Shown here: positions 1 to 64,000 of the stretch, in pieces
Layout: the number at the start of each line of letters is the position of its first letter
Position numbering within the stretch: the stretch's first letter is position 1
DNA from: Kiritimatiellia bacterium
Lineage (GTDB): Bacteria; Verrucomicrobiota; Kiritimatiellia; RFP12; UBA1067
Length of the DNA: 64,000 nucleotides
Assembly: GCA_050949565.1 (NCBI GenBank)
Contig: JBMNFY010000015.1
Span: 68,722 to 132,721, forward strand
Direction: 5' to 3'
Program-made: the position numbers and the translations under genes
Notes under the pieces: model-generated
What the model was told of the DNA's origin: nothing
Databases searched by the model: none
Seen by the model: the letters and a program-made list of their open reading frames with translations, nothing else

Positions 1-1053
1 GTAACGGCTGCGTTGCGCATCAAACGCCGCAGCCCGCGCGGCATCATCGGCCACGCACGAATCCGCGAGACGCCGCGAATCAGCCTCGATGTCGTACACC
101 GCCAGCACCAGTTCGCGTAGCACATCCTCATCGGTGCGCCCCGCCGCATCGCCACGCCACAGCGGCAACGGCGGCTCCGGCAATGTGAACGGATAGGTGG
201 CTGGCACACCGAGAAAATCGCAGGCGCGCCGATAGACAATCGCTGTGCCGTTCACCTTGCCCTCGTACGCATGCCCCGCGATGTGCGGGGTCGACAACGC
301 GGTACGCGTCAGCAGTTCTGGACGGTAGGCCGGCTCGCCCTCCCAACAGTCGATCACCGCGTGCGACACATGACCGCTATCCAAAGCCGCCAGCAGCGCA
401 TCGGTCGCGACCACCGGACCGCGCGCCGCATTGATGAGCACCGCGCCTGGACGCAGGCGCGCGAGCCGCGCCGCATCCAAAAGATGGAAGGTAGCATCTT
501 GTCCGTCGCGCGTGAGCGGCACATGACAGGTGATGACATCCGACTCCTCCAACACGCGTTCAAGCGAAACGAACGCGGCGGCCTCGGCGTCAGCCGGATC
601 ACGCTGGCGCGGCGGATCATTGGCCAACACGTGCATCCCGAGCGCCCGCGCATGCACGCAAACCCGGCGACCGACATTCCCCACGCCGATCACCCCCAGC
701 GTACGGCCCGCGAGCGTCAATCCGGTCCGTCCGCCCAGCCAGAGCAATGCCGCCGTGATGTAAGTCGCGACACTCTCCGCATTGCAACCCGGTGCGCCGG
801 TCCAGACAATACCGCGCGACGCCAAGTAGGGAATGTCGATGTGGTCGGTTCCGATCACGCCCGATCCATAGAAGCGTACCGCGCTGCCGTCAAGCAGCCC
901 GGCGTTGATCCGCGTGGTCGAGCGCGTGATCAGAAGTTCGGCGTCACGTACGTCATCGGCCGCGATCTGGCGACCGTCCTTGAGCATCACCTTGCCCAGC
1001 GTGCCGAATGCCTCAGCGGCATAGGGCATGTTTTTATCGCACACGATTTTCAT
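1..1053 (-). CDS. pdxB: 4-phosphoerythronate dehydrogenase (runs off window start)
   Basis: Manual translation from ATG at 1053: MKIVCDKNMPYAAEAFGTLG...LITRSTTRINAGLLDGSAVRFYGSGVIGTDHID, the typical PdxB N-terminus. Absent from the ORF track because no stop codon falls in the window. Confidence 0.85.
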   Translation of the reverse strand, partial: MKIVCDKNMPYAAEAFGTLGKVMLKDGRQIAADDVRDAELLITRSTTRINAGLLDGSAVRFYGSGVIGTDHIDIPYLASRGIVWTGAPGCNAESVATYITAALLWLGGRTGLTLAGRTLGVIGVGNVGRRVCVHARALGMHVLANDPPRQRDPADAEAAAFVSLERVLEESDVITCHVPLTRDGQDATFHLLDAARLARLRPGAVLINAARGPVVATDALLAALDSGHVSHAVIDCWEGEPAYRPELLTRTALSTPHIAGHAYEGKVNGTAIVYRRACDFLGVPATYPFTLPEPPLPLWRGDAAGRTDEDVLRELVLAVYDIEADSRRLADSCVADDAARAAAFDAQRSRY

Positions 1054-1079
1054 AGCGTTCCCCGGAAAGGTCAGTCCCA

Positions 1080-2114
1080 TCAAAAGAAACTCATGCTGGT
1101 CTTCTTAAACTCCTTGACCGAGAGCAACACCTGTCCGTCCGCCAGGCCCGCCTCACGTGTCAGACGCTCATAGAGTTGCTGCGTCTTAAGCCACTCCGAC
1201 GTATGGATCATGGCGTAGAGCCGGAAGGGAAAGATGTCCATGCGCGGTCTTTCGTAACAATGGGTGACCTCCGGGAACGCCGCCACCCGGCGCCCTGCCG
1301 CCGCCACCTCTTCCTCCGGCATATCCCAGCAGCACATGCCGTTCGCCTTAAATCCGATCTTGCGGTGGCGTAGCAATAGTCCGAAACGACGCAGCACGCC
1401 GGACGTCTGCCAATCACGGAGCCGTTCGAGAAGGTCTCCCTCTGTCATGTCGAGTTGTTCCGCAGCGTCCTTGTAGATACGCGCGCTGACCGGCACATCT
1501 CCCGCTAGCGTGCGCACAATCGCACGATCCTTTTCACTCAGCGCGACAGTACAGGTGGACTCGCCGCGTACCGGCGGCAAACGCGACTCCACCCGCTCAT
1601 CGCGGTCGCGCGTGCGGAGATCAAAGACCACATCGATCTTAAATCGCCGCGTGGCCGGCAGTTCATGGATGCCGTACGGTTGGCATGCGGTACGCAACCG
1701 CTGCAATTCATCAGCAAAATCCGCACCCGGCGCGGCTAACGTAAACCACAGATTCGGCCAACTCCGGTCGCCCGGGCCGCCCGGTAGATCACGTGGCAAC
1801 TCCTCCGGCCAACCGCGCTCATAGGCGTGGGTTACACCGCGCACGGCCGACACCTTCTCCGCCACATCCGCCAGCCGGACACGCGGCACCGTCATGGCAC
1901 ACAACGCACTACGGTAACCCAGACGACGCGTATCAAAAACCGCCCCAAAGCGGCGCGCTTCACCCGATGCCAACAACCGCCGCACCAACGCCAGCACCGC
2001 CTCTTCAGAAAGCCCGCACAGCGCACCCGTCTCTGCGAACGGTCGTTCTGTCAGCGCGACGCCGCGTTGAAGTGCCACCAGCGCCGCCGCCTCCTGTTCA
2101 CTGAAATCAAGCAT
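1080..2114 (-). CDS. Fused siroheme decarboxylase (AhbA/AhbB; NirD/L/G/H-like, Lrp/AsnC fold)
   Basis: Two tandem Lrp-like halves (RRFGAVFDTRRLGYRSALCAM...VTHAYER; RRFGLLLRHRKIGFKANGM...VTHCYERP...EFKKTSM). Start placed at MLDFSE. Confidence 0.85.
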   Translation of the reverse strand: MLDFSEQEAAALVALQRGVALTERPFAETGALCGLSEEAVLALVRRLLASGEARRFGAVFDTRRLGYRSALCAMTVPRVRLADVAEKVSAVRGVTHAYERGWPEELPRDLPGGPGDRSWPNLWFTLAAPGADFADELQRLRTACQPYGIHELPATRRFKIDVVFDLRTRDRDERVESRLPPVRGESTCTVALSEKDRAIVRTLAGDVPVSARIYKDAAEQLDMTEGDLLERLRDWQTSGVLRRFGLLLRHRKIGFKANGMCCWDMPEEEVAAAGRRVAAFPEVTHCYERPRMDIFPFRLYAMIHTSEWLKTQQLYERLTREAGLADGQVLLSVKEFKKTSMSFF

Positions 2115-2232
2115 TATCCCTCTCCGAGTCAGGTCGAAAATCGCTTTACAGTAGCAAAAGCGCGGGAGCGTGTCCAAATCCGCTCAGCCCCCCCTTTGCT
2201 TGTTTTTGTCGTACCTATCGCGCCGTAAGGCA

Positions 2233-3096
2233 CTAACGGCCAAAAGCGTCGGCCGGCAAAAACGGAAACAGCCAGCTCTGCTCCTCCGGCGTGGGCTGAT
2301 AACCGTATTCGCTCAGCTCGTAAGCTTCGGCGTAACGTATGCGTTCGGCCTCGGCCTTACCGTACACCTCCACGAGCCGCGCACGGAACCTTTGCGCGTC
2401 ATAACTTTTACGCGGCACCATCCAGTGCTTCATGATGAACGCTTTCCGCCCCTCGCGGTCATCCGGCGGCGGCAGCTCTGCTCCAAGCCCCTTGTCAAAC
2501 ACCAGCCACTCGAAAAACTGTGACTCGTGCGAACAGAGCGCCTCGATCAATTGCTCCATGACATCATCAATGCGCAGGATGACGTCGGGCCGCAGTTCAG
2601 ACGGCTTGCGGAAAGAATCACGCAGAAAATAAATCGCGGGCTTGACCGAAGGTATCGGCGTTTCCGGACACCACAGCGGCACGCCCAACAAATAGGCGGA
2701 GTCCATCACCAACGTGCCGACCGCCCTGTGGTCAGCATGGTAATCGCACGTGCGATGCGTAATAACCAAGTGAGGCGCGAACCCTCGGATGAGGCGCGTC
2801 ACCTCTTTACGCATCTCGAGCGTCACCTCTAGCTCACAGTCATGGTGATTGAGAACCCGGTACTCGTCGACGCCCAGGATCGTCTTCGACCGCTGCGCCT
2901 CCTGATACCGCCGCGCGGCGAGCGCCTCCGGCGACATCGACATGTGCCCCTTGTCGCCATTGCACATTGAGACGAGCTTTACCGTCGCCCCGACCTTCAC
3001 AAAGTTCAGAGCCAGTCCGCCGCCCGTGATGTCCGGATCATCCGGATGCGCCCCGATGATCATCACCCGTAAATCTTGTGGTTCGACTTTTTTCAT
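2233..3096 (-). CDS. PIG-L family deacetylase
   Basis: GAHPDD motif, DYHADH motif, and HESQF near the C-terminus. Confidence 0.9.
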   Translation of the reverse strand: MKKVEPQDLRVMIIGAHPDDPDITGGGLALNFVKVGATVKLVSMCNGDKGHMSMSPEALAARRYQEAQRSKTILGVDEYRVLNHHDCELEVTLEMRKEVTRLIRGFAPHLVITHRTCDYHADHRAVGTLVMDSAYLLGVPLWCPETPIPSVKPAIYFLRDSFRKPSELRPDVILRIDDVMEQLIEALCSHESQFFEWLVFDKGLGAELPPPDDREGRKAFIMKHWMVPRKSYDAQRFRARLVEVYGKAEAERIRYAEAYELSEYGYQPTPEEQSWLFPFLPADAFGR

Positions 3097-3155
3097 ACCC
3101 TACCCCATCGTTCAAGGCACTAAGCGAGCTGCACCCGCTTCTTGTCTCGTTGATA

Positions 3156-3440
3156 TTACACCTTCTCTGCCGCCTTTTGAAGCCTGTGATTGCGATAGAA
3201 AAAAGCGAGGTCGGTACCGACCATCACCAGATTGAAGAGATAGAGCCAGACCGCACCGTCAACCCGTTCCTGCCAGAACAATTTATGGCAAAGACCGAAG
3301 ACATAACCGGCAAAGACAATCAGCATGAAAAACAGGCTCTTGCCTTTATTTGTCCGCGACCGCCACGATTTCAAAATCGAAACCGGCCAAGCCGCACCGA
3401 AACAAACCAGCATCATCGCCTCAAAAACCGGAAACCGCAT
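3156..3440 (-). CDS. Small 3-TM membrane protein, PQ-loop/SemiSWEET-like
   Basis: CFGAAWPVSILKSWRSRTNKGKS followed by hydrophobic helices; AAGGAG RBS upstream. Confidence 0.6.
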   Translation of the reverse strand: MRFPVFEAMMLVCFGAAWPVSILKSWRSRTNKGKSLFFMLIVFAGYVFGLCHKLFWQERVDGAVWLYLFNLVMVGTDLAFFYRNHRLQKAAEKV

Positions 3441-3636
3441 ATGCTCCTTTCATTTCTTCATGCTTTACCTTTCTTCAATCCCAAATCCAAGATCATAAAT
3501 CACGCTGGCAAAACAGATGCGCGAGAATTACCATATCACCGGACATCACACAATTGAAAACGTTGTTTTAGCGTGAACACATTGTACCGAAACACATCTT
3601 GTCCGAAGGTCGGCAATTTGATTTGATTGGGGCGTC

Positions 3637-5616
3637 TTGAGGAGGCACCTATTGAACAAATACTTTTCTTTCGTGCTGATACTGGCCGCTGGTGTGGCAA
3701 TCGCGGTGGCACCTGAACGGACGTACCCTTTCAAGCAGCCGGCCAAGATGGAGATGTTGCGGCCGGGCGAAGTGCAGCCGCAGGGCTGGCTGCGCGACTG
3801 GTGCGTCACCGCGAAAAACGGGTACATCTCGCGCATGGACGAGGTGGATCAGGCTTTTCCGCGGGCGTGGAACCGTGACTTCCACCCGCGCGGCAAATAT
3901 CTCGACTGGGTCGACCCGAATAAGGGTGCCTGGTGTACAGAGGGCGGCGCGTACTGGTTCGAGGGGCTCGTGCGTCTCGCGTGGGAATTGGACGACGCGG
4001 ACTTGAAGGCGTATGCGAAGCAACGTTTGGAGCCGCTGCTGGAGCGGATGAATCCGAAAGCGATCGCATTCGTCTACTGGATGGACCGCACCGATCCCAA
4101 GCAGATGGAGGAGATCGAGCGGGCGAACCACGGATTCATCGTGGGCGCGAGCGGACGCACCACGCGCGCCATGCTCGCCTACTGGGAGGCGACCGGCGAT
4201 GAACGCGCGCTCCGCGCGCTCAAGTGGTGTCTCGACGATCCGCGCTTCTACTTCTTCGGCAACCCCATCACGCTGCCAGCGGCGGGATGCGACACGTGGC
4301 GCTACTGCGGCGATGAAAAGCTCGCGGCGGCAATCGACAACTTTTTTGCCACGAAACCCTATCCGGAACGGTGGCCCGCCATGCGCTACGGCCTGCCCGT
4401 CAAGCCGGAGGCCATCCACATGCGCGCACGCACGGACAGCGATCCCAACCACAACTGGGAGTGGCGTTTGCAGCATGGGGTTCTCTGTTTCGAAAGTATG
4501 CTCTCTTGGGTCAAGGGAACGCTCTGGACCGGCGATGGCAAATACCTTGCGAATGTGCGCTCTTGGCTCGACTTTCAGGAGAAGCATACACGCCAGCCGC
4601 ACGGTGTCACCGTGGCGGACGAACAGTTCGGCTGGGCCGGCCCAAACCGCGGAACAGAGACGTGCACCGTGGCGGGAGACATCCTCCTCTACGCGACGCT
4701 CGCCGGTGTGACGGGTGAGGGACGTTTCGCGGATCATGTCGAACGTAGCTTCTTCAACGCCGGAGCGGCGTGCGTGTCGCGCGACTTCATGCGCCATGTT
4801 TACTTCCAGAGTCCGAACCGTGTCGAAGCGCACGGCAAGTTTCACGCCGGTCCCGGCGGTCAGGGCGGTATTTTCAAGACGAAACACTGGCCGCTCTGCT
4901 GCACGGCGGCGCTTACGCGTATCCTGCCGGGATACGTGCAATGGATGTGGATGAAACCTGCTGAAGGCGGGCTCGCCGCAATACTCTACGCGCCGAACAC
5001 GCTTGAAACCGAACTCGACGGCACGACGGTGAAGATCGAAACGACGACAGATTATCCGTTCAACGAGACGCTGGAGATGTCCGTAAAGACCGGCAAACCG
5101 ACTACGTTCCCGCTGAAATTGCGCGTGCCGGAATGGTGCGATAAGCCGACGATCGCGGTGAACGGCGCCCCCGCGAACCTCATTGTGGGTCCCGACGGTT
5201 TCACCGTTCTGGACCGCGAATGGAAGACCGGCGAGAAGGTGACGCTGAAGTTCCCGATGGCCGCGCGATTCGAAACGATGCGCGACTACAACAATGGCGG
5301 CAAGCCGTATTGCAGCGTCTCGTACGGTCCGCTCCTCTTTGCGTACGGGCTTCCCGAAAAGGACGAAAACACGGCAGTCGAAGGCGCGCGCAAAGAGTGG
5401 AAACTCGACTCGTCCCAATCCGCCGCCGCCATTGAAGTCGCGCGTGTGCCGATGCCCGCAAAGTGGGATTGGCCGCTCGATGCGCCGCTCAAACTGCGGA
5501 CGAAAGCGGCAGACGGCGCCGCGCTTGAACTTGTGCCGTACGGCTGCGCGAGGCTGCGCATCTCGATGTTCCCGGATGTTTCGCCGAAGTTGCCGCATTG
5601 TGAGAGGGTAAAATGA
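3637..5616 (+). CDS. Secreted GH127/GH146-like beta-L-arabinofuranosidase-domain protein
   Basis: Signal peptide; GEVQPQGWL; catalytic-type TETC and CCTA motifs; TDYPF; LRVPEW; LVPYGCARLRIS. Confidence 0.8.
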   Translation: MRRHLLNKYFSFVLILAAGVAIAVAPERTYPFKQPAKMEMLRPGEVQPQGWLRDWCVTAKNGYISRMDEVDQAFPRAWNRDFHPRGKYLDWVDPNKGAWCTEGGAYWFEGLVRLAWELDDADLKAYAKQRLEPLLERMNPKAIAFVYWMDRTDPKQMEEIERANHGFIVGASGRTTRAMLAYWEATGDERALRALKWCLDDPRFYFFGNPITLPAAGCDTWRYCGDEKLAAAIDNFFATKPYPERWPAMRYGLPVKPEAIHMRARTDSDPNHNWEWRLQHGVLCFESMLSWVKGTLWTGDGKYLANVRSWLDFQEKHTRQPHGVTVADEQFGWAGPNRGTETCTVAGDILLYATLAGVTGEGRFADHVERSFFNAGAACVSRDFMRHVYFQSPNRVEAHGKFHAGPGGQGGIFKTKHWPLCCTAALTRILPGYVQWMWMKPAEGGLAAILYAPNTLETELDGTTVKIETTTDYPFNETLEMSVKTGKPTTFPLKLRVPEWCDKPTIAVNGAPANLIVGPDGFTVLDREWKTGEKVTLKFPMAARFETMRDYNNGGKPYCSVSYGPLLFAYGLPEKDENTAVEGARKEWKLDSSQSAAAIEVARVPMPAKWDWPLDAPLKLRTKAADGAALELVPYGCARLRISMFPDVSPKLPHCERVK

Positions 5617-8552
5617 AAAAATGCCTGTTGCCGATACTTGTGTTGTTGTTGGGCTGTTCCACTATTCCGTCAGGGCGCGATAACGTCATCAGCCGCACGC
5701 TTGAGTTCCGTCAGTATTCGCCAGTGCCCGCAGCCAACGGGGAGACCGACCTCAAGGGCAAGACCTCGGTTTTCGACAATACGCAACGCATAGCGTTCCT
5801 CAAGACCTATTGCGACTATGCCTCCGCTTGGTACGGTGACTCGCAACTTGATTCAAAGGTGGCACCTGAACAGGAGATACGGGCACTGATAGCGAGTATC
5901 AAGCCCCAACCGCTCCCGGAAACTCGGACCGTCAAGCGCCTAGAACAGTGGCAGGCGCTCGGTGTCCGAGAGGGTGCGCGTGAAAAAGAGTTGGCGTCGC
6001 TTAAGGTGTGGCAAGGTTACGCTGGATCAAGTGTGGCCGATGGCGTGCTGACCGCGGGCTCCGGCCTGATCCGGCATCGCCTCGCAAAACCCATGGCTTG
6101 GCGTTTCGAGGCCAAGTGGCGCGCAAAGGCCGACCGCTGGAGCGAGTGCGCTTTCGCGCTTTCACAAGACGGCAAGGATTGCGTGTGCGCAGGCTTCGGT
6201 GCGGACGGCAAGTTGTTCTGCGTCTCAGCTGGAAAACGTCGAAAGCTCGCCGGTTATCAAAAGGGCAAATGGATGGAATTCCATGTCGAGGTCGACGTGC
6301 AGGAGCGGGAATTCAACCTGTATGTTGACGGCGCGCGCCTCGTCTATGGAGCCGCCCTTGCCGACAATAACGTCACCCAAGCCGACACCTTTGCAATCAA
6401 ATCCTCCGGCACGGTACAGGTGGACTCGGTGTATGCCCTGAATTACGTGCAGCGCAAAGACGATGTGAGCGTACCGTACGAAGCCGAGCTTTTGGCGGAC
6501 GAGACTTTCGATATCCGCCCGTTGACGGAGGGCTGGACGTTGCCGGATTATGACGATCGCCCTTGGAAACCGGTGGTGCTGCCGTATGCCCATGGCGGCG
6601 TGCGGTTCGCGGGTGAGGATCTGTACCTGCGCAAGAGGGTCAAGGTCGGTCAATTCGCGAAGGCGGTCCTGCGCATCGAGACTCTTGATCCAAGCGGCGA
6701 AATTTATGTGAATGGAAAAAAGGCGGCTGTTATTGACGGACGCCATCCGGTGCGGCTGGACATCACGGAGCATCTGCGTCCCGAAAGTGAAAACCTGCTT
6801 GCTCTTAAGGTCAACCACCGCCTGCTGCCCAACCCGATGCACCACTGTTGCGCGGACTTAAACATCGGCTGGTTTGCTGGACGCGCCCAACTCGAACTGA
6901 GCGACGCGGTTTCCGTCGAGCGTGTGCTGGTCCACACCTCGAAGCTGGAAGCCGACAAGGCGTTCCAAACGCATGCGATCCTGTTCGAGAACCGCTCGCG
7001 TGAGCCGTTCAGTGGCAGCGTCACGATTCATTACGCCCCGTGGACGCCGCGCGAGGGCCGCGCGGTTGCTAAGCACTCCTTCGACATCACTGTGCCTGCC
7101 GAGAACTCGGTCGAACACGCTTTCACCATGTGTCTGGAAAAACCGCAGCTTTGGAACTGGCGTGCCCCCCGCCTCTACAAGGTGCGGGCGGAGTTGCGGG
7201 ATGCGAGTGGCAAGCTTATCGACGACAGCGTCTTGACCACCGGCATACGCACCGTGGAGCAGACCGGCGGGCGGCTGCTTGTGAACGGACAAGAAGAGAT
7301 GCTCAACGGCGTGCAGATCATGGGCTTCAGGATGCCGGTAGAGACTCTAGCGCGCTACAACCGCTGCGCCACTCTTGAACAATTAGCGGAAGAACTAATC
7401 ATGACGCGCAAGTGCGGCTCAAACCTGCTGCGTGTGCATGTCCATGCGGCCGAGGCCACAGCCGACGGCATCAACGATCCCCGCATACCGGAAATGTGCG
7501 ACCAATTGGGTATCATGCTGGCTTGGCAAACGCCGTCTTGGATACGTGAGGGGGCCTGGGAGGCGATTGACTTCACCAACTTTGCCGCTTATGCCCGGCA
7601 GGTTTACAACAGCCCCAGTATCGTGAACTGGGAGCTGAGCAACCACCCCAACAAGTTCAAAGGCAAGGGACTCAAATATTCCACTGATTTTGTCGAGTCT
7701 ACCATGCGTTGCGTGTTGGCGGTTGACTCAAGCCGTCTGATCACGCCGACAACCTTCTGGCAGCACACCCTCATCAAGGATGATCGCGGAACAACAAGTA
7801 AAGACGGTGAAAAGATCAAGGCACCTGACTTGTACACGCATCCGCTCTGTACCAGGGGAACGCAGGATGCCGTGACCGGATACGGTGCTGATTGGGGGAA
7901 ACTCCGGAATTGGCCCCAAGGGTTCTCGCTTGATGTTCTGCAGAACCAGGAACGCCCGTTTTTCAATTGGGAACATGAGGAGAGCATCGCGCAGCCGAAC
8001 TGGGAGCTTTCAAAAGGGAAACCCTGGCACTTGTTCCACTCATACGAGCACGGATATGATGTCGGAAGTATCGGCAGGAAACTTGATTTCGGCGAATGGC
8101 GCGCCAGCCAAGGCTTCCAGGCTTTTGCCGCCTACGAATCAATGAAGAAACAGCGACTGCACGGGGTCGACGGTTTTTCGTGGTGTTGTCTGCGCGGTGG
8201 TGCCAACTCCGGAACCTATAAAAAACCGCTAATCGACTCACTTGGACACGCAAAGCTGGCTTGGCATATTCACAAGACCGTCTTTCAAAGGGTTTTCGCG
8301 GGTAGCGACAATGTCGATGTTGTTTACGGTCCTGATGATCGCATCACGCCGGTCATCATGAATCTCGACGAGGCGAAGACCGTCGATCTTCAGATTATCG
8401 TTCGCAACACTGACGGGCAGGAAGTCCAACGCTTCACCTTTGAAAATATCGCTCTAAAAAATGGGCGCAACGAAACCCGCTTAGAGCCGATCAAAGTCGA
8501 TTTCCCGAAACCCGGCGCTTACGCGATCGAGTATTTGGTGACCGCCTATTAA
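5613..8552 (+). CDS. GH2-like glycoside hydrolase, probable lipoprotein
   Basis: Lipobox LLGC; PQLW...PRLYKV; TGIRTVE...LLVNG; NLLRVH; NSPSIVNWELSN; start overlaps the upstream stop (ATGA). Confidence 0.75.
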   Translation: MKKCLLPILVLLLGCSTIPSGRDNVISRTLEFRQYSPVPAANGETDLKGKTSVFDNTQRIAFLKTYCDYASAWYGDSQLDSKVAPEQEIRALIASIKPQPLPETRTVKRLEQWQALGVREGAREKELASLKVWQGYAGSSVADGVLTAGSGLIRHRLAKPMAWRFEAKWRAKADRWSECAFALSQDGKDCVCAGFGADGKLFCVSAGKRRKLAGYQKGKWMEFHVEVDVQEREFNLYVDGARLVYGAALADNNVTQADTFAIKSSGTVQVDSVYALNYVQRKDDVSVPYEAELLADETFDIRPLTEGWTLPDYDDRPWKPVVLPYAHGGVRFAGEDLYLRKRVKVGQFAKAVLRIETLDPSGEIYVNGKKAAVIDGRHPVRLDITEHLRPESENLLALKVNHRLLPNPMHHCCADLNIGWFAGRAQLELSDAVSVERVLVHTSKLEADKAFQTHAILFENRSREPFSGSVTIHYAPWTPREGRAVAKHSFDITVPAENSVEHAFTMCLEKPQLWNWRAPRLYKVRAELRDASGKLIDDSVLTTGIRTVEQTGGRLLVNGQEEMLNGVQIMGFRMPVETLARYNRCATLEQLAEELIMTRKCGSNLLRVHVHAAEATADGINDPRIPEMCDQLGIMLAWQTPSWIREGAWEAIDFTNFAAYARQVYNSPSIVNWELSNHPNKFKGKGLKYSTDFVESTMRCVLAVDSSRLITPTTFWQHTLIKDDRGTTSKDGEKIKAPDLYTHPLCTRGTQDAVTGYGADWGKLRNWPQGFSLDVLQNQERPFFNWEHEESIAQPNWELSKGKPWHLFHSYEHGYDVGSIGRKLDFGEWRASQGFQAFAAYESMKKQRLHGVDGFSWCCLRGGANSGTYKKPLIDSLGHAKLAWHIHKTVFQRVFAGSDNVDVVYGPDDRITPVIMNLDEAKTVDLQIIVRNTDGQEVQRFTFENIALKNGRNETRLEPIKVDFPKPGAYAIEYLVTAY

Positions 8553-8829
8553 TGCCTTATCGGCCGACAAAACCAATAAAAACAAGTTGTTTTCACCCTC
8601 GTCCTTTTGAAGGCTTACGACGACTACGCGACTACGCGATCGCTCAAAAAACCGGTTGCGGTCATTGCCTGAAAAGGGTACGATCCGAGGCAGATCGTTC
8701 GCAGTGAACGTTCAGCCTGAGCAATGAACGCATGAGATAGAAAAGACCTTTCGCCACGCTGATTTTTGCGCTTTCGCGCGGAGCGGGATTCGCGCCCTTT
8801 CCGTGCAAGAGGGGGGAGGAGTTCCGTCA

Positions 8830-10230
8830 ATGAAAGGTCTTGCCACATTCCAGTGCGCCGCCGTTTTTCTGGCGGCCGCCGCTGCCGCCCTCCTGGTGTC
8901 CGGCGCGGACATCGTCAGCACGGCGGTCCCGCCGCCCGTCTCCGCCGACACCGAGAGATGCGTCCACCTCGCCGTGCCGCCGCTGGCCGGCAAGGACTTC
9001 ATCAAGGTCTCGATGTCTTTCAACGCCTCGCCGTCCAACAGCCTCGCGATCGCCTTCGGCGCGGACGCGGACGGCGACGGCCGGCTCTCGCTGCGCGAGC
9101 AGGCGGCCGGGCTGGGCTGGGACAACGGCGTCTGGTTCGTCCGGCGTCCGGGCGCGTCCGCATGGGAGCGGCTGGAGGAGGCGGGCGCGGCGGGGCCGCG
9201 CCTGCTGGAGGCCGTGCTGTGGCTGCGCTCCGCGACATCCGGCCCGCGCCTCGTCCTGTCGGTCGACGGGACGCCCGCCGCGTGCGGCGCGCGGGCGGCC
9301 GGCTGGGTGCCGCTCTCCGCGCTGGAGAACGGGACGGTGCGCGTGACCGCGCGCGGGCATGGCGTGGAGGGCGCGGGGCGCGTCGCCTTCGCCGGCGGCA
9401 GCACCGGCCCCGAGGTCGCCGTGACCGCGACATCGACCGGCGCCTTCCGGCTGGAGGCCGACATCAAGGGCCTCGTCATCACCCCGCCCCACGTCCGGCC
9501 TTTCTTCACCGGCACCGTCCTTCCCGCCGTCAACGTGCCCGTCACCGTCTGGATCGTGAGAGACGGAAACGGCGAAAACCCTGCCCGCGACGCCGCCGAG
9601 ATCCCCGGTCTTCTGACGGACGCCAACAAGATCCTGTGGCAGAACGGGCTGACACTGGTCCAGAGCGGGACGGTGCATTACGCCGACAATGCCGCATGGC
9701 TGAACCCGAGCAACACCACGCCGGCGGCCGTGCAGAACTTTGACGCCCTCATGGACTGCTCGTCGGGCACCGGCGGCGTGGAGCTTTATTTCGTGCGGAC
9801 GATCACGGGGGGAAACAGGAATCTTAATGGCATCAAACGAGACAAGGGCATTGCCATAGCCGCGATCGGCGATGCGAGCACGATCGCGCACGAGGTGCTG
9901 CACGCCTGCGGCCTCGTCGACATCTATCCCCAGATAACGGTTCTTCCGCAGGAGGATAAGGTCTCCATCCCGGACGTGTGCGCGCCGGAGATGCTGCCGT
10001 CCGACTGGTGCGGCGGTTATTACGAGCCGGGGCTGATGCAGAAGTTCGTGGTCGCCCGCCTGATCATGAGTCCGACGGGTTATGGGAACGTGCCGCTGCC
10101 CCGGGCCGATATCCCGTCAGGGAGTGTGTGGGGATATCGCAATTTCAGTACGACGGGCGATCCGGCCGATGAGTTGGAGTTGAGGAACGTCGGCCTGTCC
10201 GGCTGTCATCAGAATCCGGTCAGCGAATGA
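8830..10230 (+). CDS. Secreted protein with C-terminal zinc metallopeptidase (HExxHxxGxxD) module; full-length head of the cassette array
   Basis: GGAGG RBS; signal peptide; DADGDGRLS EF-hand-like motif; C-terminal VELYFV...TIAHEVLHACGLVDIY...DWCGGYY...RLIM. Confidence 0.75.
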   Translation: MKGLATFQCAAVFLAAAAAALLVSGADIVSTAVPPPVSADTERCVHLAVPPLAGKDFIKVSMSFNASPSNSLAIAFGADADGDGRLSLREQAAGLGWDNGVWFVRRPGASAWERLEEAGAAGPRLLEAVLWLRSATSGPRLVLSVDGTPAACGARAAGWVPLSALENGTVRVTARGHGVEGAGRVAFAGGSTGPEVAVTATSTGAFRLEADIKGLVITPPHVRPFFTGTVLPAVNVPVTVWIVRDGNGENPARDAAEIPGLLTDANKILWQNGLTLVQSGTVHYADNAAWLNPSNTTPAAVQNFDALMDCSSGTGGVELYFVRTITGGNRNLNGIKRDKGIAIAAIGDASTIAHEVLHACGLVDIYPQITVLPQEDKVSIPDVCAPEMLPSDWCGGYYEPGLMQKFVVARLIMSPTGYGNVPLPRADIPSGSVWGYRNFSTTGDPADELELRNVGLSGCHQNPVSE

Positions 10231-10240
10231 GGAGGAGAAC

Positions 10241-11218
10241 ATGAGAAAGGTACTGTTGTTTTATGTCGTGACCATCGCGTTGATGTCTGCGGCCCAAAAT
10301 CCGGGCGCAAGACCCTTCGACGACGAGGCCATACGCGACATGCTTGAAGGTTTTGCGATCATGGAGGCGGACAATGAGGGCGATCCCCACCAGCAGAATC
10401 TGCCGACCGTGGCGGACTGCTATCGGATGATGGAGAAGCGGTGCGAGGAAGCAGGTGTTGACAAGCGGCGCATCCTCGACGTAGCCAAGGAAGAGATAGA
10501 CAAGTGTGCCGCCTACGTGAAAAGCACCGGGCGGACGTCCATTGCCATCAATGCGGTGAGGTTGCTGGACCTCGTGGCGCACTCTGGTGACCGTTCGCTC
10601 CTGCCCTATCTGGAGGAAAAGAGCCTTGATCCTGAAACCCTCAAGTTCATCCGTTCTGCCGCTGCGGAGGTCTATGTCAATATCGCGAGTGTGGAGGAGT
10701 GCATTGAGTTCATGAGAAAAGCCTTTGGCATCAACGCTGATAAGGGGTTTTGGCGATCCAGGGTCACTCCTCTGTTCTTGGGAAAAATGGAGTCCGCGAT
10801 TGCAAACCGCTCTGTTTCTGATGAAACCGAAGAACGGCTTTTGTCGCTTCTTATGGCATATACGCAAATCACATCGTATGCAAGCGAAGCCTCATGGGTG
10901 GATGATTTTCTGGTCAAACACTGTTACGGCTACAGGATGAGCGAGCAACGCTTATCGCTATGGAGCAGGATATTGGACGAGGATAAAGAAAATGAGTTGA
11001 AGAGAAAAAACTACCTTCCAATTAGAGAGGCGATTGAGGCCATCCCCCCCCGAAAACGCACTGACCTGCGCAAGCGTTTTCCCGATCTGCCGCCGTTACC
11101 GGGTGACGCGCCCGCTAGAAGCCCCGTGAAGGTCGCTATCGCCGTCGTCGCGGGAATTGTCGCAGTGGTAGCGGCATGGCTCATCTTGCGGCGGAAAAAG
11201 GCGCATGAAGCGGCGTGA
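10241..11218 (+). CDS. Partner 1: signal peptide, helical domain, DLRKRFPDLPPLP motif, C-terminal TM and basic tail (putative immunity/inhibitor)
   Basis: GAGGAG RBS; paralogous to 52951-53781 and to the split gene 11693-52482. Confidence 0.75.
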   Translation: MRKVLLFYVVTIALMSAAQNPGARPFDDEAIRDMLEGFAIMEADNEGDPHQQNLPTVADCYRMMEKRCEEAGVDKRRILDVAKEEIDKCAAYVKSTGRTSIAINAVRLLDLVAHSGDRSLLPYLEEKSLDPETLKFIRSAAAEVYVNIASVEECIEFMRKAFGINADKGFWRSRVTPLFLGKMESAIANRSVSDETEERLLSLLMAYTQITSYASEASWVDDFLVKHCYGYRMSEQRLSLWSRILDEDKENELKRKNYLPIREAIEAIPPRKRTDLRKRFPDLPPLPGDAPARSPVKVAIAVVAGIVAVVAAWLILRRKKAHEAA

Positions 11219-11222
11219 CAGC

Positions 11223-11678
11223 ATGGGCAATGCGGTGGAGTTGTACTTTGTGAATACGCTTGAGGGAGGGGCGGTTGGAGGGGTACGTCGGCCGGAGGGC
11301 ATCGTCATCGCGGCCAACGGCGATGGTCAAACACTGGCGCACGAGGTGATGCACAACTGCGGGCTTGAGGACATCTACACGGTCGAGAATCCCAATGGGT
11401 CGGATCCCAACCCGGTCTCCGGGCCGGTCTCCGCAGAGCGCATTCCCGCCGACTGGGGCGGGGGCTACTATCCGCCGGGGCTGGCGCAGCGGAGCCTGAT
11501 CACGCGGCTCCTCATGCGTGGGGAACACTTCGGCCCCGAACCTTCGTTTTCGGGAAGCATATGCCTGCCGCGCGGCACCGTCTACGGGTGGCGGAACGCC
11601 GGGAGCGGCACCGTCAGAACGCTGGGCAATGCCAGGGTCGGCCAGAGTGCTATCCAGCGGAACCCCGGCAGCTATTAA
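11223..11678 (+). CDS. Orphan metallopeptidase C-terminal cassette 2
   Basis: MGNAVELYFV...TLAHEVMHNCGLEDIY...DWGGGYY...RLLM; homologous to the last ~150 aa of 8830-10230; no signal peptide and no obvious RBS. Confidence 0.75.
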   Translation: MGNAVELYFVNTLEGGAVGGVRRPEGIVIAANGDGQTLAHEVMHNCGLEDIYTVENPNGSDPNPVSGPVSAERIPADWGGGYYPPGLAQRSLITRLLMRGEHFGPEPSFSGSICLPRGTVYGWRNAGSGTVRTLGNARVGQSAIQRNPGSY

Positions 11679-11729
11679 CAAGGAGATTAGGTATGACGCT
11701 ACGAACACACAAGGTCTACGGTTTTATCT

Positions 11730-13171
11730 AAGGAGTTTCCCCAAAAAATCTGGTCATTCCAGAAAGACCAGTCCGAGCGGGTTTGATTCGGGGTCTGGCG
11801 GCTTGTAGCCGTACCATTTCCCGTGGCGCGTGAAGAGCCTCCCGAGGCCGTCGGCGACGGCGTAGTGGAGGAACTCGGCCACGCCGTAGATGCGCTTGGC
11901 GGCGTGGGTGATGTTGGTCGTCAGGATCTCGCAGCGCAGCCGTCCGGCCAGCCAGACGCAGTTGAAGTAGATGACGGCCAGCAGCAGAGCGACCATGTTT
12001 TTCAGGCGCCGGTACGTCAGGACCCGGATGTCCTCGAGGTTGTAGCTCTGCTTGACGAAGCGGATCGCGTCCTCGACGCGCCACCGCGTCAGATAGCCCT
12101 CGACGACCTGCCACAGGGACTTGCGCGACGTCGTCCCGGCCAGCGTGGTCAGCAGGAGCATCGGCCGCTCGCCGAACCCCTTCACCACGACCATGCGCAG
12201 GGGCTTGTCGGGCCTCTGCGGCAGGGCGACGGTCATGGCGCCGAACTCCAGCTTATAGCTTTTCACCCCGTCCCCCGTCTCCCTCGTGACGATCTCGATG
12301 TGCTTCATGGGGCAGGATGCCGCCAGTTCTTCGGCCAGCGCGGTCCGCCGGCCGTGGAGCAGGTTGCGGTTGCCCACGAGGCGCACGATGTAGTCCAGTT
12401 TGCGCCGGTCCAGGCCGTCGAACAGCCAGTCTCCGTCGCCTCCGCGGTCGATGACGTAGATGCCGCGCTTCTTCGCGCGGGAGCTGATCTGGTCGATGAC
12501 GCCGAGCACCTCGTCGTTCTGGCTGATGAAGCCCTCCGCCTCGCTCGACCACAGCCGCATGTGCAACGGCGTGATCCGGCGGCCGCCGCTCTCGCAGGCG
12601 ACCGCCAGGCAGGCGCTGTATCCGTTGCCGATCTCCCCCGTGCTCCCGTCCCGGACGCGGGCGAGATATTCCATCTTCTTCGCGTACAGCTTACGGATGT
12701 CGGTCGGGTCGATGACGATCAGCGTGTCCTGATGGACGTGACGCGAGCCCAGACGGGCGACAGCGTCGGAAATCCCCTGCTCGATGCCCTCGCTCCCGAG
12801 CATCCGGCTCAGCCTGTCCTCCAGTTTCTTCATCGATATCGGCTCGTCGAGCGCGCGGGCGATCCGGCTGAGCTTCACGTCCTGCGACGCCTGTATCCCG
12901 TAGACCATGTCGCCCACGAACTTGCCGAGCGGCTTGGAAAACCGGGGGGAAAGTTCCCCCAAAAAATTCTTGAGTTGCTCTCGCGCTTTGAACGCCGTTG
13001 CGCTATGATTCACGTCGGTTTTCCTTTCCGGTTTTTGGTTGAACCGCCATTTTGGCAGAACCGGCGGAGGAAAACCACTTTTTCACTTTCAGGCACGCCC
13101 GTCAGAGACGCATCCCCTTTGTTTTCAAGGACTTAGATATAATTGCCCCCGATTTTTTGGGGAAAGTCCTT
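11730..13171 (-). mobile_element. IS4-family insertion sequence
   Basis: Terminal IRs AAGGAGTTTCCCCAAAAAATC / GATTTTTTGGGGAAAGTCCTT (1 mismatch); 8-bp TSD TTTTATCT at 11722-11729 and 13172-13179. Confidence 0.92.
11754..13013 (-). CDS. IS4-family DDE transposase
   Basis: IDPTD, IDRGGD and the YREK signature YLTRWRVEDAIRFVKQ. Confidence 0.9.
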   Translation of the reverse strand: MNHSATAFKAREQLKNFLGELSPRFSKPLGKFVGDMVYGIQASQDVKLSRIARALDEPISMKKLEDRLSRMLGSEGIEQGISDAVARLGSRHVHQDTLIVIDPTDIRKLYAKKMEYLARVRDGSTGEIGNGYSACLAVACESGGRRITPLHMRLWSSEAEGFISQNDEVLGVIDQISSRAKKRGIYVIDRGGDGDWLFDGLDRRKLDYIVRLVGNRNLLHGRRTALAEELAASCPMKHIEIVTRETGDGVKSYKLEFGAMTVALPQRPDKPLRMVVVKGFGERPMLLLTTLAGTTSRKSLWQVVEGYLTRWRVEDAIRFVKQSYNLEDIRVLTYRRLKNMVALLLAVIYFNCVWLAGRLRCEILTTNITHAAKRIYGVAEFLHYAVADGLGRLFTRHGKWYGYKPPDPESNPLGLVFLE

Positions 13172-13405
13172 TTTTATCTGGATTTTCTTGCTCTCCCTCA
13201 TGTTCCCGTCGGGTGGGCTTTGCGGAGGACGCGAAGAGGTGCTCGCGAACGGCTGGACTCTTGACCTTTTGATCGAGCGGTTCAACCAGTGTCAAGAAAA
13301 GGCGATCGCCCACGATCTGGAGCACCCCCCGTCTAAAAACTGGGGGGGGGGGGACATATTTATGCAGGCTATTCGGTATGGTTGAAAAACTGGGCGACCG
13401 CGCAG

Positions 13406-13427
13406 TTTAGCAACGGGGTTGAGGAAA
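13406..13427 (+). repeat. Left-end putative transposase-binding site
   Basis: TTTAGCAACGGGGTTGAGGAAA; inverted near-copy at 51800-51820; degenerate copies near 13534-13554 and 51821-51841. Confidence 0.75.
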
Positions 13428-13569
13428 GGCTGAAAGAGGCTGAAAATGCCTGAAAAGGCCGGTTTTACGGGGTTTCTAGCGGGTGCTGGTGGCGTCTCGA
13501 CGCGGCGAGGGAAAACACCTTGAAAAACAACGGTTTGTCAATGGTTTGAGGAAACCTGTAGGGTAATTG

Positions 13570-13614
13570 AAAAGCCCCCGCGCGACCTTTGCAATGAGGT
13601 TGCACGGGGGCTTT
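13570..13614 (-). terminator. Rho-independent terminator of the early operon
   Basis: Hairpin AAAGCCCCCG...CGGGGGCTTT just downstream of the last early gene, with a U-run on the minus strand. Confidence 0.7.
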
Positions 13615-13634
13615 GGTGGGTGTTCTCGCGCCGA

Positions 13635-14288
13635 TCAGGACGCAGGCTTGACATCTTTGGGCGGCATGAGTCGAGCTATATCGAGGATGATTGGCTCTGG
13701 TTCGGCGGCTCGATCCGCTCGGTGCTCGACGTAGATGTAAGACTTGGATTGCGATGCGTACATCGAATCTGCGAGGAGTTCTTTTGCCTTGCGAAACTTC
13801 TCGCTCTTTAGATTGAGCTTTAGAATGCGCAACGCGGCAGTGCGGTTGATGCTACCGCTCGCTGTGTCGAGCAGACTATTCACGATCTGAACGATGTCGC
13901 TTTTTTCCTGCCCTTCGGTGAGTTCCGCAACAAACTCGTCGAGCAGACTCTTCGCGATTGTCGCACGTTCATCCATCGCACTGAACACGCGGTTTTTCAC
14001 GCGCACGGTAATCAGACCGTCATAGCTACTGACCGTTACGTTGCCGCCCTTCGCTTTGAAGTCGGTGACGTTGGCATCGGCCAGCGCGGCCTCTTCAAGC
14101 GTATCGAGATCGCGCAGGGTTTCAGCCTGCACTTTTTCAAGGTCGGCCCGTGCCTTTTCGTAACGCTTCAAAATGCGACGCACGATCTGGTCGCGCTTCT
14201 TATCGTAGGGCGAAACTAATCGGTTTGGGATTTCGTCGCCGAAGCGATCAATCATATACCCCGGACGTGCTTTGATTTTTTGTGACAT
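13635..14288 (-). CDS. DUF3164-like Mu-prophage protein
   Basis: GYMIDRFG...YDKKRDQIV...KGGNVTVSSYDG...SKSYIYV; typical position after MuB. Confidence 0.8.
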   Translation of the reverse strand: MSQKIKARPGYMIDRFGDEIPNRLVSPYDKKRDQIVRRILKRYEKARADLEKVQAETLRDLDTLEEAALADANVTDFKAKGGNVTVSSYDGLITVRVKNRVFSAMDERATIAKSLLDEFVAELTEGQEKSDIVQIVNSLLDTASGSINRTAALRILKLNLKSEKFRKAKELLADSMYASQSKSYIYVEHRADRAAEPEPIILDIARLMPPKDVKPAS

Positions 14289-14291
14289 GAC

Positions 14292-15353
14292 TTACTCCTT
14301 TGTTTGTGAGAGGCGTTGGATGACGTCGTAGGCGACGACAAAGTGATCCCAACTCATTTCCTTTTTCTGCTTTGCCGCCAGATTACTGGCTGACTGCAAA
14401 AACTTGCAGAACTGACCGAGGCCAGATTGTTTGAGCATAGTGGCGATGATCTCGGCGGCATCACCGTCTGGAGGCGGCAAGCCGAACGCGGCGGCAAACC
14501 TGTTGATGTCGCTTTTCGGCGGGGTTGCTGGCAACTGTAGACGGATGATGCCTCGGCGGCGAAACTGCTCCAGAATGAGTGCGAGCTTGCCGGTCTCGAT
14601 CTCATCGCGAAACACCCGTGTGCCGCAAAACACGATGCCGCAACCGGTGCGGTCGTATAGCTCGCGCAACCACTCTATGATGCGCACCGCGGTCGCGTTG
14701 CTACTACTGATCAGCGGCTGGTGCATTTCATCAAAGATCAGCAGCATCTGATCGCTGATTGAGTCGAACACGCGTGTTCGTATCTCGCTCGATGACGCTT
14801 TCGCAGATATGTAGCAGGCTTTCGCGACCTCGCGCTGAATCTGCCAAAACGTCGGTGCTGCTGGCATGCGGATGTACTTGGTTTGACCGTGATTGTTGCG
14901 CCGCGTGAATTCCATCAAACAGCTCGTCTTCCCTATCTGTGAGTCGCCGAAAATGAACGCGGGCAGTTGACCGACTAGCGCGTGGCGGCAGACCTGATCG
15001 ATCTTTTTCCACGTTGATGTTTCTACGAACCCGATCACCTTGCGGTTACCTCGCGCGTCTGCGAGTTTGTGGTAGCGTTGCACCGCCTCGATGAGGTTGT
15101 CGTATCGTGCGCCGTAGCGACCCATAAACAACCTGTAGGCCGTGCTCGCGTCTTTGTCGATGGCTTTTCCAGCATCCTCCAGTGTCATTGAGCGATCCAT
15201 GCAATACGAATAGAACCACCAGATTTCGGCTTTGTCTGCCTCTGTGATTTCTCCATCCTCCAGCAGTCGTGCGAGTGCCGTTTGTACTTGATCGCCCGGG
15301 ATGCTCATGCGCTGAGACTGGGCTACGATTTTATCAGTGTCTTCCTTGCTCAT
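14292..15353 (-). CDS. MuB-like AAA+ DNA transposition ATPase
   Basis: Walker A GDSQIGKT, Walker B LLIFDE, LRELYDRTGCGIVFCG, QFRRR arginine finger. Confidence 0.9.
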   Translation of the reverse strand: MSKEDTDKIVAQSQRMSIPGDQVQTALARLLEDGEITEADKAEIWWFYSYCMDRSMTLEDAGKAIDKDASTAYRLFMGRYGARYDNLIEAVQRYHKLADARGNRKVIGFVETSTWKKIDQVCRHALVGQLPAFIFGDSQIGKTSCLMEFTRRNNHGQTKYIRMPAAPTFWQIQREVAKACYISAKASSSEIRTRVFDSISDQMLLIFDEMHQPLISSSNATAVRIIEWLRELYDRTGCGIVFCGTRVFRDEIETGKLALILEQFRRRGIIRLQLPATPPKSDINRFAAAFGLPPPDGDAAEIIATMLKQSGLGQFCKFLQSASNLAAKQKKEMSWDHFVVAYDVIQRLSQTKE

Positions 15354-15376
15354 CTTACCTGTCCTTTCTGATGTGA

Positions 15377-17464
15377 TTACAAGAGGTCTGTCGTATCGGC
15401 GACGCTCAATGCATCGTCGTCTTGTTCCTCGCCGCCGGCGCAGAGGTCATCCAGCGTGACTCCCCGTGTGGCAGCGCGTCGCTCGGCGCTGACGGCTCGC
15501 TCGGCCTCGATACGCGCGGCCTCTGCCTGTCCGCCCTCGCGTAGTAGCGCGGCGTTTGTGCGCATGTCCGCGATCATTTCGCGGGCGCGTTTTACGCCGC
15601 GCCGTGCAACCGGAGCAATCGCCTCTGATAGCTCGCGTCGTGCAATACCGATCTCGCGTCCGACCGCGTCGAGATCAGCGCGATCAACGACATCCACGCG
15701 GTCACAGCGACCGACGTAGCGCCCCCACGTATCCGTGATGAAAATCCGTCGCGGATTAAATGGGTTGATCGTCCACAGGTACATCTCACCTTCTTTGAGT
15801 TGTACCTTTTCGCCTTCAGGCCCGACACATGTCGAGAGGCGGTAAATCTGTGGCCGACCGCTTTCGATGTCCTGATCGACGAACACCACCTCGGCGACAG
15901 CCGGACACGGCCGGGCCTGAGCGAGGTCATCGCCGCAGATCATGGTCACGGCCCAATCTGGCAAACGCACCAGATCGCGCTGCCCTTCCTCCCAAACCCG
16001 CGCCCGTGACTTTCGGGCGACCTGTGTGTTTCCGGGCATTGCCACGAGCGGTGCGAGACGATCTTGCACCTCATGCGGAAGCGCGAGAAACTCACACTCG
16101 CTGTGCCAGAGATCGGCGGGGTGGACGCGCCACTGCCGCTCAGTTCGATTGTGCCATCCCTCTAACGTGTGGTCACTGCTCCACGCGATCTGCGCATAGA
16201 CCTCATGCACCACGTCGAAAAACGTTGTCCAGTCCAACACCGGAAAGCGCATGCGTTCGGCGAGTTCTGGCGGTAGCGTACAAGATGCGGCGAGCATCTT
16301 GTCCACGACCTTGCACAACGCCTCGTGGTCTTCCGGCTTGTCCAAACGCGCATTGCTGCCGGTGTAGCCCGGCAACGCATCGAGCCGGTTCTGCGCGAGG
16401 TTGTGCCACGACTCAATGTGCGCTTTATGATCGGGATTGCCTTTCGTGTCGTAACCCCACTTGCCGAGCGGGATTTGACGATCCACACCGGACGTGCTCA
16501 CCGTGATCTTGCCGTCGCTCAATTCGTGCAACACCTTTTTCAGGCGGTCGCGAATGGCCGCCGTACCACCCTCCACGAGTAGCAGACAACCGTCTTTGTG
16601 GTAGCCGATATTCGTGAGGACGTGCGCCACGAGGAACCGCATGTCGGCCTCGGTGATATTGCGCCGTTTCCCGTCTTCATCCTCCATGCGCGGCTTGAGC
16701 GCGAACGCGATTTTGTTGGCACTTGCAATGTCGATGCAAGCCAGTTCCAGCGGGCGCACGGCCTTGGGATAGCCACGGCACACGACCTTGCAGTTATGCC
16801 ACATGTCATCAAATTCGTACTGTTGCCCCGGTAGCAGATTCTCGCGCGTGGTGTGAACACGCGCGGAGAATTTCCGTGCGGCATGCGGCCCACGCCGTGC
16901 GGCGACGGTCTCGATCCGCTTCGGCTTGTGCCGCATCATATTCCAATACGACCAGCCCGGAGGCAACGGCATACCGGGCGGGCACTTCGGCGGCATGGGC
17001 TTCGAGCGTAGCTCAGGCAACGCCTGCCACACGCGCCTCCAGTCCACGTCGCCGATCATCTGCCCCGACTTGTAGTTTGCCGCCAGCTCGATGTAGGCGC
17101 TTTTCATCGAGCGCGGATGCTGGTCGCAATAGGTGCGCCACGCTTCGATCACGGCGGGCGTGATCCACTCAGCCTTGCCACCGCCGGTGGTCTTGGCCGC
17201 GTTCACCAGCGCCCGCCAGTCGCCGGTGTTTCGTAGCGCGTAGAATTTGCGCTCCAGTGATTTGAATGACCATCCCGGCTTGTGTCGGTTTCGCGTGGCC
17301 GCGTCTGCCAGCGCCGTGCGCGGACGTGGCGCGACAGCCGCAGTACGGAAAACCTCTAGGAGATCCAGCACCTCCCATTTCACCTCGTCGGGTAACTGAG
17401 CGAATTCGGCGGCGTCCCGCTCAGGGACGCACGCGCCTGCAATGAGTTGAGTTCCCGTCATCAT
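15377..17464 (-). CDS. MuA-like DDE transposase
   Basis: 695 aa directly upstream of MuB; PGQQYEFDDMWH first-Asp motif; GNPDHKAHIESWHN Glu motif. Confidence 0.8.
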   Translation of the reverse strand: MMTGTQLIAGACVPERDAAEFAQLPDEVKWEVLDLLEVFRTAAVAPRPRTALADAATRNRHKPGWSFKSLERKFYALRNTGDWRALVNAAKTTGGGKAEWITPAVIEAWRTYCDQHPRSMKSAYIELAANYKSGQMIGDVDWRRVWQALPELRSKPMPPKCPPGMPLPPGWSYWNMMRHKPKRIETVAARRGPHAARKFSARVHTTRENLLPGQQYEFDDMWHNCKVVCRGYPKAVRPLELACIDIASANKIAFALKPRMEDEDGKRRNITEADMRFLVAHVLTNIGYHKDGCLLLVEGGTAAIRDRLKKVLHELSDGKITVSTSGVDRQIPLGKWGYDTKGNPDHKAHIESWHNLAQNRLDALPGYTGSNARLDKPEDHEALCKVVDKMLAASCTLPPELAERMRFPVLDWTTFFDVVHEVYAQIAWSSDHTLEGWHNRTERQWRVHPADLWHSECEFLALPHEVQDRLAPLVAMPGNTQVARKSRARVWEEGQRDLVRLPDWAVTMICGDDLAQARPCPAVAEVVFVDQDIESGRPQIYRLSTCVGPEGEKVQLKEGEMYLWTINPFNPRRIFITDTWGRYVGRCDRVDVVDRADLDAVGREIGIARRELSEAIAPVARRGVKRAREMIADMRTNAALLREGGQAEAARIEAERAVSAERRAATRGVTLDDLCAGGEEQDDDALSVADTTDLL

Positions 17465-18375
17465 TCCTCCTTTGTCGCTTTTTCAATAGCGCGGCATACC
17501 TGAGCGAGTAGCTCGTAGGTTTCGACGAGCTGGTCGCGAGGCAACAACGCATAGGTTTTTCGTCCGAGCCCGTGATCTGCCAGCATCGTTCGGACGGTGT
17601 GCCATGTGCCTTCGGCGGCCATGCGCCTGGCGACGGCAGAGTCGCCGTCAACCTGCGCCGCCTGCCACTTCATGAAGGCCTCGCGGTCTTCCTTCGGCCA
17701 CAGGTCGAACGCCTTGTTTTGCAGGTGCGGGTGCTCGCCCTGGTATTGCGCCACCAGCCACGCGGACGGGCGGTAGCCGCCCTTGGTTTTCACCGGGCGC
17801 ACGCCGTGCTTGTCGAGCAGCTCGGCGATCGTCATGTCGCCGACGAACGCGTCGACGCTCGCGTGTAGCTGGCTGCCGTCGTCGGCCAGCACCAGCCAGT
17901 TGCCCGCCTCGCTCGGGGGCGGCATCAGCAGCGCCGCGCCCGCCTCGCTCCGCAGAAACACCTCCGCGAGTTTGAGGTAATACTGTCCCTTGCGCTCGCT
18001 GAACACATTGCCGAAGCGGCTGCGCACCCACGGCCCGTACTCGCCGTGCCTGAGCAGGTCCTTTGCGCTCCGCAGTGCGAGGCCGATCTTGATCGCGACC
18101 ATCGCGCCGGCCTTGTCTAGGCGCGACGACAACTGGATGTCGCGCTGGATGCTCATCTCCAGACGTGCGAGCGACTCGTTGTCCTCCTCGCGTTTCACAA
18201 TCGATACCTGCCGCGTGGCTACGGACTCATCGGTCGGAGGCAGCACCTCCGCCGCCGTAGCGAGCTTGGCTTTAGCCTTGCTCTCACCCTTCGCCTTCTG
18301 TGTCTCGGTCTTTGCCTTTGCCGTTGCTTTCGCCTTCGGCTGTCCTTCATTTTGCTTCTTCGCCATGTGATGCAT
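17461..18375 (-). CDS. DUF3102-like phage protein
   Basis: IGLALRSAKDLLRHGEYGPWV...SERKGQYYLKLA. Confidence 0.7.
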   Translation of the reverse strand: MHHMAKKQNEGQPKAKATAKAKTETQKAKGESKAKAKLATAAEVLPPTDESVATRQVSIVKREEDNESLARLEMSIQRDIQLSSRLDKAGAMVAIKIGLALRSAKDLLRHGEYGPWVRSRFGNVFSERKGQYYLKLAEVFLRSEAGAALLMPPPSEAGNWLVLADDGSQLHASVDAFVGDMTIAELLDKHGVRPVKTKGGYRPSAWLVAQYQGEHPHLQNKAFDLWPKEDREAFMKWQAAQVDGDSAVARRMAAEGTWHTVRTMLADHGLGRKTYALLPRDQLVETYELLAQVCRAIEKATKEE

Positions 18376-18389
18376 CCTTTTTGGTGTGG

Positions 18390-18722
18390 TTATCCCTGCA
18401 CGCTCAGTGCGAGCAGGTCAATCAATTCGTCGGAGGTCAACCGCGACCCCGACGCCGAAATCCGTTTACGCGCTTCCTCTGGAACCGTGTTGAGCGCATC
18501 CAGTAGCGCATCGCGCAGTGCCGTCATGTAGGCGGCATCCGCTCTGAACCTTTGTTGCTTCGCCGATCCACTGCGTTGATCCGCTGCGGCTTTGGCCAGC
18601 GCATCGGAAGCAAGCTGAGCTGTGAATAGAGATCGCTGTGCCGTCTGCACCGCTGCCTTGGCGAGTGCTTTGGCCGTTTCTTCCGGCCTCGCGGCCGGGT
18701 CTTTGCATGTCTGTTTTTTCAT
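18390..18722 (-). CDS. Hypothetical phage early protein
   Basis: ORF translationally coupled within the early operon. Confidence 0.6.
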   Translation of the reverse strand: MKKQTCKDPAARPEETAKALAKAAVQTAQRSLFTAQLASDALAKAAADQRSGSAKQQRFRADAAYMTALRDALLDALNTVPEEARKRISASGSRLTSDELIDLLALSVQG

Positions 18723-19105
18723 TGCGCTGCCCTCGCGTTCGAGGCCTTCGCGACCAGCTCCTCAAGCGTGGGGAAGGCCATCATTTCAGGTGTGTCGAAA
18801 AGCCCCGGTACGCGCCGTACGACCACGCGCCAGCGATCCAGTTTGCCGCGTCGCTTCGGGCGTCCGTGTACCGGGCACCGCGCCGAGTTCACGGCCAGCA
18901 ACGTGCCATCCTCCACCCAGTACTTGATCTGGCGAACCGAGACACCGATTGCGCGGTGCGCTTGCTCCGGTGTGCAGGTGTTCGGCAGCCGTCCGGTCGG
19001 TGCGCGATCATCCGGTGCAGACGGCTTGCACGGCTCCTGCATGGCTTCTGCAGGAGGTTCGTGCATCTCAGGGAATAGCATCATCTGTCCGTGTATGTCT
19101 CGCAT
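18719..19105 (-). CDS. Excisionase/MerR-like HTH protein
   Basis: TPEQAHRAIGVSVRQIKYWVEDGTL; start placed at MRDIHGQ. Confidence 0.6.
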   Translation of the reverse strand: MRDIHGQMMLFPEMHEPPAEAMQEPCKPSAPDDRAPTGRLPNTCTPEQAHRAIGVSVRQIKYWVEDGTLLAVNSARCPVHGRPKRRGKLDRWRVVVRRVPGLFDTPEMMAFPTLEELVAKASNARAAQ

Positions 19106-19106
19106 G

Positions 19107-19436
19107 TCAGCGCCCCCCGCAGTCAGCCAGCTCGTCACCGTAGATGCCCGCCGCGATGTTCGCGGCGAGACTCTCCGGCCCCGACTCAGGAGCGCGCTTG
19201 CACGGCCCTGCCAACAACAGGCCCACCAGCACACAGACCATGATGCCGATGCCGCACACCGTGACCGCCAGACAGCCCGCCGACCGCGTATCACTGCGCT
19301 CCGCGACCTCGTAATCCTCCGTCGCGGTCTGATCGATCATGTTGCGCGCCGCACCGTGTGCGCCCTTCGTCATGATCCGCGCCTCGGCTGTCGACCGGCG
19401 CTCCTCAAATGTCCCTCTGCGTTTCGCTTCGCCCAT
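19107..19436 (-). CDS. Hypothetical phage membrane protein
   Basis: GGAGG RBS; MGEAKRRG start; one TM helix. Confidence 0.6.
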   Translation of the reverse strand: MGEAKRRGTFEERRSTAEARIMTKGAHGAARNMIDQTATEDYEVAERSDTRSAGCLAVTVCGIGIMVCVLVGLLLAGPCKRAPESGPESLAANIAAGIYGDELADCGGR

Positions 19437-19452
19437 GTCGCCTCCCGTTGTA

Positions 19453-19878
19453 TTACCTGATGCCCGTCTCAAAAAACTTACGTGCCGCCGGCCTACCGTG
19501 CCTCCAGCATTCCGGCGCGTCGCACACCCACAGCGATTCAGTGTCTCCTAGCTTCGCCGGTATCTCCCGCCCCGGCGCACCACACGCATGACAGCGCGGC
19601 GCGTCCTTCGCAGGTGTGTCCTTCGCCGGCGCAGCGTCGGCCAGCGTGATCCGGTATTCGTGCTCCTCGGAGATCTCCGGTTCTTCGTCTGCGGGCATGC
19701 GTCCGGTCGTTTCATACAGTGCAATCGCCGCGCGCATGTCGTCGCGCATGGTTTTGCACACAGAGCTACAGTCGTCGCCGAACGTCTCCATCACGGCCAG
19801 CACTCCCTTGGCCGCCGCAAGGTTCAGCACGTAGCGCGTCGGCGGGATGCTAACCTCCATCCTGAACTCACCCGCCAT
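19453..19878 (-). CDS. Hypothetical phage protein with C-terminal Zn-finger-like CxxC...CxxxxC
   Basis: GGAGG RBS; CHACG and CDAPEC motifs. Confidence 0.55.
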   Translation of the reverse strand: MAGEFRMEVSIPPTRYVLNLAAAKGVLAVMETFGDDCSSVCKTMRDDMRAAIALYETTGRMPADEEPEISEEHEYRITLADAAPAKDTPAKDAPRCHACGAPGREIPAKLGDTESLWVCDAPECWRHGRPAARKFFETGIR

Positions 19879-20278
19879 GATGCACCTCCCCGCTCTGCTC
19901 CAGCCGTTCAATGTCCGCGTCCGTGATCACGCCGCGCAGTTTCAGGCCGCGTAAAACCTCGGCAAACTCTGTACGTTCGCACTGCTCAGGCCAGCGCCAC
20001 TTGCTGCGCAGCAGACATTCGACAATCGCGAGCGCCACCGCCGCCGTCTGCACCGCCTCGATGTAGAGACGTGCGCTGTGGACGTCATAACACACCTCCT
20101 GCGCGTCCCTGCCGACCAGCCAGCGCAGGTCGTTCGCTTCCCGCGCCAGCTCGCCGACTTCCTCGACTAAGATTGATAGGTAGGTCTGCGGATCATGGTT
20201 CTGCTCACCCCATTTCGCATCCTGTCTGCGGCGTTCGGCCAGCACGTCTCTGATCGCTTTTTTTGCGTTCGCATCCAT
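19868..20278 (-). CDS. MazG-like nucleotide pyrophosphohydrolase
   Basis: ERRRQDAKWGEQNH...ILVEEVGELA...EAVQTAAVA. Confidence 0.75.
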   Translation of the reverse strand: MDANAKKAIRDVLAERRRQDAKWGEQNHDPQTYLSILVEEVGELAREANDLRWLVGRDAQEVCYDVHSARLYIEAVQTAAVALAIVECLLRSKWRWPEQCERTEFAEVLRGLKLRGVITDADIERLEQSGEVHHGG

Positions 20279-20375
20279 TGTTTTTTACCCGTCCTTTCTT
20301 CTGTTCAAAAACCACCGCCCGCGCCGTTATCATGTCGCGGAAAGCTGCGGGCGGTTTCCGGCACCCGCCGGAAAT

Positions 20376-20681
20376 TCAAGTGCTCCTCGCCGCTAAATCC
20401 GCAAACGGCATCGCCTGTTGAGCGCACCAGTAGGGCTGGCGCTTTGTGTAGTGCAACGCGCGTGACACTTCGCACCACGCGCCACGCCGCCACTCAAAAA
20501 CAAACCACGTCCACACGCCGCTCTCCCGCGTGATCACCGCCCGCCGCCGCGAGCGTCGCGGCCCGCGCCACATACGCTGGAATCGCCCGTTGACCACCTC
20601 CCAGTCGGAGGCCGGCATCCAGCCTGTATAGGCCATCCCGTAACGCGCTTGCGGACGCGGGCAGTGCATGAGGCGCTTCAT
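20376..20681 (-). CDS. Hypothetical phage protein
   Basis: ATGA-coupled to the upstream gene. Confidence 0.5.
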   Translation of the reverse strand: MKRLMHCPRPQARYGMAYTGWMPASDWEVVNGRFQRMWRGPRRSRRRAVITRESGVWTWFVFEWRRGAWCEVSRALHYTKRQPYWCAQQAMPFADLAARST

Positions 20682-20977
20682 TGATCATCCTCCAACGTGA
20701 ATGATGCGCCGATTGCCGCCACGAGCTTCCACGCCGCATCGCCGCTACGGGCGTCGCGGCCGTGCTCCAAGCCCAGAACCTCACCCATACCGCACCAGCC
20801 GGAGAGGTTCCACTCCTCGCGCAGTGCGCGACGCGAGGAGTGAGGCGCGGTCGCGTTGCCGCAAAACGGGCACACGATGCGCTCGCGGATGCGCCTCCGG
20901 CGCTTGTCGCGGATGTCATCGCGCTCGACGCGATAGACGGGCTTTGCGCCGCATTGGCAGCGTCGGTTGCCTTTCAT
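20678..20977 (-). CDS. Zn-ribbon protein, Lar (restriction alleviation)-like
   Basis: CQCG...CPFCG...EEWN pattern; AGGAG RBS. Confidence 0.5.
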   Translation of the reverse strand: MKGNRRCQCGAKPVYRVERDDIRDKRRRRIRERIVCPFCGNATAPHSSRRALREEWNLSGWCGMGEVLGLEHGRDARSGDAAWKLVAAIGASFTLEDDQ

Positions 20978-21201
20978 TCGTGCCCCTCCTGCTTGAACAG
21001 GTGATATTTCACACCGTGTATCTCAGCCCACAACGAGCCGTCATAGTTGTGTCTGATTTGGGCGATGTTCTTGTTGTTCGCCATCGTCCACGCGCCGAGT
21101 GTGAATCCTATGAGCATTGCCCAAAGACACATCGTAAAATCTCTCACGGCCGGCCATCCTTTCTCGTCGCGCGGTTCAGGCATCGCACCACTCGCCGTCA
21201 T
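20974..21201 (-). CDS. Small phage membrane protein
   Basis: One TM helix; coupled overlap with the next gene. Confidence 0.45.
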   Translation of the reverse strand: MTASGAMPEPRDEKGWPAVRDFTMCLWAMLIGFTLGAWTMANNKNIAQIRHNYDGSLWAEIHGVKYHLFKQEGHE

Positions 21202-21458
21202 CGTAGTGGGCGGGGATCACGTATGGCGCCCCCAAGTAGTGGCACACCTTCAGCGCGATCATCACGGGGCCGCCCGGCACCTCAAGTTCCGGATCACGCC
21301 ACAGCGGCATCGGCTCCGGATAGCGTTTCTGTTCTGTCCTGTTCATGTGGCTCTCCTAGTTGCTCTTACGCCAAACCACCTCCGCCTCCAGCGCCCGCCG
21401 GATCGCCCGCAGGTCGCCCGCCATCTGTTTGATCGTGTTCCGCATTTCTTGTCTCCTC

Positions 21459-21794
21459 CTAGCTCCGCGCCGCCAGATCATCGCCGGGCAGCGCCATGTT
21501 CGCCCGCGCCGCCCGGACGGCCTTGCGCCGCGCCAGCCGCGCGTGCTTCGCCCGCGCGAACTTCGCGAGCGCCGACGCGACCGCCTTCGCGGACTCCATG
21601 TCGTCGGTCCGCGCTCGCGCGATCACCGTGCCGGAGTCGCCGCCGGCGCTCGCGCCGCAGAACACGTAATACTCGAACCCGTCCGCGGACGGAACGCAGC
21701 GGATGTCCGCGACGGCCGTCGGCGAGCCGTACCGGCTCCATATCCGCTGGATCCCGTTCACGCCCCTGTTCTTTATCGGTTTCCACGCGCTCAT
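21459..21794 (-). CDS. Hypothetical phage protein
   Basis: AGGAGG RBS; ORF in the early operon. Confidence 0.55.
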   Translation of the reverse strand: MSAWKPIKNRGVNGIQRIWSRYGSPTAVADIRCVPSADGFEYYVFCGASAGGDSGTVIARARTDDMESAKAVASALAKFARAKHARLARRKAVRAARANMALPGDDLAARS

Positions 21795-21824
21795 CCCTGT
21801 GCCTCCTTTCTTGGTCGCTTGCCG

Positions 21825-22295
21825 TCACCCCGGAAGCCTGAAGTCCACCGCCTCGTAGCCGATGCGCTCGCACCACCCCCGGCCGACGGCCTCATACACG
21901 CCGTACTGCTGCGACAGCGCCGCCGCCCTCGCGCCGCAGGGCACCACCACGGTGAACTGGTAGTAGGACGCGCCCTTCCTGATCGCCTCGATGGGGTACG
22001 TCGTGTGCCCGATCTCCAGCCCCGTCCCGACGCCGCGCCTGGCGTACGCCACGGTCTCCCACGTCTCGCACCAGCCGCCCTCCGGCCGGCTCGCCTGCAG
22101 GACCGCGCCGGTCACGCCCAGGCCCCTTTCGATGCGGTCGCGCTCGTGCTCCAGCTCCACCCAGTCCGCGTGGTCCAGCAGCACCGCGCCGTCATCCGCC
22201 GCGATCACGTCCCACGGGCCGCTGCCCGCCGTCTGCCACGCCCCGCCGCCGCGCCGGCTCTGCCAGCGCAGATAAACCTGTTGCCTGTTGTTCAT
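21825..22295 (-). CDS. Hypothetical phage protein
   Basis: AGGAG RBS within a repeated leader. Confidence 0.55.
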   Translation of the reverse strand: MNNRQQVYLRWQSRRGGGAWQTAGSGPWDVIAADDGAVLLDHADWVELEHERDRIERGLGVTGAVLQASRPEGGWCETWETVAYARRGVGTGLEIGHTTYPIEAIRKGASYYQFTVVVPCGARAAALSQQYGVYEAVGRGWCERIGYEAVDFRLPG

Positions 22296-22353
22296 CGCTT
22301 CTCTCCTTTTTGTTGTCCGCCCCGGCGCGGCCGCCGCGCCGGGGCGCCGTGAT

Positions 22354-22761
22354 TCAGACCGCGACCCTGACCAGGACGCGCCGCTTGAGCTGCGTGAGGC
22401 ACGGGGAGTCCGGCCATGCGCCGCGCACCAGCAGCACCACGCCGCAGCCGGTGTCTTCGTAGGCCCTGCGCAGCTCGTCCGCCTCTCGGCAGTCCAGCCG
22501 CTCGGCGCCGTCCACGACCAGCATGCCGCCGCGCCCGGCCTCCTCCGCCGCCGCGCCGATCGCCTCCCGCCGCGCCGCGCCCACGGGGACGAACCGCGTG
22601 AACGGCATGAGGCCCGCGAAGCGGGCGACGGCGCCGGACCCGCCGCCGCCCTCCGCCATCATGACCTCCGCCATCGCGCGGGTCTCCCGCGCCGCGTGGA
22701 TGGCCATGGCCACCGCCCGCTTCACGCTCTGCATCCGTGTCTTCTGTTCCTTCCGTTTCAT
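22354..22761 (-). CDS. Short degenerate MuB-like AAA paralog
   Basis: MLVVDGAERL...ELRRAYEDTGCGVVLL...QLKRRV parallels MuB LIFDEMHQ...LRELYDRTGCGIVFC...QFRRRG. Confidence 0.6.
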   Translation of the reverse strand: MKRKEQKTRMQSVKRAVAMAIHAARETRAMAEVMMAEGGGGSGAVARFAGLMPFTRFVPVGAARREAIGAAAEEAGRGGMLVVDGAERLDCREADELRRAYEDTGCGVVLLVRGAWPDSPCLTQLKRRVLVRVAV

Positions 22762-23107
22762 CGCTTCTTCTCCTTTTCTTTGTCCGCCCCGGCGCGACCG
22801 CCGCGCCGGGAAATCGTCACCCGCGCTCCCCGAACGCGCGGGGGATGCCCTCGAAAACCGCCAGCCTTTGCGGCGTCCGGCTCCCGGCGCACTTCGGGTT
22901 CGAGCACACCCAGTGCCTCTCGTAAAACCCCCTCGGGTTCGTTTCGCTCCGCACCCCGCCCTTCTTTCTGCCCGGCGCCCCGCAAAGGGCGCACACCGGC
23001 GTGCGCACATCGACCCGCCTCATATCGCCGCCTCCTCTTTCGCCATCCACCATGCCGCATTGTCCTTGTGCTCGATCATCCTCATTTCGCTTCTCCTTCT
23101 TGCTTTT

Positions 23108-23767
23108 TCAGCGTTGTGTAACGTTGTAGCAGTCCAGCTCCCTGAGCGCGGCGGCGAGCGCCGCCCTGATGCGCGCGTACTGGGCACACTTCCGGCGCGG
23201 GCGCGCCACGGCGTGGCGCGCCTGCCGCTCGTCGAATCCCATGCGCCTGCACCAGCCGCTGAAGCTCGCGCCGCGCGCCTTGAAAAGCCGGAGGATGTCC
23301 TCGTAGGACGCCCCGCCGCCGGCCGCGCGCGCCGCCCTGCGGTCAGCCGCTCGGTGCGCCGCGCCGCGCCCGGCCTCGGCCTCCGCCGCCATGCGGATCG
23401 CGCGCCCCGTCATCACAAGCCCGCCCTCCCGGGACTCGCCCGCGTACAGCCCCGCCGCCCCGCTGATCTCCAGCGCGCGCCGCTCCACCGCCGCCACGCT
23501 GAGATGTCGGTACGCCGGCCGCGCGGCCAGCCATGCCCGCGCCGTCGTCAGCCCCTCATCCGCCTTCCACGCCTCCCACGCCCTCACGAGTTTCCGGTAT
23601 TCGTTGATCGTCATTTCCCGCCCTCCGTGCTCGTCCTGTTGCACCAAACGCTTGCGCCGGCCATGCTTCCGCTTGAGGTTCTGATAGCAGGAGAAAAGCC
23701 CCTCCGCTATTTCCGGAGTGAGGTCGTAGACCTCTCCCATCACGATCAGCCGGTTCCTGCCTCTCAT
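23108..23767 (-). CDS. Phage protein with C-terminal Ner-like HTH (possibly two genes read through)
   Basis: LFKARGASFSGWCRRMGFD; internal GGAGG plus ATG at MTINEY. Confidence 0.5.
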   Translation of the reverse strand: MRGRNRLIVMGEVYDLTPEIAEGLFSCYQNLKRKHGRRKRLVQQDEHGGREMTINEYRKLVRAWEAWKADEGLTTARAWLAARPAYRHLSVAAVERRALEISGAAGLYAGESREGGLVMTGRAIRMAAEAEAGRGAAHRAADRRAARAAGGGASYEDILRLFKARGASFSGWCRRMGFDERQARHAVARPRRKCAQYARIRAALAAALRELDCYNVTQR

Positions 23768-23943
23768 ATCGCGCTCTCTTCCAGCCGGATGCCCAGCCGC
23801 TTCAGTTTCTTTTCAAGCTCTGGCCCCGCCTTGCGCTCGCCGCGCAGTACCCGCGATAGGTGGCTCTGCGAGACGCCGACCAGCCTCGCCGTTCGCGTGA
23901 CCCCTCTAAAAAGCGTCACCGGCCTGATTGTCTGATTCATCAT
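23764..23943 (-). CDS. Cro/Ner-like HTH regulator, 59 aa (not in ORF track)
   Basis: MMNQTIRPVTLFRGVTRTARLVGVSQSHLSRVLRGERKAG...; first gene of the early operon; divergent from the repressor once the IS is removed. Confidence 0.75.
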   Translation of the reverse strand: MMNQTIRPVTLFRGVTRTARLVGVSQSHLSRVLRGERKAGPELEKKLKRLGIRLEESAI

Positions 23944-24054
23944 GGGTGTGTGTCAGATTCGTGACGTGAAAATCAGATTGCGCTTGCGTGGCGCATGTGG
24001 ACGCGTTATATTTTGTAGCGGTTTAACTACAAACAATCTAACGAAAGGACACCT

Positions 24055-24378
24055 ATGGAACTTCCCCAGATATTCGCGGAAATCGCAGCCAGCATCCCGG
24101 CCAGGCGCGGCAGGCTCTTCGAGCAGTATTCGACCAGGACCGCCGCCGACGGGACGGTCCGGCGGACGGGGCCCTACTACGTGCTTACGCGGTCCGTCAA
24201 CGGCAGGACCGTCTCGGAGCGGGTCAAGGCCGAGGACGCGCCCCGCGTGCGGGAGGAGATCGAGCGCGGGGCGAGGCTCGCGGCGCTCTTCGAGAGGATA
24301 TGGGAGATGGCGGAGTGCGCGGCGCGGCAGGCCCGCGACCCTAAAAAAAAACAGGGCCGGACGGCACCCCGGCGCTAG
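24055..24378 (+). CDS. IS accessory ORF (DUF6788-like)
   Basis: GPYYVLTRSVNGRTVSERV; ends just after an A9 run. Confidence 0.65.
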   Translation: MELPQIFAEIAASIPARRGRLFEQYSTRTAADGTVRRTGPYYVLTRSVNGRTVSERVKAEDAPRVREEIERGARLAALFERIWEMAECAARQARDPKKKQGRTAPRR

Positions 24379-24467
24379 GGCGCATTGAGGCGGCCGCCCT
24401 CGATCTCGTCGGCGCCGCCGTCAAGGCCGAGGCCGACGCGCGGAGCGGAGCGCGGGACCTGAGCGAG

Positions 24468-25694
24468 GTGGAGGGCGACCTGCGCTCGGCGGCGCTGTCC
24501 TTCGCGGCGAAGGCGCTCGGGGCGCTCATGTCCGGCCCGCTCCAGCAGGCCGCGGGCGTGGACGCCCCGGCCGGCCGGCGCGGAACCAGGACCGAGACGG
24601 TGCTCACCAGCGTGGGGGACGTGCCCTACACGCGGGCATACGTCCCCGGCGGCGACCGGCCGTTCCCGGCCGACGAGGAACTGGGGCTGGTCTGCCGGTG
24701 CACGCCGTCCGCAGCGAAGCTCCTCTGCCACGAGGCCGCCCGCAGCCAGTCCTACCTGCAGGCCTCGGAGAGCCTCGCGCTTTCCGCCGGCATCTCGGTC
24801 TCCGCCAGCAGCATCCACCGGCTCGTGCGCGCCGTCGGCCCGGACATGGAGGCGTGGGCGCTCTCCCGCACGCCGTCGCCCGCGGAGCCGGGGCGCGACG
24901 TCATCGTCTGCCTCCAGATGGACATGACCGGCGTGCGGATGCTGAAGCGGTATCTCAAGGGCGCCAGGGGCAGGGGCGGGGGGGATCCCAAGGGCCGCCA
25001 GATCAAGTGCGGGACGCTCTTCCTGATGGAGCGGGACGCCGAGGGCCGGTACCGGCGGATAAGCGGCAGCGCCGTGCACGTGATCTCCTTCTGCGACCCC
25101 GTGTCGTTCTCCGACGCGCTGGAAAAGGCGCGGCAGAAGCTCGCGGCCCCCCACGGGGCCACGCTGGTCGTCGTCGCGGACGGCGCGGAGTGGATCTGGA
25201 ACATCGTCTCGGACCGCTTCAAGGAGGCGTTCAGCATCATCGACTTCTGGCACGCCGCCGACCGGCTCCACGACCTCTGCGAGTTCGCCCTGGGGAAGGG
25301 GGACGCGGCGCAGGCGCTCTTCAAGGAGTGGCGGAAGAAGATGAAGGTGTACGGGGTGGACTGCGTGATCCGCCACTTCGAGGGAATGGAGGGCTCCCGG
25401 AGGAAGCTCAAGGGCGTCGCCAAGCGCCTGGCGTACTTCAAGAGGTACCGCGGGCAGATGCAGTACCGCAGGTTCCGCCGCGAGGGATGGCCGATCGGTT
25501 CCGGCGCGGTCGAAGGCGCCTGCAAGTCGCTGATCAAGCAGCGCACGAACCTCTCGGGGCAGCGCTGGTCGCCCGACGGCGCGCTGGACGTGCTCTGGGC
25601 GCGGGCGCTGATCACCGACGGGCTCCATGACGAGTACTGGAAGGAAAAACGGAGCCGCGAGGGGAAGCGCAGAGAGCCCGTGTTCGCGGCGTGA
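24468..25694 (+). CDS. ISKra4-family DDE transposase (true start uncertain)
   Basis: ADGAEWIW, IIDFWHA, GWPIGSGAVEGACK, SGQRWS. Confidence 0.85.
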   Translation: MEGDLRSAALSFAAKALGALMSGPLQQAAGVDAPAGRRGTRTETVLTSVGDVPYTRAYVPGGDRPFPADEELGLVCRCTPSAAKLLCHEAARSQSYLQASESLALSAGISVSASSIHRLVRAVGPDMEAWALSRTPSPAEPGRDVIVCLQMDMTGVRMLKRYLKGARGRGGGDPKGRQIKCGTLFLMERDAEGRYRRISGSAVHVISFCDPVSFSDALEKARQKLAAPHGATLVVVADGAEWIWNIVSDRFKEAFSIIDFWHAADRLHDLCEFALGKGDAAQALFKEWRKKMKVYGVDCVIRHFEGMEGSRRKLKGVAKRLAYFKRYRGQMQYRRFRREGWPIGSGAVEGACKSLIKQRTNLSGQRWSPDGALDVLWARALITDGLHDEYWKEKRSREGKRREPVFAA

Positions 25695-25809
25695 CAGCGG
25701 AAACAGCGGAAACGATGTTACGAATCTGACACACACCCTTCATCATCCTTATCCTTTCCTTCGCATGATCTCGGTGCTATCATGCCGCCTGTCATGCGTT
25801 ACGGCGGGG

Positions 25810-25839
25810 ATGTTACCGCATAACTCGGTAATATGTCAA
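25810..25839 (-). promoter_or_regulatory. Putative early promoter with an overlapping palindromic operator
   Basis: Minus strand TTGACA-N18-TAACAT; TTACCG-N7-CGGTAA palindrome at 25813-25831. Confidence 0.65.
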
Positions 25840-25857
25840 TCGAGAAACGAGGTTAAT

Positions 25858-26178
25858 GTGGAAAGTTCTTTTGGCGCAAAACTACGTGAATTGAGAGGTA
25901 CGCAATCACAATCTGCGGTGGCTGCAGTTTTTGGAATTGCTCAGCAAACATACGGCGGATGGGAGAAAGATCAGCGACGACCCGACTTAACCGAGCTTCG
26001 CAGGATTTGTACGCATTACGCGGTATCCGCTGATTGGTTGCTTGGGTTGAAGCCCGCTGTCGATAAGCGTGCGGCGGATGCGGAAGCCAGACTCCGAGCG
26101 GCGCATGATGCGTTCTTTAAAGTAACAGAAGCCGTGAACCTGTTAGGGAGGTCGCTACATGACGCAGAAGGGTTTTAG
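25858..26178 (+). CDS. XRE-family prophage repressor
   Basis: FGAKLRELRG...SQSAVAAVFGIAQQTYGGWEKDQRRP...VSADWLLG; GTG start after GAGG. Confidence 0.85.
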   Translation: MESSFGAKLRELRGTQSQSAVAAVFGIAQQTYGGWEKDQRRPDLTELRRICTHYAVSADWLLGLKPAVDKRAADAEARLRAAHDAFFKVTEAVNLLGRSLHDAEGF

Positions 26179-26196
26179 AAAACTGGAGGTGGCGCT

Positions 26197-26448
26197 GTGA
26201 ACACCCCCGAAGAAGTCTGGTTGCAGCTTACAGTGATGTTGAAGGACAATTACGCTGAAACCGATTCCGAGAAGGCGCGTCTGTGCGGCGTCAGCGCGTC
26301 AACGTTCAGGAGGTGGAAGAAGAAACGCGCCGTTGCCTGGTCATCGGTTGTGTCTTTAGCGAACACCTATGACAAAGATAATCGTCTTAGACGGCCAGAC
26401 GCGCCCGACGGAAACCTAAAATTTCTCTTGTTTAACGAAAACGTGTAA
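26197..26448 (+). CDS. Small HTH protein
   Basis: GGAGG RBS; ARLCGVSASTFRRW. Confidence 0.5.
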   Translation: MNTPEEVWLQLTVMLKDNYAETDSEKARLCGVSASTFRRWKKKRAVAWSSVVSLANTYDKDNRLRRPDAPDGNLKFLLFNENV

Positions 26449-26465
26449 GCTGAAGAAGGGACGAC

Positions 26466-27143
26466 ATGAGTCTGGAAGAAAATCCCGTCTTTAACATTTA
26501 TGACCGTCTGATGCCCTCGGCTTGGAGCGGCGTTACGCAGATGAAGGTCTATGCGCGGGCGCGGTGCTTTTTTGCGCCTGGCGTGGATGACGTTGAAATT
26601 GTGAAACTCATTCATACGGAGATCCGGCCTAGCGTTTTCGGTCAGGTCGGCCCCGCGCAGTGCAGGGGAGCGATCATCTGCAAGACCGACATTCGGACAC
26701 CGGAGTTTAGCCAAGCAATCGACGATGCGATGACTTGGTGGCACGCGCTTTTTTGCGCGGCGCGTCGTCTCGCCGCCGTGGATGATGCTGTTAAAACCGT
26801 GTGGCCCAACCTCCGTCTGCGGTTGACGGGCGATCCGTGCTGTGATGTCTGCGCGGTGCTCGACGGTGTTGTGTTTCGGCGGGACAGCCCCGCGCTTATC
26901 CCGTTCATGCCGCCATGGCACATTGGTTGTGGACTGCATTTCGAGAACGTGAAAAAAGCGACCCGTCCGACTGAAAGCAGAATCGATACGGACGCACTGT
27001 TGAAGATGGCGAACGTCCGCAGAATGTTCAGTCCATGTGAGTTCGCGGCAGAATGGCTGTTAAATGAAGATGTCAGTCTGCCATCGATGTTTGAGATTAT
27101 CGGATGCCTGTTGCGCAGAATGATGCCGCCCAAAAAAAATTAA
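26466..27143 (+). CDS. Hypothetical protein with a MuF/gp7-like Cys/His motif
   Basis: GDPCCDVCAVLDGVVFRRDSP...PPWHIGC. Confidence 0.55.
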   Translation: MSLEENPVFNIYDRLMPSAWSGVTQMKVYARARCFFAPGVDDVEIVKLIHTEIRPSVFGQVGPAQCRGAIICKTDIRTPEFSQAIDDAMTWWHALFCAARRLAAVDDAVKTVWPNLRLRLTGDPCCDVCAVLDGVVFRRDSPALIPFMPPWHIGCGLHFENVKKATRPTESRIDTDALLKMANVRRMFSPCEFAAEWLLNEDVSLPSMFEIIGCLLRRMMPPKKN

Positions 27144-27191
27144 CCGCCTTTGCGCGCCGCGCGCCCGCGCCTCCCGGCTCCACGCGCTTTC

Positions 27192-27221
27192 AACGCCCTC
27201 CGCAACGGGGGGCGTTTTTTT
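27192..27221 (+). terminator. Rho-independent terminator after the repressor operon
   Basis: AACGCCCTCC-GCAAC-GGGGGGCGTT followed by a T-run. Confidence 0.75.
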
Positions 27222-27729
27222 ATTTTTAGTTTTCTCTTGACTTTCCGTTTTTTTCAAAGGGCAAAGCACAATGCCAAAACCGCACAACGTGTGCGGTTTT
27301 GGAAATGGTTTCATCTCACGCGCAGGGACTAAAACACGCGCTAAAAAATAGTCTGCACGGCTGGCATACCCGCGCGCGGGCGCGTCCGCATTCTGCAAAA
27401 ATGCGGCCATGTTGATGAGCAGTCCCACATCGGTTTTGAAATCCGCACACGGTGCGGTTTTGAAAAACCTCTCTCTTCTCTCCGTCCGCAGGGCTCCTGT
27501 CCTCCCTCGCGGAATGTCGGGCGCAGCGTCGCTGCGGCCGTGCGCGGATGCCACCATCCCCGCGTCCCCGGCAGGCCGGGTCGTCGCTTCCCTGGCTGCG
27601 GCATTCTTTCTGATTTTGAAATCCGCACACGGTGCGGTTTTACAACTCTGGCAAATCCGCACCGTGTGCGGTTTTGCTTTTTTGTTTGCGCTGCCGTGCC
27701 TGGCCGAGGAGGGCGCGCGCAATGTCGTG

Positions 27730-28116
27730 ATGCTGGATGTCGCGTCCGGCGGTCTCCTCGGCGCGCTCGCCACCGCCGTGATCGTGTGGCTCAACAACCA
27801 GCGCAAGCGCGATGCGGAGGCGGATCGCCAGCCGCCCTTGGGCGAGGATGTCGCCAGAAACTTCGTGATGAAAGAGGAGTTTACGCGCTGCCAGACGACG
27901 TGCCGAAAGGACATCACGGACATCCGCGACAAGCTCGCCGACATCGACAAGAAGGCGGAGGACCGCTCTCGCGGCACCCACGCCCGCATCGACAAAATCT
28001 ACATCGCCCAGGAGCAGACGAATAAAGCCCTCGGCACACTCACGGGTATCATGGTCGGACGGGGAATCGCACCGATGCATCCGGTGCTACCCGACAACAT
28101 CGTAACGGAGAAATGA
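27730..28116 (+). CDS. Membrane-anchored coiled-coil phage protein (start uncertain; ORF open from 27409)
   Basis: N-terminal TM then a heptad region; position equivalent to the small genes preceding the terminase in Mu-like phages. Confidence 0.55.
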   Translation: MLDVASGGLLGALATAVIVWLNNQRKRDAEADRQPPLGEDVARNFVMKEEFTRCQTTCRKDITDIRDKLADIDKKAEDRSRGTHARIDKIYIAQEQTNKALGTLTGIMVGRGIAPMHPVLPDNIVTEK

Positions 28117-28117
28117 C

Positions 28118-28396
28118 ATGCTAACAGGACAGGCATTGCACTGGCATAAGCAACGCGCGTTGCGTTGCCTCGACGCATACAGCGGCATCGAAGCTCGCGA
28201 GCAACAGCTCGTGACGGATGTTCAGATCGCAAACGGCGCACACATCCGGCCAGACGACGTGCGCCAAGCCTTGGCCGCGCTCAAGGATGACGGCCTCGCG
28301 CGCCGCCGCATCGACGACATGCGCGGTGCCGTGTGGACGATCACTCAGGCCGGCCACAGGGAGGCGGCGCGTCTCGCGCTGGAGGACGGCGAGTGA
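28118..28396 (+). CDS. Mu gp26-like small winged-helix protein
   Basis: VRQALAALKDDGL...WTITQAG; synteny. Confidence 0.55.
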   Translation: MLTGQALHWHKQRALRCLDAYSGIEAREQQLVTDVQIANGAHIRPDDVRQALAALKDDGLARRRIDDMRGAVWTITQAGHREAARLALEDGE

Positions 28397-28478
28397 TTGA
28401 GTTCGGCAAATCCGCACACGGTGCGGTTTTGCCGCTTTGTGAAAACCGCACCGTGTGCGGATTTGCGGGGACGGGAAA

Positions 28479-28988
28479 ATGATCGAGACGAAAATCAAAT
28501 CAAACAGCCTCTACAGCCGGATGCTCAAGGCCGGTGTGCTGGATGATTTTTTCGGCCTCGTCGCGTCCGAGGCTCCCGGCTACGAGGAGATGCGCGCGTG
28601 GTGCGAAGAGCATGATATCCGCGCCAGCAACGGTGCCCTCCACACGCTGATCACGCACCACATGGGCGCGTGGCGCGCCCGCAAGGCTATCGAGGCTGTG
28701 CGTGAAGAGGAGCTGTCCATCCCCGCCGATGCTGACGAGCAAATCCGCGAGCGACTGCGCGGGATGCGGCTTGATCTCGCGCTGCGCGATCTCTCCGAGC
28801 GCACCGCCGTCGCGCTCCTGAAGCTCGATTTACAGGAGCGCGAACTGGCTCACAAAAATGCGTCGCTGCGCGAGACCGGCGTTCAGGCGCTCATGGATGA
28901 AGCGCGCGGCAACGCCGCCGCAGAGGAGGCGCTGCGCGCGTTCCTTGCGGCGCTCGATGCCGCCCGCTCGGAAGGGGGTGACGCATGA
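28479..28988 (+). CDS. Probable small terminase subunit (Mu gp27/DUF3486-like)
   Basis: Helical protein ATGA-coupled to the large terminase; YEEMRAWCEEHDIRASNGALH HTH-like segment. Confidence 0.55.
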   Translation: MIETKIKSNSLYSRMLKAGVLDDFFGLVASEAPGYEEMRAWCEEHDIRASNGALHTLITHHMGAWRARKAIEAVREEELSIPADADEQIRERLRGMRLDLALRDLSERTAVALLKLDLQERELAHKNASLRETGVQALMDEARGNAAAEEALRAFLAALDAARSEGGDA

Positions 28989-30988
28989 AGCCGTCCTCTA
29001 TCCGTGACCGCATCCGTGATGCCGTGGCCGAGACCGCTCCGGCGGTCAGCGTGCCGGAAGTCTCGTCGCTGCGTGAGTTCCTTCTCAATCACTGCCGCGT
29101 CAAGGTCGGCTCGCACTACCAGCCTTACGACATGGCCGGACGCCCCGCGCTGGAACTCGCCACGCAGTGGGTGGATGACATTCTCGCGGGCGGACGCGCA
29201 GACTGCCGCATCAAGATCAAGGGCGGGGCGCAGTGGGGCAAGACGGTGTGGGCCACCAACCTCTACGCCTATCTGCTGGGGGTGCGCTTCCTCGGCGTGG
29301 GTTACTATCTACCAGATCAAGCGCTGGTCGACGGCATCGTCGATACCAAATTCCGGCCGGATGTTGTAGACCAGATTCCGTGGTTTGCCTCGCTCCTGAA
29401 AATCGGCAAGACCGTGAATAAATCCGGACGCGCCGTCGACCGCAAGGGCGCGGTGATGGCCACGGACGGGCGGCGCGTCGCACTCGGTTATTTCCTCGGC
29501 ACCAACCGCGTGCCGACGACCTACACGCACGACGTGCAGATCGTTGACGAGCGCGACGACATCAACGAGAAAAATGAGAAGTTCCTTGACGGGCGCTTGA
29601 CCTCCAGCCACGTCCGCCTGCGCATCGACATCGGCACCGCGCGCTATGACAAGGCCGGCATGGACATGGAGTTCGAGGACTCTACGCAGCACTGCGCGGT
29701 GATCGCCTGCACGGGCTGCGGTGCGGAGATCTCTCCGGAGGATGAATGGCCGGGCGTCTGCCGTCTGCAGACGGGCGGCGCGCCCTCTCCCGACGACCCG
29801 CGTCTCACGCTGGCCGGCGACTTCAAATCCGCCGGCGAGGAGGGCGCGACCGTCGCCACGCACAAGCCTGGCAACCGCTACTATCTCGCCTGTCCGTATT
29901 GCGGCGCCGCGCTGGATCGCGCCGCCGTGGCCTACAAGCCGCGCCGCCCCGAGATGGCCGCGCTCGGCAAGTTCGGCGTCGAGGTCTCGCAGATCGCCAC
30001 GCCCGCGATCGGCCTCACGCAGATCGTCGCCGCGTGGGCGTCCGCCGTCGCCGATCCCGATAAAATGACTGCCTTCCGTTGCGACCGCTGGGCGCGGCCG
30101 AAGAGCAGCACACAGGGGCTGGACTCCGGCATCCTCGACCGCTGCCGCGAGGACTACGCGCTCAGCGTGGTGCCCACCGGCCTGCCGCGCTTCGGCGGAC
30201 TCGACACCGGCGACCGTCTCTGGCTCGTCGCGCGTGAGAGCGAGAGCGCCCTTTGCAAGCGCTTTGCATGGGCTGAGCAACTCAGTCCGGCGACCGCCCG
30301 CGTCCGTGTGCCCCAGCTCTTCGATGCGCTCGGCCTCACCTGCCTTTTTGTCGATATCGGCAACGAGCGCGAGATGGCGCGCGACATCGTGCGTCTCATC
30401 AACCGGCTCGACAACGCGCCGCCGATCCGCGCGGAAAACAAGTCAGGCCGCATCGACTTCGGCGGCGGTCTCGTCTGGGACGGCACGCGCTGGCGCGGGC
30501 TTCGCGCCGCGTGTGTGGAGTTCTCGCTCAAGCCCGGCGGCGGGATCGTCCACGAGTTGCGCCTCACGCAGGAGGGACACGCCTATCCCGTGATCCGCGC
30601 CAACCGCGACGAGACCATCCAGCGGGCAATCGATGAGTTCCTCTGCTACGACGACGGGCTTGTCGCGGTGGTCGACGGCAAGATTCGCACCGCGCCGGTC
30701 ATGCGCATGCCCGCCGCCTCGCCCGGTTGCGCGGAGGCGGTAAACGTCATGTCAGAGCATTTCATTTCCGGCTCGCGCAAGGTCACATCGTCGGACGGCA
30801 AGACACTTAATTTCATCGACGGCGTCGCAAACCACTACCTGCTCGCGAACGCCTACAGCGCACTCGCTGAGACGGTGGTCGCGGGCGAGTCGATGCACGT
30901 CGGCTCACAGAGCGCAGGGCGCGTGACCGGCATGATCGACGGCGTCGCGCGCGGGAGTTTGGATGCATTCGGAGGGCCGCTCTTGTGA
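28985..30988 (+). CDS. Terminase large subunit, lambda GpA-like
   Basis: KGGAQWGKT Walker A; IVDERD Walker B; ACTGCG and ACPYCG Zn fingers; GGLDTG nuclease motif; NHYLLA. Confidence 0.8.
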   Translation: MKPSSIRDRIRDAVAETAPAVSVPEVSSLREFLLNHCRVKVGSHYQPYDMAGRPALELATQWVDDILAGGRADCRIKIKGGAQWGKTVWATNLYAYLLGVRFLGVGYYLPDQALVDGIVDTKFRPDVVDQIPWFASLLKIGKTVNKSGRAVDRKGAVMATDGRRVALGYFLGTNRVPTTYTHDVQIVDERDDINEKNEKFLDGRLTSSHVRLRIDIGTARYDKAGMDMEFEDSTQHCAVIACTGCGAEISPEDEWPGVCRLQTGGAPSPDDPRLTLAGDFKSAGEEGATVATHKPGNRYYLACPYCGAALDRAAVAYKPRRPEMAALGKFGVEVSQIATPAIGLTQIVAAWASAVADPDKMTAFRCDRWARPKSSTQGLDSGILDRCREDYALSVVPTGLPRFGGLDTGDRLWLVARESESALCKRFAWAEQLSPATARVRVPQLFDALGLTCLFVDIGNEREMARDIVRLINRLDNAPPIRAENKSGRIDFGGGLVWDGTRWRGLRAACVEFSLKPGGGIVHELRLTQEGHAYPVIRANRDETIQRAIDEFLCYDDGLVAVVDGKIRTAPVMRMPAASPGCAEAVNVMSEHFISGSRKVTSSDGKTLNFIDGVANHYLLANAYSALAETVVAGESMHVGSQSAGRVTGMIDGVARGSLDAFGGPLL

Positions 30989-32500
30989 ACAATCTGATCA
31001 GGCGCATTTTCAAGACGGAACGCCGTCGGTCGACGCCAACCGCGTGACGCAGCACATGATGAGTCTCTGGTCGCCGTTGGAGATGCTCACGCCGCGCTCG
31101 CTTTCCGCCGCGCTGGCCCAGCTCCGCGCCGGCGACCTGCAAGCCTACGCGCGGCTGTGGGACGACGTGCAAGGAGCGCGACGACATCCTCGCCAGCGTC
31201 GTCCCAAAGCGCAGCCAAGAGCGTCTCGCGCCTCTCGTGGGAGGTCATCGAGCGCGAGGACTCCGCCGCCGCCCAGCGCCAGTGCGAGATCGTCGAGAGT
31301 TTCCTGAACACGCTCACCTACACCGACGTCATGGATGCTGACTTGAGGCGGCGGTTTTTCCGCGCTCATTCGCGGCATGATGCATGCGGTCGGCTACGGC
31401 TGGAGTGTGCAGGAGATTGTCTGGCGTCCGTCGCCTGCCTGTCTCTCTGCCGAGTTCATACAGGTGCCGTTGCAGTTTTTCGAGCGTCGCTCCGGACGCC
31501 TGCGCTTCCTCGCTTCCGAGGGTGCGTACACCGGCACCGACCTGGAGGACGGCGGCTGGCTCGTGACTGGCGTGCCCCGACCGCCTCGCGATCGCCTCGC
31601 TCGATCCTCTACCTCTTCAAGCACACGCCGCTGCGCGACTGGCTGATCTACTGCCACCGCTACGTGGTGCCCGGACTGCACGGCAAGACCAACGCGAAAA
31701 AAGGCGACGACGATTGGAACGATCTCCACGACACCCTCGCGCACTTCGGCCAAGACTGGGCGATGCTAACTGGGAAGGAAGTTGAGATTGACACCATCGA
31801 CTCCAGCGCCAAAGGCGAACTGCCCTATCCCAAACTGGTCGACCGCTGCGACCGCCGCATGACCGCCATCTGGCGCGGTGCCGATCTCTCCACCATGAGC
31901 GCGGACGACGCCACCGGCGCAAGCCTCCAGCAGGGCGAGACCGACCTGCTCACCTCAGACGATGCCGAGATCGTCGCCGGTACGCTCAACGCGCGGCTGA
32001 TTCCCTACGTGCTGCGCTATACGCTCGGCGATGTGCCGCAGCTTGTGGATATCGAGATTCAGTGTCCCAACCCGCAGACCGAGCAAGCACTCAAGATCGA
32101 CGAGGCACTGATCGGCTGGGGCGTCGAGCAATCCAAGGCCGACCTGCGCAAACGCTACGGCCGCCCGGCTCCCGACGACGGCGATGAGGTCGCCGCGCCG
32201 CCGGCCAGCCAGCCGCTGTTGCCAGTCTCCCCTGCGCCGAACGCCGCCGTCGGACGCGCACCGCAAGCCGCTTTCACGGCGCTCGCGGCCGACCTGCAAC
32301 CGCTGCGCGCGCGCATCGAGCACGCGCTCTCTCTGCCCGACGGCGAGATGGAAGACGCGCTCCATGCGATCACGCAGGAATCCGGGGCGCTCTTCAGGCT
32401 GATCGACGATTCAGGCGCACTGCCCGCCGTCCTCGCGCGTCGCGCCGCGCAAGCGTTTGTGGACGGCATTAAACACCAAGAGGAAGATCAAGATGCGTAA
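30985..32500 (+). CDS. Portal protein (Mu gp29/DUF935-like), several frameshifts
   Basis: LTPRSLSAAL; HAVGYGWSVQEIVW; LRDWLIYCHRYVVP; LVDRCDRRM, found in different frames. Confidence 0.8.
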
Positions 32501-33738
32501 CCGTAAACTGAAACTCACTGCCCGCGTCTGCGCCGAAGCGCAGCCCGATGATCGCCGATCTCGCGACCGTGCATCAACGCCGTCGCGCTGCCGGGCGGCG
32601 ACGCCCCCGAGTGGCTCCGTGTGCCGTATGGCGACGTGCCGTACTTCGACGGCAAGACGTGGAGCATGCAACGCCTCAACGCGGCCGTGGCCGAGAAGCT
32701 CGCGAGCCTCATGCAGCGCGCCGCGCGCCTCGACAAACGCCTCGCCGCCGGCCAGCCCTTCTACATCGGCCATCCTGATTTTTACGACAGCACCGACAAG
32801 CACCAGATCAACGCATGGATGCAGAACCAGCCGCCCGCCACCGGCTGGATCAAGGAGATCCGCGCCGGCGCGGACGCGTTAGAGTTGCGCGTCGAGTGGA
32901 CGGCTCGAAGGCGCGAGCCCTCGTGAACAGCCGCACCTACAAGTTTTTCTCGCCCTACTTTCTCTGCGCGCTCGTCGGCAAGGAAAAGATCAACGGTGTC
33001 GAGATGGAGATTTACGAGCCGCGCCTGTTGAAAAGCGCGGGCCTGACGAACACGCCGAATTGGCCGATGCCCCCGATGGTCAACGCGGCGATCACCAACG
33101 GGGGAGTAAAGGAGGGCAGCATGAACCTGCTGCAACGCCTGATCGCCCTGATTGGCGACACGGGCATCACGACCGAAGACGACGCCATCAACGCCGTCTC
33201 GAAGATCATCACGGCGATCCGCAAGCTCCAGCAGAGCATCGACGCCCGCTGGGAGGCGGAGGACGCCGCGCGGCGCGCGCTCCCGAACGCCGGCGACCCG
33301 CTCGCGCTGATCGAGGGCTACATCGCCCAGCTGGAAACGACCGCCGAGGCCGCCAACGCATCTGCCGCACAGGTGGAGAATCTCACCGCCGCGCTGAACG
33401 CGGCGCGCACATCTCTGGCCACGCGCTGTGTGCATGCCGCCGTCGCTCGCGGTGCGGTGCTGCAGGAACACGCCGAGTCGCGCATCGCAGACTGCGTGAA
33501 CGCGGGCGATGCCTTCGCCGCGCGCCTCTGTGAGATCGACGCACTGCCGAAGCTCATGAAGACTGAGCCGGAGACCGACGGCATTGCGCAACGCGCCAAC
33601 ACCGTCGCCGACCGCCGCGCACAGATTCACGAGCTGGTGAATGCCGCGATGCCGGCATTCAACCACGATTACGACCGCGCCTTCGCATCCGTGCGCAAGT
33701 CGCGCCCCGATCTCTTCGGCGAAGAGCCGTCGAAGTAA
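32493..33738 (+). CDS. Mu gpI-like head protease/scaffold, frameshifted
   Basis: FYIGHP; ATGWIKE; RVEWT; YKFFSPYF; SAGLTNTPN. Confidence 0.8.
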
Positions 33739-33754
33739 ACCCGAAAGGAACACC

Positions 33755-34180
33755 ATGAAAAAATTGATCCCGATGATCAACGAAGTCGGCCGTCATTACG
33801 GCGGCAAGATCACTCGTAAATGCGACGGCAAACTCAGCGCCTACGCATTCGTCAAGGCCGGCAGCGAGGCCGGCAGCGTCGCCGCGACCACCGCGCCCAC
33901 CGAACAGCCCATCGGCACGGCCATGCATGATACCGACGCGAAGGGCGACGATGTCGCGATTGAACTGCCGGGCGGTTCTCCCGGCACCAAGCTCGCCGTC
34001 GCGGGCGGGGCGATCTCCGCACTCGCGCGCATCTGCGCCGGCGAGGGCGGCAAGGCCGTCGCGCTGCCGAGCGCGGCGGGCACCTACTTCGTCGTAGGCC
34101 GCGCGCTGACCGCCGCATCTGCGGACGGCGATGAGATCGAGTTCGAGGGCTGCGTGCCTTACCCGGTCACTGTCGCGTAA
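33755..34180 (+). CDS. Capsid decoration/cement protein (DUF2190-like)
   Basis: Gly/Ala-rich, VVGRALTAASADGDEIE; lies between protease and capsid genes. Confidence 0.7.
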   Translation: MKKLIPMINEVGRHYGGKITRKCDGKLSAYAFVKAGSEAGSVAATTAPTEQPIGTAMHDTDAKGDDVAIELPGGSPGTKLAVAGGAISALARICAGEGGKAVALPSAAGTYFVVGRALTAASADGDEIEFEGCVPYPVTVA

Positions 34181-34206
34181 CCCCGTTTTCACAACAAGGA
34201 GCAACC

Positions 34207-35160
34207 ATGGATAAACTACTGCGTGAGATCGACATCTCCTCTCCCAGCCACGGGCTGGTCTGTCTGGCTAATACGGCCAGCTTCAACAACACGCACTTCT
34301 CTGAGCCGCTGACCACCTACGCTCAGGGCTGGCGTGATCCGAGCAACCTGCAAGGTTTTTTGGACTTCCTGTTTCCTCCCGTGCAGGTGCCGCGCCGTTT
34401 CGAGTTCAGGAACTTCGGCGAGTCGTCCGACTTCCTCTACGACACCGACGACGCGCGGTCTCCGGGCGCTGACTTCAAGCGCGTGAAATACACCGGCTCG
34501 ATTCAGCAGAGCAAAACCACCAATCGCGGCCTGACCGTTTTCGTGGACGAAGACGAAGTGCGCGACCAGCCCGGCTGGCAGGAGCTGTACACCGGACGTC
34601 TGCTGCGCCGCTCGATCCGCAACAATCTGGTCACGGCGTGTGGCATGATCGTCGCCGCCGCAGACAACACCGCCAAGACGTGGGGCGCTGAAAGCGATCC
34701 CGACGCTGACCTCATCAGCCTCGTCGATGGCGCTGGTGACCTCATCGGCTTCAATCCCAACCGCCTCGCGTTTTTCGGTGCGGCATGGACGAAGCGCATC
34801 GTGGCCTCTCGCGGTAAGAACACGGCGGGCGCAATCGCGTCGCTGAATCTCTCCACCGCTGATCAGGTCGCGCAGTACGTGGGCGCACAGCGCGGGACGG
34901 TCGTCAACTTCCGCGTCAAGAGCGCCGCCGGCAAGGGCAAGGTCAGCGGCAACACCGTCGTCGCGTTCTACGCAGAAGACGGCGCAGGCCCCGAAGACCC
35001 CAGCCACACCAAGCGCTTCTGGTCGCCGTGCGGCGACGGCACACAGTACCGCGTGTATGTCCGCCAGTACTCGGAGAAGCTCTGGGCGATCACCGTCGAG
35101 CGCTATGTGCAGCTTGTAGTCACGAGCACCGTCGGACTCAAGAAATACACCATCAGCTAA
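34207..35160 (+). CDS. Major capsid protein
   Basis: 317 aa; LTTYAQGW...LFPPVQV...RSPGA; synteny. Confidence 0.7.
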   Translation: MDKLLREIDISSPSHGLVCLANTASFNNTHFSEPLTTYAQGWRDPSNLQGFLDFLFPPVQVPRRFEFRNFGESSDFLYDTDDARSPGADFKRVKYTGSIQQSKTTNRGLTVFVDEDEVRDQPGWQELYTGRLLRRSIRNNLVTACGMIVAAADNTAKTWGAESDPDADLISLVDGAGDLIGFNPNRLAFFGAAWTKRIVASRGKNTAGAIASLNLSTADQVAQYVGAQRGTVVNFRVKSAAGKGKVSGNTVVAFYAEDGAGPEDPSHTKRFWSPCGDGTQYRVYVRQYSEKLWAITVERYVQLVVTSTVGLKKYTIS

Positions 35161-35169
35161 GGAGCGGTC

Positions 35170-35625
35170 ATGGCGTGGCGCGCAATCACAGACAATGACA
35201 TCGATGCGGTGCTCTCCTCGTCCGAGCTTGCCTCCATCCGGGCGCAGGCCACCGAGGGGAACGATCCCATCGCCGACAGCATCCGGCTCGTGACCGATAC
35301 CGTGCGCGGCTACATCTCCGCGCATGCGGCCAATCGTCTCGGCCCTGCCGGTACGCTTCCGGAGCGGCTCATTGATGCCGCGCTGTCGCTGTTTGTGGTG
35401 CGCGTCTACAGCCGTACCGCCGGCTTGCTGATTGATCTCAACGATACCCGCAAAGAGGCCGCCAAGAGCGCCACCGAACTGCTGCGCGATGTCGCCGCCG
35501 GCCGCTTCGCGGTCGAGCTGCCCGCCGAGGGAACAACATCCGAAGAGGACAACAACGCCTCGGCGGTGCAGCTCGTCACCCACTCAGCGCGGCCACTGCG
35601 CCGCGACGATCTCTCAGGACTATAG
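35170..35625 (+). CDS. Mu gp36/DUF1320-like head-tail connector
   Basis: VRGYISA...LLRDVAAG; synteny. Confidence 0.7.
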   Translation: MAWRAITDNDIDAVLSSSELASIRAQATEGNDPIADSIRLVTDTVRGYISAHAANRLGPAGTLPERLIDAALSLFVVRVYSRTAGLLIDLNDTRKEAAKSATELLRDVAAGRFAVELPAEGTTSEEDNNASAVQLVTHSARPLRRDDLSGL

Positions 35626-35809
35626 GAGCACACAATGGCTGAGAAAAACGCAACCGACAAACCCGCCGCCGCCAAACCCGCCGCGCCGGACATCATGAAA
35701 ACCGTCACCGACGCGCTCGCTGCCGTCGGCATCACGGATGCGTCCGTCCGCCGCTCAAACGGCGTCCACGACACCGTGATTCTGATTTCAATCCCGAAGG
35801 AGTAAACCC

Positions 35810-36268
35810 ATGGGCAACCTCGACCAACTCCGCGCCGCCGTCTCGCGCAGGCTGGAAAGCCTGCCCGCGCTGGCCGGCATCCCCGTGGTGCCGGAGGATA
35901 GGCAGAACATCAAGAGCGAGATCGACACGGCGCTCGGCAAAGCCGGCGGCCTCGTGATCACCGTGAGCATGGGCAATGCGCGCGGCGTCGCTCCTGCTGA
36001 TCCGCTGCCGCAGGCCGAGGTCGAGGTCGTGGTCGAATGCGCGGAGATCCCCGCGATCAACCGCGGACCGGCCGGACGCCAGATGCCGGCGGTCACCGCC
36101 TCTGTGCTGGCCGTGTGCGCCCTGCACCACTGGCCGTGGGAGCACGGCAACGTGCTCACGTTCGGTGAAACTCAATACGACCGCGACGACAAGACGTCGC
36201 TCGTCATCTACACCTGCATTTTCAACACGCGCGTCACGTTCGCCGCGCAACTAGGACTAGGAGAGTAA
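35810..36268 (+). CDS. Probable tail-completion protein
   Basis: Size and position between the connector and tail tube genes. Confidence 0.45.
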   Translation: MGNLDQLRAAVSRRLESLPALAGIPVVPEDRQNIKSEIDTALGKAGGLVITVSMGNARGVAPADPLPQAEVEVVVECAEIPAINRGPAGRQMPAVTASVLAVCALHHWPWEHGNVLTFGETQYDRDDKTSLVIYTCIFNTRVTFAAQLGLGE

Positions 36269-36270
36269 TC

Positions 36271-37211
36271 ATGCCCACCATCCAACGCAGCACCCTGCAG
36301 CGCGGCCCCGGCAATCTGACCTACGACAGCCTCACGCTGTTCTCGCAGGAGGACATCACCGCCGCCATCGAAATCGAGACGTGGCGTCCGAAAATCTCGA
36401 CGCACGGCGAAGGTGCGCCGCGCATCGCCGACGCGCGCGGCCAGATCACCTTCACGCCCGCCGGGCGCATCACGCCCGAGATCATCGCGGCGCTCTTCCC
36501 CGCCGGTTTCCGCAACCCGACCATCGGCGCGCGCGTCTTCCCGGCCGCAGACAAGCCGCTCTCGATCCACGGCGTAGACGGCGCGAAGCTTGATTTTGTT
36601 TCCGCCGCGCTGACCAAGATGCCGGGCCTCGCGCTCAGTCCGAAAGGCACGGCCTTCGGCGAGGCTGGCTTCACCGCGCTGATCGGCGACAACAAAGAGC
36701 GCAGCGCGGCAGGCTCGTTCTACACCGCCGCCAGCGCCGCGTGGTCGGGCGCGTTCAGCGATGCCGCGATCATCGCCGTGCCTTACTCCCGGCGTGTGGG
36801 GCGCCACCCGCGCTCCACACAGAGGAAGGCTGGAAGATCGACCTCGAAGCCCAGATCGAGCCGATTGTCGTGGACGGCATCGGCACCGTGGACTACGAGC
36901 TGACCGGCGTCACCGCGCGCGCCACCTGCCGGCCCGTGGACATGACCGCCGCGTCCCTCGCCGCCGCGCTGCGCCCCGAGGGACTCAACCTCGGCGCGTC
37001 CCTGCGCCAGAGCAAAAACCTCGTCATCACCGGACTCGCTGGCGGCCTCGTCGTCACACTCTACGATGCGGTCATGACAGCCGCCCCCGCTGTGTGGGGC
37101 GCGACAGCCAGCCGCGCCGGCGAGGTCACGTTCGAGGCCAGCCGCAAACTCGACGGCTCCGGTACGTCCGGCACACTGGGCGCAGTGTTCGAGATCGCCA
37201 TCGCAAGCTAA
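36271..37211 (+). CDS. Probable major tail tube protein, frameshifted near 36790-36810
   Basis: Beta-rich ORF continuing in a second frame to the stop at 37211; synteny. Confidence 0.5.
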
Positions 37212-37213
37212 CC

Positions 37214-37635
37214 ATGATCTACAAGCTCACAGACTCAAACGGCGGAACACCGCTCACGCTCGTTCGACGGGCCGGCGAGTGCTTCCGCCGACTATGCGCA
37301 AGGCCCCATCGGCGGCGAAGAGCGGTTCAGTGCGCAGCAGAGCGTGAGCGTGCGCCCCCTGATCCGCGCGGACGCCGCACTCGTCACCCCGCGCAAGAAC
37401 CATTCGCCGCGAGCTGCCCCTTCAGCGCGTTGCGGACATTCGCCACGCCGCAGCGGCGGCGCGCGCCTGGGCGGCGCAGCACACCCAGGCCGTGATCGGC
37501 CTCACGCGCCTCGTGATCAGCGGAGACGGCGGCGGCAGCGTCACGCTCTCTGGCGGCATCACCCGATGCGAGTGCCATGTGCGCGGCGTGTCTGTTCTCA
37601 TCGACTACGAATTCACCTACGGGGAGATCACATGA
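37214..37635 (+). CDS. Hypothetical tail-region protein, frameshifted
   Basis: ATG after the tube gene stop; TGA overlaps the next ATG. Confidence 0.35.
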
Positions 37636-38910
37636 AGCGTCACGTTATTCACTATTCGCTATTCATTATTAGTTTGTGCGCGCCAGCGTACGCACAGATC
37701 GCACAGCGATGGATCTCCGAGGCCTCGCGCCCGACCGCGCAAGAGATCACCATCTATCGCGGCGAGACCCTCGCGCTGGAGCCGACCATCACCGTCCACG
37801 GGACTCCCTACGCATGGCCAGACGAAACCGAAGTCACGCTGTGGTGGCAGTCATCCAACATGGGCGCGTCGTGGTGGAGCACACCCGCCGCGCTCGGCAC
37901 GGCCACCGGAGCGCTCCGCGCCGTGTGGTCGCCCGCCTGCGACTCCGGTGCTGACCGCTACACCTTCTTCATCCGTGCGTCCGCGCCCTCCGGCATCGCC
38001 TACCGCGCAAGCGGCACACTCATCATGCGTCATTCGCCCGGTGCAGTGCCCAACGCGCTGCCGCTGCCGACACCCGCGATTGACTTTGCAAGCATCGAAA
38101 TCCACAACGCGCCGTGGCTCTTTGAAAGCGACTGGCAGAGCGGCAGCAACGCCCTTGCAGGCGCCGTGCAGCAGGCGGCACAGACCATGCAGGCCGATGC
38201 ACAGGCCGCGCTAGATACGTTTGCGGCAACGAACATAGTGACGCGACTGGAGGCCGTTGATGGCTCGCAGTGGATTGACGGCACCGGAGCTGTTTGGCGG
38301 ATAGTTTCCGTGACGACCAGCGTAACGCGAGCATTTGTTGCCGTGCCGCCCGAGCCGGTGTTTGACGGCATCGCGCTTGGAGATGTGTGGGCTTATTCTC
38401 ACTATTATTCGGGCGGAGGCGAAACCAACTTTGCATTTCTTCCTTCCCATGACAGGTACTTGTGGCTGACCTGCTTTACCGGACGATCGTGGTCCGATCC
38501 CTACTGGATGATCTTACCGACACAGTTATATCAACTGGCTCCATTCGAGACGAACGAGCTGCACCTTGTCGATGTGGAAAACGGGTATCACGTTCATCTC
38601 GCGGAAACGAACTTGGTTGCGCTTGGCATCGCGACACAGTGCGTGGGGCGCGTAGCGTGGCTGAGCGACCTGTCCAACCGGACCACCGGGCAAGACGTAA
38701 ATGAAGCGATCGCCGCGCACGGACAACGCCCCCGCCGCGCACGGGCCGGCATTCGCGGCGCAACGCACGGGCCTGCTCGCGCAGACATCAAACATCGTGA
38801 ACGAGGCGGTCCTGAACATCACCGCGCCCGCCATCCTGCGCGACGGCGTGTGGTATCGCCAGGCGTGGGACACCAATCTCCAAACCACCGTATGGGAGCC
38901 CCGGCCATGA
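37632..38910 (+). CDS. Signal-peptide protein, possible fibre/baseplate-like (frameshift near 38725)
   Basis: MKRHVIHYSLFIISLCAPAYA|Q; EITIYRGETL. Confidence 0.55.
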
Positions 38911-39710
38911 TTTCACGCCCGCTTTTTTTCGCAATCTTCTTCGCGCTCTCAGTCAGCGCCCAGTCGTGGTACGACCTCACAGTCCACAACGCCGTGTTTG
39001 CCGGCACCAACATGGTCTCCGGCGAGATCCGGCCCGCCGGCGCGCTGCCCACGCTGGCAGATTTCAATGCCGCCAAGACCGAGATCAGCGAGGCCATGGC
39101 CGTCGCGTCCAACTCGTGGGACATCGCGCTCGCCGCGTCCAACGCCGCCGCCCGCGCCGCCGCCGACATTGCGGACGCGACCAGCAACGGCGTGTGGGAG
39201 ATCGTGTTCACCCTGTCCGCGCTGAAAGGCGTGGGCGCGTCCGACGACATCGAGTCGCGCACCGTGGGCTTCTCGGTCGAGACCACCCCGACAGGGCGAT
39301 TGTGCCACGCCGTCCAGTGGTTCTCTGCCGCGCCGCCGCAGATGCCCGATTTCGATTGCTCCTACTCTACAAACCTGATCCACATGGGCTTTGATCACAT
39401 CTCCGTCGGCACCTCGTGGCCGGAGACCTGCGGAGATCCGGAAGACTACGGAAAGCTGGGCGGGGCGTGCTACAGGGTGACCGCGCTCGTCCCGGCCGAG
39501 TGGGGCAGCGCATTTTTCAAAATCATCGCCACGGGATTTATTCTGCGCGGAAACGCGCTCCCCGTGGTCGGGGGCATCGCCGGCGGCGCGACCCACGACA
39601 TCGAGGTCATGGACGCCGCAGGCATGACGAACGTGACCCTGCACGTCCGTGGCGGCTTCGTTGTGGACACCAATCATCCAATCAGCCTGATCATGTACCA
39701 ATCGCCATGA
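38907..39710 (+). CDS. Signal-peptide protein
   Basis: MISRPLFFAIFFALSVSA|QSW; ATGA coupling at both ends. Confidence 0.6.
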   Translation: MISRPLFFAIFFALSVSAQSWYDLTVHNAVFAGTNMVSGEIRPAGALPTLADFNAAKTEISEAMAVASNSWDIALAASNAAARAAADIADATSNGVWEIVFTLSALKGVGASDDIESRTVGFSVETTPTGRLCHAVQWFSAAPPQMPDFDCSYSTNLIHMGFDHISVGTSWPETCGDPEDYGKLGGACYRVTALVPAEWGSAFFKIIATGFILRGNALPVVGGIAGGATHDIEVMDAAGMTNVTLHVRGGFVVDTNHPISLIMYQSP

Positions 39711-40737
39711 CGCTTTACGAGACATCACAGTTGGAGCTCGCCGCCGTCCTGTTCACCGTGACGGCCGCGCCCCTTGCCTGCCTTGTGCGGTGGCTGGTCC
39801 GCAGGCATCGGTGGCCGGCCACGCCCACGCTCTGCATGGCGTTCATCGTGTCCCTCGGCGCGGCCGCATTCGCGCTGGCCGACAGCGAGAACGGCAAGCC
39901 GGACGCCCCGCAAGTGCTGCGCTGGATGCGGCTCAAACGCGAGTGGGTGTGCTGGACGCACACCGTCAAGAACGAATGGGCAGAGTTTTGCGCCGCCGTC
40001 AGGCAGGGGTTCATCAGCATGCAGGGGCTGTACGGCGAGGTCCTGGACATCACGAACAGCCTGCCGGCAGACGCCGTGGCCCCGCCCGCGATGCAACTGC
40101 GGGTAAACCTTGTGGACAGCCAGAGAAACCAGAATTTCAAGGCGAGGCCCACCGGCCTGTGGGACAACGGGGACGGGACGTGGACCGTAGAGATCACCTC
40201 CAGCCGCGAGATTTCGGACGCCCCGACAACCATGATGTACCTGCGCAGACGTTCGGACGGCGCGGCGTGGTGGGTCGAGCACACGTCGAGTTCGTTCCCC
40301 GAAAACTCATCTCCGAACGCATACACATACACCTTCCAGATGCCGGTTGACGTGGAAGGGCACCTCGCCGTGGCAGATGAAGTGCTGCTCGGCGGCCCCG
40401 CGGCGGCCTCACCGTAGAGGGGCTGGTGCTCGTGGATCTGGACAAGGGCTGCATCTACGAAGGCGTGAACGGCCACTATATCATGGGCGACGGCCGCATC
40501 GTCCAGGTGAAGGGCGGGGTGTTCATGTTCGACGGCGCAAAGGCGCAGTCGACCGAAGGGCCGGAGCCAGAGCCGATGGCCAGGCAGGCGGCGGCAGAAC
40601 CCGCGCCGCGCGACGCCGTGATTCTGCGCGATCCCGTGACCGCCGCCAAGCCCGGGCCTGTCCCCGAGCCTGTCCCCGAGCCCGCCGCGCCGCCTCTCAA
40701 GCTGGCCATGCCGCCGTTGGATGGAGGTGCAAGATGA
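39707..40737 (+). CDS. Membrane/exported protein with a Pro-rich VPEPVPEP tail (frameshift near 40405)
   Basis: Two N-terminal hydrophobic helices; continuation in ORF 40426-40737. Confidence 0.5.
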
Positions 40738-41147
40738 TACAGACGCTCTGCAACCTCTACGCATGCACCGTCGCCGCCGTCTGGTCCGGCGTCGGCTGTG
40801 CGATGGAATCGAACGGCGACGTGATCCTGTGCGCGGACACCGCCGTGCGCGTGGAATACGGCTGCCTGTCGCTGCGCGCGGTCATCTTGAGCGGCTGGGT
40901 GGGTGTCGCCTGCGCCGTCATGATCCGCCGCGCGTGGCCGTTCCCGGCCGGCCTCGCGCTGGGCGCGCTCATGAGCTGGCTGCGCGTGTTCGCGCTGGTC
41001 GGCCTGGCGTGTATGCGGCCGCCATTGTTCCACGCACTGCACGCACGGTGCGGATACGCGGCGTTCGCAGCCGCTTCCCTGTGTCTCATTTTCGCGGTCT
41101 GCATGTATGTGACCGCACAGCTCAAAAAAAAGGAGAGTCAGAAATGA
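40734..41147 (+). CDS. Minimal exosortase/archaeosortase-like membrane protein
   Basis: VRVEYGCLSLR (Cys), SWLRV (Arg), FHALH..G (His) at the spacing of that family; GGAGG RBS. Confidence 0.6.
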   Translation: MIQTLCNLYACTVAAVWSGVGCAMESNGDVILCADTAVRVEYGCLSLRAVILSGWVGVACAVMIRRAWPFPAGLALGALMSWLRVFALVGLACMRPPLFHALHARCGYAAFAAASLCLIFAVCMYVTAQLKKKESQK

Positions 41148-41731
41148 AAAACGCAACAATCGTTCTTTTCGGCGATTCCTATACGGCGGGCAGGTTGCCG
41201 CACTCGCAGACGGACGGCGCGTTCGCAAAGCATCTGCAAGGCGTACGCCGCGACACCGCCGTAAGCGGATCGACCGCCGTCCAGTGGTCGACTGATATCT
41301 CTAAACAGATCTCCGTGTGCGGGGCGCCCGCCGACGTGGCGGTCGGCTCGCTCCTGGGCAACGATGCGCTTGCCGCGATGGCTGACGGCAAGATCACGCC
41401 CAGAGAGGCGCTTCCCGCGCTGGCCGCGCTCGCCCTGGTGCTGGCACAGGTCGCGACGTGCAAGCCCGTGGTGTTGATGCTGTACCCGAACCCCTACATG
41501 GGCGTTCCGGATCTGCATCCTGAAGCAGAGCGGGGCGTCGCGCTTCTAAACGCCGCGATCCGCACGGTCGCCGATGTGGTCAACGGCATCCCCTATACCA
41601 ATCCCGTCATGCCGCTCGATCTCGGCACCGTGCTGCGCCCCGAGCATTTCGACGGAGTCGACATCCACCCCAACGAGGCGGGGTATCAGGCGATGGCCGC
41701 AGCCGTCATGGATGTGATCGGGCGCATGTAG
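41144..41731 (+). CDS. SGNH/GDSL hydrolase
   Basis: FGDS, AVSG, LGND and DIHPNEAG blocks. Confidence 0.85.
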   Translation: MKNATIVLFGDSYTAGRLPHSQTDGAFAKHLQGVRRDTAVSGSTAVQWSTDISKQISVCGAPADVAVGSLLGNDALAAMADGKITPREALPALAALALVLAQVATCKPVVLMLYPNPYMGVPDLHPEAERGVALLNAAIRTVADVVNGIPYTNPVMPLDLGTVLRPEHFDGVDIHPNEAGYQAMAAAVMDVIGRM

Positions 41732-41794
41732 TTTTCACTCTCACCGTTAAGGCCGCTGTACGGCCGCAACAAAACAAAACAAAGGAGACAAACC

Positions 41795-42649
41795 ATGAAA
41801 GACGCGACAACCAACACCATCACGCCCCGCGACGGCCAAGAGACCGCCGCGCTCAACACCGGCAAGCAGATCGCCGCCGCCATCGGCATCATCGGCACCG
41901 CGCTCACCGCGCTGGCCGGCATCGTCAACGGCCTCGAATGGCTGGGCGACAACCTGCCGCTGCTCCTCACCGGGCTCGGCGGCATCGCCACCGGCGGCAT
42001 CACCTCCTACATCGCGGTGCGCCGCATGCGCGCGGACCGCGCCGCGAAAGCGTCGCTCGCGCTGGTCGCGCTCGGCCTCGCCGCGACCGGCTGCGTCGCG
42101 ATCCGCGCCAGATCAGACGGCGAGCGCGCGGACGTGTGGGCGTTCGGCACCGGCGCGGACTCCGCCGCCGCGTTGTCAAACGTGGCCGTCACCGGCCCCA
42201 GCACCAACGACGCCACCGGCGTCTCCTTCGACACCGGCAGCTCGCAGCAGCAGTCGCAGCAGGCGATCCAATCGCTGATCTCGCTGGGCGCGGCGCTCGC
42301 TCCTGTCCTGGCAGGCGGCGCTCCGGCCGCTCTCGCGCCGCCGTCCGCCTCTCAGGCAGCCCCCGCAAACTCCGGTTCTGTGGTTGCCGTTGACGGCGAT
42401 ACCGATGCAGACCCTGCAGGCTACAACGGCACTCCAGGGCCGTCAGGAGAAGGCATTTACGGACGCCCCTCCTGTTCTCGCTGCCAAGCATACCGCGCGG
42501 CGCACCCTGATGTGGCCGTCATCAACATTGATGACGCCTCCAACCGTGATGACCTGTGGGCAGCCCTCCGCCTTCGCGGCTTCACCGGCGCGACCGTCGC
42601 GCTGCCTGTCGCGGTCACGGCGGACGGCTACACAACGAATGCCAAATAA
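41795..42649 (+). CDS. Holin-like TM region, internal lipobox and C-terminal CxxC glutaredoxin-like domain
   Basis: Two TMs; LGLAATG|C; IYGRPSCSRCQAY...VALPV. Confidence 0.55.
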   Translation: MKDATTNTITPRDGQETAALNTGKQIAAAIGIIGTALTALAGIVNGLEWLGDNLPLLLTGLGGIATGGITSYIAVRRMRADRAAKASLALVALGLAATGCVAIRARSDGERADVWAFGTGADSAAALSNVAVTGPSTNDATGVSFDTGSSQQQSQQAIQSLISLGAALAPVLAGGAPAALAPPSASQAAPANSGSVVAVDGDTDADPAGYNGTPGPSGEGIYGRPSCSRCQAYRAAHPDVAVINIDDASNRDDLWAALRLRGFTGATVALPVAVTADGYTTNAK

Positions 42650-42740
42650 CACAACACCAAACTCAGGCAGTGGTGCGCCGGGCACCATAAGTGCGCAGGT
42701 AGCGCATCCCGGCTCTAACCCCTAACCGAAGGAACAAACC

Positions 42741-43172
42741 ATGAAAACACAAGCCACCATGATCGCCGCGCTCGCATGCGCCGCGCTCGTCACCGTCTGT
42801 GCGCGTGCGCAGTCGCGCCCAAGCTCGCTGGACTTCACGGTCGCGCTCACAGCCGGCCAGACCGCTGTCACGCAGGACGTCTCCCTCGTCGACTACGCGT
42901 TCGAGGTCGACCGCGTCGTCCTGTTCAACGACTCGTCCGTCACCTGCGCCGTCACCGTCGCCGCCGTCGACCTCGGCGTCACGACGCAGCTCGAGAGCTT
43001 CGCCCTCGGCGCGGCTTCCGGCGCGAGCCGGACACCCCGCGCGGCAGTCGTCACCGGCGCGTCCACCAACTACTCGCGCGCCATCGTGCGCGACCTGAAA
43101 GTGACCGTGAACAAAGCGACCAACGCCGTTCCCCTCACCATCCGTGGCCGCATCTTCGGCTATGGCCGCTAA
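42741..43172 (+). CDS. Signal-peptide beta-rich protein
   Basis: MKTQATMIAALACAALVTVCARA|Q. Confidence 0.65.
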   Translation: MKTQATMIAALACAALVTVCARAQSRPSSLDFTVALTAGQTAVTQDVSLVDYAFEVDRVVLFNDSSVTCAVTVAAVDLGVTTQLESFALGAASGASRTPRAAVVTGASTNYSRAIVRDLKVTVNKATNAVPLTIRGRIFGYGR

Positions 43173-43206
43173 CTCCCAACTCCCAACCCCTAACTCCTAA
43201 ATCACC

Positions 43207-44484
43207 ATGAGCGATCCCGCGACAACCGCAGCACGCTACCTCGCCTCCAAAAAGGTCGTGGCGACCGTGCTGTCGTCGCGGGAGATCTCGGAGCACATCC
43301 CCCGCGCCCTTCGGGACAACGCCGTGTTCAGTGCTCGCACCCTCTACGCCGAGCACCTCGCCGAGACACAGGCAGACATCATACGTCTGCTCGATGCGCG
43401 TAAGGGCCCCGCAGAAATCCGCACCGCCATGCAGATTCGTCTCGCCGCGCTGGGCTACGAGCCAGACCCCGATCAGCGCGGCGGACTGCAAGACCTCTCC
43501 AGCGACATGCGCACCAACCTCATCATCGCCATGCAGGAAGCCGAAGCGCGCGGCTATGCCGTATGGCGCAGCCAGCAGGACGAGGCCGTGCTGACCGTCT
43601 GGCCGGCGCAGGAACTCTACCGCGCCCAGTTCCGCCAGAAACCCCGCGACTGGCGCACCCGCTGGAACGAGGCGCGCGCCGATCTGGGCGAGGGCAACAC
43701 CAGCGCCACCTATGCCGTATCAGCATCAGGCCCGTTCGTCGCGTTGCGCGGCGACCGCATCTGGAGGCACCCCGCCGTCAACCGCTTCGGACGCCCGTGG
43801 CCGCCTTTCGATTACAACAGCGGTATGCGTCTGCGCGGTGTGAAAGCCTCGCAAGCGCGAGAAAAAAACGTGCTCAAAGGCCGCGCATTCCCCAAGCCTG
43901 CGCGAGATCCGATGGACGGCAGCGTCAGATCCTCGTCTGCCGCAGGAATGGACGCCGAGATCGTGCGCGCGTGGGCGGCCGCGTTCGGCGCACGCGCCCG
44001 CGTCTACAAGGGACGCGGCGGCATCCCCCGCGTGGCCGTAGCCCCTGACGCCGGCGCGGCGAGGCAGGTCATCGACGGCGCGTTATCGGGCGGCGACGCC
44101 ACGGCAGCCTTCGGCTTCCCCACCGCCGGCGCACTCGAAGAGATCAGCGCAGCCATCGGAAAGCCAGTGCGGCCCGAGATCCCGCTCCAAGTGTCCGCCG
44201 CGGACGTCCGCCACATCCTCAAAGCGCACGGCGCCGAAACGCGCACAGGGCAGCACCCCGTGACAACGGAGGACATCAAGCGCGTGCCTGAGATCGTGGC
44301 CGGCCCCGGACGCTGGCGCGCCAGCACACCGCAGGAAAAAGGATCGTATGAGGGCGATGCAGTGACCTTCGCGGCTGACACAGGCGAGCGTATCAGCTTC
44401 CGCGTCACCGCAGGGAAGAACGATCCACGCATCACGCTCAAAACCATGTGGATCGAAAAACAAAAAGACCGTCCCGCTGACTAA
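43207..44484 (+). CDS. MuF-like head morphogenesis protein with C-terminal PBECR-type nuclease-like domain
   Basis: WPAQELYR...PWPPFDYNSG; C-terminal VRHILKAHG...GQHPVTTEDIKRVPEIV...LKTMW. Confidence 0.65.
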   Translation: MSDPATTAARYLASKKVVATVLSSREISEHIPRALRDNAVFSARTLYAEHLAETQADIIRLLDARKGPAEIRTAMQIRLAALGYEPDPDQRGGLQDLSSDMRTNLIIAMQEAEARGYAVWRSQQDEAVLTVWPAQELYRAQFRQKPRDWRTRWNEARADLGEGNTSATYAVSASGPFVALRGDRIWRHPAVNRFGRPWPPFDYNSGMRLRGVKASQAREKNVLKGRAFPKPARDPMDGSVRSSSAAGMDAEIVRAWAAAFGARARVYKGRGGIPRVAVAPDAGAARQVIDGALSGGDATAAFGFPTAGALEEISAAIGKPVRPEIPLQVSAADVRHILKAHGAETRTGQHPVTTEDIKRVPEIVAGPGRWRASTPQEKGSYEGDAVTFAADTGERISFRVTAGKNDPRITLKTMWIEKQKDRPAD

Positions 44485-44545
44485 CGTCCGAAACGCTCCC
44501 GTTTCCGCACGGGCCTCAGCTGCTACGGTCAAAGGGAAGTATACC

Positions 44546-45145
44546 ATGTTAGACATCCAAGTCAACCTCGACGGATCAGGCGCAATCGGCCTCCTGCGCA
44601 AATTGCAGTGGTCGTTTCAGGGACGCGCCGCATCCCGCGGTGTTGGCGAGGCATGCGCGAAACTCACACGGGATCATCTCTGCCGCATCGCGTCTAGCCG
44701 TCACCGCTCCGGTCTGGCGCGCAACTTCTACGCGCGCGCCGCCGATGCCGTCGTCTCCGAGCCAGTCTCGCACGGCGCAATGATCACGATCCCGCACACC
44801 GGCCTTGCGCTACGCTACTACGGCGGCACCGTGCGCCCGAGCGGGCGCGTCTCGCTCGTCACCGGCCGCCCGATCAAGCGCTTGGCGATCCCGATCAAAG
44901 GCCGCGGCGCGGAAGGCAGACTGCCGAAGGACTTCAAGGGGCTTTTCGTCGTGGCCTCCAAACGCTCCGGCAAGGCGGTGCTGGCCGGTCGCGGGCCGTC
45001 CGGCCTTGTCCGTGCGCTCTTCACGCTGGTCAAATCCTCAACGCACAAAGCGGACAAGAGCGTCCTCCCCACTGACGACCAATACACGGCTGCCGGTGCC
45101 GATGCGCTCGACGAGCTGTTAGCGGAGACGATCAATGGCTTCTAA
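44546..45145 (+). CDS. Mu gpG-like virion morphogenesis protein
   Basis: Basic protein; YYGGTVRP...RLAIP; follows MuF. Confidence 0.55.
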   Translation: MLDIQVNLDGSGAIGLLRKLQWSFQGRAASRGVGEACAKLTRDHLCRIASSRHRSGLARNFYARAADAVVSEPVSHGAMITIPHTGLALRYYGGTVRPSGRVSLVTGRPIKRLAIPIKGRGAEGRLPKDFKGLFVVASKRSGKAVLAGRGPSGLVRALFTLVKSSTHKADKSVLPTDDQYTAAGADALDELLAETINGF

Positions 45146-47156
45146 AGACATCAAGATTCTCATCAAGACCCTCGCCGACGTGACCGGCATCTCGCGCGTC
45201 ACGGCCGCCTGGCGCAAATGGGCTGCCGACCACAAGGTCGGCGCCGCCGCCGTCACCGCGTCGCTGCGCGGTTTGGCGGCAGCAGCCAAGGCATCATTCT
45301 CCGCTTTCGCCGCCGCCGGACGCGCCGCTTTCAACGCCGTTTCACACGGCATGCAAACCGTGCGCAACGCCGCCATCGGTCTCGGCGTCGGCATGGGCGG
45401 CGCGGTGCGCGAGTTCTACACCTGGAACAAAGAGGCCGCCCGCGCCTGGGCGCTCATGGACATCGGCAAAGATGAGTTCGTCCAAATGCGCACAGAGATC
45501 GCCGACATGTCCGCAGAACTCGGCGTCGCAAAAGACGAGCTTGGGAAAGGCTGGACGCTCGCCGCCGGATCAGGCGTCGAGAACAACGAGATCGTCCGCT
45601 TCCTGCGCACCGCCGCAAAGGTCGCGATCACGGACGGCTCGGACATCGAGACCGCGATCAACGGCATGACCAGTGTGCTCAACGCATTCGGCTACCAATC
45701 AGCAGACGCCGCGCGTGTCACCGATATGCTGTTCAGCAATGTCGACCGAGGCAAGTCATCCTTCCACGCCCTCTCGTCATACATCGCTCAAGCCGCGCCA
45801 ACAGCCGCCGCGCTAGGCGTCGGCCTCGACCAGATTCTCGCCGCAGAAGTCCATCTCAGCAAACAAGGCTACGCAACCAGCACTGCCTACGTCGCTATCC
45901 GAAACGCTATGCTCGCACTCAGCGACGAGCTAGGCGACGGCTGGGCCAAGACCATGACCTTCCAAGAGGCACTGCAAAAAGTACGCGAGGAGGCCAACGG
46001 ATCAGAGACCGCGCTCGCAAAAATCTTCGGCGACCGCACCGTCGGTGCTGTGCTTGCAATGACCGGTGAAAACGCTGCCAAGGCCGCCGAGGAACTGGCA
46101 GCCATGCGCAACAGCACTGACTCGCTGGGGAACGCCTACAGCAAGGTAGATTCCGAAATCCAGCACTGGCCCAAGCTCTGGCAATCGCTGCGCCTGCTCG
46201 TCTCCAACATCGGCGAGGCCATCGACACCTCGCTGCGCCCGGCCATTGATTACATCACAGAGAAACTCGGCAATCTCACAAAAGGCGATGGTTTCGCGGC
46301 AATGGCCCGCCGACTGGGAGACGCGATCAGCAACGCCGCCGCCAAGCTCATCGCGGGCGTGCAGACCGCTGTCGATGTCCTGAGCCGTGCCACGCTCGGC
46401 GGCGTCATCGCCGGCGCAGTCGGTGCGCTCGTCGACACCGCCATCACCCTGCTGGCCGAAGGTCTCCGCGCGCTCGGCGTCGTCGTGCGGGCGCTGGCGA
46501 AAATATTTGCCTCCGCGCTGGCAGAGGACATGATGAAGATCGACCTCCCCTTCCGCAACGAGGAAAAAGCCGCGCGCGAGGCCGCCATCCGCAACCTCAT
46601 CAACCTCACACCCACGCAGGCCGCCGCGTTCGGCATCCCCAAAGAATTCATGGAGCGCGACGCCATCATGTCGCCGGCGCAACTCAAGGCGCGTCAGAAG
46701 CGCATGCAGGAGTGGGCGTCCGGACTCAGCCTCGATCAGGCCGCAGCCATCGCCACCGCCACCCGCGACTCTGACATCAACGCCGCGCTCGCTCAGGCCA
46801 CTGATTCTTTCGGTGCCGCCCGCGGCCGCATCGAGGGCGCAGGCTCGCGTATCATCTCCGACCTCTCGCGTCGCACGGGCACAGATATCTCCGCCGCCTA
46901 CCAGCGCAACCTCGGCGCGGCCATGTCCATCGCCGGCCCTGTCCAAGGGCCGCCCGCGCCGCCGCAGCAGCCCGCCGCCGCTCCCGCCGCAACCGCACAG
47001 GCATCCGCCTCAAGCGCAGAAGTCGTCGCGGCCGCGCACAGCGCGCGCGACGCGCAGCGCGACACCTCCGCCGAGCTGATCTCCACTCTAAAGGACATCA
47101 AACACGAGCAACGCATCCTGCGCGAGCAGATCAAATCAATACGTGCGAGGGACTGA
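45135..47156 (+). CDS. Tail tape-measure protein (TP901-like)
   Basis: SVLNAFG...AARVTDML...GKSSF...APTAAALGV; Ala-rich helices. Confidence 0.85.
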   Translation: MASKDIKILIKTLADVTGISRVTAAWRKWAADHKVGAAAVTASLRGLAAAAKASFSAFAAAGRAAFNAVSHGMQTVRNAAIGLGVGMGGAVREFYTWNKEAARAWALMDIGKDEFVQMRTEIADMSAELGVAKDELGKGWTLAAGSGVENNEIVRFLRTAAKVAITDGSDIETAINGMTSVLNAFGYQSADAARVTDMLFSNVDRGKSSFHALSSYIAQAAPTAAALGVGLDQILAAEVHLSKQGYATSTAYVAIRNAMLALSDELGDGWAKTMTFQEALQKVREEANGSETALAKIFGDRTVGAVLAMTGENAAKAAEELAAMRNSTDSLGNAYSKVDSEIQHWPKLWQSLRLLVSNIGEAIDTSLRPAIDYITEKLGNLTKGDGFAAMARRLGDAISNAAAKLIAGVQTAVDVLSRATLGGVIAGAVGALVDTAITLLAEGLRALGVVVRALAKIFASALAEDMMKIDLPFRNEEKAAREAAIRNLINLTPTQAAAFGIPKEFMERDAIMSPAQLKARQKRMQEWASGLSLDQAAAIATATRDSDINAALAQATDSFGAARGRIEGAGSRIISDLSRRTGTDISAAYQRNLGAAMSIAGPVQGPPAPPQQPAAAPAATAQASASSAEVVAAAHSARDAQRDTSAELISTLKDIKHEQRILREQIKSIRARD

Positions 47157-47159
47157 ACC

Positions 47160-49085
47160 ATGGCGTGGCAATACTACATCTCCGGCGGCGGCGTGACCAG
47201 GGAACTCAAAGAAGCCAACGGGCACAGCCTCTCCATCTCGCGCCGCGCCGGCGCGGTCTCCACCGCGTCATGGATCATAGATTCGCAGCCCGAGGACGCG
47301 CCGCTCTGGCCCTTCGGAACAGCCGTCACCGTCTCCCGCGCGGACGGGCCGGAAACCGAGATACTGTTCCGCGGCACGATCACCAACGACCAGCCGTCCG
47401 CCGACCCCTCGGACGAGAGCACCCCCTACCAAGCGTCCGACGCGTGGTGGGACATGGACGGCGAGATCTACCGCCAGTCGCGCAAGATCACCTTGAGCGA
47501 CGGCACCACCGGAAACGCGCTCTACGGCCGCTCCCTCCTCGGCCGCGCCGCCGACGGCGAACGCATGAGCGCCGCCCAAATCATCAGCGCCGCGATCGAC
47601 TACGCCGCCGGCATCGGCATCAACATTCAAAAGGGCGCCATCGACGCGCCGGTCACACCGCCGTGGATAGAAACCACAGACAAAACGCTCTCCGAGATCA
47701 TCCGCCTCGCGCTGCTGTGGCAGCCCGACGCCGTCCCGTGGATCGACCACACCACATCCCCGCCCACGCTGCACGTCACGCGCCGCTCGGCAATGGAGCA
47801 AACGGAGCTCGATTTCGCCGGCCTCGGCCAGTGCCGCGTCCGCGCCTTCCCCGAGCAGCAGATCAGCGGCTGCGAGATCACCTACGAGCTGAGCAACCAG
47901 CACGGCCGCACCGTCGCCGTCGACTCCGCCGGCGACACCTCCGCCCTGCGCTGCGCGCGCTTCACGATCCCGCTCGAATTCGAGGCCGGCGCCGCCGCGC
48001 CCAGACAGGAGATCAAGACCGTCCCGCTTGGCGACTACACACAGCTCGGATGGTGGCAGCGCATATTCCCCTGGCTGCCCAACGACGCCGACATCACCGA
48101 GGTGATGATCATGCCGGCGCCACCGGAAGGGTTCACAAACATCCTCGTCGCAGGCACCATCACCGACTGGATGCGCGACGACCTCGACCTCTCAGCCAGC
48201 GAGCACACCGTCTCCTGCAAGGCCGGCATGGAAGTAGACGGCAAAAATTTCACCGAGAAAGAACTCAGCCGGAAATTCACGCTGACCAACGCCAGCAGCC
48301 GACGCTACGCCGGGCGCTTCAGCATGGGGTTCGCCGAGCCTGTCCCGACCGGCGTCGCCGATGCGTTTTACGCCGCCGCTTCGCAACTGCAATACGGCGG
48401 CAGCATCGTCATCGAAGAGGAGGAATGCGCCGGGGGCCGCGCGCTCATGGGCAAGGCCGTCAACGTCACCGGCGCGCGCGCCGCATGGGCGTCCATGAAA
48501 GCCGCCGTCGTCGGCGTCGACGAAGATTTCGACTCCGGCTCGACCACCGTCACGCTCGGCCCCGCCCGCCACCTCGCGCCGCAAGACATGATCGACCTCC
48601 TGCGCGCGTCCCGCTGGCGCCACAGCATGCAGCCGCAGAATCCGGATGACAACGCGGCATCCGGCGACGAAGGCCCCGCCGACCCGTTCGGCCCCGAGGA
48701 CAATCGGTCCGAGTCTCCCGGCAAGCTCTCCGCGATCACTTTGGAAACAGAAGACGCCACGTGCGCCGCCATTATTGACGCCGACGACCTCGAAGATGAC
48801 AACCCCGCAATGTTCCGAGAAATCGAATACACGGGGGCAGACGGCAAGACGACCCGCGCCATCTTCCTCGCCACAGAGCCGCAAGCTGACGAAGAGGAAG
48901 AAAACGAAGACCCCGACGGAGATGGCTCTGGTTCGTCAGACGACTGCTCTCACGACGGCCCGCCGGACGGCGGCGGCGGCGGCGGCGGCGGCACACCGGA
49001 AAATGAGCATGATGGCGGCCACCCCGGAAGCGAGGAACCCGACAGAGACGGCGGGCATCCCGGCAAGACCGGCCCGTGCTGGTAA
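47160..49085 (+). CDS. Tail tip/hub-like protein with an acidic Gly/His C-terminal tail
   Basis: Follows the tape measure; STTVTLGP hub-like motif. Confidence 0.5.
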   Translation: MAWQYYISGGGVTRELKEANGHSLSISRRAGAVSTASWIIDSQPEDAPLWPFGTAVTVSRADGPETEILFRGTITNDQPSADPSDESTPYQASDAWWDMDGEIYRQSRKITLSDGTTGNALYGRSLLGRAADGERMSAAQIISAAIDYAAGIGINIQKGAIDAPVTPPWIETTDKTLSEIIRLALLWQPDAVPWIDHTTSPPTLHVTRRSAMEQTELDFAGLGQCRVRAFPEQQISGCEITYELSNQHGRTVAVDSAGDTSALRCARFTIPLEFEAGAAAPRQEIKTVPLGDYTQLGWWQRIFPWLPNDADITEVMIMPAPPEGFTNILVAGTITDWMRDDLDLSASEHTVSCKAGMEVDGKNFTEKELSRKFTLTNASSRRYAGRFSMGFAEPVPTGVADAFYAAASQLQYGGSIVIEEEECAGGRALMGKAVNVTGARAAWASMKAAVVGVDEDFDSGSTTVTLGPARHLAPQDMIDLLRASRWRHSMQPQNPDDNAASGDEGPADPFGPEDNRSESPGKLSAITLETEDATCAAIIDADDLEDDNPAMFREIEYTGADGKTTRAIFLATEPQADEEEENEDPDGDGSGSSDDCSHDGPPDGGGGGGGGTPENEHDGGHPGSEEPDRDGGHPGKTGPCW

Positions 49086-49115
49086 TTTTTTGCAAGAAGA
49101 GAGGAGAAACGACCC

Positions 49116-51395
49116 ATGTCAACCGTACTACGAAACATTCCCCATGCCCGATTTATCAGGCAGGCACGCTCGCCGAAAATGGCGCTGGTGTCCACGCAAG
49201 CGGCGCTCGACCAGGCGATTGAATCGCTCAAAACCGCCCCGTGGCAACGCGCGAGGCCGGGACTGACCGTCACCATGCCGGCCAGCGACCCCACGCAGAC
49301 CGCATCGTCAGAAGCCTACGACGCTTACAAGTTTTCTGGCGACTGCATCCCGCAGAGCGGCGAGCAAGCCGCGTTTGTCGGCATGGTCGCGTACAGGTTC
49401 AAAATCCCGTCCGGTGCGCTCGGCAATACACCGGTCACGCAGGTGGAACCTACGACCAGCGTGCGCTTGTACGCCAATAAGTTTTTGAGTGCCGGACTGC
49501 GTATCGCCGCATTTACGAGCAATGATGCCGACCCTAACATGCTCGGCTCGTGGGAACACATGCGCGGCGAGGTTGCAGGAAGCGGCGTGGGGTTTGTTGC
49601 CGGCCTGTTTGCTAACGAAGACGCTGGCACCAAGCGCGCCTCGAACCAGAGCGCCATCGTCTGCCCGCTACCATCCGGCGCGCCAGCCGCGCAATATCTC
49701 TGGATCATCGTGCAGCTCGAGGATTGGGCAGAAATTAAATGGGAGTATTGGATCGAGGGGGCCGGATTTCTGGAAGCGGATACCCTCTCTCTCGTACTCT
49801 CGAAAGACGGCGTCGAGCTGGACGAAGAGGGCGAGGAGTTTGTCTTCCCCGTCGCGCCGCAGGACTTCCATGAGCCATCACGGGTGTATGGTTTGGCGGC
49901 GTTGCCCCATGCTGGATTTGTCGGCCAGCTGTGGGGGGCATCAGGCGCACAGTTCGGTCGTGCGGTTGTGGATATTGCACGGATCGACTACTACAAAATC
50001 ATGGTGCTGGATGCCTTCGGCCACCTCAGCGTCTTCGACATCAACACACAAAAATACACTGAGCCGGACAGCCGCTTCATTCGCGATGATGCGAGGCCGG
50101 TCAAGGTCTGGGGTGAGATGGGAATCGACAACACCTTCGCCGTGCTGGTGCTCTACGACGATGGCAGCGTGCGCGCGAGAAAAAACAACTACACCGAATT
50201 TGCTGCAACCGCCGCATCACTCTCCGGCGTGGTTGACGTAGCCACGGATGGATGCAACGTGATCGTCAAGCTATCCAACGGCGAATATCAATCATTCAGC
50301 TATAATTCCCCCAGCTTGACTGCGGCGTTCTCATTCGCACCAACCTCGCCCGTCATCAAGGCCAGTATCTTTTCGGTCAATGAATCCACCTGGGTGGCGT
50401 GGTTTTTATGCGCGGACGGGAAGGTGCTCGCGAGCACCGGAACAGTCCTGCGCGCGAACGTGGTAGACATCGCCGCCTGGCGCAGAGGTGCGGCGATGCT
50501 GTCGGCCACCGGCACGGTATACGCTCAGGGAAACGACGACATGGGGATCGTCACCGACTGCGCCTCCCTGTCCGGCATCACACGCATCTGGGCAGGTATC
50601 GACGGGCTGGCCGCGCTCGGTGCAGACGGCACACTGACCGTCCTCGGCCTCAATAAATCTGAGGCCATGTCAAACCGTCCGGGCATTGATTTCCGCAACG
50701 CGGCCAAGATCACATTCGGGGGCGAGGGCGAAGATCCGCCAGCCCATCTGCCGCAGGTGTTGCATGATTCCCCGCAACTCCGCTACCGCTGGGATCGCTC
50801 AGAGTACCTCTCGGCTCCCCGTGATTTTTCGGCGGACGGCATGTTCGACAGCGACGCCTCGCGCGATACGCTTGTGCGCCTCGCAGTGTCCGGCGACGGC
50901 ACTCTAAGGCACGCGCCCTACGCAGGCACCGGCGCATACGGGATCGCCGCCAACCCGCAGACCGGCGGGCTGAGCATCACGGCATCTGCCGTTGGACTGA
51001 GGTTCAGCCGCCGCGCGACCGATTTGACGCCGACCAAGTTGCACTACTCATTGCCCGCGTTGCCGCACGGAGCAGGATCGCAATCGCGCTACATCCGCGT
51101 GGTCGCGCTGCTCGATCAGCATCCTGCTCCCGTCAACCCCATCGCAACGGCGGATGGATTCCGCACTATCTGGAGCGGTGCCGTGCCCGAGGGCTACCAG
51201 ATACTGGGTTCAGAATACCTAGAGCACAAAGGGTTTGAAAACAGCCGCTTCCTGCCGATTGCGGCGACGCCGTTCCAAGGCGTGATCTGGCTCATAGTTT
51301 TGCCGGTTCACTTGGAATTGAGCGGAGATTCACTTGCATTCAATGTAGAGGGAGACGGGTTTGCCGCCCAGCATGTTTTCTTGTACCGCGACTAA
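49116..51395 (+). CDS. Probable receptor-binding/tail protein with RCC1-like repeats
   Basis: GVVDVA, NVVDIAA, GTVYAQG and ADGTLTVLG repeats; last late gene. Confidence 0.5.
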   Translation: MSTVLRNIPHARFIRQARSPKMALVSTQAALDQAIESLKTAPWQRARPGLTVTMPASDPTQTASSEAYDAYKFSGDCIPQSGEQAAFVGMVAYRFKIPSGALGNTPVTQVEPTTSVRLYANKFLSAGLRIAAFTSNDADPNMLGSWEHMRGEVAGSGVGFVAGLFANEDAGTKRASNQSAIVCPLPSGAPAAQYLWIIVQLEDWAEIKWEYWIEGAGFLEADTLSLVLSKDGVELDEEGEEFVFPVAPQDFHEPSRVYGLAALPHAGFVGQLWGASGAQFGRAVVDIARIDYYKIMVLDAFGHLSVFDINTQKYTEPDSRFIRDDARPVKVWGEMGIDNTFAVLVLYDDGSVRARKNNYTEFAATAASLSGVVDVATDGCNVIVKLSNGEYQSFSYNSPSLTAAFSFAPTSPVIKASIFSVNESTWVAWFLCADGKVLASTGTVLRANVVDIAAWRRGAAMLSATGTVYAQGNDDMGIVTDCASLSGITRIWAGIDGLAALGADGTLTVLGLNKSEAMSNRPGIDFRNAAKITFGGEGEDPPAHLPQVLHDSPQLRYRWDRSEYLSAPRDFSADGMFDSDASRDTLVRLAVSGDGTLRHAPYAGTGAYGIAANPQTGGLSITASAVGLRFSRRATDLTPTKLHYSLPALPHGAGSQSRYIRVVALLDQHPAPVNPIATADGFRTIWSGAVPEGYQILGSEYLEHKGFENSRFLPIAATPFQGVIWLIVLPVHLELSGDSLAFNVEGDGFAAQHVFLYRD

Positions 51396-51768
51396 AACCA
51401 CCAACCGGCAAGGCCTTAAAGATCCGCGAGGCAGACTCACGCTCGCCTTTGGCGAGCTGGCTTTCGAGACTGGACGCTCAATACACAAGAGCACCCCGGT
51501 GTCCGGCCGTGCCGCAGCGACGCAGAAGAGTTCGTAGGAGAATCCGCGCTCGACATCGTGAAGAGAATGATGGCCGTGCCCTTTGCCGCGCAACTCACCC
51601 CGCGCGAATTCATGGTTCAGACGTTACATCGCTTAAGCCCCCACAAAAGCCCTTCATTGCCCGACGACGACGCCAGCGCGGCCACGGCTTACATCGACCG
51701 CCTGATCGCGCTCGGCCTCGCAGAGCGCATTTAAGCGCCCGTTTCAATCCCCCTGCAAAAACAAATCA

Positions 51769-51802
51769 GGCCGCTTGCAAAAACCCTGCAAGCGGCCGTT
51801 TT
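51769..51802 (+). terminator. Hairpin terminator at the prophage right end
   Basis: GGCCGCTTGCA-AAAACCC-TGCAAGCGGCC-GTTTT. Confidence 0.65.
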
Positions 51803-52486
51803 CCTCAACCCTTTGCTAAATCTCCTCACCTTGCGTGAAAACCCTCGACCGGGAAGCCCTCCCGTTTTTGGAGGAGAAAAGCTTCATGACGAATGCTCCT
51901 AGTTTTATCCGTGGACGCGCTGCTGAAGTGTATGTCAAGATCGCGGATGTGGAGGAGTGCATTGAGTTCATGAGAAAAGCTTTTGGCGTCAACGATGACA
52001 AAGGTTTTTGGCGTTTTTCGGTCAGCCGTCAATTCTTGGCAAAAATCGGAGCCGCTTTCGACGCCGAAGAAACCTCGGATGCGATCAAACAACGCGCGTT
52101 GCTCATCCTTCTCGAACACATGCAAGCACCGGCAAATCCCTCGGAAGCTTCTAAAATTGACGAGTTTTTGGCTCAAAAGTGCGAGGGTTACCGTCAAAGC
52201 TGGCAACGAATGGATGTGGCCCAACGTTTTCTCGGAGGCGAAAATGAAAAGGTGGACAGGCACTACAGGCTTATCCATGAAAGTGTTACGCAATTTCCCC
52301 CGGAACAGCGCATCGATTTGCGTAAGCGTTTCCCCGATCTGCCGCCGTTGCCGGATGACGTGCCCGCTAGAGGCCGCATGAAAGTCGCGTTCGCCATCAT
52401 CGCGGGGTTTGTCGCGCTCGCGGTGTGCGCTGTAGCGGCGTGGCTCGCCGCTCGGCGGAGGAAGGTGCGCAAAGCGGCGTGACAGC

Positions 52487-52945
52487 ATGGACAACACGAA
52501 CAGCATGGGCAACGCGGTGGAACTCTACTTCGTGGACACGCTGAACAGAGAGACGACTGCCGGTGTGCGTCGCCCAAAGGGGATCGCGATCGCAAGCGGT
52601 GTAGGTAGCAGAACCATCGCGCACGAGGTGTTGCACGACTGCGGGCTTGAGGACATCTATATTGCGGATGACCAAGGGAATCCTCTTTTAGAACTGGTCG
52701 CGGAGCAGAGCATTCCCGCCGACTGGGGCGGCGGTTATTACAACCCGTGGGTGCTCCAGCACGGCCTGATCAAAAGGCTCGTCATGCGCTCGTTTCTCAC
52801 CTCGCAGGAAGACGCTGGCACCGATCTGCCATCGGGGGATGTCCGTGGGTGGCATCACGGTCCGGGTGGCGGCGGGACATCGCTCATTCTAGGCCCTGCC
52901 AAGGTGGGCCAGTCGTCTATTGTAAAAACCCCGGGAAGTCATTAA
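52487..52945 (+). CDS. Orphan metallopeptidase C-terminal cassette 3
   Basis: MDNTNSMGNAVELYFV...TIAHEVLHDCGLEDIY...DWGGGYY...RLVM. Confidence 0.75.
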   Translation: MDNTNSMGNAVELYFVDTLNRETTAGVRRPKGIAIASGVGSRTIAHEVLHDCGLEDIYIADDQGNPLLELVAEQSIPADWGGGYYNPWVLQHGLIKRLVMRSFLTSQEDAGTDLPSGDVRGWHHGPGGGGTSLILGPAKVGQSSIVKTPGSH

Positions 52946-52950
52946 GGAGG

Positions 52951-53781
52951 ATGAAAATGAATGCACGTCAAATATCGTGCTACCTGATTGTTTGCACGGT
53001 CATTCTTTACTCCGTGTCGGTTGCGGCCAGCGATTACGCGGATTATTCGCGCCGCCCGCTGTCTGAAATGTTTGAGGTATACAGTAGGTTTAAAGCGAAT
53101 TTTCGGGCCGGCTCGAATTACAATGTGGGTGCCGCATCCGCGCTGATTGTCGCTGTCGGGGAAAAGGGCGGGCGCGAAGTGCTTCCGTTTCTGGAGGAGG
53201 AAAGCCTCGATCCCGAAATGTCCAAGCGCATCCGCTCTGCCGCCGCGAGAGCGTACGTCAAAATTGCAGACGTGGAGGAGAGCTTGAATCTGATGCGAAA
53301 ACTTTATGATGACCCTTCCTTGAGGTCATGGTACGACTACGTGAACAAATTTTTCCTACAGAAGGTGAAGTCGGAGGAGAAATCTTTGACAGACGAGGTG
53401 AAAAGTGACGTCTGCACTCACTTGCTTACGATTGTTCAGAATACGGATAGCGCGGGAGATGCGCTTGATGCTGAGTTCTTTTTGCGCGACTTTCTCCCGG
53501 GATACACCAACAGCAAGCAACGGGCGACACTGGTCCGGTACGCCAACACCGGCAACGAGTACATGACGAACAACTTCAACCCCATCAAGGCGCACTTCGA
53601 CAAAATCCCTCCAAAACAGCGCACTGACCTGCGCAAGCGTTTTCCCGATCTGCCGCCGTTACCGGGTGACGTGCCCGCTAGAAGCCCCGTGAAAGTCGCG
53701 TTCGCCATCATCGCGGGGATTGTCGCAGTGGTAGCGGCGTGGCTCGTCTTGCGGCGGAGAAAGGCGCATGAAGCGGCGTGA
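52951..53781 (+). CDS. Partner 3 (signal peptide, helical domain, DLRKRFPDLPPLP, TM, basic tail)
   Basis: AAGGAGG RBS; LPFLEEESLDPE...IRSAAA.YV.IA shared with partner 1; 3' end nearly identical to partner 1 at the DNA level. Confidence 0.8.
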   Translation: MKMNARQISCYLIVCTVILYSVSVAASDYADYSRRPLSEMFEVYSRFKANFRAGSNYNVGAASALIVAVGEKGGREVLPFLEEESLDPEMSKRIRSAAARAYVKIADVEESLNLMRKLYDDPSLRSWYDYVNKFFLQKVKSEEKSLTDEVKSDVCTHLLTIVQNTDSAGDALDAEFFLRDFLPGYTNSKQRATLVRYANTGNEYMTNNFNPIKAHFDKIPPKQRTDLRKRFPDLPPLPGDVPARSPVKVAFAIIAGIVAVVAAWLVLRRRKAHEAA

Positions 53782-53939
53782 CAGCAGGGCGGGGCAGTAC
53801 CTTATCGTCCGGCGAGGCCAATAAAAAACAAGTTTTGCCATGAAGGTAAGATTTGGGGTTACGGGTTCCGCCCGCGTTAGGACAATGGCGTCCGCATGAG
53901 CTTTGACCATGCGGGAGCAAATCGTTTATACTCACGCGG

Positions 53940-54611
53940 ATGGAAACAAATCCGTGGATCATCGGCTTGAAAGCCGCGCGCGCCAATCTGGTGCCGGGAC
54001 TGATTTTACAGGGCGCGGCCTTTGCTCTGCTGGCCGCCTACTATTTTCTGCCCGGCGTGGCGCGGGCGTTGGATACTGTTGCCGAATGGCAGGTGCGTTA
54101 CGGCATTCCATTTTCGTTTGCGAGCTATCTCTTTTTCTGTGGCATCATCCCCTACCTGTTCTGTCTGGCGATGCCTTCGCTGCGACCGAAGGAGCCGGGC
54201 AAAGCACTACTTTTTGCCTTGGGCGTCTGGTCGGTCGCCGGACTGATCCTGCCGCAGTTCTACAGATTGCAAACATATCTATACGGCGCGGGGACGGATG
54301 TCCGCACCTTGACGCTGAAGATCATCACGGATCAATTCGGCTACACCGCTTTTTTCGCGTCGCCCTATATCGCAATCACACATCTGTGGAAAGACCGCGG
54401 CTACCGCTGGTCAGCGATTGCTCCGCTATTGGGCAGGGGCTGGTACCGGCGTCTGGTGATCCCTAATCTGGTGATGAACTGGGTAGTCTGGATTCCCAGC
54501 CTGATCGTGATCTACAGCCTGCCCACAGCGCTACAGTCACACGTGTCTGGCTTGATCGGCGGATTCTGGGCCTTGATGAGCCTCCAGATCGCAGCGCACA
54601 CGCAGAAGTGA
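53940..54611 (+). CDS. Mpv17/PMP22-like membrane protein
   Basis: KIITDQFGY...NWVVWIP...YSLPTALQ. Confidence 0.65.
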   Translation: METNPWIIGLKAARANLVPGLILQGAAFALLAAYYFLPGVARALDTVAEWQVRYGIPFSFASYLFFCGIIPYLFCLAMPSLRPKEPGKALLFALGVWSVAGLILPQFYRLQTYLYGAGTDVRTLTLKIITDQFGYTAFFASPYIAITHLWKDRGYRWSAIAPLLGRGWYRRLVIPNLVMNWVVWIPSLIVIYSLPTALQSHVSGLIGGFWALMSLQIAAHTQK

Positions 54612-54745
54612 CCGATCTTTGATTTGCATTGCTCGTTTTTTTAACGCAGAGACGCAGAGTTTTTACGGTGTAGCAGCGTGACCGCAAATCGAGCGAAAGG
54701 ATCTGTGTGCGACAAAGTAGGGCGGGACGTCTCGGACCGCCCACC

Positions 54746-54957
54746 GGCCCAACGGGCCGGATACACCATAGCCCGGGGCAAGCGAAGCGCAGCCCCGGGT
54801 ACCGTTCCCCGCATCCACGTGCCCTGAAGGGGCACTTCAAACCCGCGCCGCCGGTCGCTTTTGAAGTGGCCCTTCAGGCCACAATGCCATTCTTCCCCGT
54901 CACCCAGGGCGGCGCTTCGCTTGCCCTGGGCTAAGATGAAACCGCCCCTTCGGGGCT
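54746..54957. repeat. Long imperfect inverted repeat (REP-doublet/REPIN-like)
   Basis: TAGCCCGGGGCAAGCGAAGCG...GCCCTGAAGGGGCACTTCAAA pairs with TTTGAAGTGGCCCTTCAGGCC...CGCTTCGCTTGCCCTGGGCTA. Confidence 0.75.
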
Positions 54958-55586
54958 TAGGCTCCGCGCACAGCGCGGAAGACAAAACGCTTTCAACTCT
55001 CAAATTAATGCATCAACGCGGGCGGAGCCCGAAACCCAATTTACGATACTCGCAAGTCTGGTAAATGATTTTGCGGCGGCAAGCGGTATTCCGCGCGACG
55101 CCGCTTTAGCGTAAACGGGCTGGAAAGCGGTGCCGCGACCCGCGCACAGCGCGTCTCTTGTCACTCGCACTCCAAAATAAAAACCGAGCAGCGCTTTTAC
55201 TCTCACGGTTGCGAGCCACTGCGTGGCCGCAACAAGAGAGGTTGACCCGCGACATTCGACTCGCGACCTGCGACTGCCGCCCCAAAAACCTTGTGGCATG
55301 GGCGTCCCGCCCATGAAACACGGGCAAGATGCCCGTGCCACACCTCTGCGTCTCTGCGTTAAACAAACCCGAACCATGAAACACATGAAACTTCATGAAA
55401 ATCATGCCCCTTGTCGTTCTTGGCGCCTCTGCGTTAAAAAACCCGAGCATTGCCTCCCAAAAATCACCCTCTGCGTCTCCCCGTCTCTACGTTAAAAAAA
55501 TCATGAAATTGGTCTTGATTCGGATAATCCGAACCTGTATTATCTCGCCCCATTCAACCCGGGATAGGCCCGGTAAACCATGAACG

Positions 55587-56972
55587 TTGACAATGAATCT
55601 TAAGCCTATTTTTCTTTCTTTGATCGTCCTCACATGGTGTGGATGCAAGACCTATGACGCACAGCAGACGCGGAGCGAGCATACCGAAGATTTCCGGCAT
55701 GACCTCGACGCGCAGACCGCCGCCCTGTTGGCGCAGCCGCTCTCTTTGCAGGACTGCGTGACGATCGCGATGACAAACAACTACGAGGCCCGCCAAGCTG
55801 ACCTGCGGCACGAGCTCGCCCGCCTTGGCAAAGACATCGCGTTCTCGGAGTTCCTGCCGAAAATGACGTTGGCCGCCTCGGCCACGCGCAACCGCTTCCC
55901 CAACACAGTTGGTGGCGGCCTCATGGCGTTCGAGCGCCGCTCCTACAGCGATGCCGCGCTCAATGTCGATGTGCCGATCCTCACCCCTTCGGTCTGGTTC
56001 CTCTACGCCGCGCGTCGCCAGCAGACGGAGATTGCCGCAGTCGCCGCGCACTACGTCCGGCAGGTCATCGTGCTGGAGACCACCCGCGATTATTACACAT
56101 GCCTCGTTCAAGAGGAGATCATCAATGCGCTCACCGCGCAGCGGGATGCCGCGCAGGAGACCTTCCGCCGCATCGACAGCTTGGCCGCCGAGGGCATGAG
56201 CACTACATGGGAACGGGAGCTGGCGCGTGCCCGCTACGAAGATCGCGCCGCCGCCCTGTCGCAGGCGGAGCGCGGACTCGTCACCGCGCGCGGTGCTTTG
56301 CTCCTCACACTGGGGCTTGCGCCGGATGCCTCCATCACGCTGGCGGGTGCCCCTGACGAATCCGCCCTACCGGACACCACCCTTGAAGAGCGTGTATTGC
56401 AAGCACTTTCCAGCCACCCGGAACTTGCGATGGCTGATCGGAATGTGGTCGTGCGCAACCATCAGGTCCGCCAAGCCTTCTGCGATTTCCTGCCCAATGT
56501 GATGGGATTCTGGACCGGCACCTATGCCGACAACACGTCGATGGACCGCCTGCACAACTGGAAGCTGGGACTTGCCGGAACCTGGAAGCTCTTTGACGGC
56601 TTTGCCAATGTCGCGCGTTACCGCTCGTCCAAGGTCGAGCGCACGTCCGCTGAATTGAGCCGTGAATCTCTCTTTCTCAGCATCATGCTGGAGGTGACCC
56701 GCGCGCACATGGGGATACAGGACGCGACGGACGCCTACCGCGTCGCGACCCAGAACCATCGCGCATTCGACCTCAAAAGCAACGACTACCGCGAAAAGAT
56801 GCGCGCCGGCTTGATCCCGGCCAAGGACAGCCTCGAGGCCGAAGCCGAACGCGACACCGCTCAGGTTATTCTCGTACAAACACGCTATCAGGAAGCGATC
56901 GCCCGCGCCACTTTGGACTTGGCCATGGGCACGACCCTCCTCCCCGAAACCGATTTAAAGAAGGAAGAATAA
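55587..56972 (+). CDS. TolC-family outer-membrane efflux lipoprotein
   Basis: Lipobox; LSLQDCVTIAMTNN; two FLP repeats; LFDGF. Confidence 0.9.
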   Translation: MTMNLKPIFLSLIVLTWCGCKTYDAQQTRSEHTEDFRHDLDAQTAALLAQPLSLQDCVTIAMTNNYEARQADLRHELARLGKDIAFSEFLPKMTLAASATRNRFPNTVGGGLMAFERRSYSDAALNVDVPILTPSVWFLYAARRQQTEIAAVAAHYVRQVIVLETTRDYYTCLVQEEIINALTAQRDAAQETFRRIDSLAAEGMSTTWERELARARYEDRAAALSQAERGLVTARGALLLTLGLAPDASITLAGAPDESALPDTTLEERVLQALSSHPELAMADRNVVVRNHQVRQAFCDFLPNVMGFWTGTYADNTSMDRLHNWKLGLAGTWKLFDGFANVARYRSSKVERTSAELSRESLFLSIMLEVTRAHMGIQDATDAYRVATQNHRAFDLKSNDYREKMRAGLIPAKDSLEAEAERDTAQVILVQTRYQEAIARATLDLAMGTTLLPETDLKKEE

Positions 56973-56975
56973 ATC

Positions 56976-58115
56976 ATGCACGTATCCCTACCTGCTATCA
57001 AACCTATGAATCTGCTGTTGGCGTCGGTCGCGCTCGCCGCTACGACATCGCTTGCGCAACAGGTGCTGCCTGTCAAGGTCACGCCGGTCGCGGCGCGCAC
57101 CTTTGAACGGCGCTTTCTGGTGCAAGGCTCGCTCCAGACCAAGAACTTCGCCAATGTCGCCGCACGCACCGGCGGCAACCTGGATGCTATTTGGGTGGAT
57201 GACGGGGATCGTGTGGAAGCGGGAAAAACCGTCCTGTTTCAGGTCGATCCCGTCGCACAGAGCAATGCGGTCACCGCCGCCGAGCAAGATCTGGCCGTAG
57301 CGCGCGCCGCCTGTGCGGTCAGCCGTGCCGCATCGGAAAAAACCGCAGCCGAAAGCCTGAAGGCCGAACGGGACTTCAAGCGTTACAGCCGCCTCCATGA
57401 AAAAGGCACCGTGACCGACAACGAGTTTGAGATTTACGAAACTGCGTATATCGTCACTCAGGCAGCCCTGCGCCTGACGAAGGCCGAAGTGGAACTCGCC
57501 GAAGCGCGGGTCGTGCAGGCCGAGGCCGCCCTGCGCATCGCGCAGAAAGACCTGGAAGATACGCGCATCTTCGCGCCGATCTCCGGCATCGTCAACAAAC
57601 GCGCGGCCGAGCCGGGCGAACATCTCGCCGCCGGACAGGTTGTCCTGCGCATCGACGATCCTACCGTTGTCGAGGCCGTCGCCTATCTGCCGGCTACGCT
57701 TTACCCCGAGGCCGAGCCGGGCAAAGCCACCTTCAGGCTCTCCGCAGACAGAGAAGACTTGGGTTCTCATCCCATTGTCTACCGCAGCCCGACGATCGAT
57801 CCGATCCTGCGCACCTTTGAAGTGAAAGGTCTGATCGAGAACAATCCCGCAGCGATCCCCGGAAACATGGCCTCATTCTCCTTCGTGTTCGAGAAACGTG
57901 ACGGCTTAGCTGTACCGGATGCCTCCATTGTGGCGCGTCTGAACCGATCAGTCGTCTTTGTCGTCAAAGACGGCAAGGCCAACATGCGCGATGTAAAAGC
58001 CGGCCTGCGCAATGACGGCTGGACCGAAATCCTAGAAGGCCTCGCGGAAGGCGAGCAGATTTTGGTCGAAGGCCAATCCCAAGCCACTGACGGTGTCGCA
58101 GTAGACATCCGCTAA
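56976..58115 (+). CDS. RND periplasmic adaptor (MFP)
   Basis: VDDGDRVEAG; IFAPISGIV; IDPILRTFEV; EILEGLAEGE. Confidence 0.9.
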   Translation: MHVSLPAIKPMNLLLASVALAATTSLAQQVLPVKVTPVAARTFERRFLVQGSLQTKNFANVAARTGGNLDAIWVDDGDRVEAGKTVLFQVDPVAQSNAVTAAEQDLAVARAACAVSRAASEKTAAESLKAERDFKRYSRLHEKGTVTDNEFEIYETAYIVTQAALRLTKAEVELAEARVVQAEAALRIAQKDLEDTRIFAPISGIVNKRAAEPGEHLAAGQVVLRIDDPTVVEAVAYLPATLYPEAEPGKATFRLSADREDLGSHPIVYRSPTIDPILRTFEVKGLIENNPAAIPGNMASFSFVFEKRDGLAVPDASIVARLNRSVVFVVKDGKANMRDVKAGLRNDGWTEILEGLAEGEQILVEGQSQATDGVAVDIR

Positions 58116-58168
58116 TCATACCTCGTTTCCGGCACCTCAATCTTAAACCCTTAAACGCCCCTATACTT

Positions 58169-61100
58169 ATGTTCCTGGCCAATGCCTCCACCAAACGCCC
58201 CGTCGCTGTGAGTTGTATGCTCATCGCGCTGATCGCGCTGGGATTAAACACCTGGCGCAAACTCTCCCTCGAGTTCCTGCCGAGCGTGGATATTCCCTAT
58301 ATCACGATCCAGACCACCTGGCTCGGCGCATCGCCCGAGGACATGGAAAAAGACGTGGCGAAACACATCGAGGACGCGGTATCGGGCTTGGACGGCCTGA
58401 AGCATGTCTTCTCCTCCTGCCAAGAAAACATCAGTCTGGTGGTGCTCCAGTTTGAAATGGGCGTGGACGTCAACGTCGCCGCTGACGACGTACGGGAAAA
58501 ACTGGACGCTGTTTTGCCCGACCTGCCGGAGACCGCCGACCGTCCGATCATTGAAAAGGTGGACATCAATGCGGTTCCCGTGGCCAGCATGTTCCTGACC
58601 GGAGACATCCCAGTTGACGAACTCTATGACTACGCCGACAACACGCTGGATGACCGTTTTTCCACCGTGCGCGGCGTGGAGAAGATCGAACTCACCGGCG
58701 GCAACGAGCGCGAAGTCTGGGTGGAACTGGATCGCGATAAGGTCGTCGCTGCCGGCCTGACCAGTTGGGATATCGTCACTGCGTTGCGCAACAGCATCGT
58801 CAACGTGCCCGGTGGACGTATCCGCGAGGCGGGCAGCGAGTACAACGTACGGTTTTACGCGGAATATGACACGGTTGAGGAGATTGAGACGCTGGAGGTT
58901 GCCACGCGCGATGGCCGACGCCGCACCCTCAAGGATCTAGGTTCCGTGCGGGTCGCGCCGGAAGAGGTGCGGGAGCGCGCGTTTCTGGACGGGCGCCAAG
59001 GTGTCGCGATGCGCGTAGTCAAAAAATCAGAGGGCAACACCGTTACCGTGGTCAAAGAGTCCCGCAAGCGTTACGAAGAGGTGATCAAAACCTTGCCGCC
59101 GGGCATGGAGTTGATCTGGGTTGACGACGACGCGCGCAACGTGCAGGCCTCGGTGGATGCGACGATCGAAGACATCCTCTCCGGCATCCTGCTGTGCGCG
59201 GCGATCTTATTCCTTTTCCTCGTCAACATCCGAGCCACGTTTGTAATCGCGCTGACCATGCCGGTCACTATCATCATTTCGCTTTTCTTTATGGGACTGG
59301 CCGGATACACGCTCAACCAGTCCACCTTGCTGGCCATCGGGCTCTCGGTCGGCATCTTGGTCTCGAACTCCATCGTGGTGCTCGAGAACGTCGTCAAACG
59401 CTTTGATGACATACCCGACCGTTGGGAAGCGGCGCGCGTCGGCACGTCGGAAGTCGCGGTGGCGGTGCTGGCATCGGCCGGCACGAACGTGGTCGTGATG
59501 TTGCCGATCACGATGATGACAAGTATGGTCGGTCGTTTCTTCGCGCCATTCGCCGGAACTACCCTGATCGTCAACGCTGCCTCCATCCTCGTCAGCTTCA
59601 CCCTCACCCCCATCCTCTGCGCCCTCATCATGCGGCCGGCCTCGCAACGCAAGCAGAACTGGGCGACACGCCTCGGCGGACGCTGGGTCGACTTCGTCCA
59701 ACGCTACGGACGTCTCCACGCCGTGCTGCTGAGGCGCGTGATCGAGCGCCGCTGGCTCGCCGCGCTGATCGTCTCTGGGCAGGCGTCCTCCTGCTTGTCG
59801 GCACCTGGAAAATCTGCGGCCAGCGCATCAGCATGGGCTTCGTCGAGAACAACGACTACGGCAAGATCTTCGTCCGCCTGGAGTTCCCGCCGTACTACGA
59901 TCTTGAGCACACCGTTGAGCGTGTCCACGAAATCGAAAAACTCTTTGAGCCGTTGCAAGAGCGGTTGCGCACTTTCTCGCTGGTCGGGCGTGCCGAGGCC
60001 CACAGCGGACAGGCCAATCAGGGCGTCTATCTGGCGATGATCATCCTGCTTTTCACTGACAAGACTGAACGCGACTGGACGATCTTCGATCGCGTGGAAG
60101 AAGTCCGTGGACTGCTGGCCCATGAAACCGATGTGATCGCCACAGCCGCTGTCCCCAGTGCCGCAACAGGCACCCAAAGCCTCCAGCTTGACATGGTGCT
60201 CAAGGGTGACGACTTGGACGTGCTCGACCGGACCGCCCTGCGCATCCAAGAACGGTTCCTCGCCCTTGACGGCGTGGGCATCATCGACACTAACGTGCGC
60301 GACCCCAAGCGCGAGGTCCGCGTCTTACCCAAACGCGCCGTCATGGCAGATATCGGCGTGACCCCTGAAATGCTCGCTTGGACAGTCCGCGCCAACGTCG
60401 AGGGTATTGAGGCCGCCGACTTCAAGCGGGGAGACCGCACCTATGACATCCGCGTCAAATTCGACGAGATACCCGGACGCGAACAAGTCCGCGAGTTTCT
60501 GCTGCCTACGAAAGACGGACAGGCCGTCACCCTTGAAACCGTGGCGGAGGTACGCGACGCTCTGATGAAGGTCATGATCTACCGCCACGACAAACAACGC
60601 GCCGTCAAAATTGTCGGGGACATCACCCAAAACGCAAAACTCGGCGATGTCCGTAACCGTCTTATGCGGGCCGTCCGCGAAGAAAACTTGCTGCCGCCAG
60701 GTTATACGCTTGAGTTCTCGGGAATCAGCGAGGACATGGGCGAGGCCATCGCTGACTTTTCGGAAGCGATCCTGCTCGCCACCTTCTTGACCCTGCTGAC
60801 TCTGGCCGCCATGTTGGAATCCTTCCGCCGCATGTTCCTTGTGCTCACCACGTTACCGATGGGACTCATCGGTGTCATGTGGGCCTTGGACCTGACCGGT
60901 TCGTCGGCCTCCATCTTTGTGCAATTGGGTGTCGTGATGCTGATCGGTGTGGTGGTCAACCCCGCGATTCTGATCGCCGACAAACTAGGGCAGAATCTGG
61001 CTGCGGGCATGGTGCCGCACCGCGCCTTGCGCAACGCCATGTCCGAAGAGTTCCGCGCCGTGCTCATGGTGATTCTGGCCTCCGGCATCGGCATGATCCC

Positions 61101-61260
61101 GCTGGCGACCGGCACTGGGATCGGTTCCGAAAACCGTGTGGGGATCGGCGTCGCCTCGGTCGGCGGCATCTTCATGGCGGGTATTTTGACCCTGACCCTC
61201 CTCCCTGTGACCTACGCGCTGTTCACCGGCTGGCGGCGCAAGTGGAAAAACATGCAGTGA
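58169..61260 (+). CDS. RND (AcrB-like) permease, frameshift near 59780
   Basis: KRPVAV; GASPEDME; SIVVLEN; second half continues in ORF 59422-61260. Confidence 0.9.
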
Positions 61261-61294
61261 TTCTTTCAACACCCCCCCACCACGGAGGTTCAAC

Positions 61295-61775
61295 ATGCAC
61301 AACGAAATGAAGGACGAAACAGTCATCCAGTTGGCTGGTGAGATGAAGGAGGTTTTTCATAAACTTGCCCGTCAGGTGAACCTCTTTCTCCTCAAATGGG
61401 GCGTTCCCCTCAACACGTATATGTTGCTGGATTATCTCGACTGCCACCGCGAACATGCCGAGGCGGCCGAAGCGGCTGACGAGCTGACGATTCCCCGCCA
61501 AACCGTGACCGCCCTGCTCGACGGCCTTGAAAAGCAGGGGCTGGTCACCCGCCTGCCGCATCCGCAGGACCGCCGCCGCAAGATCATCCGCCTCACGCGC
61601 AGAGGGCTCGACAAGGTAAAACGCTTGAAAACTGAGGTTCATGCCCTAGAAACCAGCGCTCTCAGAAGCCGTCGGTGAAACCGACCTGCGGCACCTCATC
61701 CGCATCATGCATACGCATGCGGAGGCGCTCCAACAGGCCTGCGACAACTACACCGGGCCGATCACGCCGCTTTAG
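61295..61775 (+). CDS. MarR-family regulator (C-terminal frameshift)
   Basis: TVTALLDGLEKQGLVTRLPHPQDRRRKIIRLT. Confidence 0.85.
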
Positions 61776-62398
61776 TGCCTTACGGCTCGACAAGCGCAAT
61801 GAAAAACAAATTGTTTCCTCACACGAAGGCACAGCCGCGCTATGCGCGGGGTTGTCATTTAGGATTTAGGAGTTTTTCTAACGCAGAGGCGCAGAGACGC
61901 AAGAGGTTTTTTTGGAGCACTACTCGGTTTTTTTTATCCACAGATGGGCACAGATTACGCAGATTATTTTTGGGGCAGGGCTGGCCGCGAGTCGCGAGTA
62001 AAAGCACTGCTCGGTTGTTTCACGCGAAGGCGCGAAGACACGAAGGTTGGAGGGCGAGTGTCCCCCACGAGCCGCCTTCCGCTACGCGGAAGGATGGGAG
62101 GGACGAGCGTCGCTCGTCCGCGGGCAAGCAGACGCTTGCCCCTCCCTGTGCTTAGCAAGCCCGATGGCAAGTGTTGGAGGGCAGCGTCTGGGTGGCGCGC
62201 AAAGACGGGAAACTTTGTGGCCTTCGTGGCCTTTGTGTGAGATCGAATTGGGTTTGCGGGCTTCGCCCGCGTTAGACAATCGAGCGATAAATATCGGTTC
62301 TTTCTTGACCACTCTCCCGCTCCTTCTTTATTGTTATCTGCATGCAATGGGGCATGCTCTTTGCACAACCCACGCTCGGACAGTTTTAAGGTGATGTT

Positions 62399-62993
62399 AT
62401 GACACAAGACTTGCAACAACTTCTCGAAAAAATCCAGCGCGACGGCGTCGGCAAAGCTCAGGCCGAGGCCGATGCCCTGCTCGCCGACGCAAAGGCCAAG
62501 GCTGAGTCGGTCCTAAACGCCGCCCAGACTGAGGCCATGAAGATCACGGCCGATGCGCGTCAAGAGGCTGAAAACTTCGGGCACCGCGCCGAAGAGACCA
62601 TACAGCAGGCCGCGCGCGATACCGTGATGAAGGTCGAAAAGGCCATCACGAGTCTTTTGCACCGGCTCTTGATTAAAAAACATCAACGCCAGCTTTGACG
62701 CGGATCCCGGACTGGTCGCCGAACTGGCCGCCGAAGCCGTACGCGCCCACTTGAACGGCAAGGACGGGATCGAGGTGGCCGCCGCCGCCAAATTGACCGA
62801 CGCGCTACGCGCGAAGCTCGCCGCAGAGGCTGCGGACAGCGGCGTCACGATCGTGACCGATGACGCGACCGGCAGCGGCTTCCGCCTGCGTCTCGACAAT
62901 GGGCATGTGGAACACACCTTCACCGGCGATGCGATCGCCGAGGCTCTCGCCAAACAGCTCCGCCCGCGTCTGGCCGCCCTGATGAAACCATGA
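62399..62993 (+). CDS. ntpE: V-type ATP synthase subunit E (frameshift near 62675)
   Basis: LQQLLEKIQRDGV; GFRLRLD...FTGDAIAEAL...LRPRL; operon context. Confidence 0.8.
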
Positions 62994-63527
62994 GTGTCAT
63001 CTACCTACTTTCCAGCCTGCCCACGTTGCAGCTTGATGCGCCGGCACCGATCACGACCGAGGCGTTCGTGGCGGCTTGCCGTGATCAGCTCAGTGCCGCC
63101 GACGCGGCTGCGGCCGAGGCCCTGCTCACCGATGCCGCATGTGACCATCCCTTTGTCACCACTTGGCGCGACCGCGACACGATCCTGCGCAATGCCGCCG
63201 CCTACCAGCGCGCGCGTCTGGCCGGTACCGACGCTTCCCGCTGGTTGCGTCCCGAGCAGGGATGTGATACACGCATTGGCAACTTGGTTGAAGATGCTTT
63301 TGACGAGAAGGACCCGCTGCAGCGCGAAAAGGCGCTTGACAGAATCCGCTGGCTGGTCGCCGAAGAGTTGCAAGTCAGGTCCGGACCCGCTCAATGTGAA
63401 GAACGTCTTTGCCTATGCCATCAAACTCGCGATTGTCGCCCGCTGGACAGCTCGGACACCCGAACAAGGCCAGGCCGCCTTTGACTGCCTCACTGAAACT
63501 CCCCTCACGCTTAACACGGACGAATGA
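62990..63527 (+). CDS. DUF2764-like V-ATPase-associated protein (frameshift near 63375)
   Basis: YLLSSLPTL; LRNA; PLQREKALD; FAYAIKLAIVARW. Confidence 0.7.
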
Positions 63528-63554
63528 CCCCCGCCCAATTACGGAAACACACTT

Positions 63555-64000
63555 ATGGAAACCACAGGAAAAATCGTCGGCGTCAACGGTAACATGATCA
63601 CCGTCGCATTCGACGGCGCAGTCGCGCAGAACGAAGTCGGGGTTCGCGCAGGTGCGCCAAGAAGACGGCACGGAACAACGCCTGATGAGCGAAATCGTCC
63701 GCATCCGCGGTCACATGGCGGACATGCAGGTCTTCGAGGATACGCGCGACCTGCAGGTCGATGACACTGTAACGTTCACCGGCCACCTGCTCTCCGCCGA
63801 ACTGGCTCCGGGACTGCTCACGCAGATCTACGACGGCCTGCAGAACCCCCTGCCCCGGCTCGCTGAGCAATGCGGCTTTTTCTTGCAGCGCGGCACCTAC
63901 CTCAAGGCCATCGACCGCGAGGCGAAATGGGAGTTCACGCCGGTCGCCAAACCCGGTGCCCGCGTGACGGGCGGGCGAGACGTTGGGCACCGTGCCCGAA
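63555..64000 (+). CDS. ntpA: V-type ATP synthase subunit A, 5' part (frameshift near 63642)
   Basis: GKIVGVNGNMI...QNEV; LMSEIVRI...MQVFEDT...LSAELAPGLLTQIYDGLQNPL. Confidence 0.9.

Follow-up and report, generated by a model that had tools for sequence, protein, structure and literature searches.

A stretch of 64,000 nt (the window) from a Kiritimatiellia bacterium (GCA_050949565.1, contig JBMNFY010000015.1, 68,722-132,721 of the forward strand) contains three HExxHxxGxxD modules that are homologous to one another. Behind each lies a divergent partner that is exported and anchored at its C-terminus. The array occupies 8,830-53,781, in positions of the whole stretch. We consider it, with a probability of roughly 60%, to be a partly destroyed example of a polymorphic cassette system of the effector/immunity type, belonging to the Kiritimatiellia and present here in multiple copies. 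The tips and the adjoining putative inhibitor partners resemble the toxin/antidote cassettes that bacteria use against their relatives. An earlier reading made from the DNA letters alone (the sequence-only reading) had proposed a polymorphic protease-effector array with cognate periplasm-facing inhibitors. That proposal fits every test run (fold, predicted capping, linkage and tip divergence), but its identification of the head gene and its VELYFV border did not hold.

None of the Pfam and NCBIfam models matches the protease module. Snake-venom adamalysins were matched weakly in a profile search (E 7.5e-4), and one paralog matched Reprolysin_3 below its cut-off (E 0.0094). The 288 C-terminal residues of the head gene product P0001, modelled with AF2 (pLDDT 92.4, pTM 0.90), had 14 Foldseek matches in the PDB at E<=0.001, all of them chains of PAPP-A/PAPP-A2, ADAM-8 or ulilysin, which are pappalysin- and adamalysin-type metzincins; identity to the solved structures is 10-18%. 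As modelled, the module folds as a metzincin, in agreement with the site type originally assigned. It shares with the pappalysin/ulilysin and adamalysin/ADAM groups the fold, the HExxHxxGxx(H/D) zinc site and the conserved downstream Met, and differs from them in having Asp at the third ligand position. Asp as third zinc ligand is the snapalysin pattern. An alignment of 73 sequences has no variation at H176, E177, H180, D186 or M235. The three window modules have 49 invariant columns in common, including HE..H.CGL.DIY, DW.GGYY and RL.M, so that the motifs reported earlier, HEV(L/M)HxCGLxDIY, DWxGGYY and RLxM, are indeed kept in all three. In P0001 the catalytic domain extends from 9520 to 10227 (+ strand), with the VELYFV strand at 9778-9795 and HEVLH at 9889-9903.

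The P0001 open reading frame (8803/8830-10230, + strand, 475 aa) has a signal-like N-terminal segment, the VELYFV motif previously described, and HEVLHACGLVDIY, but it is not the full-length secreted protein it was taken for. Window positions 8776-9376 are 97.8% identical to a separate gene for a small secreted protein (C17:1110566-1111166). The sequence from 9366 on matches, at 96.4% identity, the 3' end of a 1296-aa head (contig C2), and the two matches overlap by 11 nt. By these alignments, P0001 is an in-frame deletion fusion between a small upstream secreted-protein gene and the 3'-terminal ~290 codons of a head of ~1300 aa. The 5' part (8830-9376, + strand) codes for a signal peptide and ~190 aa of the "small" protein, and the 3' part (9366-10230, + strand) for the last ~290 aa of the head, comprising a partial Ig-like piece and the complete metzincin-like domain. 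About 1000 codons of the window head have been lost through a microhomology deletion that joined it to the upstream small gene. This arrangement of small protein and C-terminal (CT) module occurs in 0 of 147 representatives. Intact heads are located elsewhere in the genome, outside the window. A GH2 gene lies upstream.

The two remaining modules are orphans, and searching the genome with P0001 recovered both (E 5e-27 and 1.5e-20), a similarity far beyond chance. Orphan CT2 (11205-11678, + strand; type IV) and orphan CT3 (52487-52945, + strand; type II) both belong to the short class, their 5' ends falling partway through the catalytic domain. The alignment places both starts at residues matching MDCSSGTGGVELYFV of the head, as the sequence-only reading had stated. 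It had also found them to be without a signal peptide or clear ribosome binding site, and we agree: a Shine-Dalgarno sequence was seen at 0 of 4 candidate orphan ATGs, compared with AGGAG-type sites at 7 of 7 partner starts. The ATG of CT2 overlaps the stop codon of partner 1, and a second ATG follows at 11223. CT2 is 82% identical in amino acid sequence to the orphan at C17:1102257-1102763, with dN/dS of 0.41; a second orphan-orphan comparison gave 0.21, and dS in the two comparisons is 0.29-0.64. The list of stop-to-stop frames gives no internal stops in any of the five distinct G000 orphan frames or in the C14 copy of CT3. These sequence features suggest that the orphan cassettes are silent but maintained.

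The short orphans could instead be translated alone, as cytoplasmic regulators or decoys, by termination-reinitiation at the conserved TGA-CAGC-ATG junction. In every junction class the leader ATG comes 4 nt after the stop codon of the partner, dN/dS is below 1, and a contig from an RNA library (run X15) covers 11270-11575 with no difference, although such libraries can contain DNA. A product translated in this way would, however, start without the first strand, helix A and one further helix of the modelled catalytic domain, and without a signal peptide. Given also the missing Shine-Dalgarno sequences and, in one long orphan, a leader ATG that is out of frame with the module, we find separate translation very hard to credit.

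The gene for partner 2 has been disrupted more than once. Its first 12 codons (11693-11729, + strand), preceded by an AAGGAG Shine-Dalgarno sequence, are followed by an IS4/IS701-type insertion sequence (11730-13171, - strand; transposase 11754-13013) with an 8-bp target duplication, TTTTATCT; the genome has at least 12 other full-length copies of this element. The middle piece (13173-13404, + strand) goes out of frame at a run of 12 G near 13335-13346; in a contig of run X5 this homopolymer is shorter by one G. A Mu-like transposable prophage then extends from 13405 to 51833, with imperfect inverted ends (TTTAGCAA and GGGGTTGAGGAAA, the right end between 51812 and 51833). It encodes a transposition protein (14292-15353) and a DDE transposase (15377-17464), as well as terminase, portal, protease, capsid and tape-measure genes. 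Beyond it lies a 3' part of a partner gene (51834-52482, + strand, 215 aa). The prophage flanks overlap by ~8 homologous but different codons (VEKLGDRA / VKTLDREA), and the piece at 51834-52482 therefore probably comes from a different paralog. Removal of the two elements had been expected to restore partner 2; the gene is continuous across the insertion sequence, but the frameshift remains and the prophage flanks do not rejoin as one gene.

Elsewhere in the genome, head bodies are 95-100% identical while tips are only 20-50% identical. The heads C17_1310, C2_1296 and C17_1381 are 90-100% identical in DNA up to a break, which is at PAVNVPVTVW in C17_1381 and just before MDSxxS, upstream of VELYFV, between C17_1310 and C2_1296. 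These head breaks coincide with the 5' ends of long and short orphans. Tip types are shared between heads and orphans: type I on the C2 head, as a long orphan on C17 and in P0001, and type II on head C17_1310 (1310 aa, intact) and as short orphans, among them CT3, which is 91% identical to the tip of that head. VELYFV had been proposed as the general border. It is a strand inside the catalytic domain (residues 139-144 of the modelled 288) and marks one junction class among several; others are located where the domain begins, at helix A and further 3'. Orphan breakpoints fall at profile positions ~49-50, ~76-93, ~121-131, ~194-208 and 6. Random scatter, as in a decaying tandem duplication, had been named as evidence against a cassette system; this objection holds in part, the breakpoints being spread and some orphan pieces, of 40-60 residues, looking like debris.

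An intact locus is ordered small secreted protein, ~1300-aa exported head and partner, possibly with cassettes downstream, each a 5'-truncated protease module without a ribosome binding site plus its own partner. The last ~235 aa of the head make up a metzincin-type zinc endopeptidase (HExxHxxGxxD and the invariant Met), and its target is probably envelope or extracellular proteins of competitors. The partner, a periplasm-facing α-solenoid tail-anchored in the inner membrane, would lie over the active-site cleft and block the protease of its own type, protecting the producer and its kin. Silent cassettes could replace the head tip through homologous recombination, with the near-identical head body or conserved islands within the protease domain as the upstream arm and, as the downstream arm, the 3' end of the partner gene, which is strongly conserved and has the TGA-CAGC-ATG leader. 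Long cassettes would supply the whole catalytic domain. Short cassettes, including both window orphans, would supply the part from the VELYFV strand on, with the active-site helix, the Met region and most predicted partner contacts; since this is only part of the domain, the swap would rebuild a chimeric catalytic domain. Heads may be exported by Sec, possibly plus a secretin pathway. No recognized trafficking or secretion domain was found in the heads, in which TSP3_bac is the only Pfam match, and no T6SS sheath gene was found in the genome (92% complete).

Partner 1 (10241-11218, + strand; Shine-Dalgarno GAGGAGGAG) has a hydrophobic N-terminus, a C-terminal transmembrane segment and an RRKK tail, consistent with the export and anchoring first suggested for the partners, and is predicted to be a HEAT-like α-solenoid. 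Folded with the P0001 domain, the one cognate pair modelled, it gave a complex score of 0.85, against 0.00 for the best of three controls; 116 of 157 solved complexes attained the mark for this score, as did 2 of 215 mismatched pairs. The model runs had at least 81% of contacts in common, with partner pLDDT of at least 89. The modelled interface takes in residues 176-177, 180 and 185-186 of the zinc site, and partner 1 is predicted to cap the active site and to inhibit the P0001 domain. Of the 58 listed interface residues, 45 are in the part carried by short orphans. Variability is higher at interface positions than at the rest (mean entropy 1.94 versus 1.50 bits, 55 versus 177 positions, solvent exposure being uncontrolled).

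Partner 3 (ATG at 52951 or 52957, to 53781, + strand; AAGGAGG Shine-Dalgarno) is a mosaic. Its 5' third resembles C17 partners A/B; with partner 1, to which it is otherwise ~46% identical, it shares 93.5% identity over the last 170 nt. Such conserved recombination arms, the silent cassettes behind an expressed head and the single fold common to all tips could also reflect cassette variation of a surface-exposed tip in response to phages, predators or competitor inhibitors, the partner being a chaperone or anchor. Pure antigenic variation would have no need of a co-varying partner for each cassette, and the partner is predicted to lie over the catalytic cleft, zinc ligands included. The catalytic residues are invariant, which indicates that enzyme activity is what is kept. 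This alternative, raised in the sequence-only reading, gained nothing from the tests run and seems to us quite improbable.

All 13 complete-domain genes of the genome have an exported protein encoded directly downstream. Among other genomes (24 locus ids, 21 distinct), 11 distinct loci have CT then partner, confirming the adjacency expected there, and seven have partner then 5'-truncated CT. CT identity and partner identity are correlated (r 0.81, Mantel p 0.0005, 12 pairs), as expected for any linked neighbors duplicated together. The pairing is not strict, given that CT3 and the C17 head tip are 91% identical but their respective partners only 53%. The host is an uncultured digester bacterium with many copies of this secreted zinc-protease gene.

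Much of this could also be produced by a housekeeping family of secreted proteases with self-protective inhibitors, similar to serralysin and Inh. The heads would be nutrient-scavenging or surface-processing proteases, the truncated modules functionless leftovers of tandem duplication and deletion, and the partner merely a guard of the producer periplasm during export. A metzincin fold with an adjoining exported predicted binder suits this explanation, as metzincin/inhibitor gene pairs exist outside conflict systems too. So do the scattered breakpoints, short C-terminal remnants and stubs, the absence of secretion-system or toxin Pfam domains among those found, and a host that by context (the GH2 gene) is a polymer degrader. 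Damage in the window and C2 copies also suits it: the deletion fusion, the insertion sequence and prophage, and frameshifts, the C2 partner being frameshifted as well. Simple leftovers would not be expected to keep intact frames and dN/dS of 0.21-0.41 at dS up to 0.64, nor would nearly identical bodies be expected to break, at orphan 5' ends, into divergent tips of types that recur as orphans. The recurrence of arrays in other genomes and the variable predicted interface also argue against it. We regard the housekeeping explanation as unlikely, though it deserves serious consideration, and prefer the effector/immunity-type system.

In serralysin-type AprA/AprI (Inh) pairs, the gene of a metzincin adjoins that of an exported inhibitor, which fills the active-site cleft and guards the producer periplasm. 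The inhibitor is a small β-barrel, and a type I system serves for export; such loci are single and are not known to be polymorphic or to have orphan cassettes. The partner here is instead an α-solenoid, and the loci are polymorphic arrays. No sequence relationship to VgrG2b/PA0261 was seen, and there were no Pfam hits in common. The VgrG2b report offers a precedent, a metallopeptidase toxin of Pseudomonas aeruginosa, delivered by the T6SS and acting in the periplasm, that is neutralized through complex formation by the envelope-targeted PA0261 (PMC6899460). The zinc metallopeptidase with an immunity gene directly downstream is similar, but VgrG2b is fused to a T6SS spike, and its immunity protein is small and disulfide-bonded rather than a helical repeat (PMC6899460).

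The closest parallels in organization are the polymorphic toxins with orphan CT/immunity modules, CdiA/CdiI, Rhs/RhsI and MafB/MafI. These have a large exported protein with a conserved body and variable C-terminal tip, a binding-partner gene immediately downstream, and alternative-tip cassettes further downstream that are without the trafficking part and have their own partners (PMC4436062). They also have a homology region permitting recombination, and several loci per genome (PMC4436062). VENN, (Q/E)LYN, PxxxxDPxGL-type and DUF1020 borders and a Pfam trafficking domain were looked for in the heads described here and not found, and there is no T6SS sheath gene among those identified. The array further differs from these systems in that its junctions fall where the catalytic domain begins and within it, its partner is a C-tail-anchored α-solenoid, the toxicity of its modules is putative, and all of its tips are of one enzyme fold.

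Every open reading frame named in the sequence-only reading was located in the window, one by one. The array opens with P0001, a gene of 475 aa (8803/8830-10230) that has a signal-like N-terminus, VELYFV at 9778-9795, HEVLHACGLVDIY, and a metzincin-like HExxHxxGxxD C-terminal domain, here called the module or tip. It is followed by partner 1 (10241-11218), an exported protein with a hydrophobic N-terminus, a C-terminal transmembrane segment and a basic tail, and then by the orphan module CT2 (11205-11678), an interrupted partner 2, a 215-aa partner fragment (51835-52482), the orphan module CT3 (52487-52945) and partner 3, which ends at 53781. The three modules share 49 invariant alignment columns, including HE..H.CGL.DIY, DW.GGYY and RL.M, and the three partners share 82, mostly in their last ~60 residues. 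The gene at 5613-8552, directly 5' of the array, encodes a glycoside hydrolase of the GH2 type, 979 aa long and equipped with a sialidase-like CBM.

P0001 had been described as a full-length head, and this description fails. Positions 8776-9376 match, at 97.8% identity, a separate gene for a small secreted protein located 5' of a 1310-aa head at 1.11 Mb on contig C17. The window sequence from 9366 onward matches the 3' end of a 1296-aa head (contig C2, 96.4% identity). Because the two matches abut with an 11-nt overlap at GVEGAG, P0001 appears to be the product of an in-frame microhomology deletion in which the small gene lost its last 15 codons and the head about 1000. A natural architecture of small protein plus module was ruled out, the small domain being found in 0 of 147 database representatives of the module. 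Metagenome and metatranscriptome contigs from four runs were compared with 8600-13600; among the 32 of 371 pieces listed, none bridges the fusion junction at 9366-9376, and none joins P0001 to CT2, the contigs being too fragmented to speak on absence. The 475-aa gene should not be used as the archetype of the family in annotation.

Partner 2 is interrupted in codon 13 by an insertion sequence of the IS4/IS701 group (11730-13171) with the 8-bp duplication TTTTATCT; at least 12 further full-length copies occur in the genome. The gene resumes at 13173-13404, with its frame changed at a run of 12 G residues (~13335-13346). In one contig from metagenome run X5 this tract is a single G shorter, and sequencing error or slippage may explain the frameshift. 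A Mu-like transposable prophage follows, from ~13405 to 51812/51833, with genes for a DDE transposase, a transposition protein, terminase, portal, protease, capsid and tape measure. The minus strand carries its early genes and the plus strand its late genes, and its ends are inverted and imperfect. The left flank ends ...MVEKLGDRA and the right flank starts VKTLDREALPF, which are two diverged versions of the same ~8 codons. There is no clean target duplication because these codons come from two different partner paralogs. Clean excision of the prophage was ruled out, since its flanks overlap in codons that are homologous without being identical and the target duplication is absent. The earlier proposal that the locus reads through once both elements are removed is thus correct for the insertion sequence and incorrect for the prophage, whose flanks do not rejoin.

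A 12.2-kb copy of window 51834-64000 is found at C14:33683-45830. It is 98.6% identical, and its boundary coincides exactly with the prophage junction. Either the segment is truly duplicated in the genome or the assembly contains a second strain. Inside the prophage, a 1.8-kb stretch (23944-25738) is 99.9% identical to C17:358802-360597 and contains a 453-aa minus-strand ORF without a PHROG match. This stretch is probably another insertion element, acquired by the prophage.

Across the whole assembly, P0001 has 27 matches and partner 1 has 14. Modules are encoded in 19 open frames and are complete in 13, mostly at the C-termini of proteins 913-1381 aa long. All 13 complete-domain genes have a gene for an exported protein directly 3'. 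In the close module subfamily this neighbor is the tail-anchored, HEAT-like partner, and in more distant paralogs it belongs to another exported family, of ~440 aa, sometimes in tandem. Members of this second family, which end ...DIVDPKWE, lie directly 3' of 913-966-aa metzincin-tip proteins, sometimes as tandem pairs (C13:8381-11017, C10:49211-51886, C1:13378-14709 and C17:93344-96052), and look like an alternative partner family.

The intact array on C17 begins with the small gene and the 1310-aa head, whose tip is of type II. Then come partner A, a short type II-like orphan, partner B, a long type I orphan, partner C, a short type IV orphan, partner D and a stub that stops right after VELYFVRTT, giving three orphans and a stub. 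The window segment from P0001 through partner 1 to CT2 is collinear with the distal part of this array (87.8% identity over 2.2 kb). The array of modules and partners is a real feature and not a product of chance. What the window holds is a degraded copy, and the intact form of the system is on other contigs of the same genome. The 1310-aa head has a GTG start and a GGGGGA site just after the stop of the small gene. At locus L021 the small gene (C17:1110519-1111340) and the head (1106586-1110518) are in one reading frame with a single stop codon between them. Elsewhere on C17 (1935231-1948560) a ~6.9-kb tandem duplication covers a whole locus made up of a small gene, a head of 1289 aa and two genes resembling partners, and the two copies score identically.

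Neither the module nor the partner matches a family in Pfam, NCBIfam or PDB sequences, with HEAT_2 and MHYT appearing only below cut-offs. P0001, CT2 and CT3 have no Pfam family at E<=0.1, and their sole NCBIfam match is M6dom at E 0.074; no existing peptidase or Tox-MPTase model is thus matched above its curated cut-off. The 288-aa C-terminal region of P0001 was modeled with a pLDDT of 92.4, and all 14 Foldseek matches at E<=0.001 are PAPP-A/PAPP-A2, ADAM-8 or ulilysin chains, with target-normalized TM scores of up to 0.55; fragilysin and mirolysin are weaker structural matches. Among 73 sequences, His 176, Glu 177, His 180, Asp 186 and Met 235 are invariant, with Met 235, a candidate for the Met-turn that metzincins have below the zinc site, ~50 residues past the HExxH motif, and Gly is the majority residue at the xxG position, as in the metzincin zinc-binding consensus HExxHxxGxx(H/D). 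From model and conservation together, the module is predicted to be a metzincin with Asp at the third ligand position. The modeled catalytic domain starts at about residue 56 (VPVTVWIVR), with helix A at 77-94, the VELYFV strand at 139-144 and the HExxH helix at 171-181. Long orphans, which begin at PAVNVPV, therefore carry the whole domain. The short orphans, including both in the window, are without the first strand, helix A and another helix.

The partner was modeled as a 14-helix solenoid with a transmembrane helix (pLDDT 83). It has no specific structural relatives: Foldseek gave no match at E<=0.001 and only generic helical repeats, and a PDB search with the partner sequence profile gave nothing meaningful. 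When the P0001 domain was co-folded with the ectodomain of partner 1, this one cognate pair scored 0.85, as against 0.00 for the best of three controls, a mark reached by 116 of 157 solved complexes and by 2 of 215 mismatches. Contact agreement between runs was at least 81% and partner pLDDT at least 89. The prediction supports binding of partner 1 to the P0001 domain. The predicted interface takes in the residues of the zinc site together with the variable loop that follows VELYFV, and 45 of the 58 listed interface residues are within the part encoded by short cassettes. Interface positions are more variable than positions elsewhere (1.94 vs 1.50 bits, uncorrected for solvent exposure).

Three heads, those of 1310 and 1381 aa on C17 and of 1296 aa on C2, are 95-100% identical over ~800 aa and then only 20-50% identical in the last ~250 aa. 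They have the conserved body and variable C-terminal domain of polymorphic toxin systems, and the breaks in DNA identity are sharp. Divergence of the 1381-aa head starts exactly at PAVNVPVTVW, which is also the 5' end of the long orphans. The 1310- and 1296-aa heads diverge in two steps, the second just before MDSxxS, at the 5' end of the short orphans. The same tip types recur in different settings. Type I is found on the C2 head, on a C17 long orphan, in P0001 and at the start of a contig from a sister genome, and type II on a head as well as on short orphans. Type IV is a short orphan here and a long one in a sister genome. Partners 1 and 3 are 93.5% identical over their 3' 170 nt and only 46% identical across the protein, a pattern suggesting that partner 3' ends have been homogenized.

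The leader TGA-CAGC-ATG-G(G/A)C is common to every junction class, and in metagenome records it is joined to the region of helix A in a module resembling P0001. The orphans had been described as having no clear ribosome-binding site, and indeed AGGAG-type sites precede all seven partner starts and none of the four orphan ATGs. The main rival explanation is that this is a family of self-protected secreted proteases whose truncated copies are debris. Breakpoints scattered at random, as in a decaying tandem duplication, are seen only in part: junctions are concentrated at conserved islands (profile positions ~49-50, ~76-93 and ~121-131), with further junctions at ~194-208 and at position 6. Though apparently silent, the orphan frames are maintained intact, with dN/dS of 0.41 and 0.21 between orphans at dS 0.29 and 0.64, and dN/dS for partner pairs is 0.22-0.45. 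Both the breakpoints and the selection data make this rival less probable. Identity between modules correlates with identity between their partners (r 0.81, Mantel p 0.0005, 12 pairs, omitting those with incomplete partner matches, one duplicate locus and locus L055), a correlation that could come from linkage alone. CT3 is an exception to this pairing, being 91% identical to the tip of the 1310-aa C17 head while their partners are only 53% identical.

Conserved linkage of module and partner, the check proposed in the sequence-only reading, was borne out in other genomes, where a module is followed by a partner at 11 distinct loci and a partner by a 5'-truncated module at 7. These loci are in MAGs of Kiritimatiellia and other PVC bacteria. 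The Kiritimatiellia are members of the PVC group that are common in anaerobic digesters and wastewater. Public data contain 372 cluster representatives of the module (50% identity clusters, E<=0.001) and 175 clusters of partner relatives at 90% identity, all unnamed or hypothetical. ESM Atlas gave no usable match for the head body and only unnamed clusters for the small protein. The module is present in 13 of 40 close relatives. A scan of genome contigs with the partner profile found 12 loci, mostly on short MAG contigs, and an even phylum sample of 250 other genomes had no match at E<=1e-5; a wide distribution is therefore not demonstrable from genomes. One database representative, P0129 (603 aa), unites the two in one chain: residues 55-300 are a module and residues 445-567 resemble a partner.

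We tentatively suggest, with a probability of about one in three, that short silent cassettes recombine inside the catalytic domain, giving chimeric proteases and an inhibitor switch, with diversity kept within one fold and delivery without known contact-dependent secretion machines. The short cassettes would supply only the C-terminal ~60% of the metzincin domain, which includes the active-site helix, the Met region and most of the surface in contact with the inhibitor. Recombination would take place at the conserved islands VPVTVWIVR, IADANKILWQ and VELYFV, so that the cell would assemble chimeric proteases and switch at once to the matching membrane-anchored inhibitor. If this is true, diversity arises by shuffling sub-domains of one enzyme fold and not by swapping whole unrelated toxin domains. 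More generally, a polymorphic system of this kind would bring a protease/inhibitor family without a database model into the polymorphic toxin repertoire and would extend polymorphic toxin systems to the Kiritimatiellia. The loci would offer a case of recombination borders inside an enzyme domain, and a natural series of co-varying metzincin/inhibitor pairs useful for studying the evolution of protease-inhibitor specificity.

Polymorphic toxin systems, as outlined in PMC4436062, have a conserved N-terminal body with a recognizable secretion or trafficking module, a variable C-terminal domain that is toxic to target cells and specifically neutralized by its partner, an immunity gene directly downstream, and downstream orphan modules, in which a C-terminal domain without the trafficking part is followed by an immunity gene and shares a homology region with the head. 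The array layout matches this general definition. Orphan modules with a common leader and islands are present (two in the window, three and a stub in the C17 array, and 7 loci elsewhere), and the partner, with its predicted binding, takes the position of the immunity gene in 13 of 13 complete-domain genes and at the 11 loci elsewhere. The heads differ in having no recognized secretion or trafficking module of the T5SS, T6SS, T7SS or similar kind. Their only Pfam match is TSP3_bac, and their N-terminal hydrophobic segments are read from sequence alone. The genome (92% complete) has five secretin loci, and the T6SS sheath protein VipB/TssC was not found in it. CDI systems consist of CdiA, CdiB and CdiI, with filamentous haemagglutinin repeats and a VENN or (Q/E)LYN border; five heads contain no such Pfam domains, and their junction motifs differ. 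Rhs/YD-repeat toxins are defined by RHS/YD repeats and a PxxxxDPxGL border, and these five heads have no RHS repeat match at E<=0.01. We found no paper linking Kiritimatiellae with a polymorphic toxin, and those we found on polymorphic toxins, metzincins and immunity describe no such system in their titles or abstracts. A proven precedent, according to PMC6899460, is a metallopeptidase toxin that acts in the periplasm and has its immunity protein in the envelope. What is new here relative to known polymorphic systems, in a little-studied lineage, is that the tips share a single fold, that junctions fall at and within the catalytic domain, and that the partner is a tail-anchored solenoid.

Follow-up and report, generated by a model that had tools for sequence, protein, structure and literature searches.

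Where the prophage ends

Conservation of the terminal CA extends from Mu to HIV integrase. The window analysed here, a 64,000-nucleotide stretch of Kiritimatiellia DNA, holds a Mu-like prophage of which a preliminary description had said that no register gives TG...CA, and in the end sequences TG...CA termini are indeed absent from every register. The locus raises the question of where the element ends and how its transposase chooses those ends. Our answer, which we hold with good confidence, is a Mu-type prophage that has the tips CG...CG, most likely duplicates 4 bp of its target and encodes a transposase that would nick at a fixed distance, blind to the tip, with a 4-bp stagger.

The prophage spans positions 13401-51847, with tips 5'-CG...CG-3', and measures 36,644 bp (36.6 kb) without and 38.4 kb with a host insertion sequence. 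As listed in Table 1, its Mu-like features comprise an RNase H-fold (DDE-type) transposase with an AAA ATPase, Mu-type head genes, a genome of 36-39 kb and repeated, asymmetric putative transposase sites at both ends. Among the scanned ORFs no match was found for Mor/C or GemA, and many small ORFs had no family. In the window copy the host insertion sequence, a 99.9% copy of which lies at G000:C17:358802-360597, heads the early operon.

Table 1. Features of the prophage and its junctions (positions in the window)
Feature	Position	Strand	Evidence
Left copy of the 4-bp target duplication ACCG	13397..13400	+	repeat and empty-site comparison
Left end, 5'-CG, with terminal site L1 (predicted transposase binding)	13401..13427	+	X12 branch; L070 and L077 flanks
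Internal left-end repeat, 127 nt in	13528..13554	+	in relatives at 124-127 nt
DUF3164 protein	13635..14288	-	Pfam PF11363 3.5e-31; phrog_846
TnpB, MuB-like AAA ATPase	14292..15353	-	phrog_296 2.7e-17; AAA_22, TniB
TnpA transposase, 695 aa, MuA-like fold	15377..17464	-	phrog_310 1e-15; structure model
Small ORF heading early operon, putative Cro/Ner-like by eye	23764..23943	-	inspection
Host insertion sequence, not phage	23944..25738	.	8-bp duplication TTCATCAT
Repressor (HTH_3)	25858..26178	+	scanned as longer ORF 25627-26178
Terminase large subunit	28985..30988	+	phrog_675 4e-28
Mu-type portal	31157..32500	+	PF06074 5e-32
Mu-like head protease	32815..33738	+	PF10123; phrog_328
Major head protein	34207..35160	+	phrog_1005 7e-5
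Mu gp36-like adaptor	35170..35625	+	PF07030
Tape measure protein	45135..47156	+	profile matches
Second right-end repeat R2	51800..51820	-	end-repeat comparison
Right end, 5'-CG on minus strand, terminal site R1	51821..51847	-	site-2 junction and register
Right copy of the 4-bp target duplication ACCG	51848..51851	+	repeat and site-2 junction

CGACCG is present at 13395-13400 and again at 51846-51851, as had been described, and the end repeats were found where they had been placed, about 5 nt inside each end. The proposed duplication of 5 or 6 bp did not stand, as a second insertion (site 2, below) allows at most 4 bp, and the right end given as ACCCT(C) had been set 1-2 bases too far in, site 2 putting the true right end at 51847. 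With the right end there, the two ends align gap-free at 15 of 27 positions, versus 5-11 of 27 in eight other registers. We therefore read the target duplication as most likely 4 bp (ACCG), not 5 or 6 bp, the apparent 6-bp repeat arising because the target by chance had CG ahead of ACCG.

A single CGACCG, with no indel, occurs in one paralogue of the same genome and in the homologues of genomes G002 and G006; therefore, excision restores the local frame (MVEKLGD joined to REALPFLEEKS), which bears out the earlier claim locally. The host frame is also shifted independently, a G tract just upstream being 2 nt shorter.

The same phage at other insertion sites

This phage inserts at many unrelated sites. 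It was found at no fewer than three (the window site, site 2 in run X12, L070 and a third left flank in X12), with tips alike. The right junction at site 2 reads CCCTCG followed by ACGCACAG, and the empty site in the host genome reads GGACAAGGC ACGC ACAG, so that CCCTCG stands where the host has AAGGC. The terminal CG is phage DNA, because it is present at this junction and missing from the matching empty site, and the target duplication there is at most 4 bp. The left junction at site 2 is a two-contig consensus, of which 22 of 30 letters, counted by hand, match the empty site in register, the last three being masked. On the left, a contig branch in run X12 falls exactly at 13401, and at L070 the junction base is C and the empty-site base G. 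At two sites, L032/L071 and L077, a related phage whose DNA is 75-84% identical near the left end also starts with CGCAG, and for the left flank of L077 the empty site is known. All this junction evidence comes from assembled contigs, not raw reads, and in run X16 the contigs do not cover the right end.

We considered that the tips might be assembly errors or later mutations in a dead prophage. The host insertion sequence that heads the early operon of the window copy would fit this idea, as would the window site being common to many runs, as in an old lysogen. However, the window junctions are identical in contigs of six other runs from six studies, and the same tips are present at other sites. 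Therefore, neither assembly error nor post-insertion decay accounts for them, and we regard this explanation as extremely improbable. Reads or relatives with TG...CA ends had been named as the sign of such errors; for this phage none appeared, and CG tips were seen again at independent sites of insertion.

Ends of related prophages

Both end regions were fetched for 19 relatives. Ends were resolved in 8 of them. Each of these has a 4-bp repeat that fits the 27-nt register; the repeat starts with C, G or T and, in 6 of the 8, cannot be lengthened. The chance rate of a random 4-mer match is 0.55%. These ends were set by repeats and register, without empty sites, three being placed by eye, and in choosing the left ends of G317, G072, G214 and G241b the duplication was partly taken into account. 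Searching blindly for pairs of ends (27-nt identity plus duplication) gave chance pairs by the hundreds or thousands in each genome and was replaced by a leave-one-out end profile that ignores the duplication, with G223 outside the test. All 8 right ends tested ranked first, and the left ends ranked 1, 1, 3, 2, 1, 1, 25 and 4 among ~8,500-10,000 positions. The repeats lie at 0, often ~84, and 124-127 nt on the left and at 0 and 21-22 nt on the right.

These data bear on the length of the duplication. A duplication of 5 or 6 bp (as in Mu or B3, the ends then being CGCAG...ACCCT(C)), as in the preliminary description, would agree with the 6-bp repeat in the window alone and with the B3-like gene order, as B3 duplicates 6 bp of its target (PMC8705779). 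Unless the site-2 contig is chimeric, it is contradicted by CCCTCG against host AAGGC, and the repeat is exactly 4 bp in 6 of the 8 resolved relatives, so that we consider it highly unlikely. Slightly less improbable, though still a poor candidate, is a 3-bp duplication with relaxed tips kept and a right end one base longer (...CCCTCGA). At both mapped sites of the phage the first duplicated base is indeed A (both begin AC), but this register lowers the agreement between ends from 15/27 to 8/27, and the match at each of the two sites, and in every one of the 8 resolved relatives, would have to be due to chance.

With a 4-bp duplication, the 18 mapped ends of this phage and the 8 relatives carry the tips TG (9), CG (4), AG (3), GC (1) and CA (1). 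The homologous prophages thus show varied ends, and the canonical TG is found in half of these ends, while this phage has CG...CG. One alternative is that each transposase is strict for its own tip (here CG), with tip and enzyme co-evolving. We judge this doubtful, although it is the most serious of the competing explanations: position 2 is G at 16 of the 18 ends, and the left tips of the nearest relatives are, by register, CG (L018, L019) or CA (L014, L015, L024), never TG. Against it, single elements carry two unlike tips (TG/AG, CG/TG, AG/TG, CG/AG, GC/CA), and sister branches of the transposase tree differ in their tips (G214 vs G223; G072 vs G317), this being a quick tree that omits B3 and places MuA on a long branch.

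The other 11 of the 19 relatives were without resolved ends (G231, G353, G347, G101, G241a, G022, G284, G207, L024, L025 and L026). In L024 both ends are CA in register, but the flanks do not match and a 5-bp repeat, GCAAG, lies off register; the G207 contig stops inside the right end; and G353 and L026 have a TG-type right end for which no matching left end was found. For L014 and L015 the right end was looked for and not found, and the right regions of G156 and G122 lie past contig ends. Scans with end motifs returned mostly chance hits, with real ends at 6 of 60 metagenome loci and 1 of 61 viral loci. A second viral end pattern gave only two already known records among 63, and tblastn against 50,697 GenBank phage records gave no match.

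The transposase and a proposed mechanism

The structure model of TnpA matches MuA (4fcy) with an E-value of 5.8e-14 in Foldseek, where MuA and TnsB are the best matches. Instead of D-D-E, the predicted catalytic triad is D-E-E (D219-E298-E351), an assignment made from the model together with an alignment to MuA that is itself weak (probability 0.4). The three residues are unchanged in 26 of 26 family rows and in 148-149 ungapped rows of an alignment of 159 stretches from 150 representatives plus the query, and all 149 aligned matches have Glu at the predicted second catalytic position. The family comprises 844 clusters at 50% identity, and 40 of 401 sampled genomes from the host phylum contain matches.

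The transposase family is likely to cut by distance from its binding site, not by reading the tip. A MuA-like transposase would recognise and bind the repeats at the ends and nick the DNA at a set distance from the outermost repeat, regardless of which base forms the tip; the ends would then be joined to the target with a 4-bp stagger. By analogy with Mu, this may involve tetramer assembly and 3'-OH strand transfer, with TnpB-assisted target capture and replicative transposition. The relaxed tip and shorter stagger may be traits of this transposase family, and the D-to-E change could be connected with them. The clade with different or relaxed terminal specificity postulated earlier is thus supported, by CG tips at independent sites and by the varied tips of relatives. 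We lean only slightly towards the wider proposal of a D-E-E family that ignores the tip base, a base conserved by Mu, Tn7, IS21 and retroviral integrases, cuts by a ruler from the outermost site with a 4-bp stagger and, in part, aims beside tRNA genes; there are no tRNA genes in the window.

The role of the terminal CA is too poorly understood to predict the effect of other tips (PMC8705779). A natural MuA-like enzyme that acts on tips of CG, AG, GC and CA, has a D-to-E site and makes a shorter stagger would offer a direct comparison, and could yield a mini-Mu-type genetic tool for a phylum that has few. Prophages of this family would be missed or mis-bounded because border-mapping tools assume 5-6 bp; the short-core search of ProBord begins at 5 bp, and the boundary first drawn for this element is an example of such mis-bounding.

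Comparison with known systems

Among the papers searched, none describes a 4-bp duplication or CG tips for a transposable phage. Precedents are the published non-TG ends of the Leptospira TA-TA prophages (PMC8705779) and Sp18, which was checked in this analysis. The prophage resembles Mu in the MuA-like fold, AAA ATPase partner, Mu-type portal, protease and gp36, in its length of 36-37 kb and in its asymmetric repeated end sites. Mu, however, begins with TG in the sequence compared and, according to PMC3562280, cleaves at CA with a 5-bp stagger, whereas the prophage has CG...CG, 4 bp and Glu at the predicted second catalytic position. Its early genes, unlike those of Mu, point toward the left end, and the similarity of TnpA to Mu is confined to the N-terminal domains (E 4e-11).

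With the B3/BcepMu type it shares a leftward early operon with TnpA and TnpB and a divergent interior repressor. Of the B3/Tn552-type traits only this leftward operon was found, not a B3-type TnpA or a 6-bp duplication: B3 begins with TG and makes a 6-bp duplication, and its TnpA hardly matches the family (E 0.0012; hhalign probability 0.2). The active Leptospira prophages (PMC8705779), compared by their published description, are likewise transposable prophages without TG...CA, but are reported to have a fixed TA at both ends, a 6-bp duplication and an ordinary D-D-E triad, and neither TA...TA nor 6 bp is seen here. Sp18 of E. coli O157:H7 Sakai, with a 4-bp duplication (TAAA) and TG...TA ends confirmed against the empty sorM site, is similar in its duplication length and non-canonical tip. 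It differs in its Mu-type gene order, and its transposase lies outside the TnpA family (E 5e-6, N-terminal stretch only); neither that gene order nor an Sp18-type TnpA was found in the prophage. Tn7 TnsB and IS21 IstA are structural relatives of TnpA but not phages, and according to PMC10122671 IstA and many DDE enzymes cleave at a terminal CA.

The ends of the prophage and its target duplication

The left end of the prophage is 5'-CGCAG, as the preliminary description had it. In the public sequencing run X12, the phage contig begins exactly at 13401, where two further flanks were found. At L070, where the window phage lies inside a host insertion sequence (IS), the next base is G in the empty site versus C at the junction, and at L077, which holds a related phage, the empty site goes on with T. 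The host gene interrupted in the window has a paralogue that carries the L077 phage, 14 bp away from where the window phage sits, which hints at a hot spot for insertion.

A second right junction in X12 reads CCCTCG followed by ACGCACAG, and its flank, which occurs once in the host genome, reads GGACAAGGC ACGC ACAG. Immediately before ACGC the host has C but the junction has G, so the phage reaches as far as the G at 51847 or further, beyond the ACCCT(C) proposed before. The X12 left loose-end consensus, a mix of two contigs, matched 22 of the 30 bases ending ...GGCACGC, and all its mismatches were alphabetically earlier letters, as a tie-break would produce (both counted by hand). Together, the right junction and this match to the empty site limit the duplication at the second site to 4 bp or fewer (ACGC), which rules against the 5 bp (GACCG) or 6 bp (CGACCG) previously claimed. 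Therefore, the duplication in the window is ACCG, at most 4 bp. A 3-bp duplication is formally possible; with the right end at 51847, which corresponds to 4 bp, the two ends match gap-free at 15 of 27 positions, versus 5-11 in eight other registers.

The empty site, in a paralogue of the same genome and in homologues in G002 and G006, contains a single CGACCG and no indel, confirming that removal of the element restores an uninterrupted host site. Contigs of X5, X6, X7 and X12 crossed the left junction and contigs of X11, X12 and X15 the right one, without differences; the right junction is also present at the metagenome loci L072 and L080. This support comes from six of seven runs and six studies, as assembled contigs rather than raw reads, with X15 possibly near the source. 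The junctions are not errors, and the assembly-error alternative is contradicted by these contigs.

In the interrupted host gene, a poly-G tract is 2 nt shorter than in the paralogues, and shorter by one further G in one X12 contig, perhaps through phase variation of a family of tandem genes for surface-like proteins. A host IS (DDE_Tnp_1) with at least 10 near-full copies in the genome lies immediately left of the prophage. Contig C14 of the host genome starts with the prophage's last 14 nt, followed again by the right flank over 12 kb at 98.6%, representing either a second haplotype or an assembly overlap.

Ends of related prophages

The transposase family, delimited at E up to 0.001, comprised 844 clusters, with a tight group of 34 proteins among the matches listed (46-96% identity). 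The closest transposases belong to records titled Lentisphaeraceae, Kiritimatiellia and Opitutia, which suggests a host in the Verrucomicrobiota, broadly taken. A sample of 401 genomes of the phylum gave matches in 40, and tblastn against GenBank phages gave none. Both end regions were examined in 19 relatives, of which 8 resolved (see table) and 11 did not; the ends of the eight were read from the repeats and the register. The repeat was not extendable in six of the eight.

Features of the window and ends of related prophages
Feature	Position	Ends	Repeat
Host IS (DDE_Tnp_1)	11730-13171		
Poly-G tract	13342-13353		
Prophage	13401-51847	CG...CG	
Transposase (TnpA)	15377-17464		
Host IS inside prophage	23944-25738		
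Hairpin-forming repeats	27600-27690, 28395-28480		
GDSL lipase/esterase gene	40721-41731		
Late gene, weak PBECR3 match	43207-44484		
G057		TG...CT	4 bp in 27-nt register
G072		CG...CA	4 bp in 27-nt register; extends to 6 bp off register
G317		AG...CA	4 bp in 27-nt register
G229		TG...CA	4 bp in 27-nt register; extends to 7 bp off register
G069		CG...CT	4 bp in 27-nt register
G214		TG...CA	4 bp in 27-nt register
G241b		TG...CA	4 bp in 27-nt register
G223		GC...TG	4 bp in 27-nt register

The 5' dinucleotides of the 18 ends, including those of the window phage, were TG (9), CG (4), AG (3), GC (1) and CA (1), and the spacing of the end repeats was conserved. A leave-one-out profile that took no account of the duplication (8 prophages, G223 left out) ranked right ends first in 8/8 and left ends in the top four in 7/8. 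Left ends placed singly from the register alone were CG in L018 and L019, CA in L014, L015 and L024, and AG in G207. Speaking against the pattern, L024 has flanks that do not match and a 5-bp repeat off register.

In three of the eight relatives, one end lies downstream of a tRNA, 16-21 nt past its 3' end: the left in G057 (L156), the right in G072 (L161) and G317 (L163). The window phage has no such placement. A tRNA-Ser lies near a candidate end in G284 and G347, and one relative (G241:C1:811395-843684) sits inside a CRISPR array spacer, with repeats on either side.

Transposase and proposed mechanism

The structure model of the transposase (pLDDT 81) matched MuA first, followed by TnsB and IstA. 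D219 aligns, weakly, with MuA D269, and E298, at the end of a predicted strand, with the aspartate of MuA ITIDN, the catalytic residue D336. Since Glu occupies position 298 in all 149 ungapped rows and D219 and E351 are invariant too, model and alignment predict a D-E-E catalytic triad.

By analogy with Mu transposition, as described in PMC3562280, the transposase would assemble on the end repeats, nick at the 3' ends and join these to target DNA. Tip bases differ from element to element and even between the two ends of one element, yet the distance of the tip from the outermost repeat stays fixed, so the cut position is likely set by this distance. The 4-bp repeat would imply a 4-bp stagger, and G at position 2 in 16 of 18 ends suggests that some tip preference is left.

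Prophage content

The prophage also encodes a MuB-like ATPase, a DUF3164 protein, repressor, terminase, Mu-type portal, protease, head protein, gp36 and tape measure protein, and, as in phage B3, its early genes are directed toward the left end. Without the internal host IS (1,795 bp), its genome is 36,644 bp. This IS, presumably ISKra4/ISLre2-like by its motifs and without a match in a Pfam scan, lies at the first early gene's start codon, parting this gene from the ribosome site and promoter region, and may silence this prophage copy. One late gene shows a weak match (below cut-off) to the PBECR3 nuclease at its C-terminal end; its product is possibly a head-morphogenesis protein carrying a fused antibacterial nuclease. 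The genes in 27409-28396 are flanked by a pair of long, nearly identical repeats able to form hairpins, and the GDSL gene of the tail region has homologous DNA at G000:C17:1402153-1403919 in the host genome.

Comparison with known systems

PMC8705779 gives duplications of 5 bp for Mu and 6 bp for B3, and TG-CA ends in all earlier cases, with TA-TA in 28 Leptospira prophages; PMC13626063 cites 5-6 bp. No 4-bp case appears in passages of PMC10122671, PMC5977238, PMC7430833, PMC7761591 and PMC12135933, nor was one found in print among the papers covered by our literature search. Prophage Sp18 of E. coli O157:H7 Sakai (L251) has TG...TA ends and, compared with the empty sorM site, a 4-bp TAAA duplication (4967-4970 and 43726-43729), differing from the boundary annotated in the record (4972-43730). 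It shares 4 bp and an odd tip with the window phage, but its transposase lies outside the family. Given Sp18 and the Leptospira TA-TA ends, neither odd tips nor 4 bp are unique. The window phage would work like Mu, but lacks the TG...CA ends, the 5- or 6-bp duplication and, as predicted, the D-D-E triad of Mu-like phages. What appears to be new is the combination of odd tips and 4 bp with free tip variation and a predicted D-E-E enzyme across one family.

Follow-up and report, generated by a model that had tools for sequence, protein, structure and literature searches.

A candidate exported fibre-and-exit module in the late operon of a Mu-like prophage from Kiritimatiellia

Gene order at the prophage locus

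The window, the whole 64,000-nucleotide stretch of Kiritimatiellia DNA analysed here, carries a Mu-like prophage with relatives mostly in Kiritimatiellia genomes. Pfam and PHROGs scans identified MuA/MuB and Mu-type head genes, and the prophage gene set comprises a transposase, a MuB-type ATPase, a terminase, a portal (PF06074), a protease (PF10123), gp36 (PF07030) and a tape measure. A search for TG...CA ends with a 5-bp target duplication gave no convincing end pair. Between the putative tail tube and MuF lie the small gene g0 and seven open reading frames, A to G, all found at the starts named in an earlier sequence-only reading.

36271..37211, + strand: putative tail tube, so labelled from its position and by the sequence-only reading; frameshift near 36790
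37214..37635, + strand: g0, small tail gene, frameshifted, without signal peptide, ATGA-coupled to A
37632..38910, + strand: A, fibre-like protein; one-base frameshift near 38720
38907..39710, + strand: B, predicted signal peptide (about residues 1–18), Ala-rich coiled-coil-like helix and beta domain; no known family
39707..40737, + strand: C, two N-terminal transmembrane (TM) helices, then a beta domain predicted to lie in the periplasm, and a Pro-rich tail; one-base frameshift near 40400
40734..41147, + strand: D, small exosortase-family membrane protein, 137 amino acids
41144..41731, + strand: E, SGNH/GDSL esterase lacking a signal peptide, immediately upstream of F, the holin-like gene
41795..42649, + strand: F, holin-like N-terminal TM pair, in-frame lipoprotein-type signal, low-complexity linker and C-terminal CxxC domain
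42741..43172, + strand: G, small beta-rich protein with predicted signal peptide (about residues 1–23)
49116..51395, + strand: context gene, the last tail gene, candidate cytoplasm-assembled receptor-binding protein

The frames are mostly ATGA-coupled, as had been proposed: the overlap occurs at five of eight junctions (g0/A, A/B, B/C, C/D and D/E), and a gap lies upstream of each of F, G and MuF. Single-base frameshifts interrupt A and C, and indels occur in other genes of the window too. The putative tail tube had no match in Pfam or PHROG scans; its family is common to the related loci L003, L009, L016, L017, L018 and L024, and g0 has a homolog at the same position in L003 (2089–2511).

Comparison with 24 related loci, most of them partial, showed the A, B and holin-plus-lipoprotein genes in similar order again in L003 and L016. 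The GC3 of B–G is 0.79–0.88 and that of A is 0.71, compared with 0.72–0.88 for virion genes and 0.68–0.77 for four host genes. This pattern and the recurrence of A in phage late operons identify the block as a conserved module of the phage; the random host insertion raised by the sequence-only reading is contradicted by both observations.

Gene A, its family and the Thr-Asn bias

Signal peptides were called by a custom n-h-c heuristic with small residues at −3/−1, rather than by SignalP; it gave false positives in 53 of 2,000 shuffled sequences and in none of 141 canonical virion proteins. A, B and G are positive, as the sequence-only reading had it for the starts at 37632, 38907 and 42741, while C, D, E and full-length F are negative. 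The G call was made on a single sequence. By the same heuristic, signal peptides are conserved in homologs of A (135/154; 22/23 in the loci) and of B (13/14), so the refuting outcome named in the sequence-only reading, a lack of conservation in homologs, did not arise. On sequence grounds, the predicted export of A is thus well supported.

Intact A (P0001, 425 amino acids) comprises the predicted signal peptide (about residues 1–21), a BppU_N-type Ig domain (22–138), a conserved linker, a helical segment and a swappable middle. An AlphaFold model of residues 1–175 (mean pLDDT 89.4) was compared with known structures, the BppU_N set being TP901-1 ORF48/BppU (4v96, 3uh8), 80alpha (6v8i), NF5 (9m8o), the Sf14 neck (9c39) and the Bas63 connector (9mt4). 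The comparison with baseplate folds suggested earlier placed the N terminus of A in the BppU_N fold: the top VIA row was the 80alpha baseplate (Z 11.8, rmsd 2.6, 120 aligned), followed by the TP901-1 baseplate (Z 11.7, rmsd 3.0, 116 aligned), the TP901-1 ORF48 N-domain (Z 10.9), the NF5 baseplate (Z 10.8) and the Sf14 neck (Z 10.4). The top non-phage row reached only Z 8.8. Foldseek concurred (E about 1e-6 to 1e-7), and in the top ESM Atlas cluster (score 0.90), taken as a lead only, 90% of the members were viral and 13% carried BppU_N. Pfam PF10651 (BppU_N) was matched neither by A nor by 94 homologs, A had no sequence match in the PDB, and identity to the matched structures is about 6–13%. 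Signal peptide, BppU N-terminal fold and swappable middle together give A the predicted architecture of a tail fibre.

The A family contains 1,011 clusters, across which the BppU_N domain is retained, and each locus has one copy. By our own reading of the 24 related loci, A follows the tape-measure, hub or last tail gene in 18, the tube in four and gp36 in one, with one slot left unassigned. A conserved N-terminal anchor is thus joined to a swappable distal region in a tail gene slot, and the tips differ, including BspA LRR, YadA head and Gly-rich forms. Fibre-shaft motifs occur in 28 of 147 homologs (shuffle mean 2.3). Ten of 88 signal-bearing homologs match PHROG tail or tail-fibre families; the other 78 have no tail-annotated match. 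Signal-less forms are known from two lineages only, and one such form, P0079, matches tail-fibre PHROGs, so the family also has an ordinary fibre form. Export driven by disulfide formation found no support: A shows neither Cys excess nor even-number bias. A tblastn search of 50,697 phage records (INPHARED) with A, the capsid protein, P0054 and P0037 returned nothing.

Thr-Asn (TN) is enriched three- to fivefold in the signal-bearing families, an excess shown neither by core virion proteins nor by the A variants that lack a signal peptide. The window's exported proteins contain 14 TN against a shuffle mean of 3.8, a count reached by 0 of 2,000 shuffles, while its core virion proteins contain 9 against 8.4. 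Six signal-less A forms, from two lineages only, have 1 against 4.4 expected. Classical N-x-S/T sequons are not enriched. The bias suggests a common envelope modification of the signal-bearing families and may point to a protein modification of PVC bacteria that has yet to be described; nine sampled host exported proteins showed no TN bias, so the host side offers no support yet for a modification.

The membrane, accessory and lysis genes

Hydropathy gave TM counts of two for C, three for D and three for F, in line with the membrane proteins predicted at 39707, 40734 and 41795. Intact C is P0171 (342 amino acids). Aligned by hhalign, B and C gave E 8.7e-4 and probability 23, and B is possibly a paralog of C. 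The AlphaFold model of B has low confidence (mean pLDDT 50.9); its VIA rows were only coiled-coil (best Z 5.6), and Foldseek returned no viral match under E 0.07. C was rejected as a PEP-CTERM substrate because 15 homologs have no TM helix after the VPEP repeat, and homology to C was not supported for an eight-member TM family following A in other loci (E 0.026 and probability 1.9 by hhalign). G weakly matches phrog_5669 (E 0.004); its homology to signal-bearing head-region proteins in L002, L016 and L021 was not supported (probability 1.1).

The exosortase-like call for D held up against PF09721 (E 3.3e-6, 27.1 bits against a cut-off of 25.7), with a weak TIGR04178 match below the cut-off (E 0.018). 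Cys, Arg and His, which we take to be the exosortase triad, appear in the expected order when read from the sequence. In L022 a module gene is fused to a second exosortase, which matches PF09721 and also has the three residues in order; a close relationship between it and D was not supported (BLASTP E 2.3), and six-frame searches of the loci found no further exosortase. Exosortase substrates, defined by a C-terminal motif, TM helix and basic tail, were sought among homologs of A, B and C, and none was found. E is an SGNH esterase as read earlier (PF13472, E 1e-13; PHROG lipase, E 0.004). The exosortase and esterase are variable extras outside the module core. For A, the earlier proposal of virion appendages maturing in the periplasm is strengthened by the BppU_N fold, fibre motifs and tail-fibre slot.

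F resembles a fusion of a holin with a lipoprotein, the putative lipoprotein-type signal being read from the sequence at an internal Met78 (42026) with Cys100. Similar fusions occur in L007 (11438) and L009 (3449), and L016 has a holin (PF09682, E 3e-4, below the cut-off) and a lipoprotein as separate genes. The CxxC domain appears thioredoxin-like by eye only. A glutaredoxin assignment of the F C terminus found no support in Pfam or the PDB.

As in the sequence-only reading, no endolysin was recognised: lysin families had no Pfam or PHROGs match among prophage ORFs or scanned loci genes, a non-detection that a divergent enzyme could escape. The scan included L002, where the pre-terminase region is visible. 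The suggestion of a non-canonical lysis module stands in so far as it fits F and the undetected endolysin. According to PMC5148204, the host class possesses peptidoglycan; a particle would therefore still need a way through, and none was found. The module raises the question of how such phages would cross peptidoglycan with no recognisable endolysin.

Proposed assembly route, alternatives and known systems

We propose that the block is a fibre-and-exit module of a Mu-like prophage family in Kiritimatiellia and related PVC bacteria. In the late phase, A, with its BppU_N anchor and interchangeable tips, would pass through Sec together with B and G, and the signal peptides would be removed. The three proteins would fold in the periplasm, where A may form trimers, with probable envelope modification at Thr/Ser-Asn, and C could be an inner-membrane tether or assembly platform. 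Head and tail assembly would follow its usual cytoplasmic course. The holin part of F might then open the inner membrane, so that particles meet the periplasmic fibres, which would dock by BppU_N onto baseplate or neck, and the lipoprotein part of F would work on the outer membrane. That fibres take this path through Sec and the periplasm and join particles at exit we judge to have an even chance of being right. A broader claim, that a large family of PVC tailed phages builds its particles in two compartments, with fibres and other appendages that acquire a modification at an undescribed Thr/Ser-Asn motif in the periplasm and attach during endolysin-free exit, giving virions with envelope-type modifications, is tentative and on the doubtful side.

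The main alternative, in line with the cell-surface conversion raised by the sequence-only reading, is that the lysogen has co-opted fibre genes for its periplasm or surface, where the products would act as adhesins or receptor decoys or in superinfection exclusion and never enter the particle, with C, the exosortase and the lipoprotein as anchors. Signal peptides, the TM anchor of C, exosortases in two of 25 loci, one of them the window, and adhesin-type tips such as BspA LRR and YadA head agree with this, and an Ig-like BppU_N could be reused on a cell surface. A may also be dispensable for the particle, given the separate receptor-binding candidate at 49116, which lacks a signal peptide and TN enrichment and has a variable middle (tblastn places residues 1–257 and 576–759 in common with its L017 homolog). 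However, the genes are translationally coupled within the late operon, and a scan of 36000–44000 for sigma-70 promoters, a weak test, gave no match. BppU_N is retained across all clusters, and A is single-copy, mostly in the fibre slot and without a C-terminal anchor or TM helix (0/154 homologs; B, 0/14). By our own reading, virion genes are the neighbours in 23 of 24 loci, the remaining locus showing module genes only. We consider such envelope conversion rather unlikely.

It is quite improbable that the block is instead mainly an endolysin-free release machine, in which the envelope is bridged by C, B and the lipoprotein, particles are docked by A, which may stay behind, and E or other hydrolases in its slot remodel the envelope. 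The lack of lysin matches in the window and scanned loci genes, L002 included, fits such a machine, as does a lipobox-bearing gene in 15 of 19 loci with downstream sequence (own reading). The slot adjoining the holin or lipoprotein holds SGNH in the window, peptidase C14 in L006 and DUF1353 in L020 and L021, but the PHROG to which DUF1353 corresponds carries a tail assembly chaperone annotation. Hypervariable A tips are expected of receptor recognition rather than of a fixed machine, B and C are undetectable in L007, L009 and L017, and divergent endolysins may be missed in loci that are mostly partial.

Very improbably, the signal peptides are real and virion A nevertheless folds in the cytoplasm through an alternative start, leaky targeting or late Sec shut-off, leaving assembly conventional. 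The signal-less forms show that A can exist without export, and in L009 the mature A domain is fused behind a tube fragment. A dual start was not supported, however: in scorable loci, the region around the cleavage site showed no conserved internal start codon with a ribosome-binding site. The TN bias spans the whole length, 132 of 138 signal-bearing forms exceeding expectation beyond residue 170. A random host-derived insertion or frameshift artefact is hardly credible: despite the indels and the lack of tblastn matches for D, E and G in the 24 loci, full-length intact A and C exist, the gene order recurs in L003 and L016, and the GC3 of B–G agrees with phage genes.

Tailed phages are not known to complete their particles outside the cytoplasm; assembly is generally regarded as wholly cytoplasmic, normally without signal peptides. 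The A family, with more than 1,000 clusters and sampled members mostly signal-bearing, points to a second assembly compartment; if this is true, fibres would gain periplasmic folding and modification. Periplasmic assembly can be tested directly with the help of the TN signature and the naturally occurring signal-less variants. Our literature search, which covered papers outside subscription, returned nothing on signal-peptide tail fibres, phage exosortases or the TN motif, nor any case of a virion-appendage fold taken over throughout a family for use in the cell envelope, so that even envelope conversion would be a redeployment unreported in the literature searched.

The prophage resembles Mu-like transposable prophages in its transposase, MuB-type ATPase, terminase, Mu portal, protease, gp36 and tape measure. 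It differs from them in having no recognisable endolysin or Rz pair and in the placement of the exported module, which in this prophage separates the tube from MuF and in most relatives follows the tail genes. PF09721 links D and the L022 fusion to exosortase/PEP-CTERM systems; unlike these, D is phage-borne and small, with no sorting-helix substrate among A, B and C. Exported phage proteins include spanins, lipoprotein morons and filamentous-phage coat proteins. PMC6116005 describes the signal-peptide endolysin of fOg44 as a late phage protein using host Sec. The late proteins described here are likewise predicted to use host Sec, but those precedents belong to lysis, conversion or non-tailed phages, whereas here the fold of a tailed-virion appendage appears to be exported. 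As far as is known, BppU_N-domain proteins assemble in the cytoplasm. Like these baseplate and fibre proteins, A is encoded in a late operon and has an N-terminal Ig-like fold, then a helical segment and a distal part that varies; unlike them, it carries a predicted Sec-type signal peptide and a TN bias.

A seven-gene block within a Mu-like prophage

The window carries a Mu-like transposable prophage extending from ~13.3 to 51.8 kb, with genes for a transposase, MuB-type ATPase, terminase, Mu portal, gpI protease, major head protein, gp36, MuF and tape measure. Its exact ends were searched for in the window and not found, and several genes of the window sequence contain single-base indels. The virion operon includes a block of seven genes, A to G:

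37632-38910 (+), A, fibre-like protein with predicted signal peptide
38907-39710 (+), B, protein with predicted signal peptide
39707-40737 (+), C, predicted membrane protein
40734-41147 (+), D, exosortase-like membrane protein
41144-41731 (+), E, SGNH esterase
41795-42649 (+), F, predicted membrane protein
42741-43172 (+), G, protein with predicted signal peptide

The composition proposed in the sequence-only reading was borne out. ATGA overlaps occur at 5 of 8 junctions, in line with mostly ATGA-coupled ORFs; the Sec-type signal peptides at 37632, 38907 and 42741 were recovered by our own n-h-c rule (hereafter the heuristic), which is positive for A, B and G; hydrophobic helices are present in the claimed membrane proteins C, D and F; D fits the exosortase profile; and the SGNH esterase is E. 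A and C are frameshifted in the window, and intact forms are known (P0001, 425 aa, and P0171, 342 aa, respectively). The GC3 of B to G (0.79–0.88) is similar to that of the virion genes and higher than in four host genes; that of A is lower, at 0.71 overall and 0.64 over its variable stretch.

Several features lie around the block. The prophage splits a repeated host cassette (10241-11678 and 51835-53781), in which proteins at 10241, 51835 and 52747, with a near-identical C-terminal Pro-rich motif, TM helix and basic tail, alternate with short HEXXH peptidase-like ORFs (11205, 52487). The cassette is reminiscent of a toxin-tip/immunity array; its C-terminal tails may serve as sorting signals. 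Two ORFs labelled transposase-like by eye lie at the left flank (12003-12908) and beside the repressor (24468-25694; no Pfam match for the latter), and may affect inducibility. MuF (43207-44484) ends in a PBECR3 nuclease-like domain (PF18812, E 2.3e-5, below the cut-off).

Gene A and its neighbours in related prophages

Gene A has the look of a phage fibre. Its six close homologs have ~175 N-terminal residues in common and diverge completely beyond them. A search with the N-terminal domain returned 1,011 clusters at 50% identity, the best 150 of which were listed. A has no sequence match in Pfam or PDB; its predicted N-terminal structure (pLDDT 89.4) matches the BppU N-terminal domain, as found by Foldseek, Atlas and structure comparison (80alpha baseplate, Z 11.8; TP901-1, 11.7 and 10.9; NF5, 10.8; Sf14 neck, 10.4; best non-phage chain, 8.8). 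Two or three BppU-like matches occur per chain in the homologs P0008, P0009, P0010, P0024, P0040 and P0116. Further along the chain, homologs may carry BspA repeats, YadA heads or a Gly-rich domain, although 88 of the 94 scanned gave no Pfam match; 10 of 88 signal-bearing homologs scanned match PHROG tail families. Fibre-shaft motifs are present in 28 of 147 A proteins (shuffle mean 2.3). A strict pattern for a short C-terminal motif matches 27 of 143 (shuffle mean 0.3) but no signal-less form.

A belongs to late operons. A scan built on a motif common to about half of the family, and thus covering part of it, gave 24 loci (numbered with the prefix L), each with one copy of A, in bins from Kiritimatiellota (15), Verrucomicrobiota (4), Lentisphaerota (1), unassigned (2) and other taxa (2; Porticoccaceae and Rikenellaceae, which may be misbinned). 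As read by us, A follows the tape-measure, hub or last tail gene in 18, the tube gene in 4 (as in the window) and gp36 in 1, with 1 position undetermined. In L009 (1732-2574), the mature A domain continues in frame from an N-terminal tube-gene fragment, presumably through deletion or misassembly. Each of the 19 loci whose sequence extends beyond A has predicted exported or membrane genes there, and 15 of these loci have a lipobox-bearing gene.

Conservation of the block, raised by the sequence-only reading, held for A and partly for B and C, whereas D, E and G had no match in the loci and are thus accessories. B counterparts occur in L003, L004 and L016 (22–24% identity; direct BLAST match in L016 only), and C counterparts, based on alignment and position, in L003 and L016 (13–18%). 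Judging from sequence, B and C may be paralogs (profile comparison, E 8.7e-4, probability 23). The block is a real, conserved module.

A second module type follows A in L005, L008, L011, L012, L019, L020, L021 and L022, with a TM-anchored family and a basic family that bears signal peptides (8 loci each); these are at most candidate relatives of the window's B and C. L022 (3291-4229) has a second exosortase domain, in a single ORF with the membrane-anchored protein directly after A, and in L017 (10840-11793) A is followed by a LamG-domain protein whose leader is Arg-rich and Tat-like. Small signal-peptide proteins with a common C-terminal motif (L002:9127-9516, L016:5656-6114, L021:2395-2649) are encoded between the major capsid and gp36 genes, placing exported proteins also in the head-decoration slot.

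Signal peptides and Thr-Asn bias

Export of A and its partners is well supported by sequence. The signal peptides proved to be conserved in homologs by the heuristic, at 135 of 154 for A (a set with a few near-duplicates) and 13 of 14 for B; in the loci, it flagged 22 of 23 A genes (leaving out the L009 fusion) and none of 141 canonical virion proteins. By eye, the 19 A proteins missed comprise 7 without a signal, 3 apparently truncated and 9 with long or atypical hydrophobic leaders. In a 67-row tree built from 60 sampled members of the signal group, 6 signal-less forms and window A, the signal-less forms make up two lineages. A and B proteins have no C-terminal anchor and should therefore be soluble once cleaved.

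Thr-Asn (TN) bias is an independent signature that tracks export. Across the variable regions of A proteins with a signal peptide, TN is the most over-represented dipeptide (653 versus 210 expected), followed by Ser-Asn; six signal-less forms have 1 versus 4.4 expected. In the loci, enrichment is 2.7–5.4 fold in lipoproteins and in B-like, C-like and further signal-bearing proteins of the module, as against 1.0 in core virion proteins and 0.9 in the family of 49116 (49116-51395 (+), the last tail gene, a signal-less candidate receptor-binding protein). In the window, exported proteins have 14 TN (shuffle mean 3.8), with just one in C, and core virion proteins 9 (8.4). In the last-tail-gene slot, TN reaches 24 versus 7.2 expected in four proteins with signal-like leaders and is near expectation in the 13 without. 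Nine host exported proteins showed no such bias. We infer that TN marks a site modified in the envelope, perhaps by glycosylation; alternatively, the bias is a structural preference. Large, TN-rich last tail genes with a signal-like leader and nearby Cys (L008:7612-9900, L011:7688-9979, L023:7773-9914, L021:8599-9876) contrast with the 49116 family, which occupies this slot without a signal peptide.

Assembly, exit and known systems

On the most likely reading, to which we give about even weight, A and its partners would be exported, would mature in the periplasm and would join particles when the holin breaches the inner membrane. In T4 assembly, too, finished particles can receive their fibres as the last step. 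We infer that A attaches to virions. A main rival, in which A and its partners stay in the lysogen envelope, has perhaps half that weight: the separate signal-less receptor-binding candidate 49116 favours it, but the coupling within the late operon, the retention of the BppU_N domain and the position of A in the fibre slot weaken it.

From its sequence, F can be interpreted as a holin-like region of two helices joined to a lipoprotein signal (from Met78, Cys100), a pattern also present in L007 and L009 and split in L016 and L017. The earlier failure to recognise an endolysin stands: no lysin family matched among window prophage ORFs (74 of 103 listed stop-to-stop frames or pieces, with most of the remainder already covered) or the locus genes scanned (sets of 74 and 99, outside core and host genes). 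Two studies describe Kiritimatiella as having Sec, Tat and a Gram-negative wall that contains peptidoglycan (PMC5148204; PMC5303756), so that either an endolysin is truly missing or it has escaped recognition. DUF1353 or His-Asp-motif proteins adjoin the lipoprotein gene in L011:13084-13515, L019:3821-4246, L020:7829-8236 and L021:12770-13177. They may be phospholipase A2-like, while PHROGs labels the DUF1353 family a tail assembly chaperone.

That the module is an exit machine is less probable than the main rival. That A folds in the cytoplasm despite its signal peptide is improbable; A has no conserved internal start near the cleavage site in the loci that could be scored for one. A random insertion can be dismissed as highly implausible.

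The module is apparently undescribed so far: a full-text literature search, mostly outside subscription journals, found no description, and cultured phage records gave no match. Exported phage proteins are known for lysis, as with the fOg44 endolysin (PMC6116005). In a recent preprint (10.64898/2026.02.21.707213), BppU-like domains are handled as tail proteins and signal peptides are used only for unrelated plasmid proteins. Going by its structural model, A probably works like a BppU_N fibre, although it falls outside the Pfam family.
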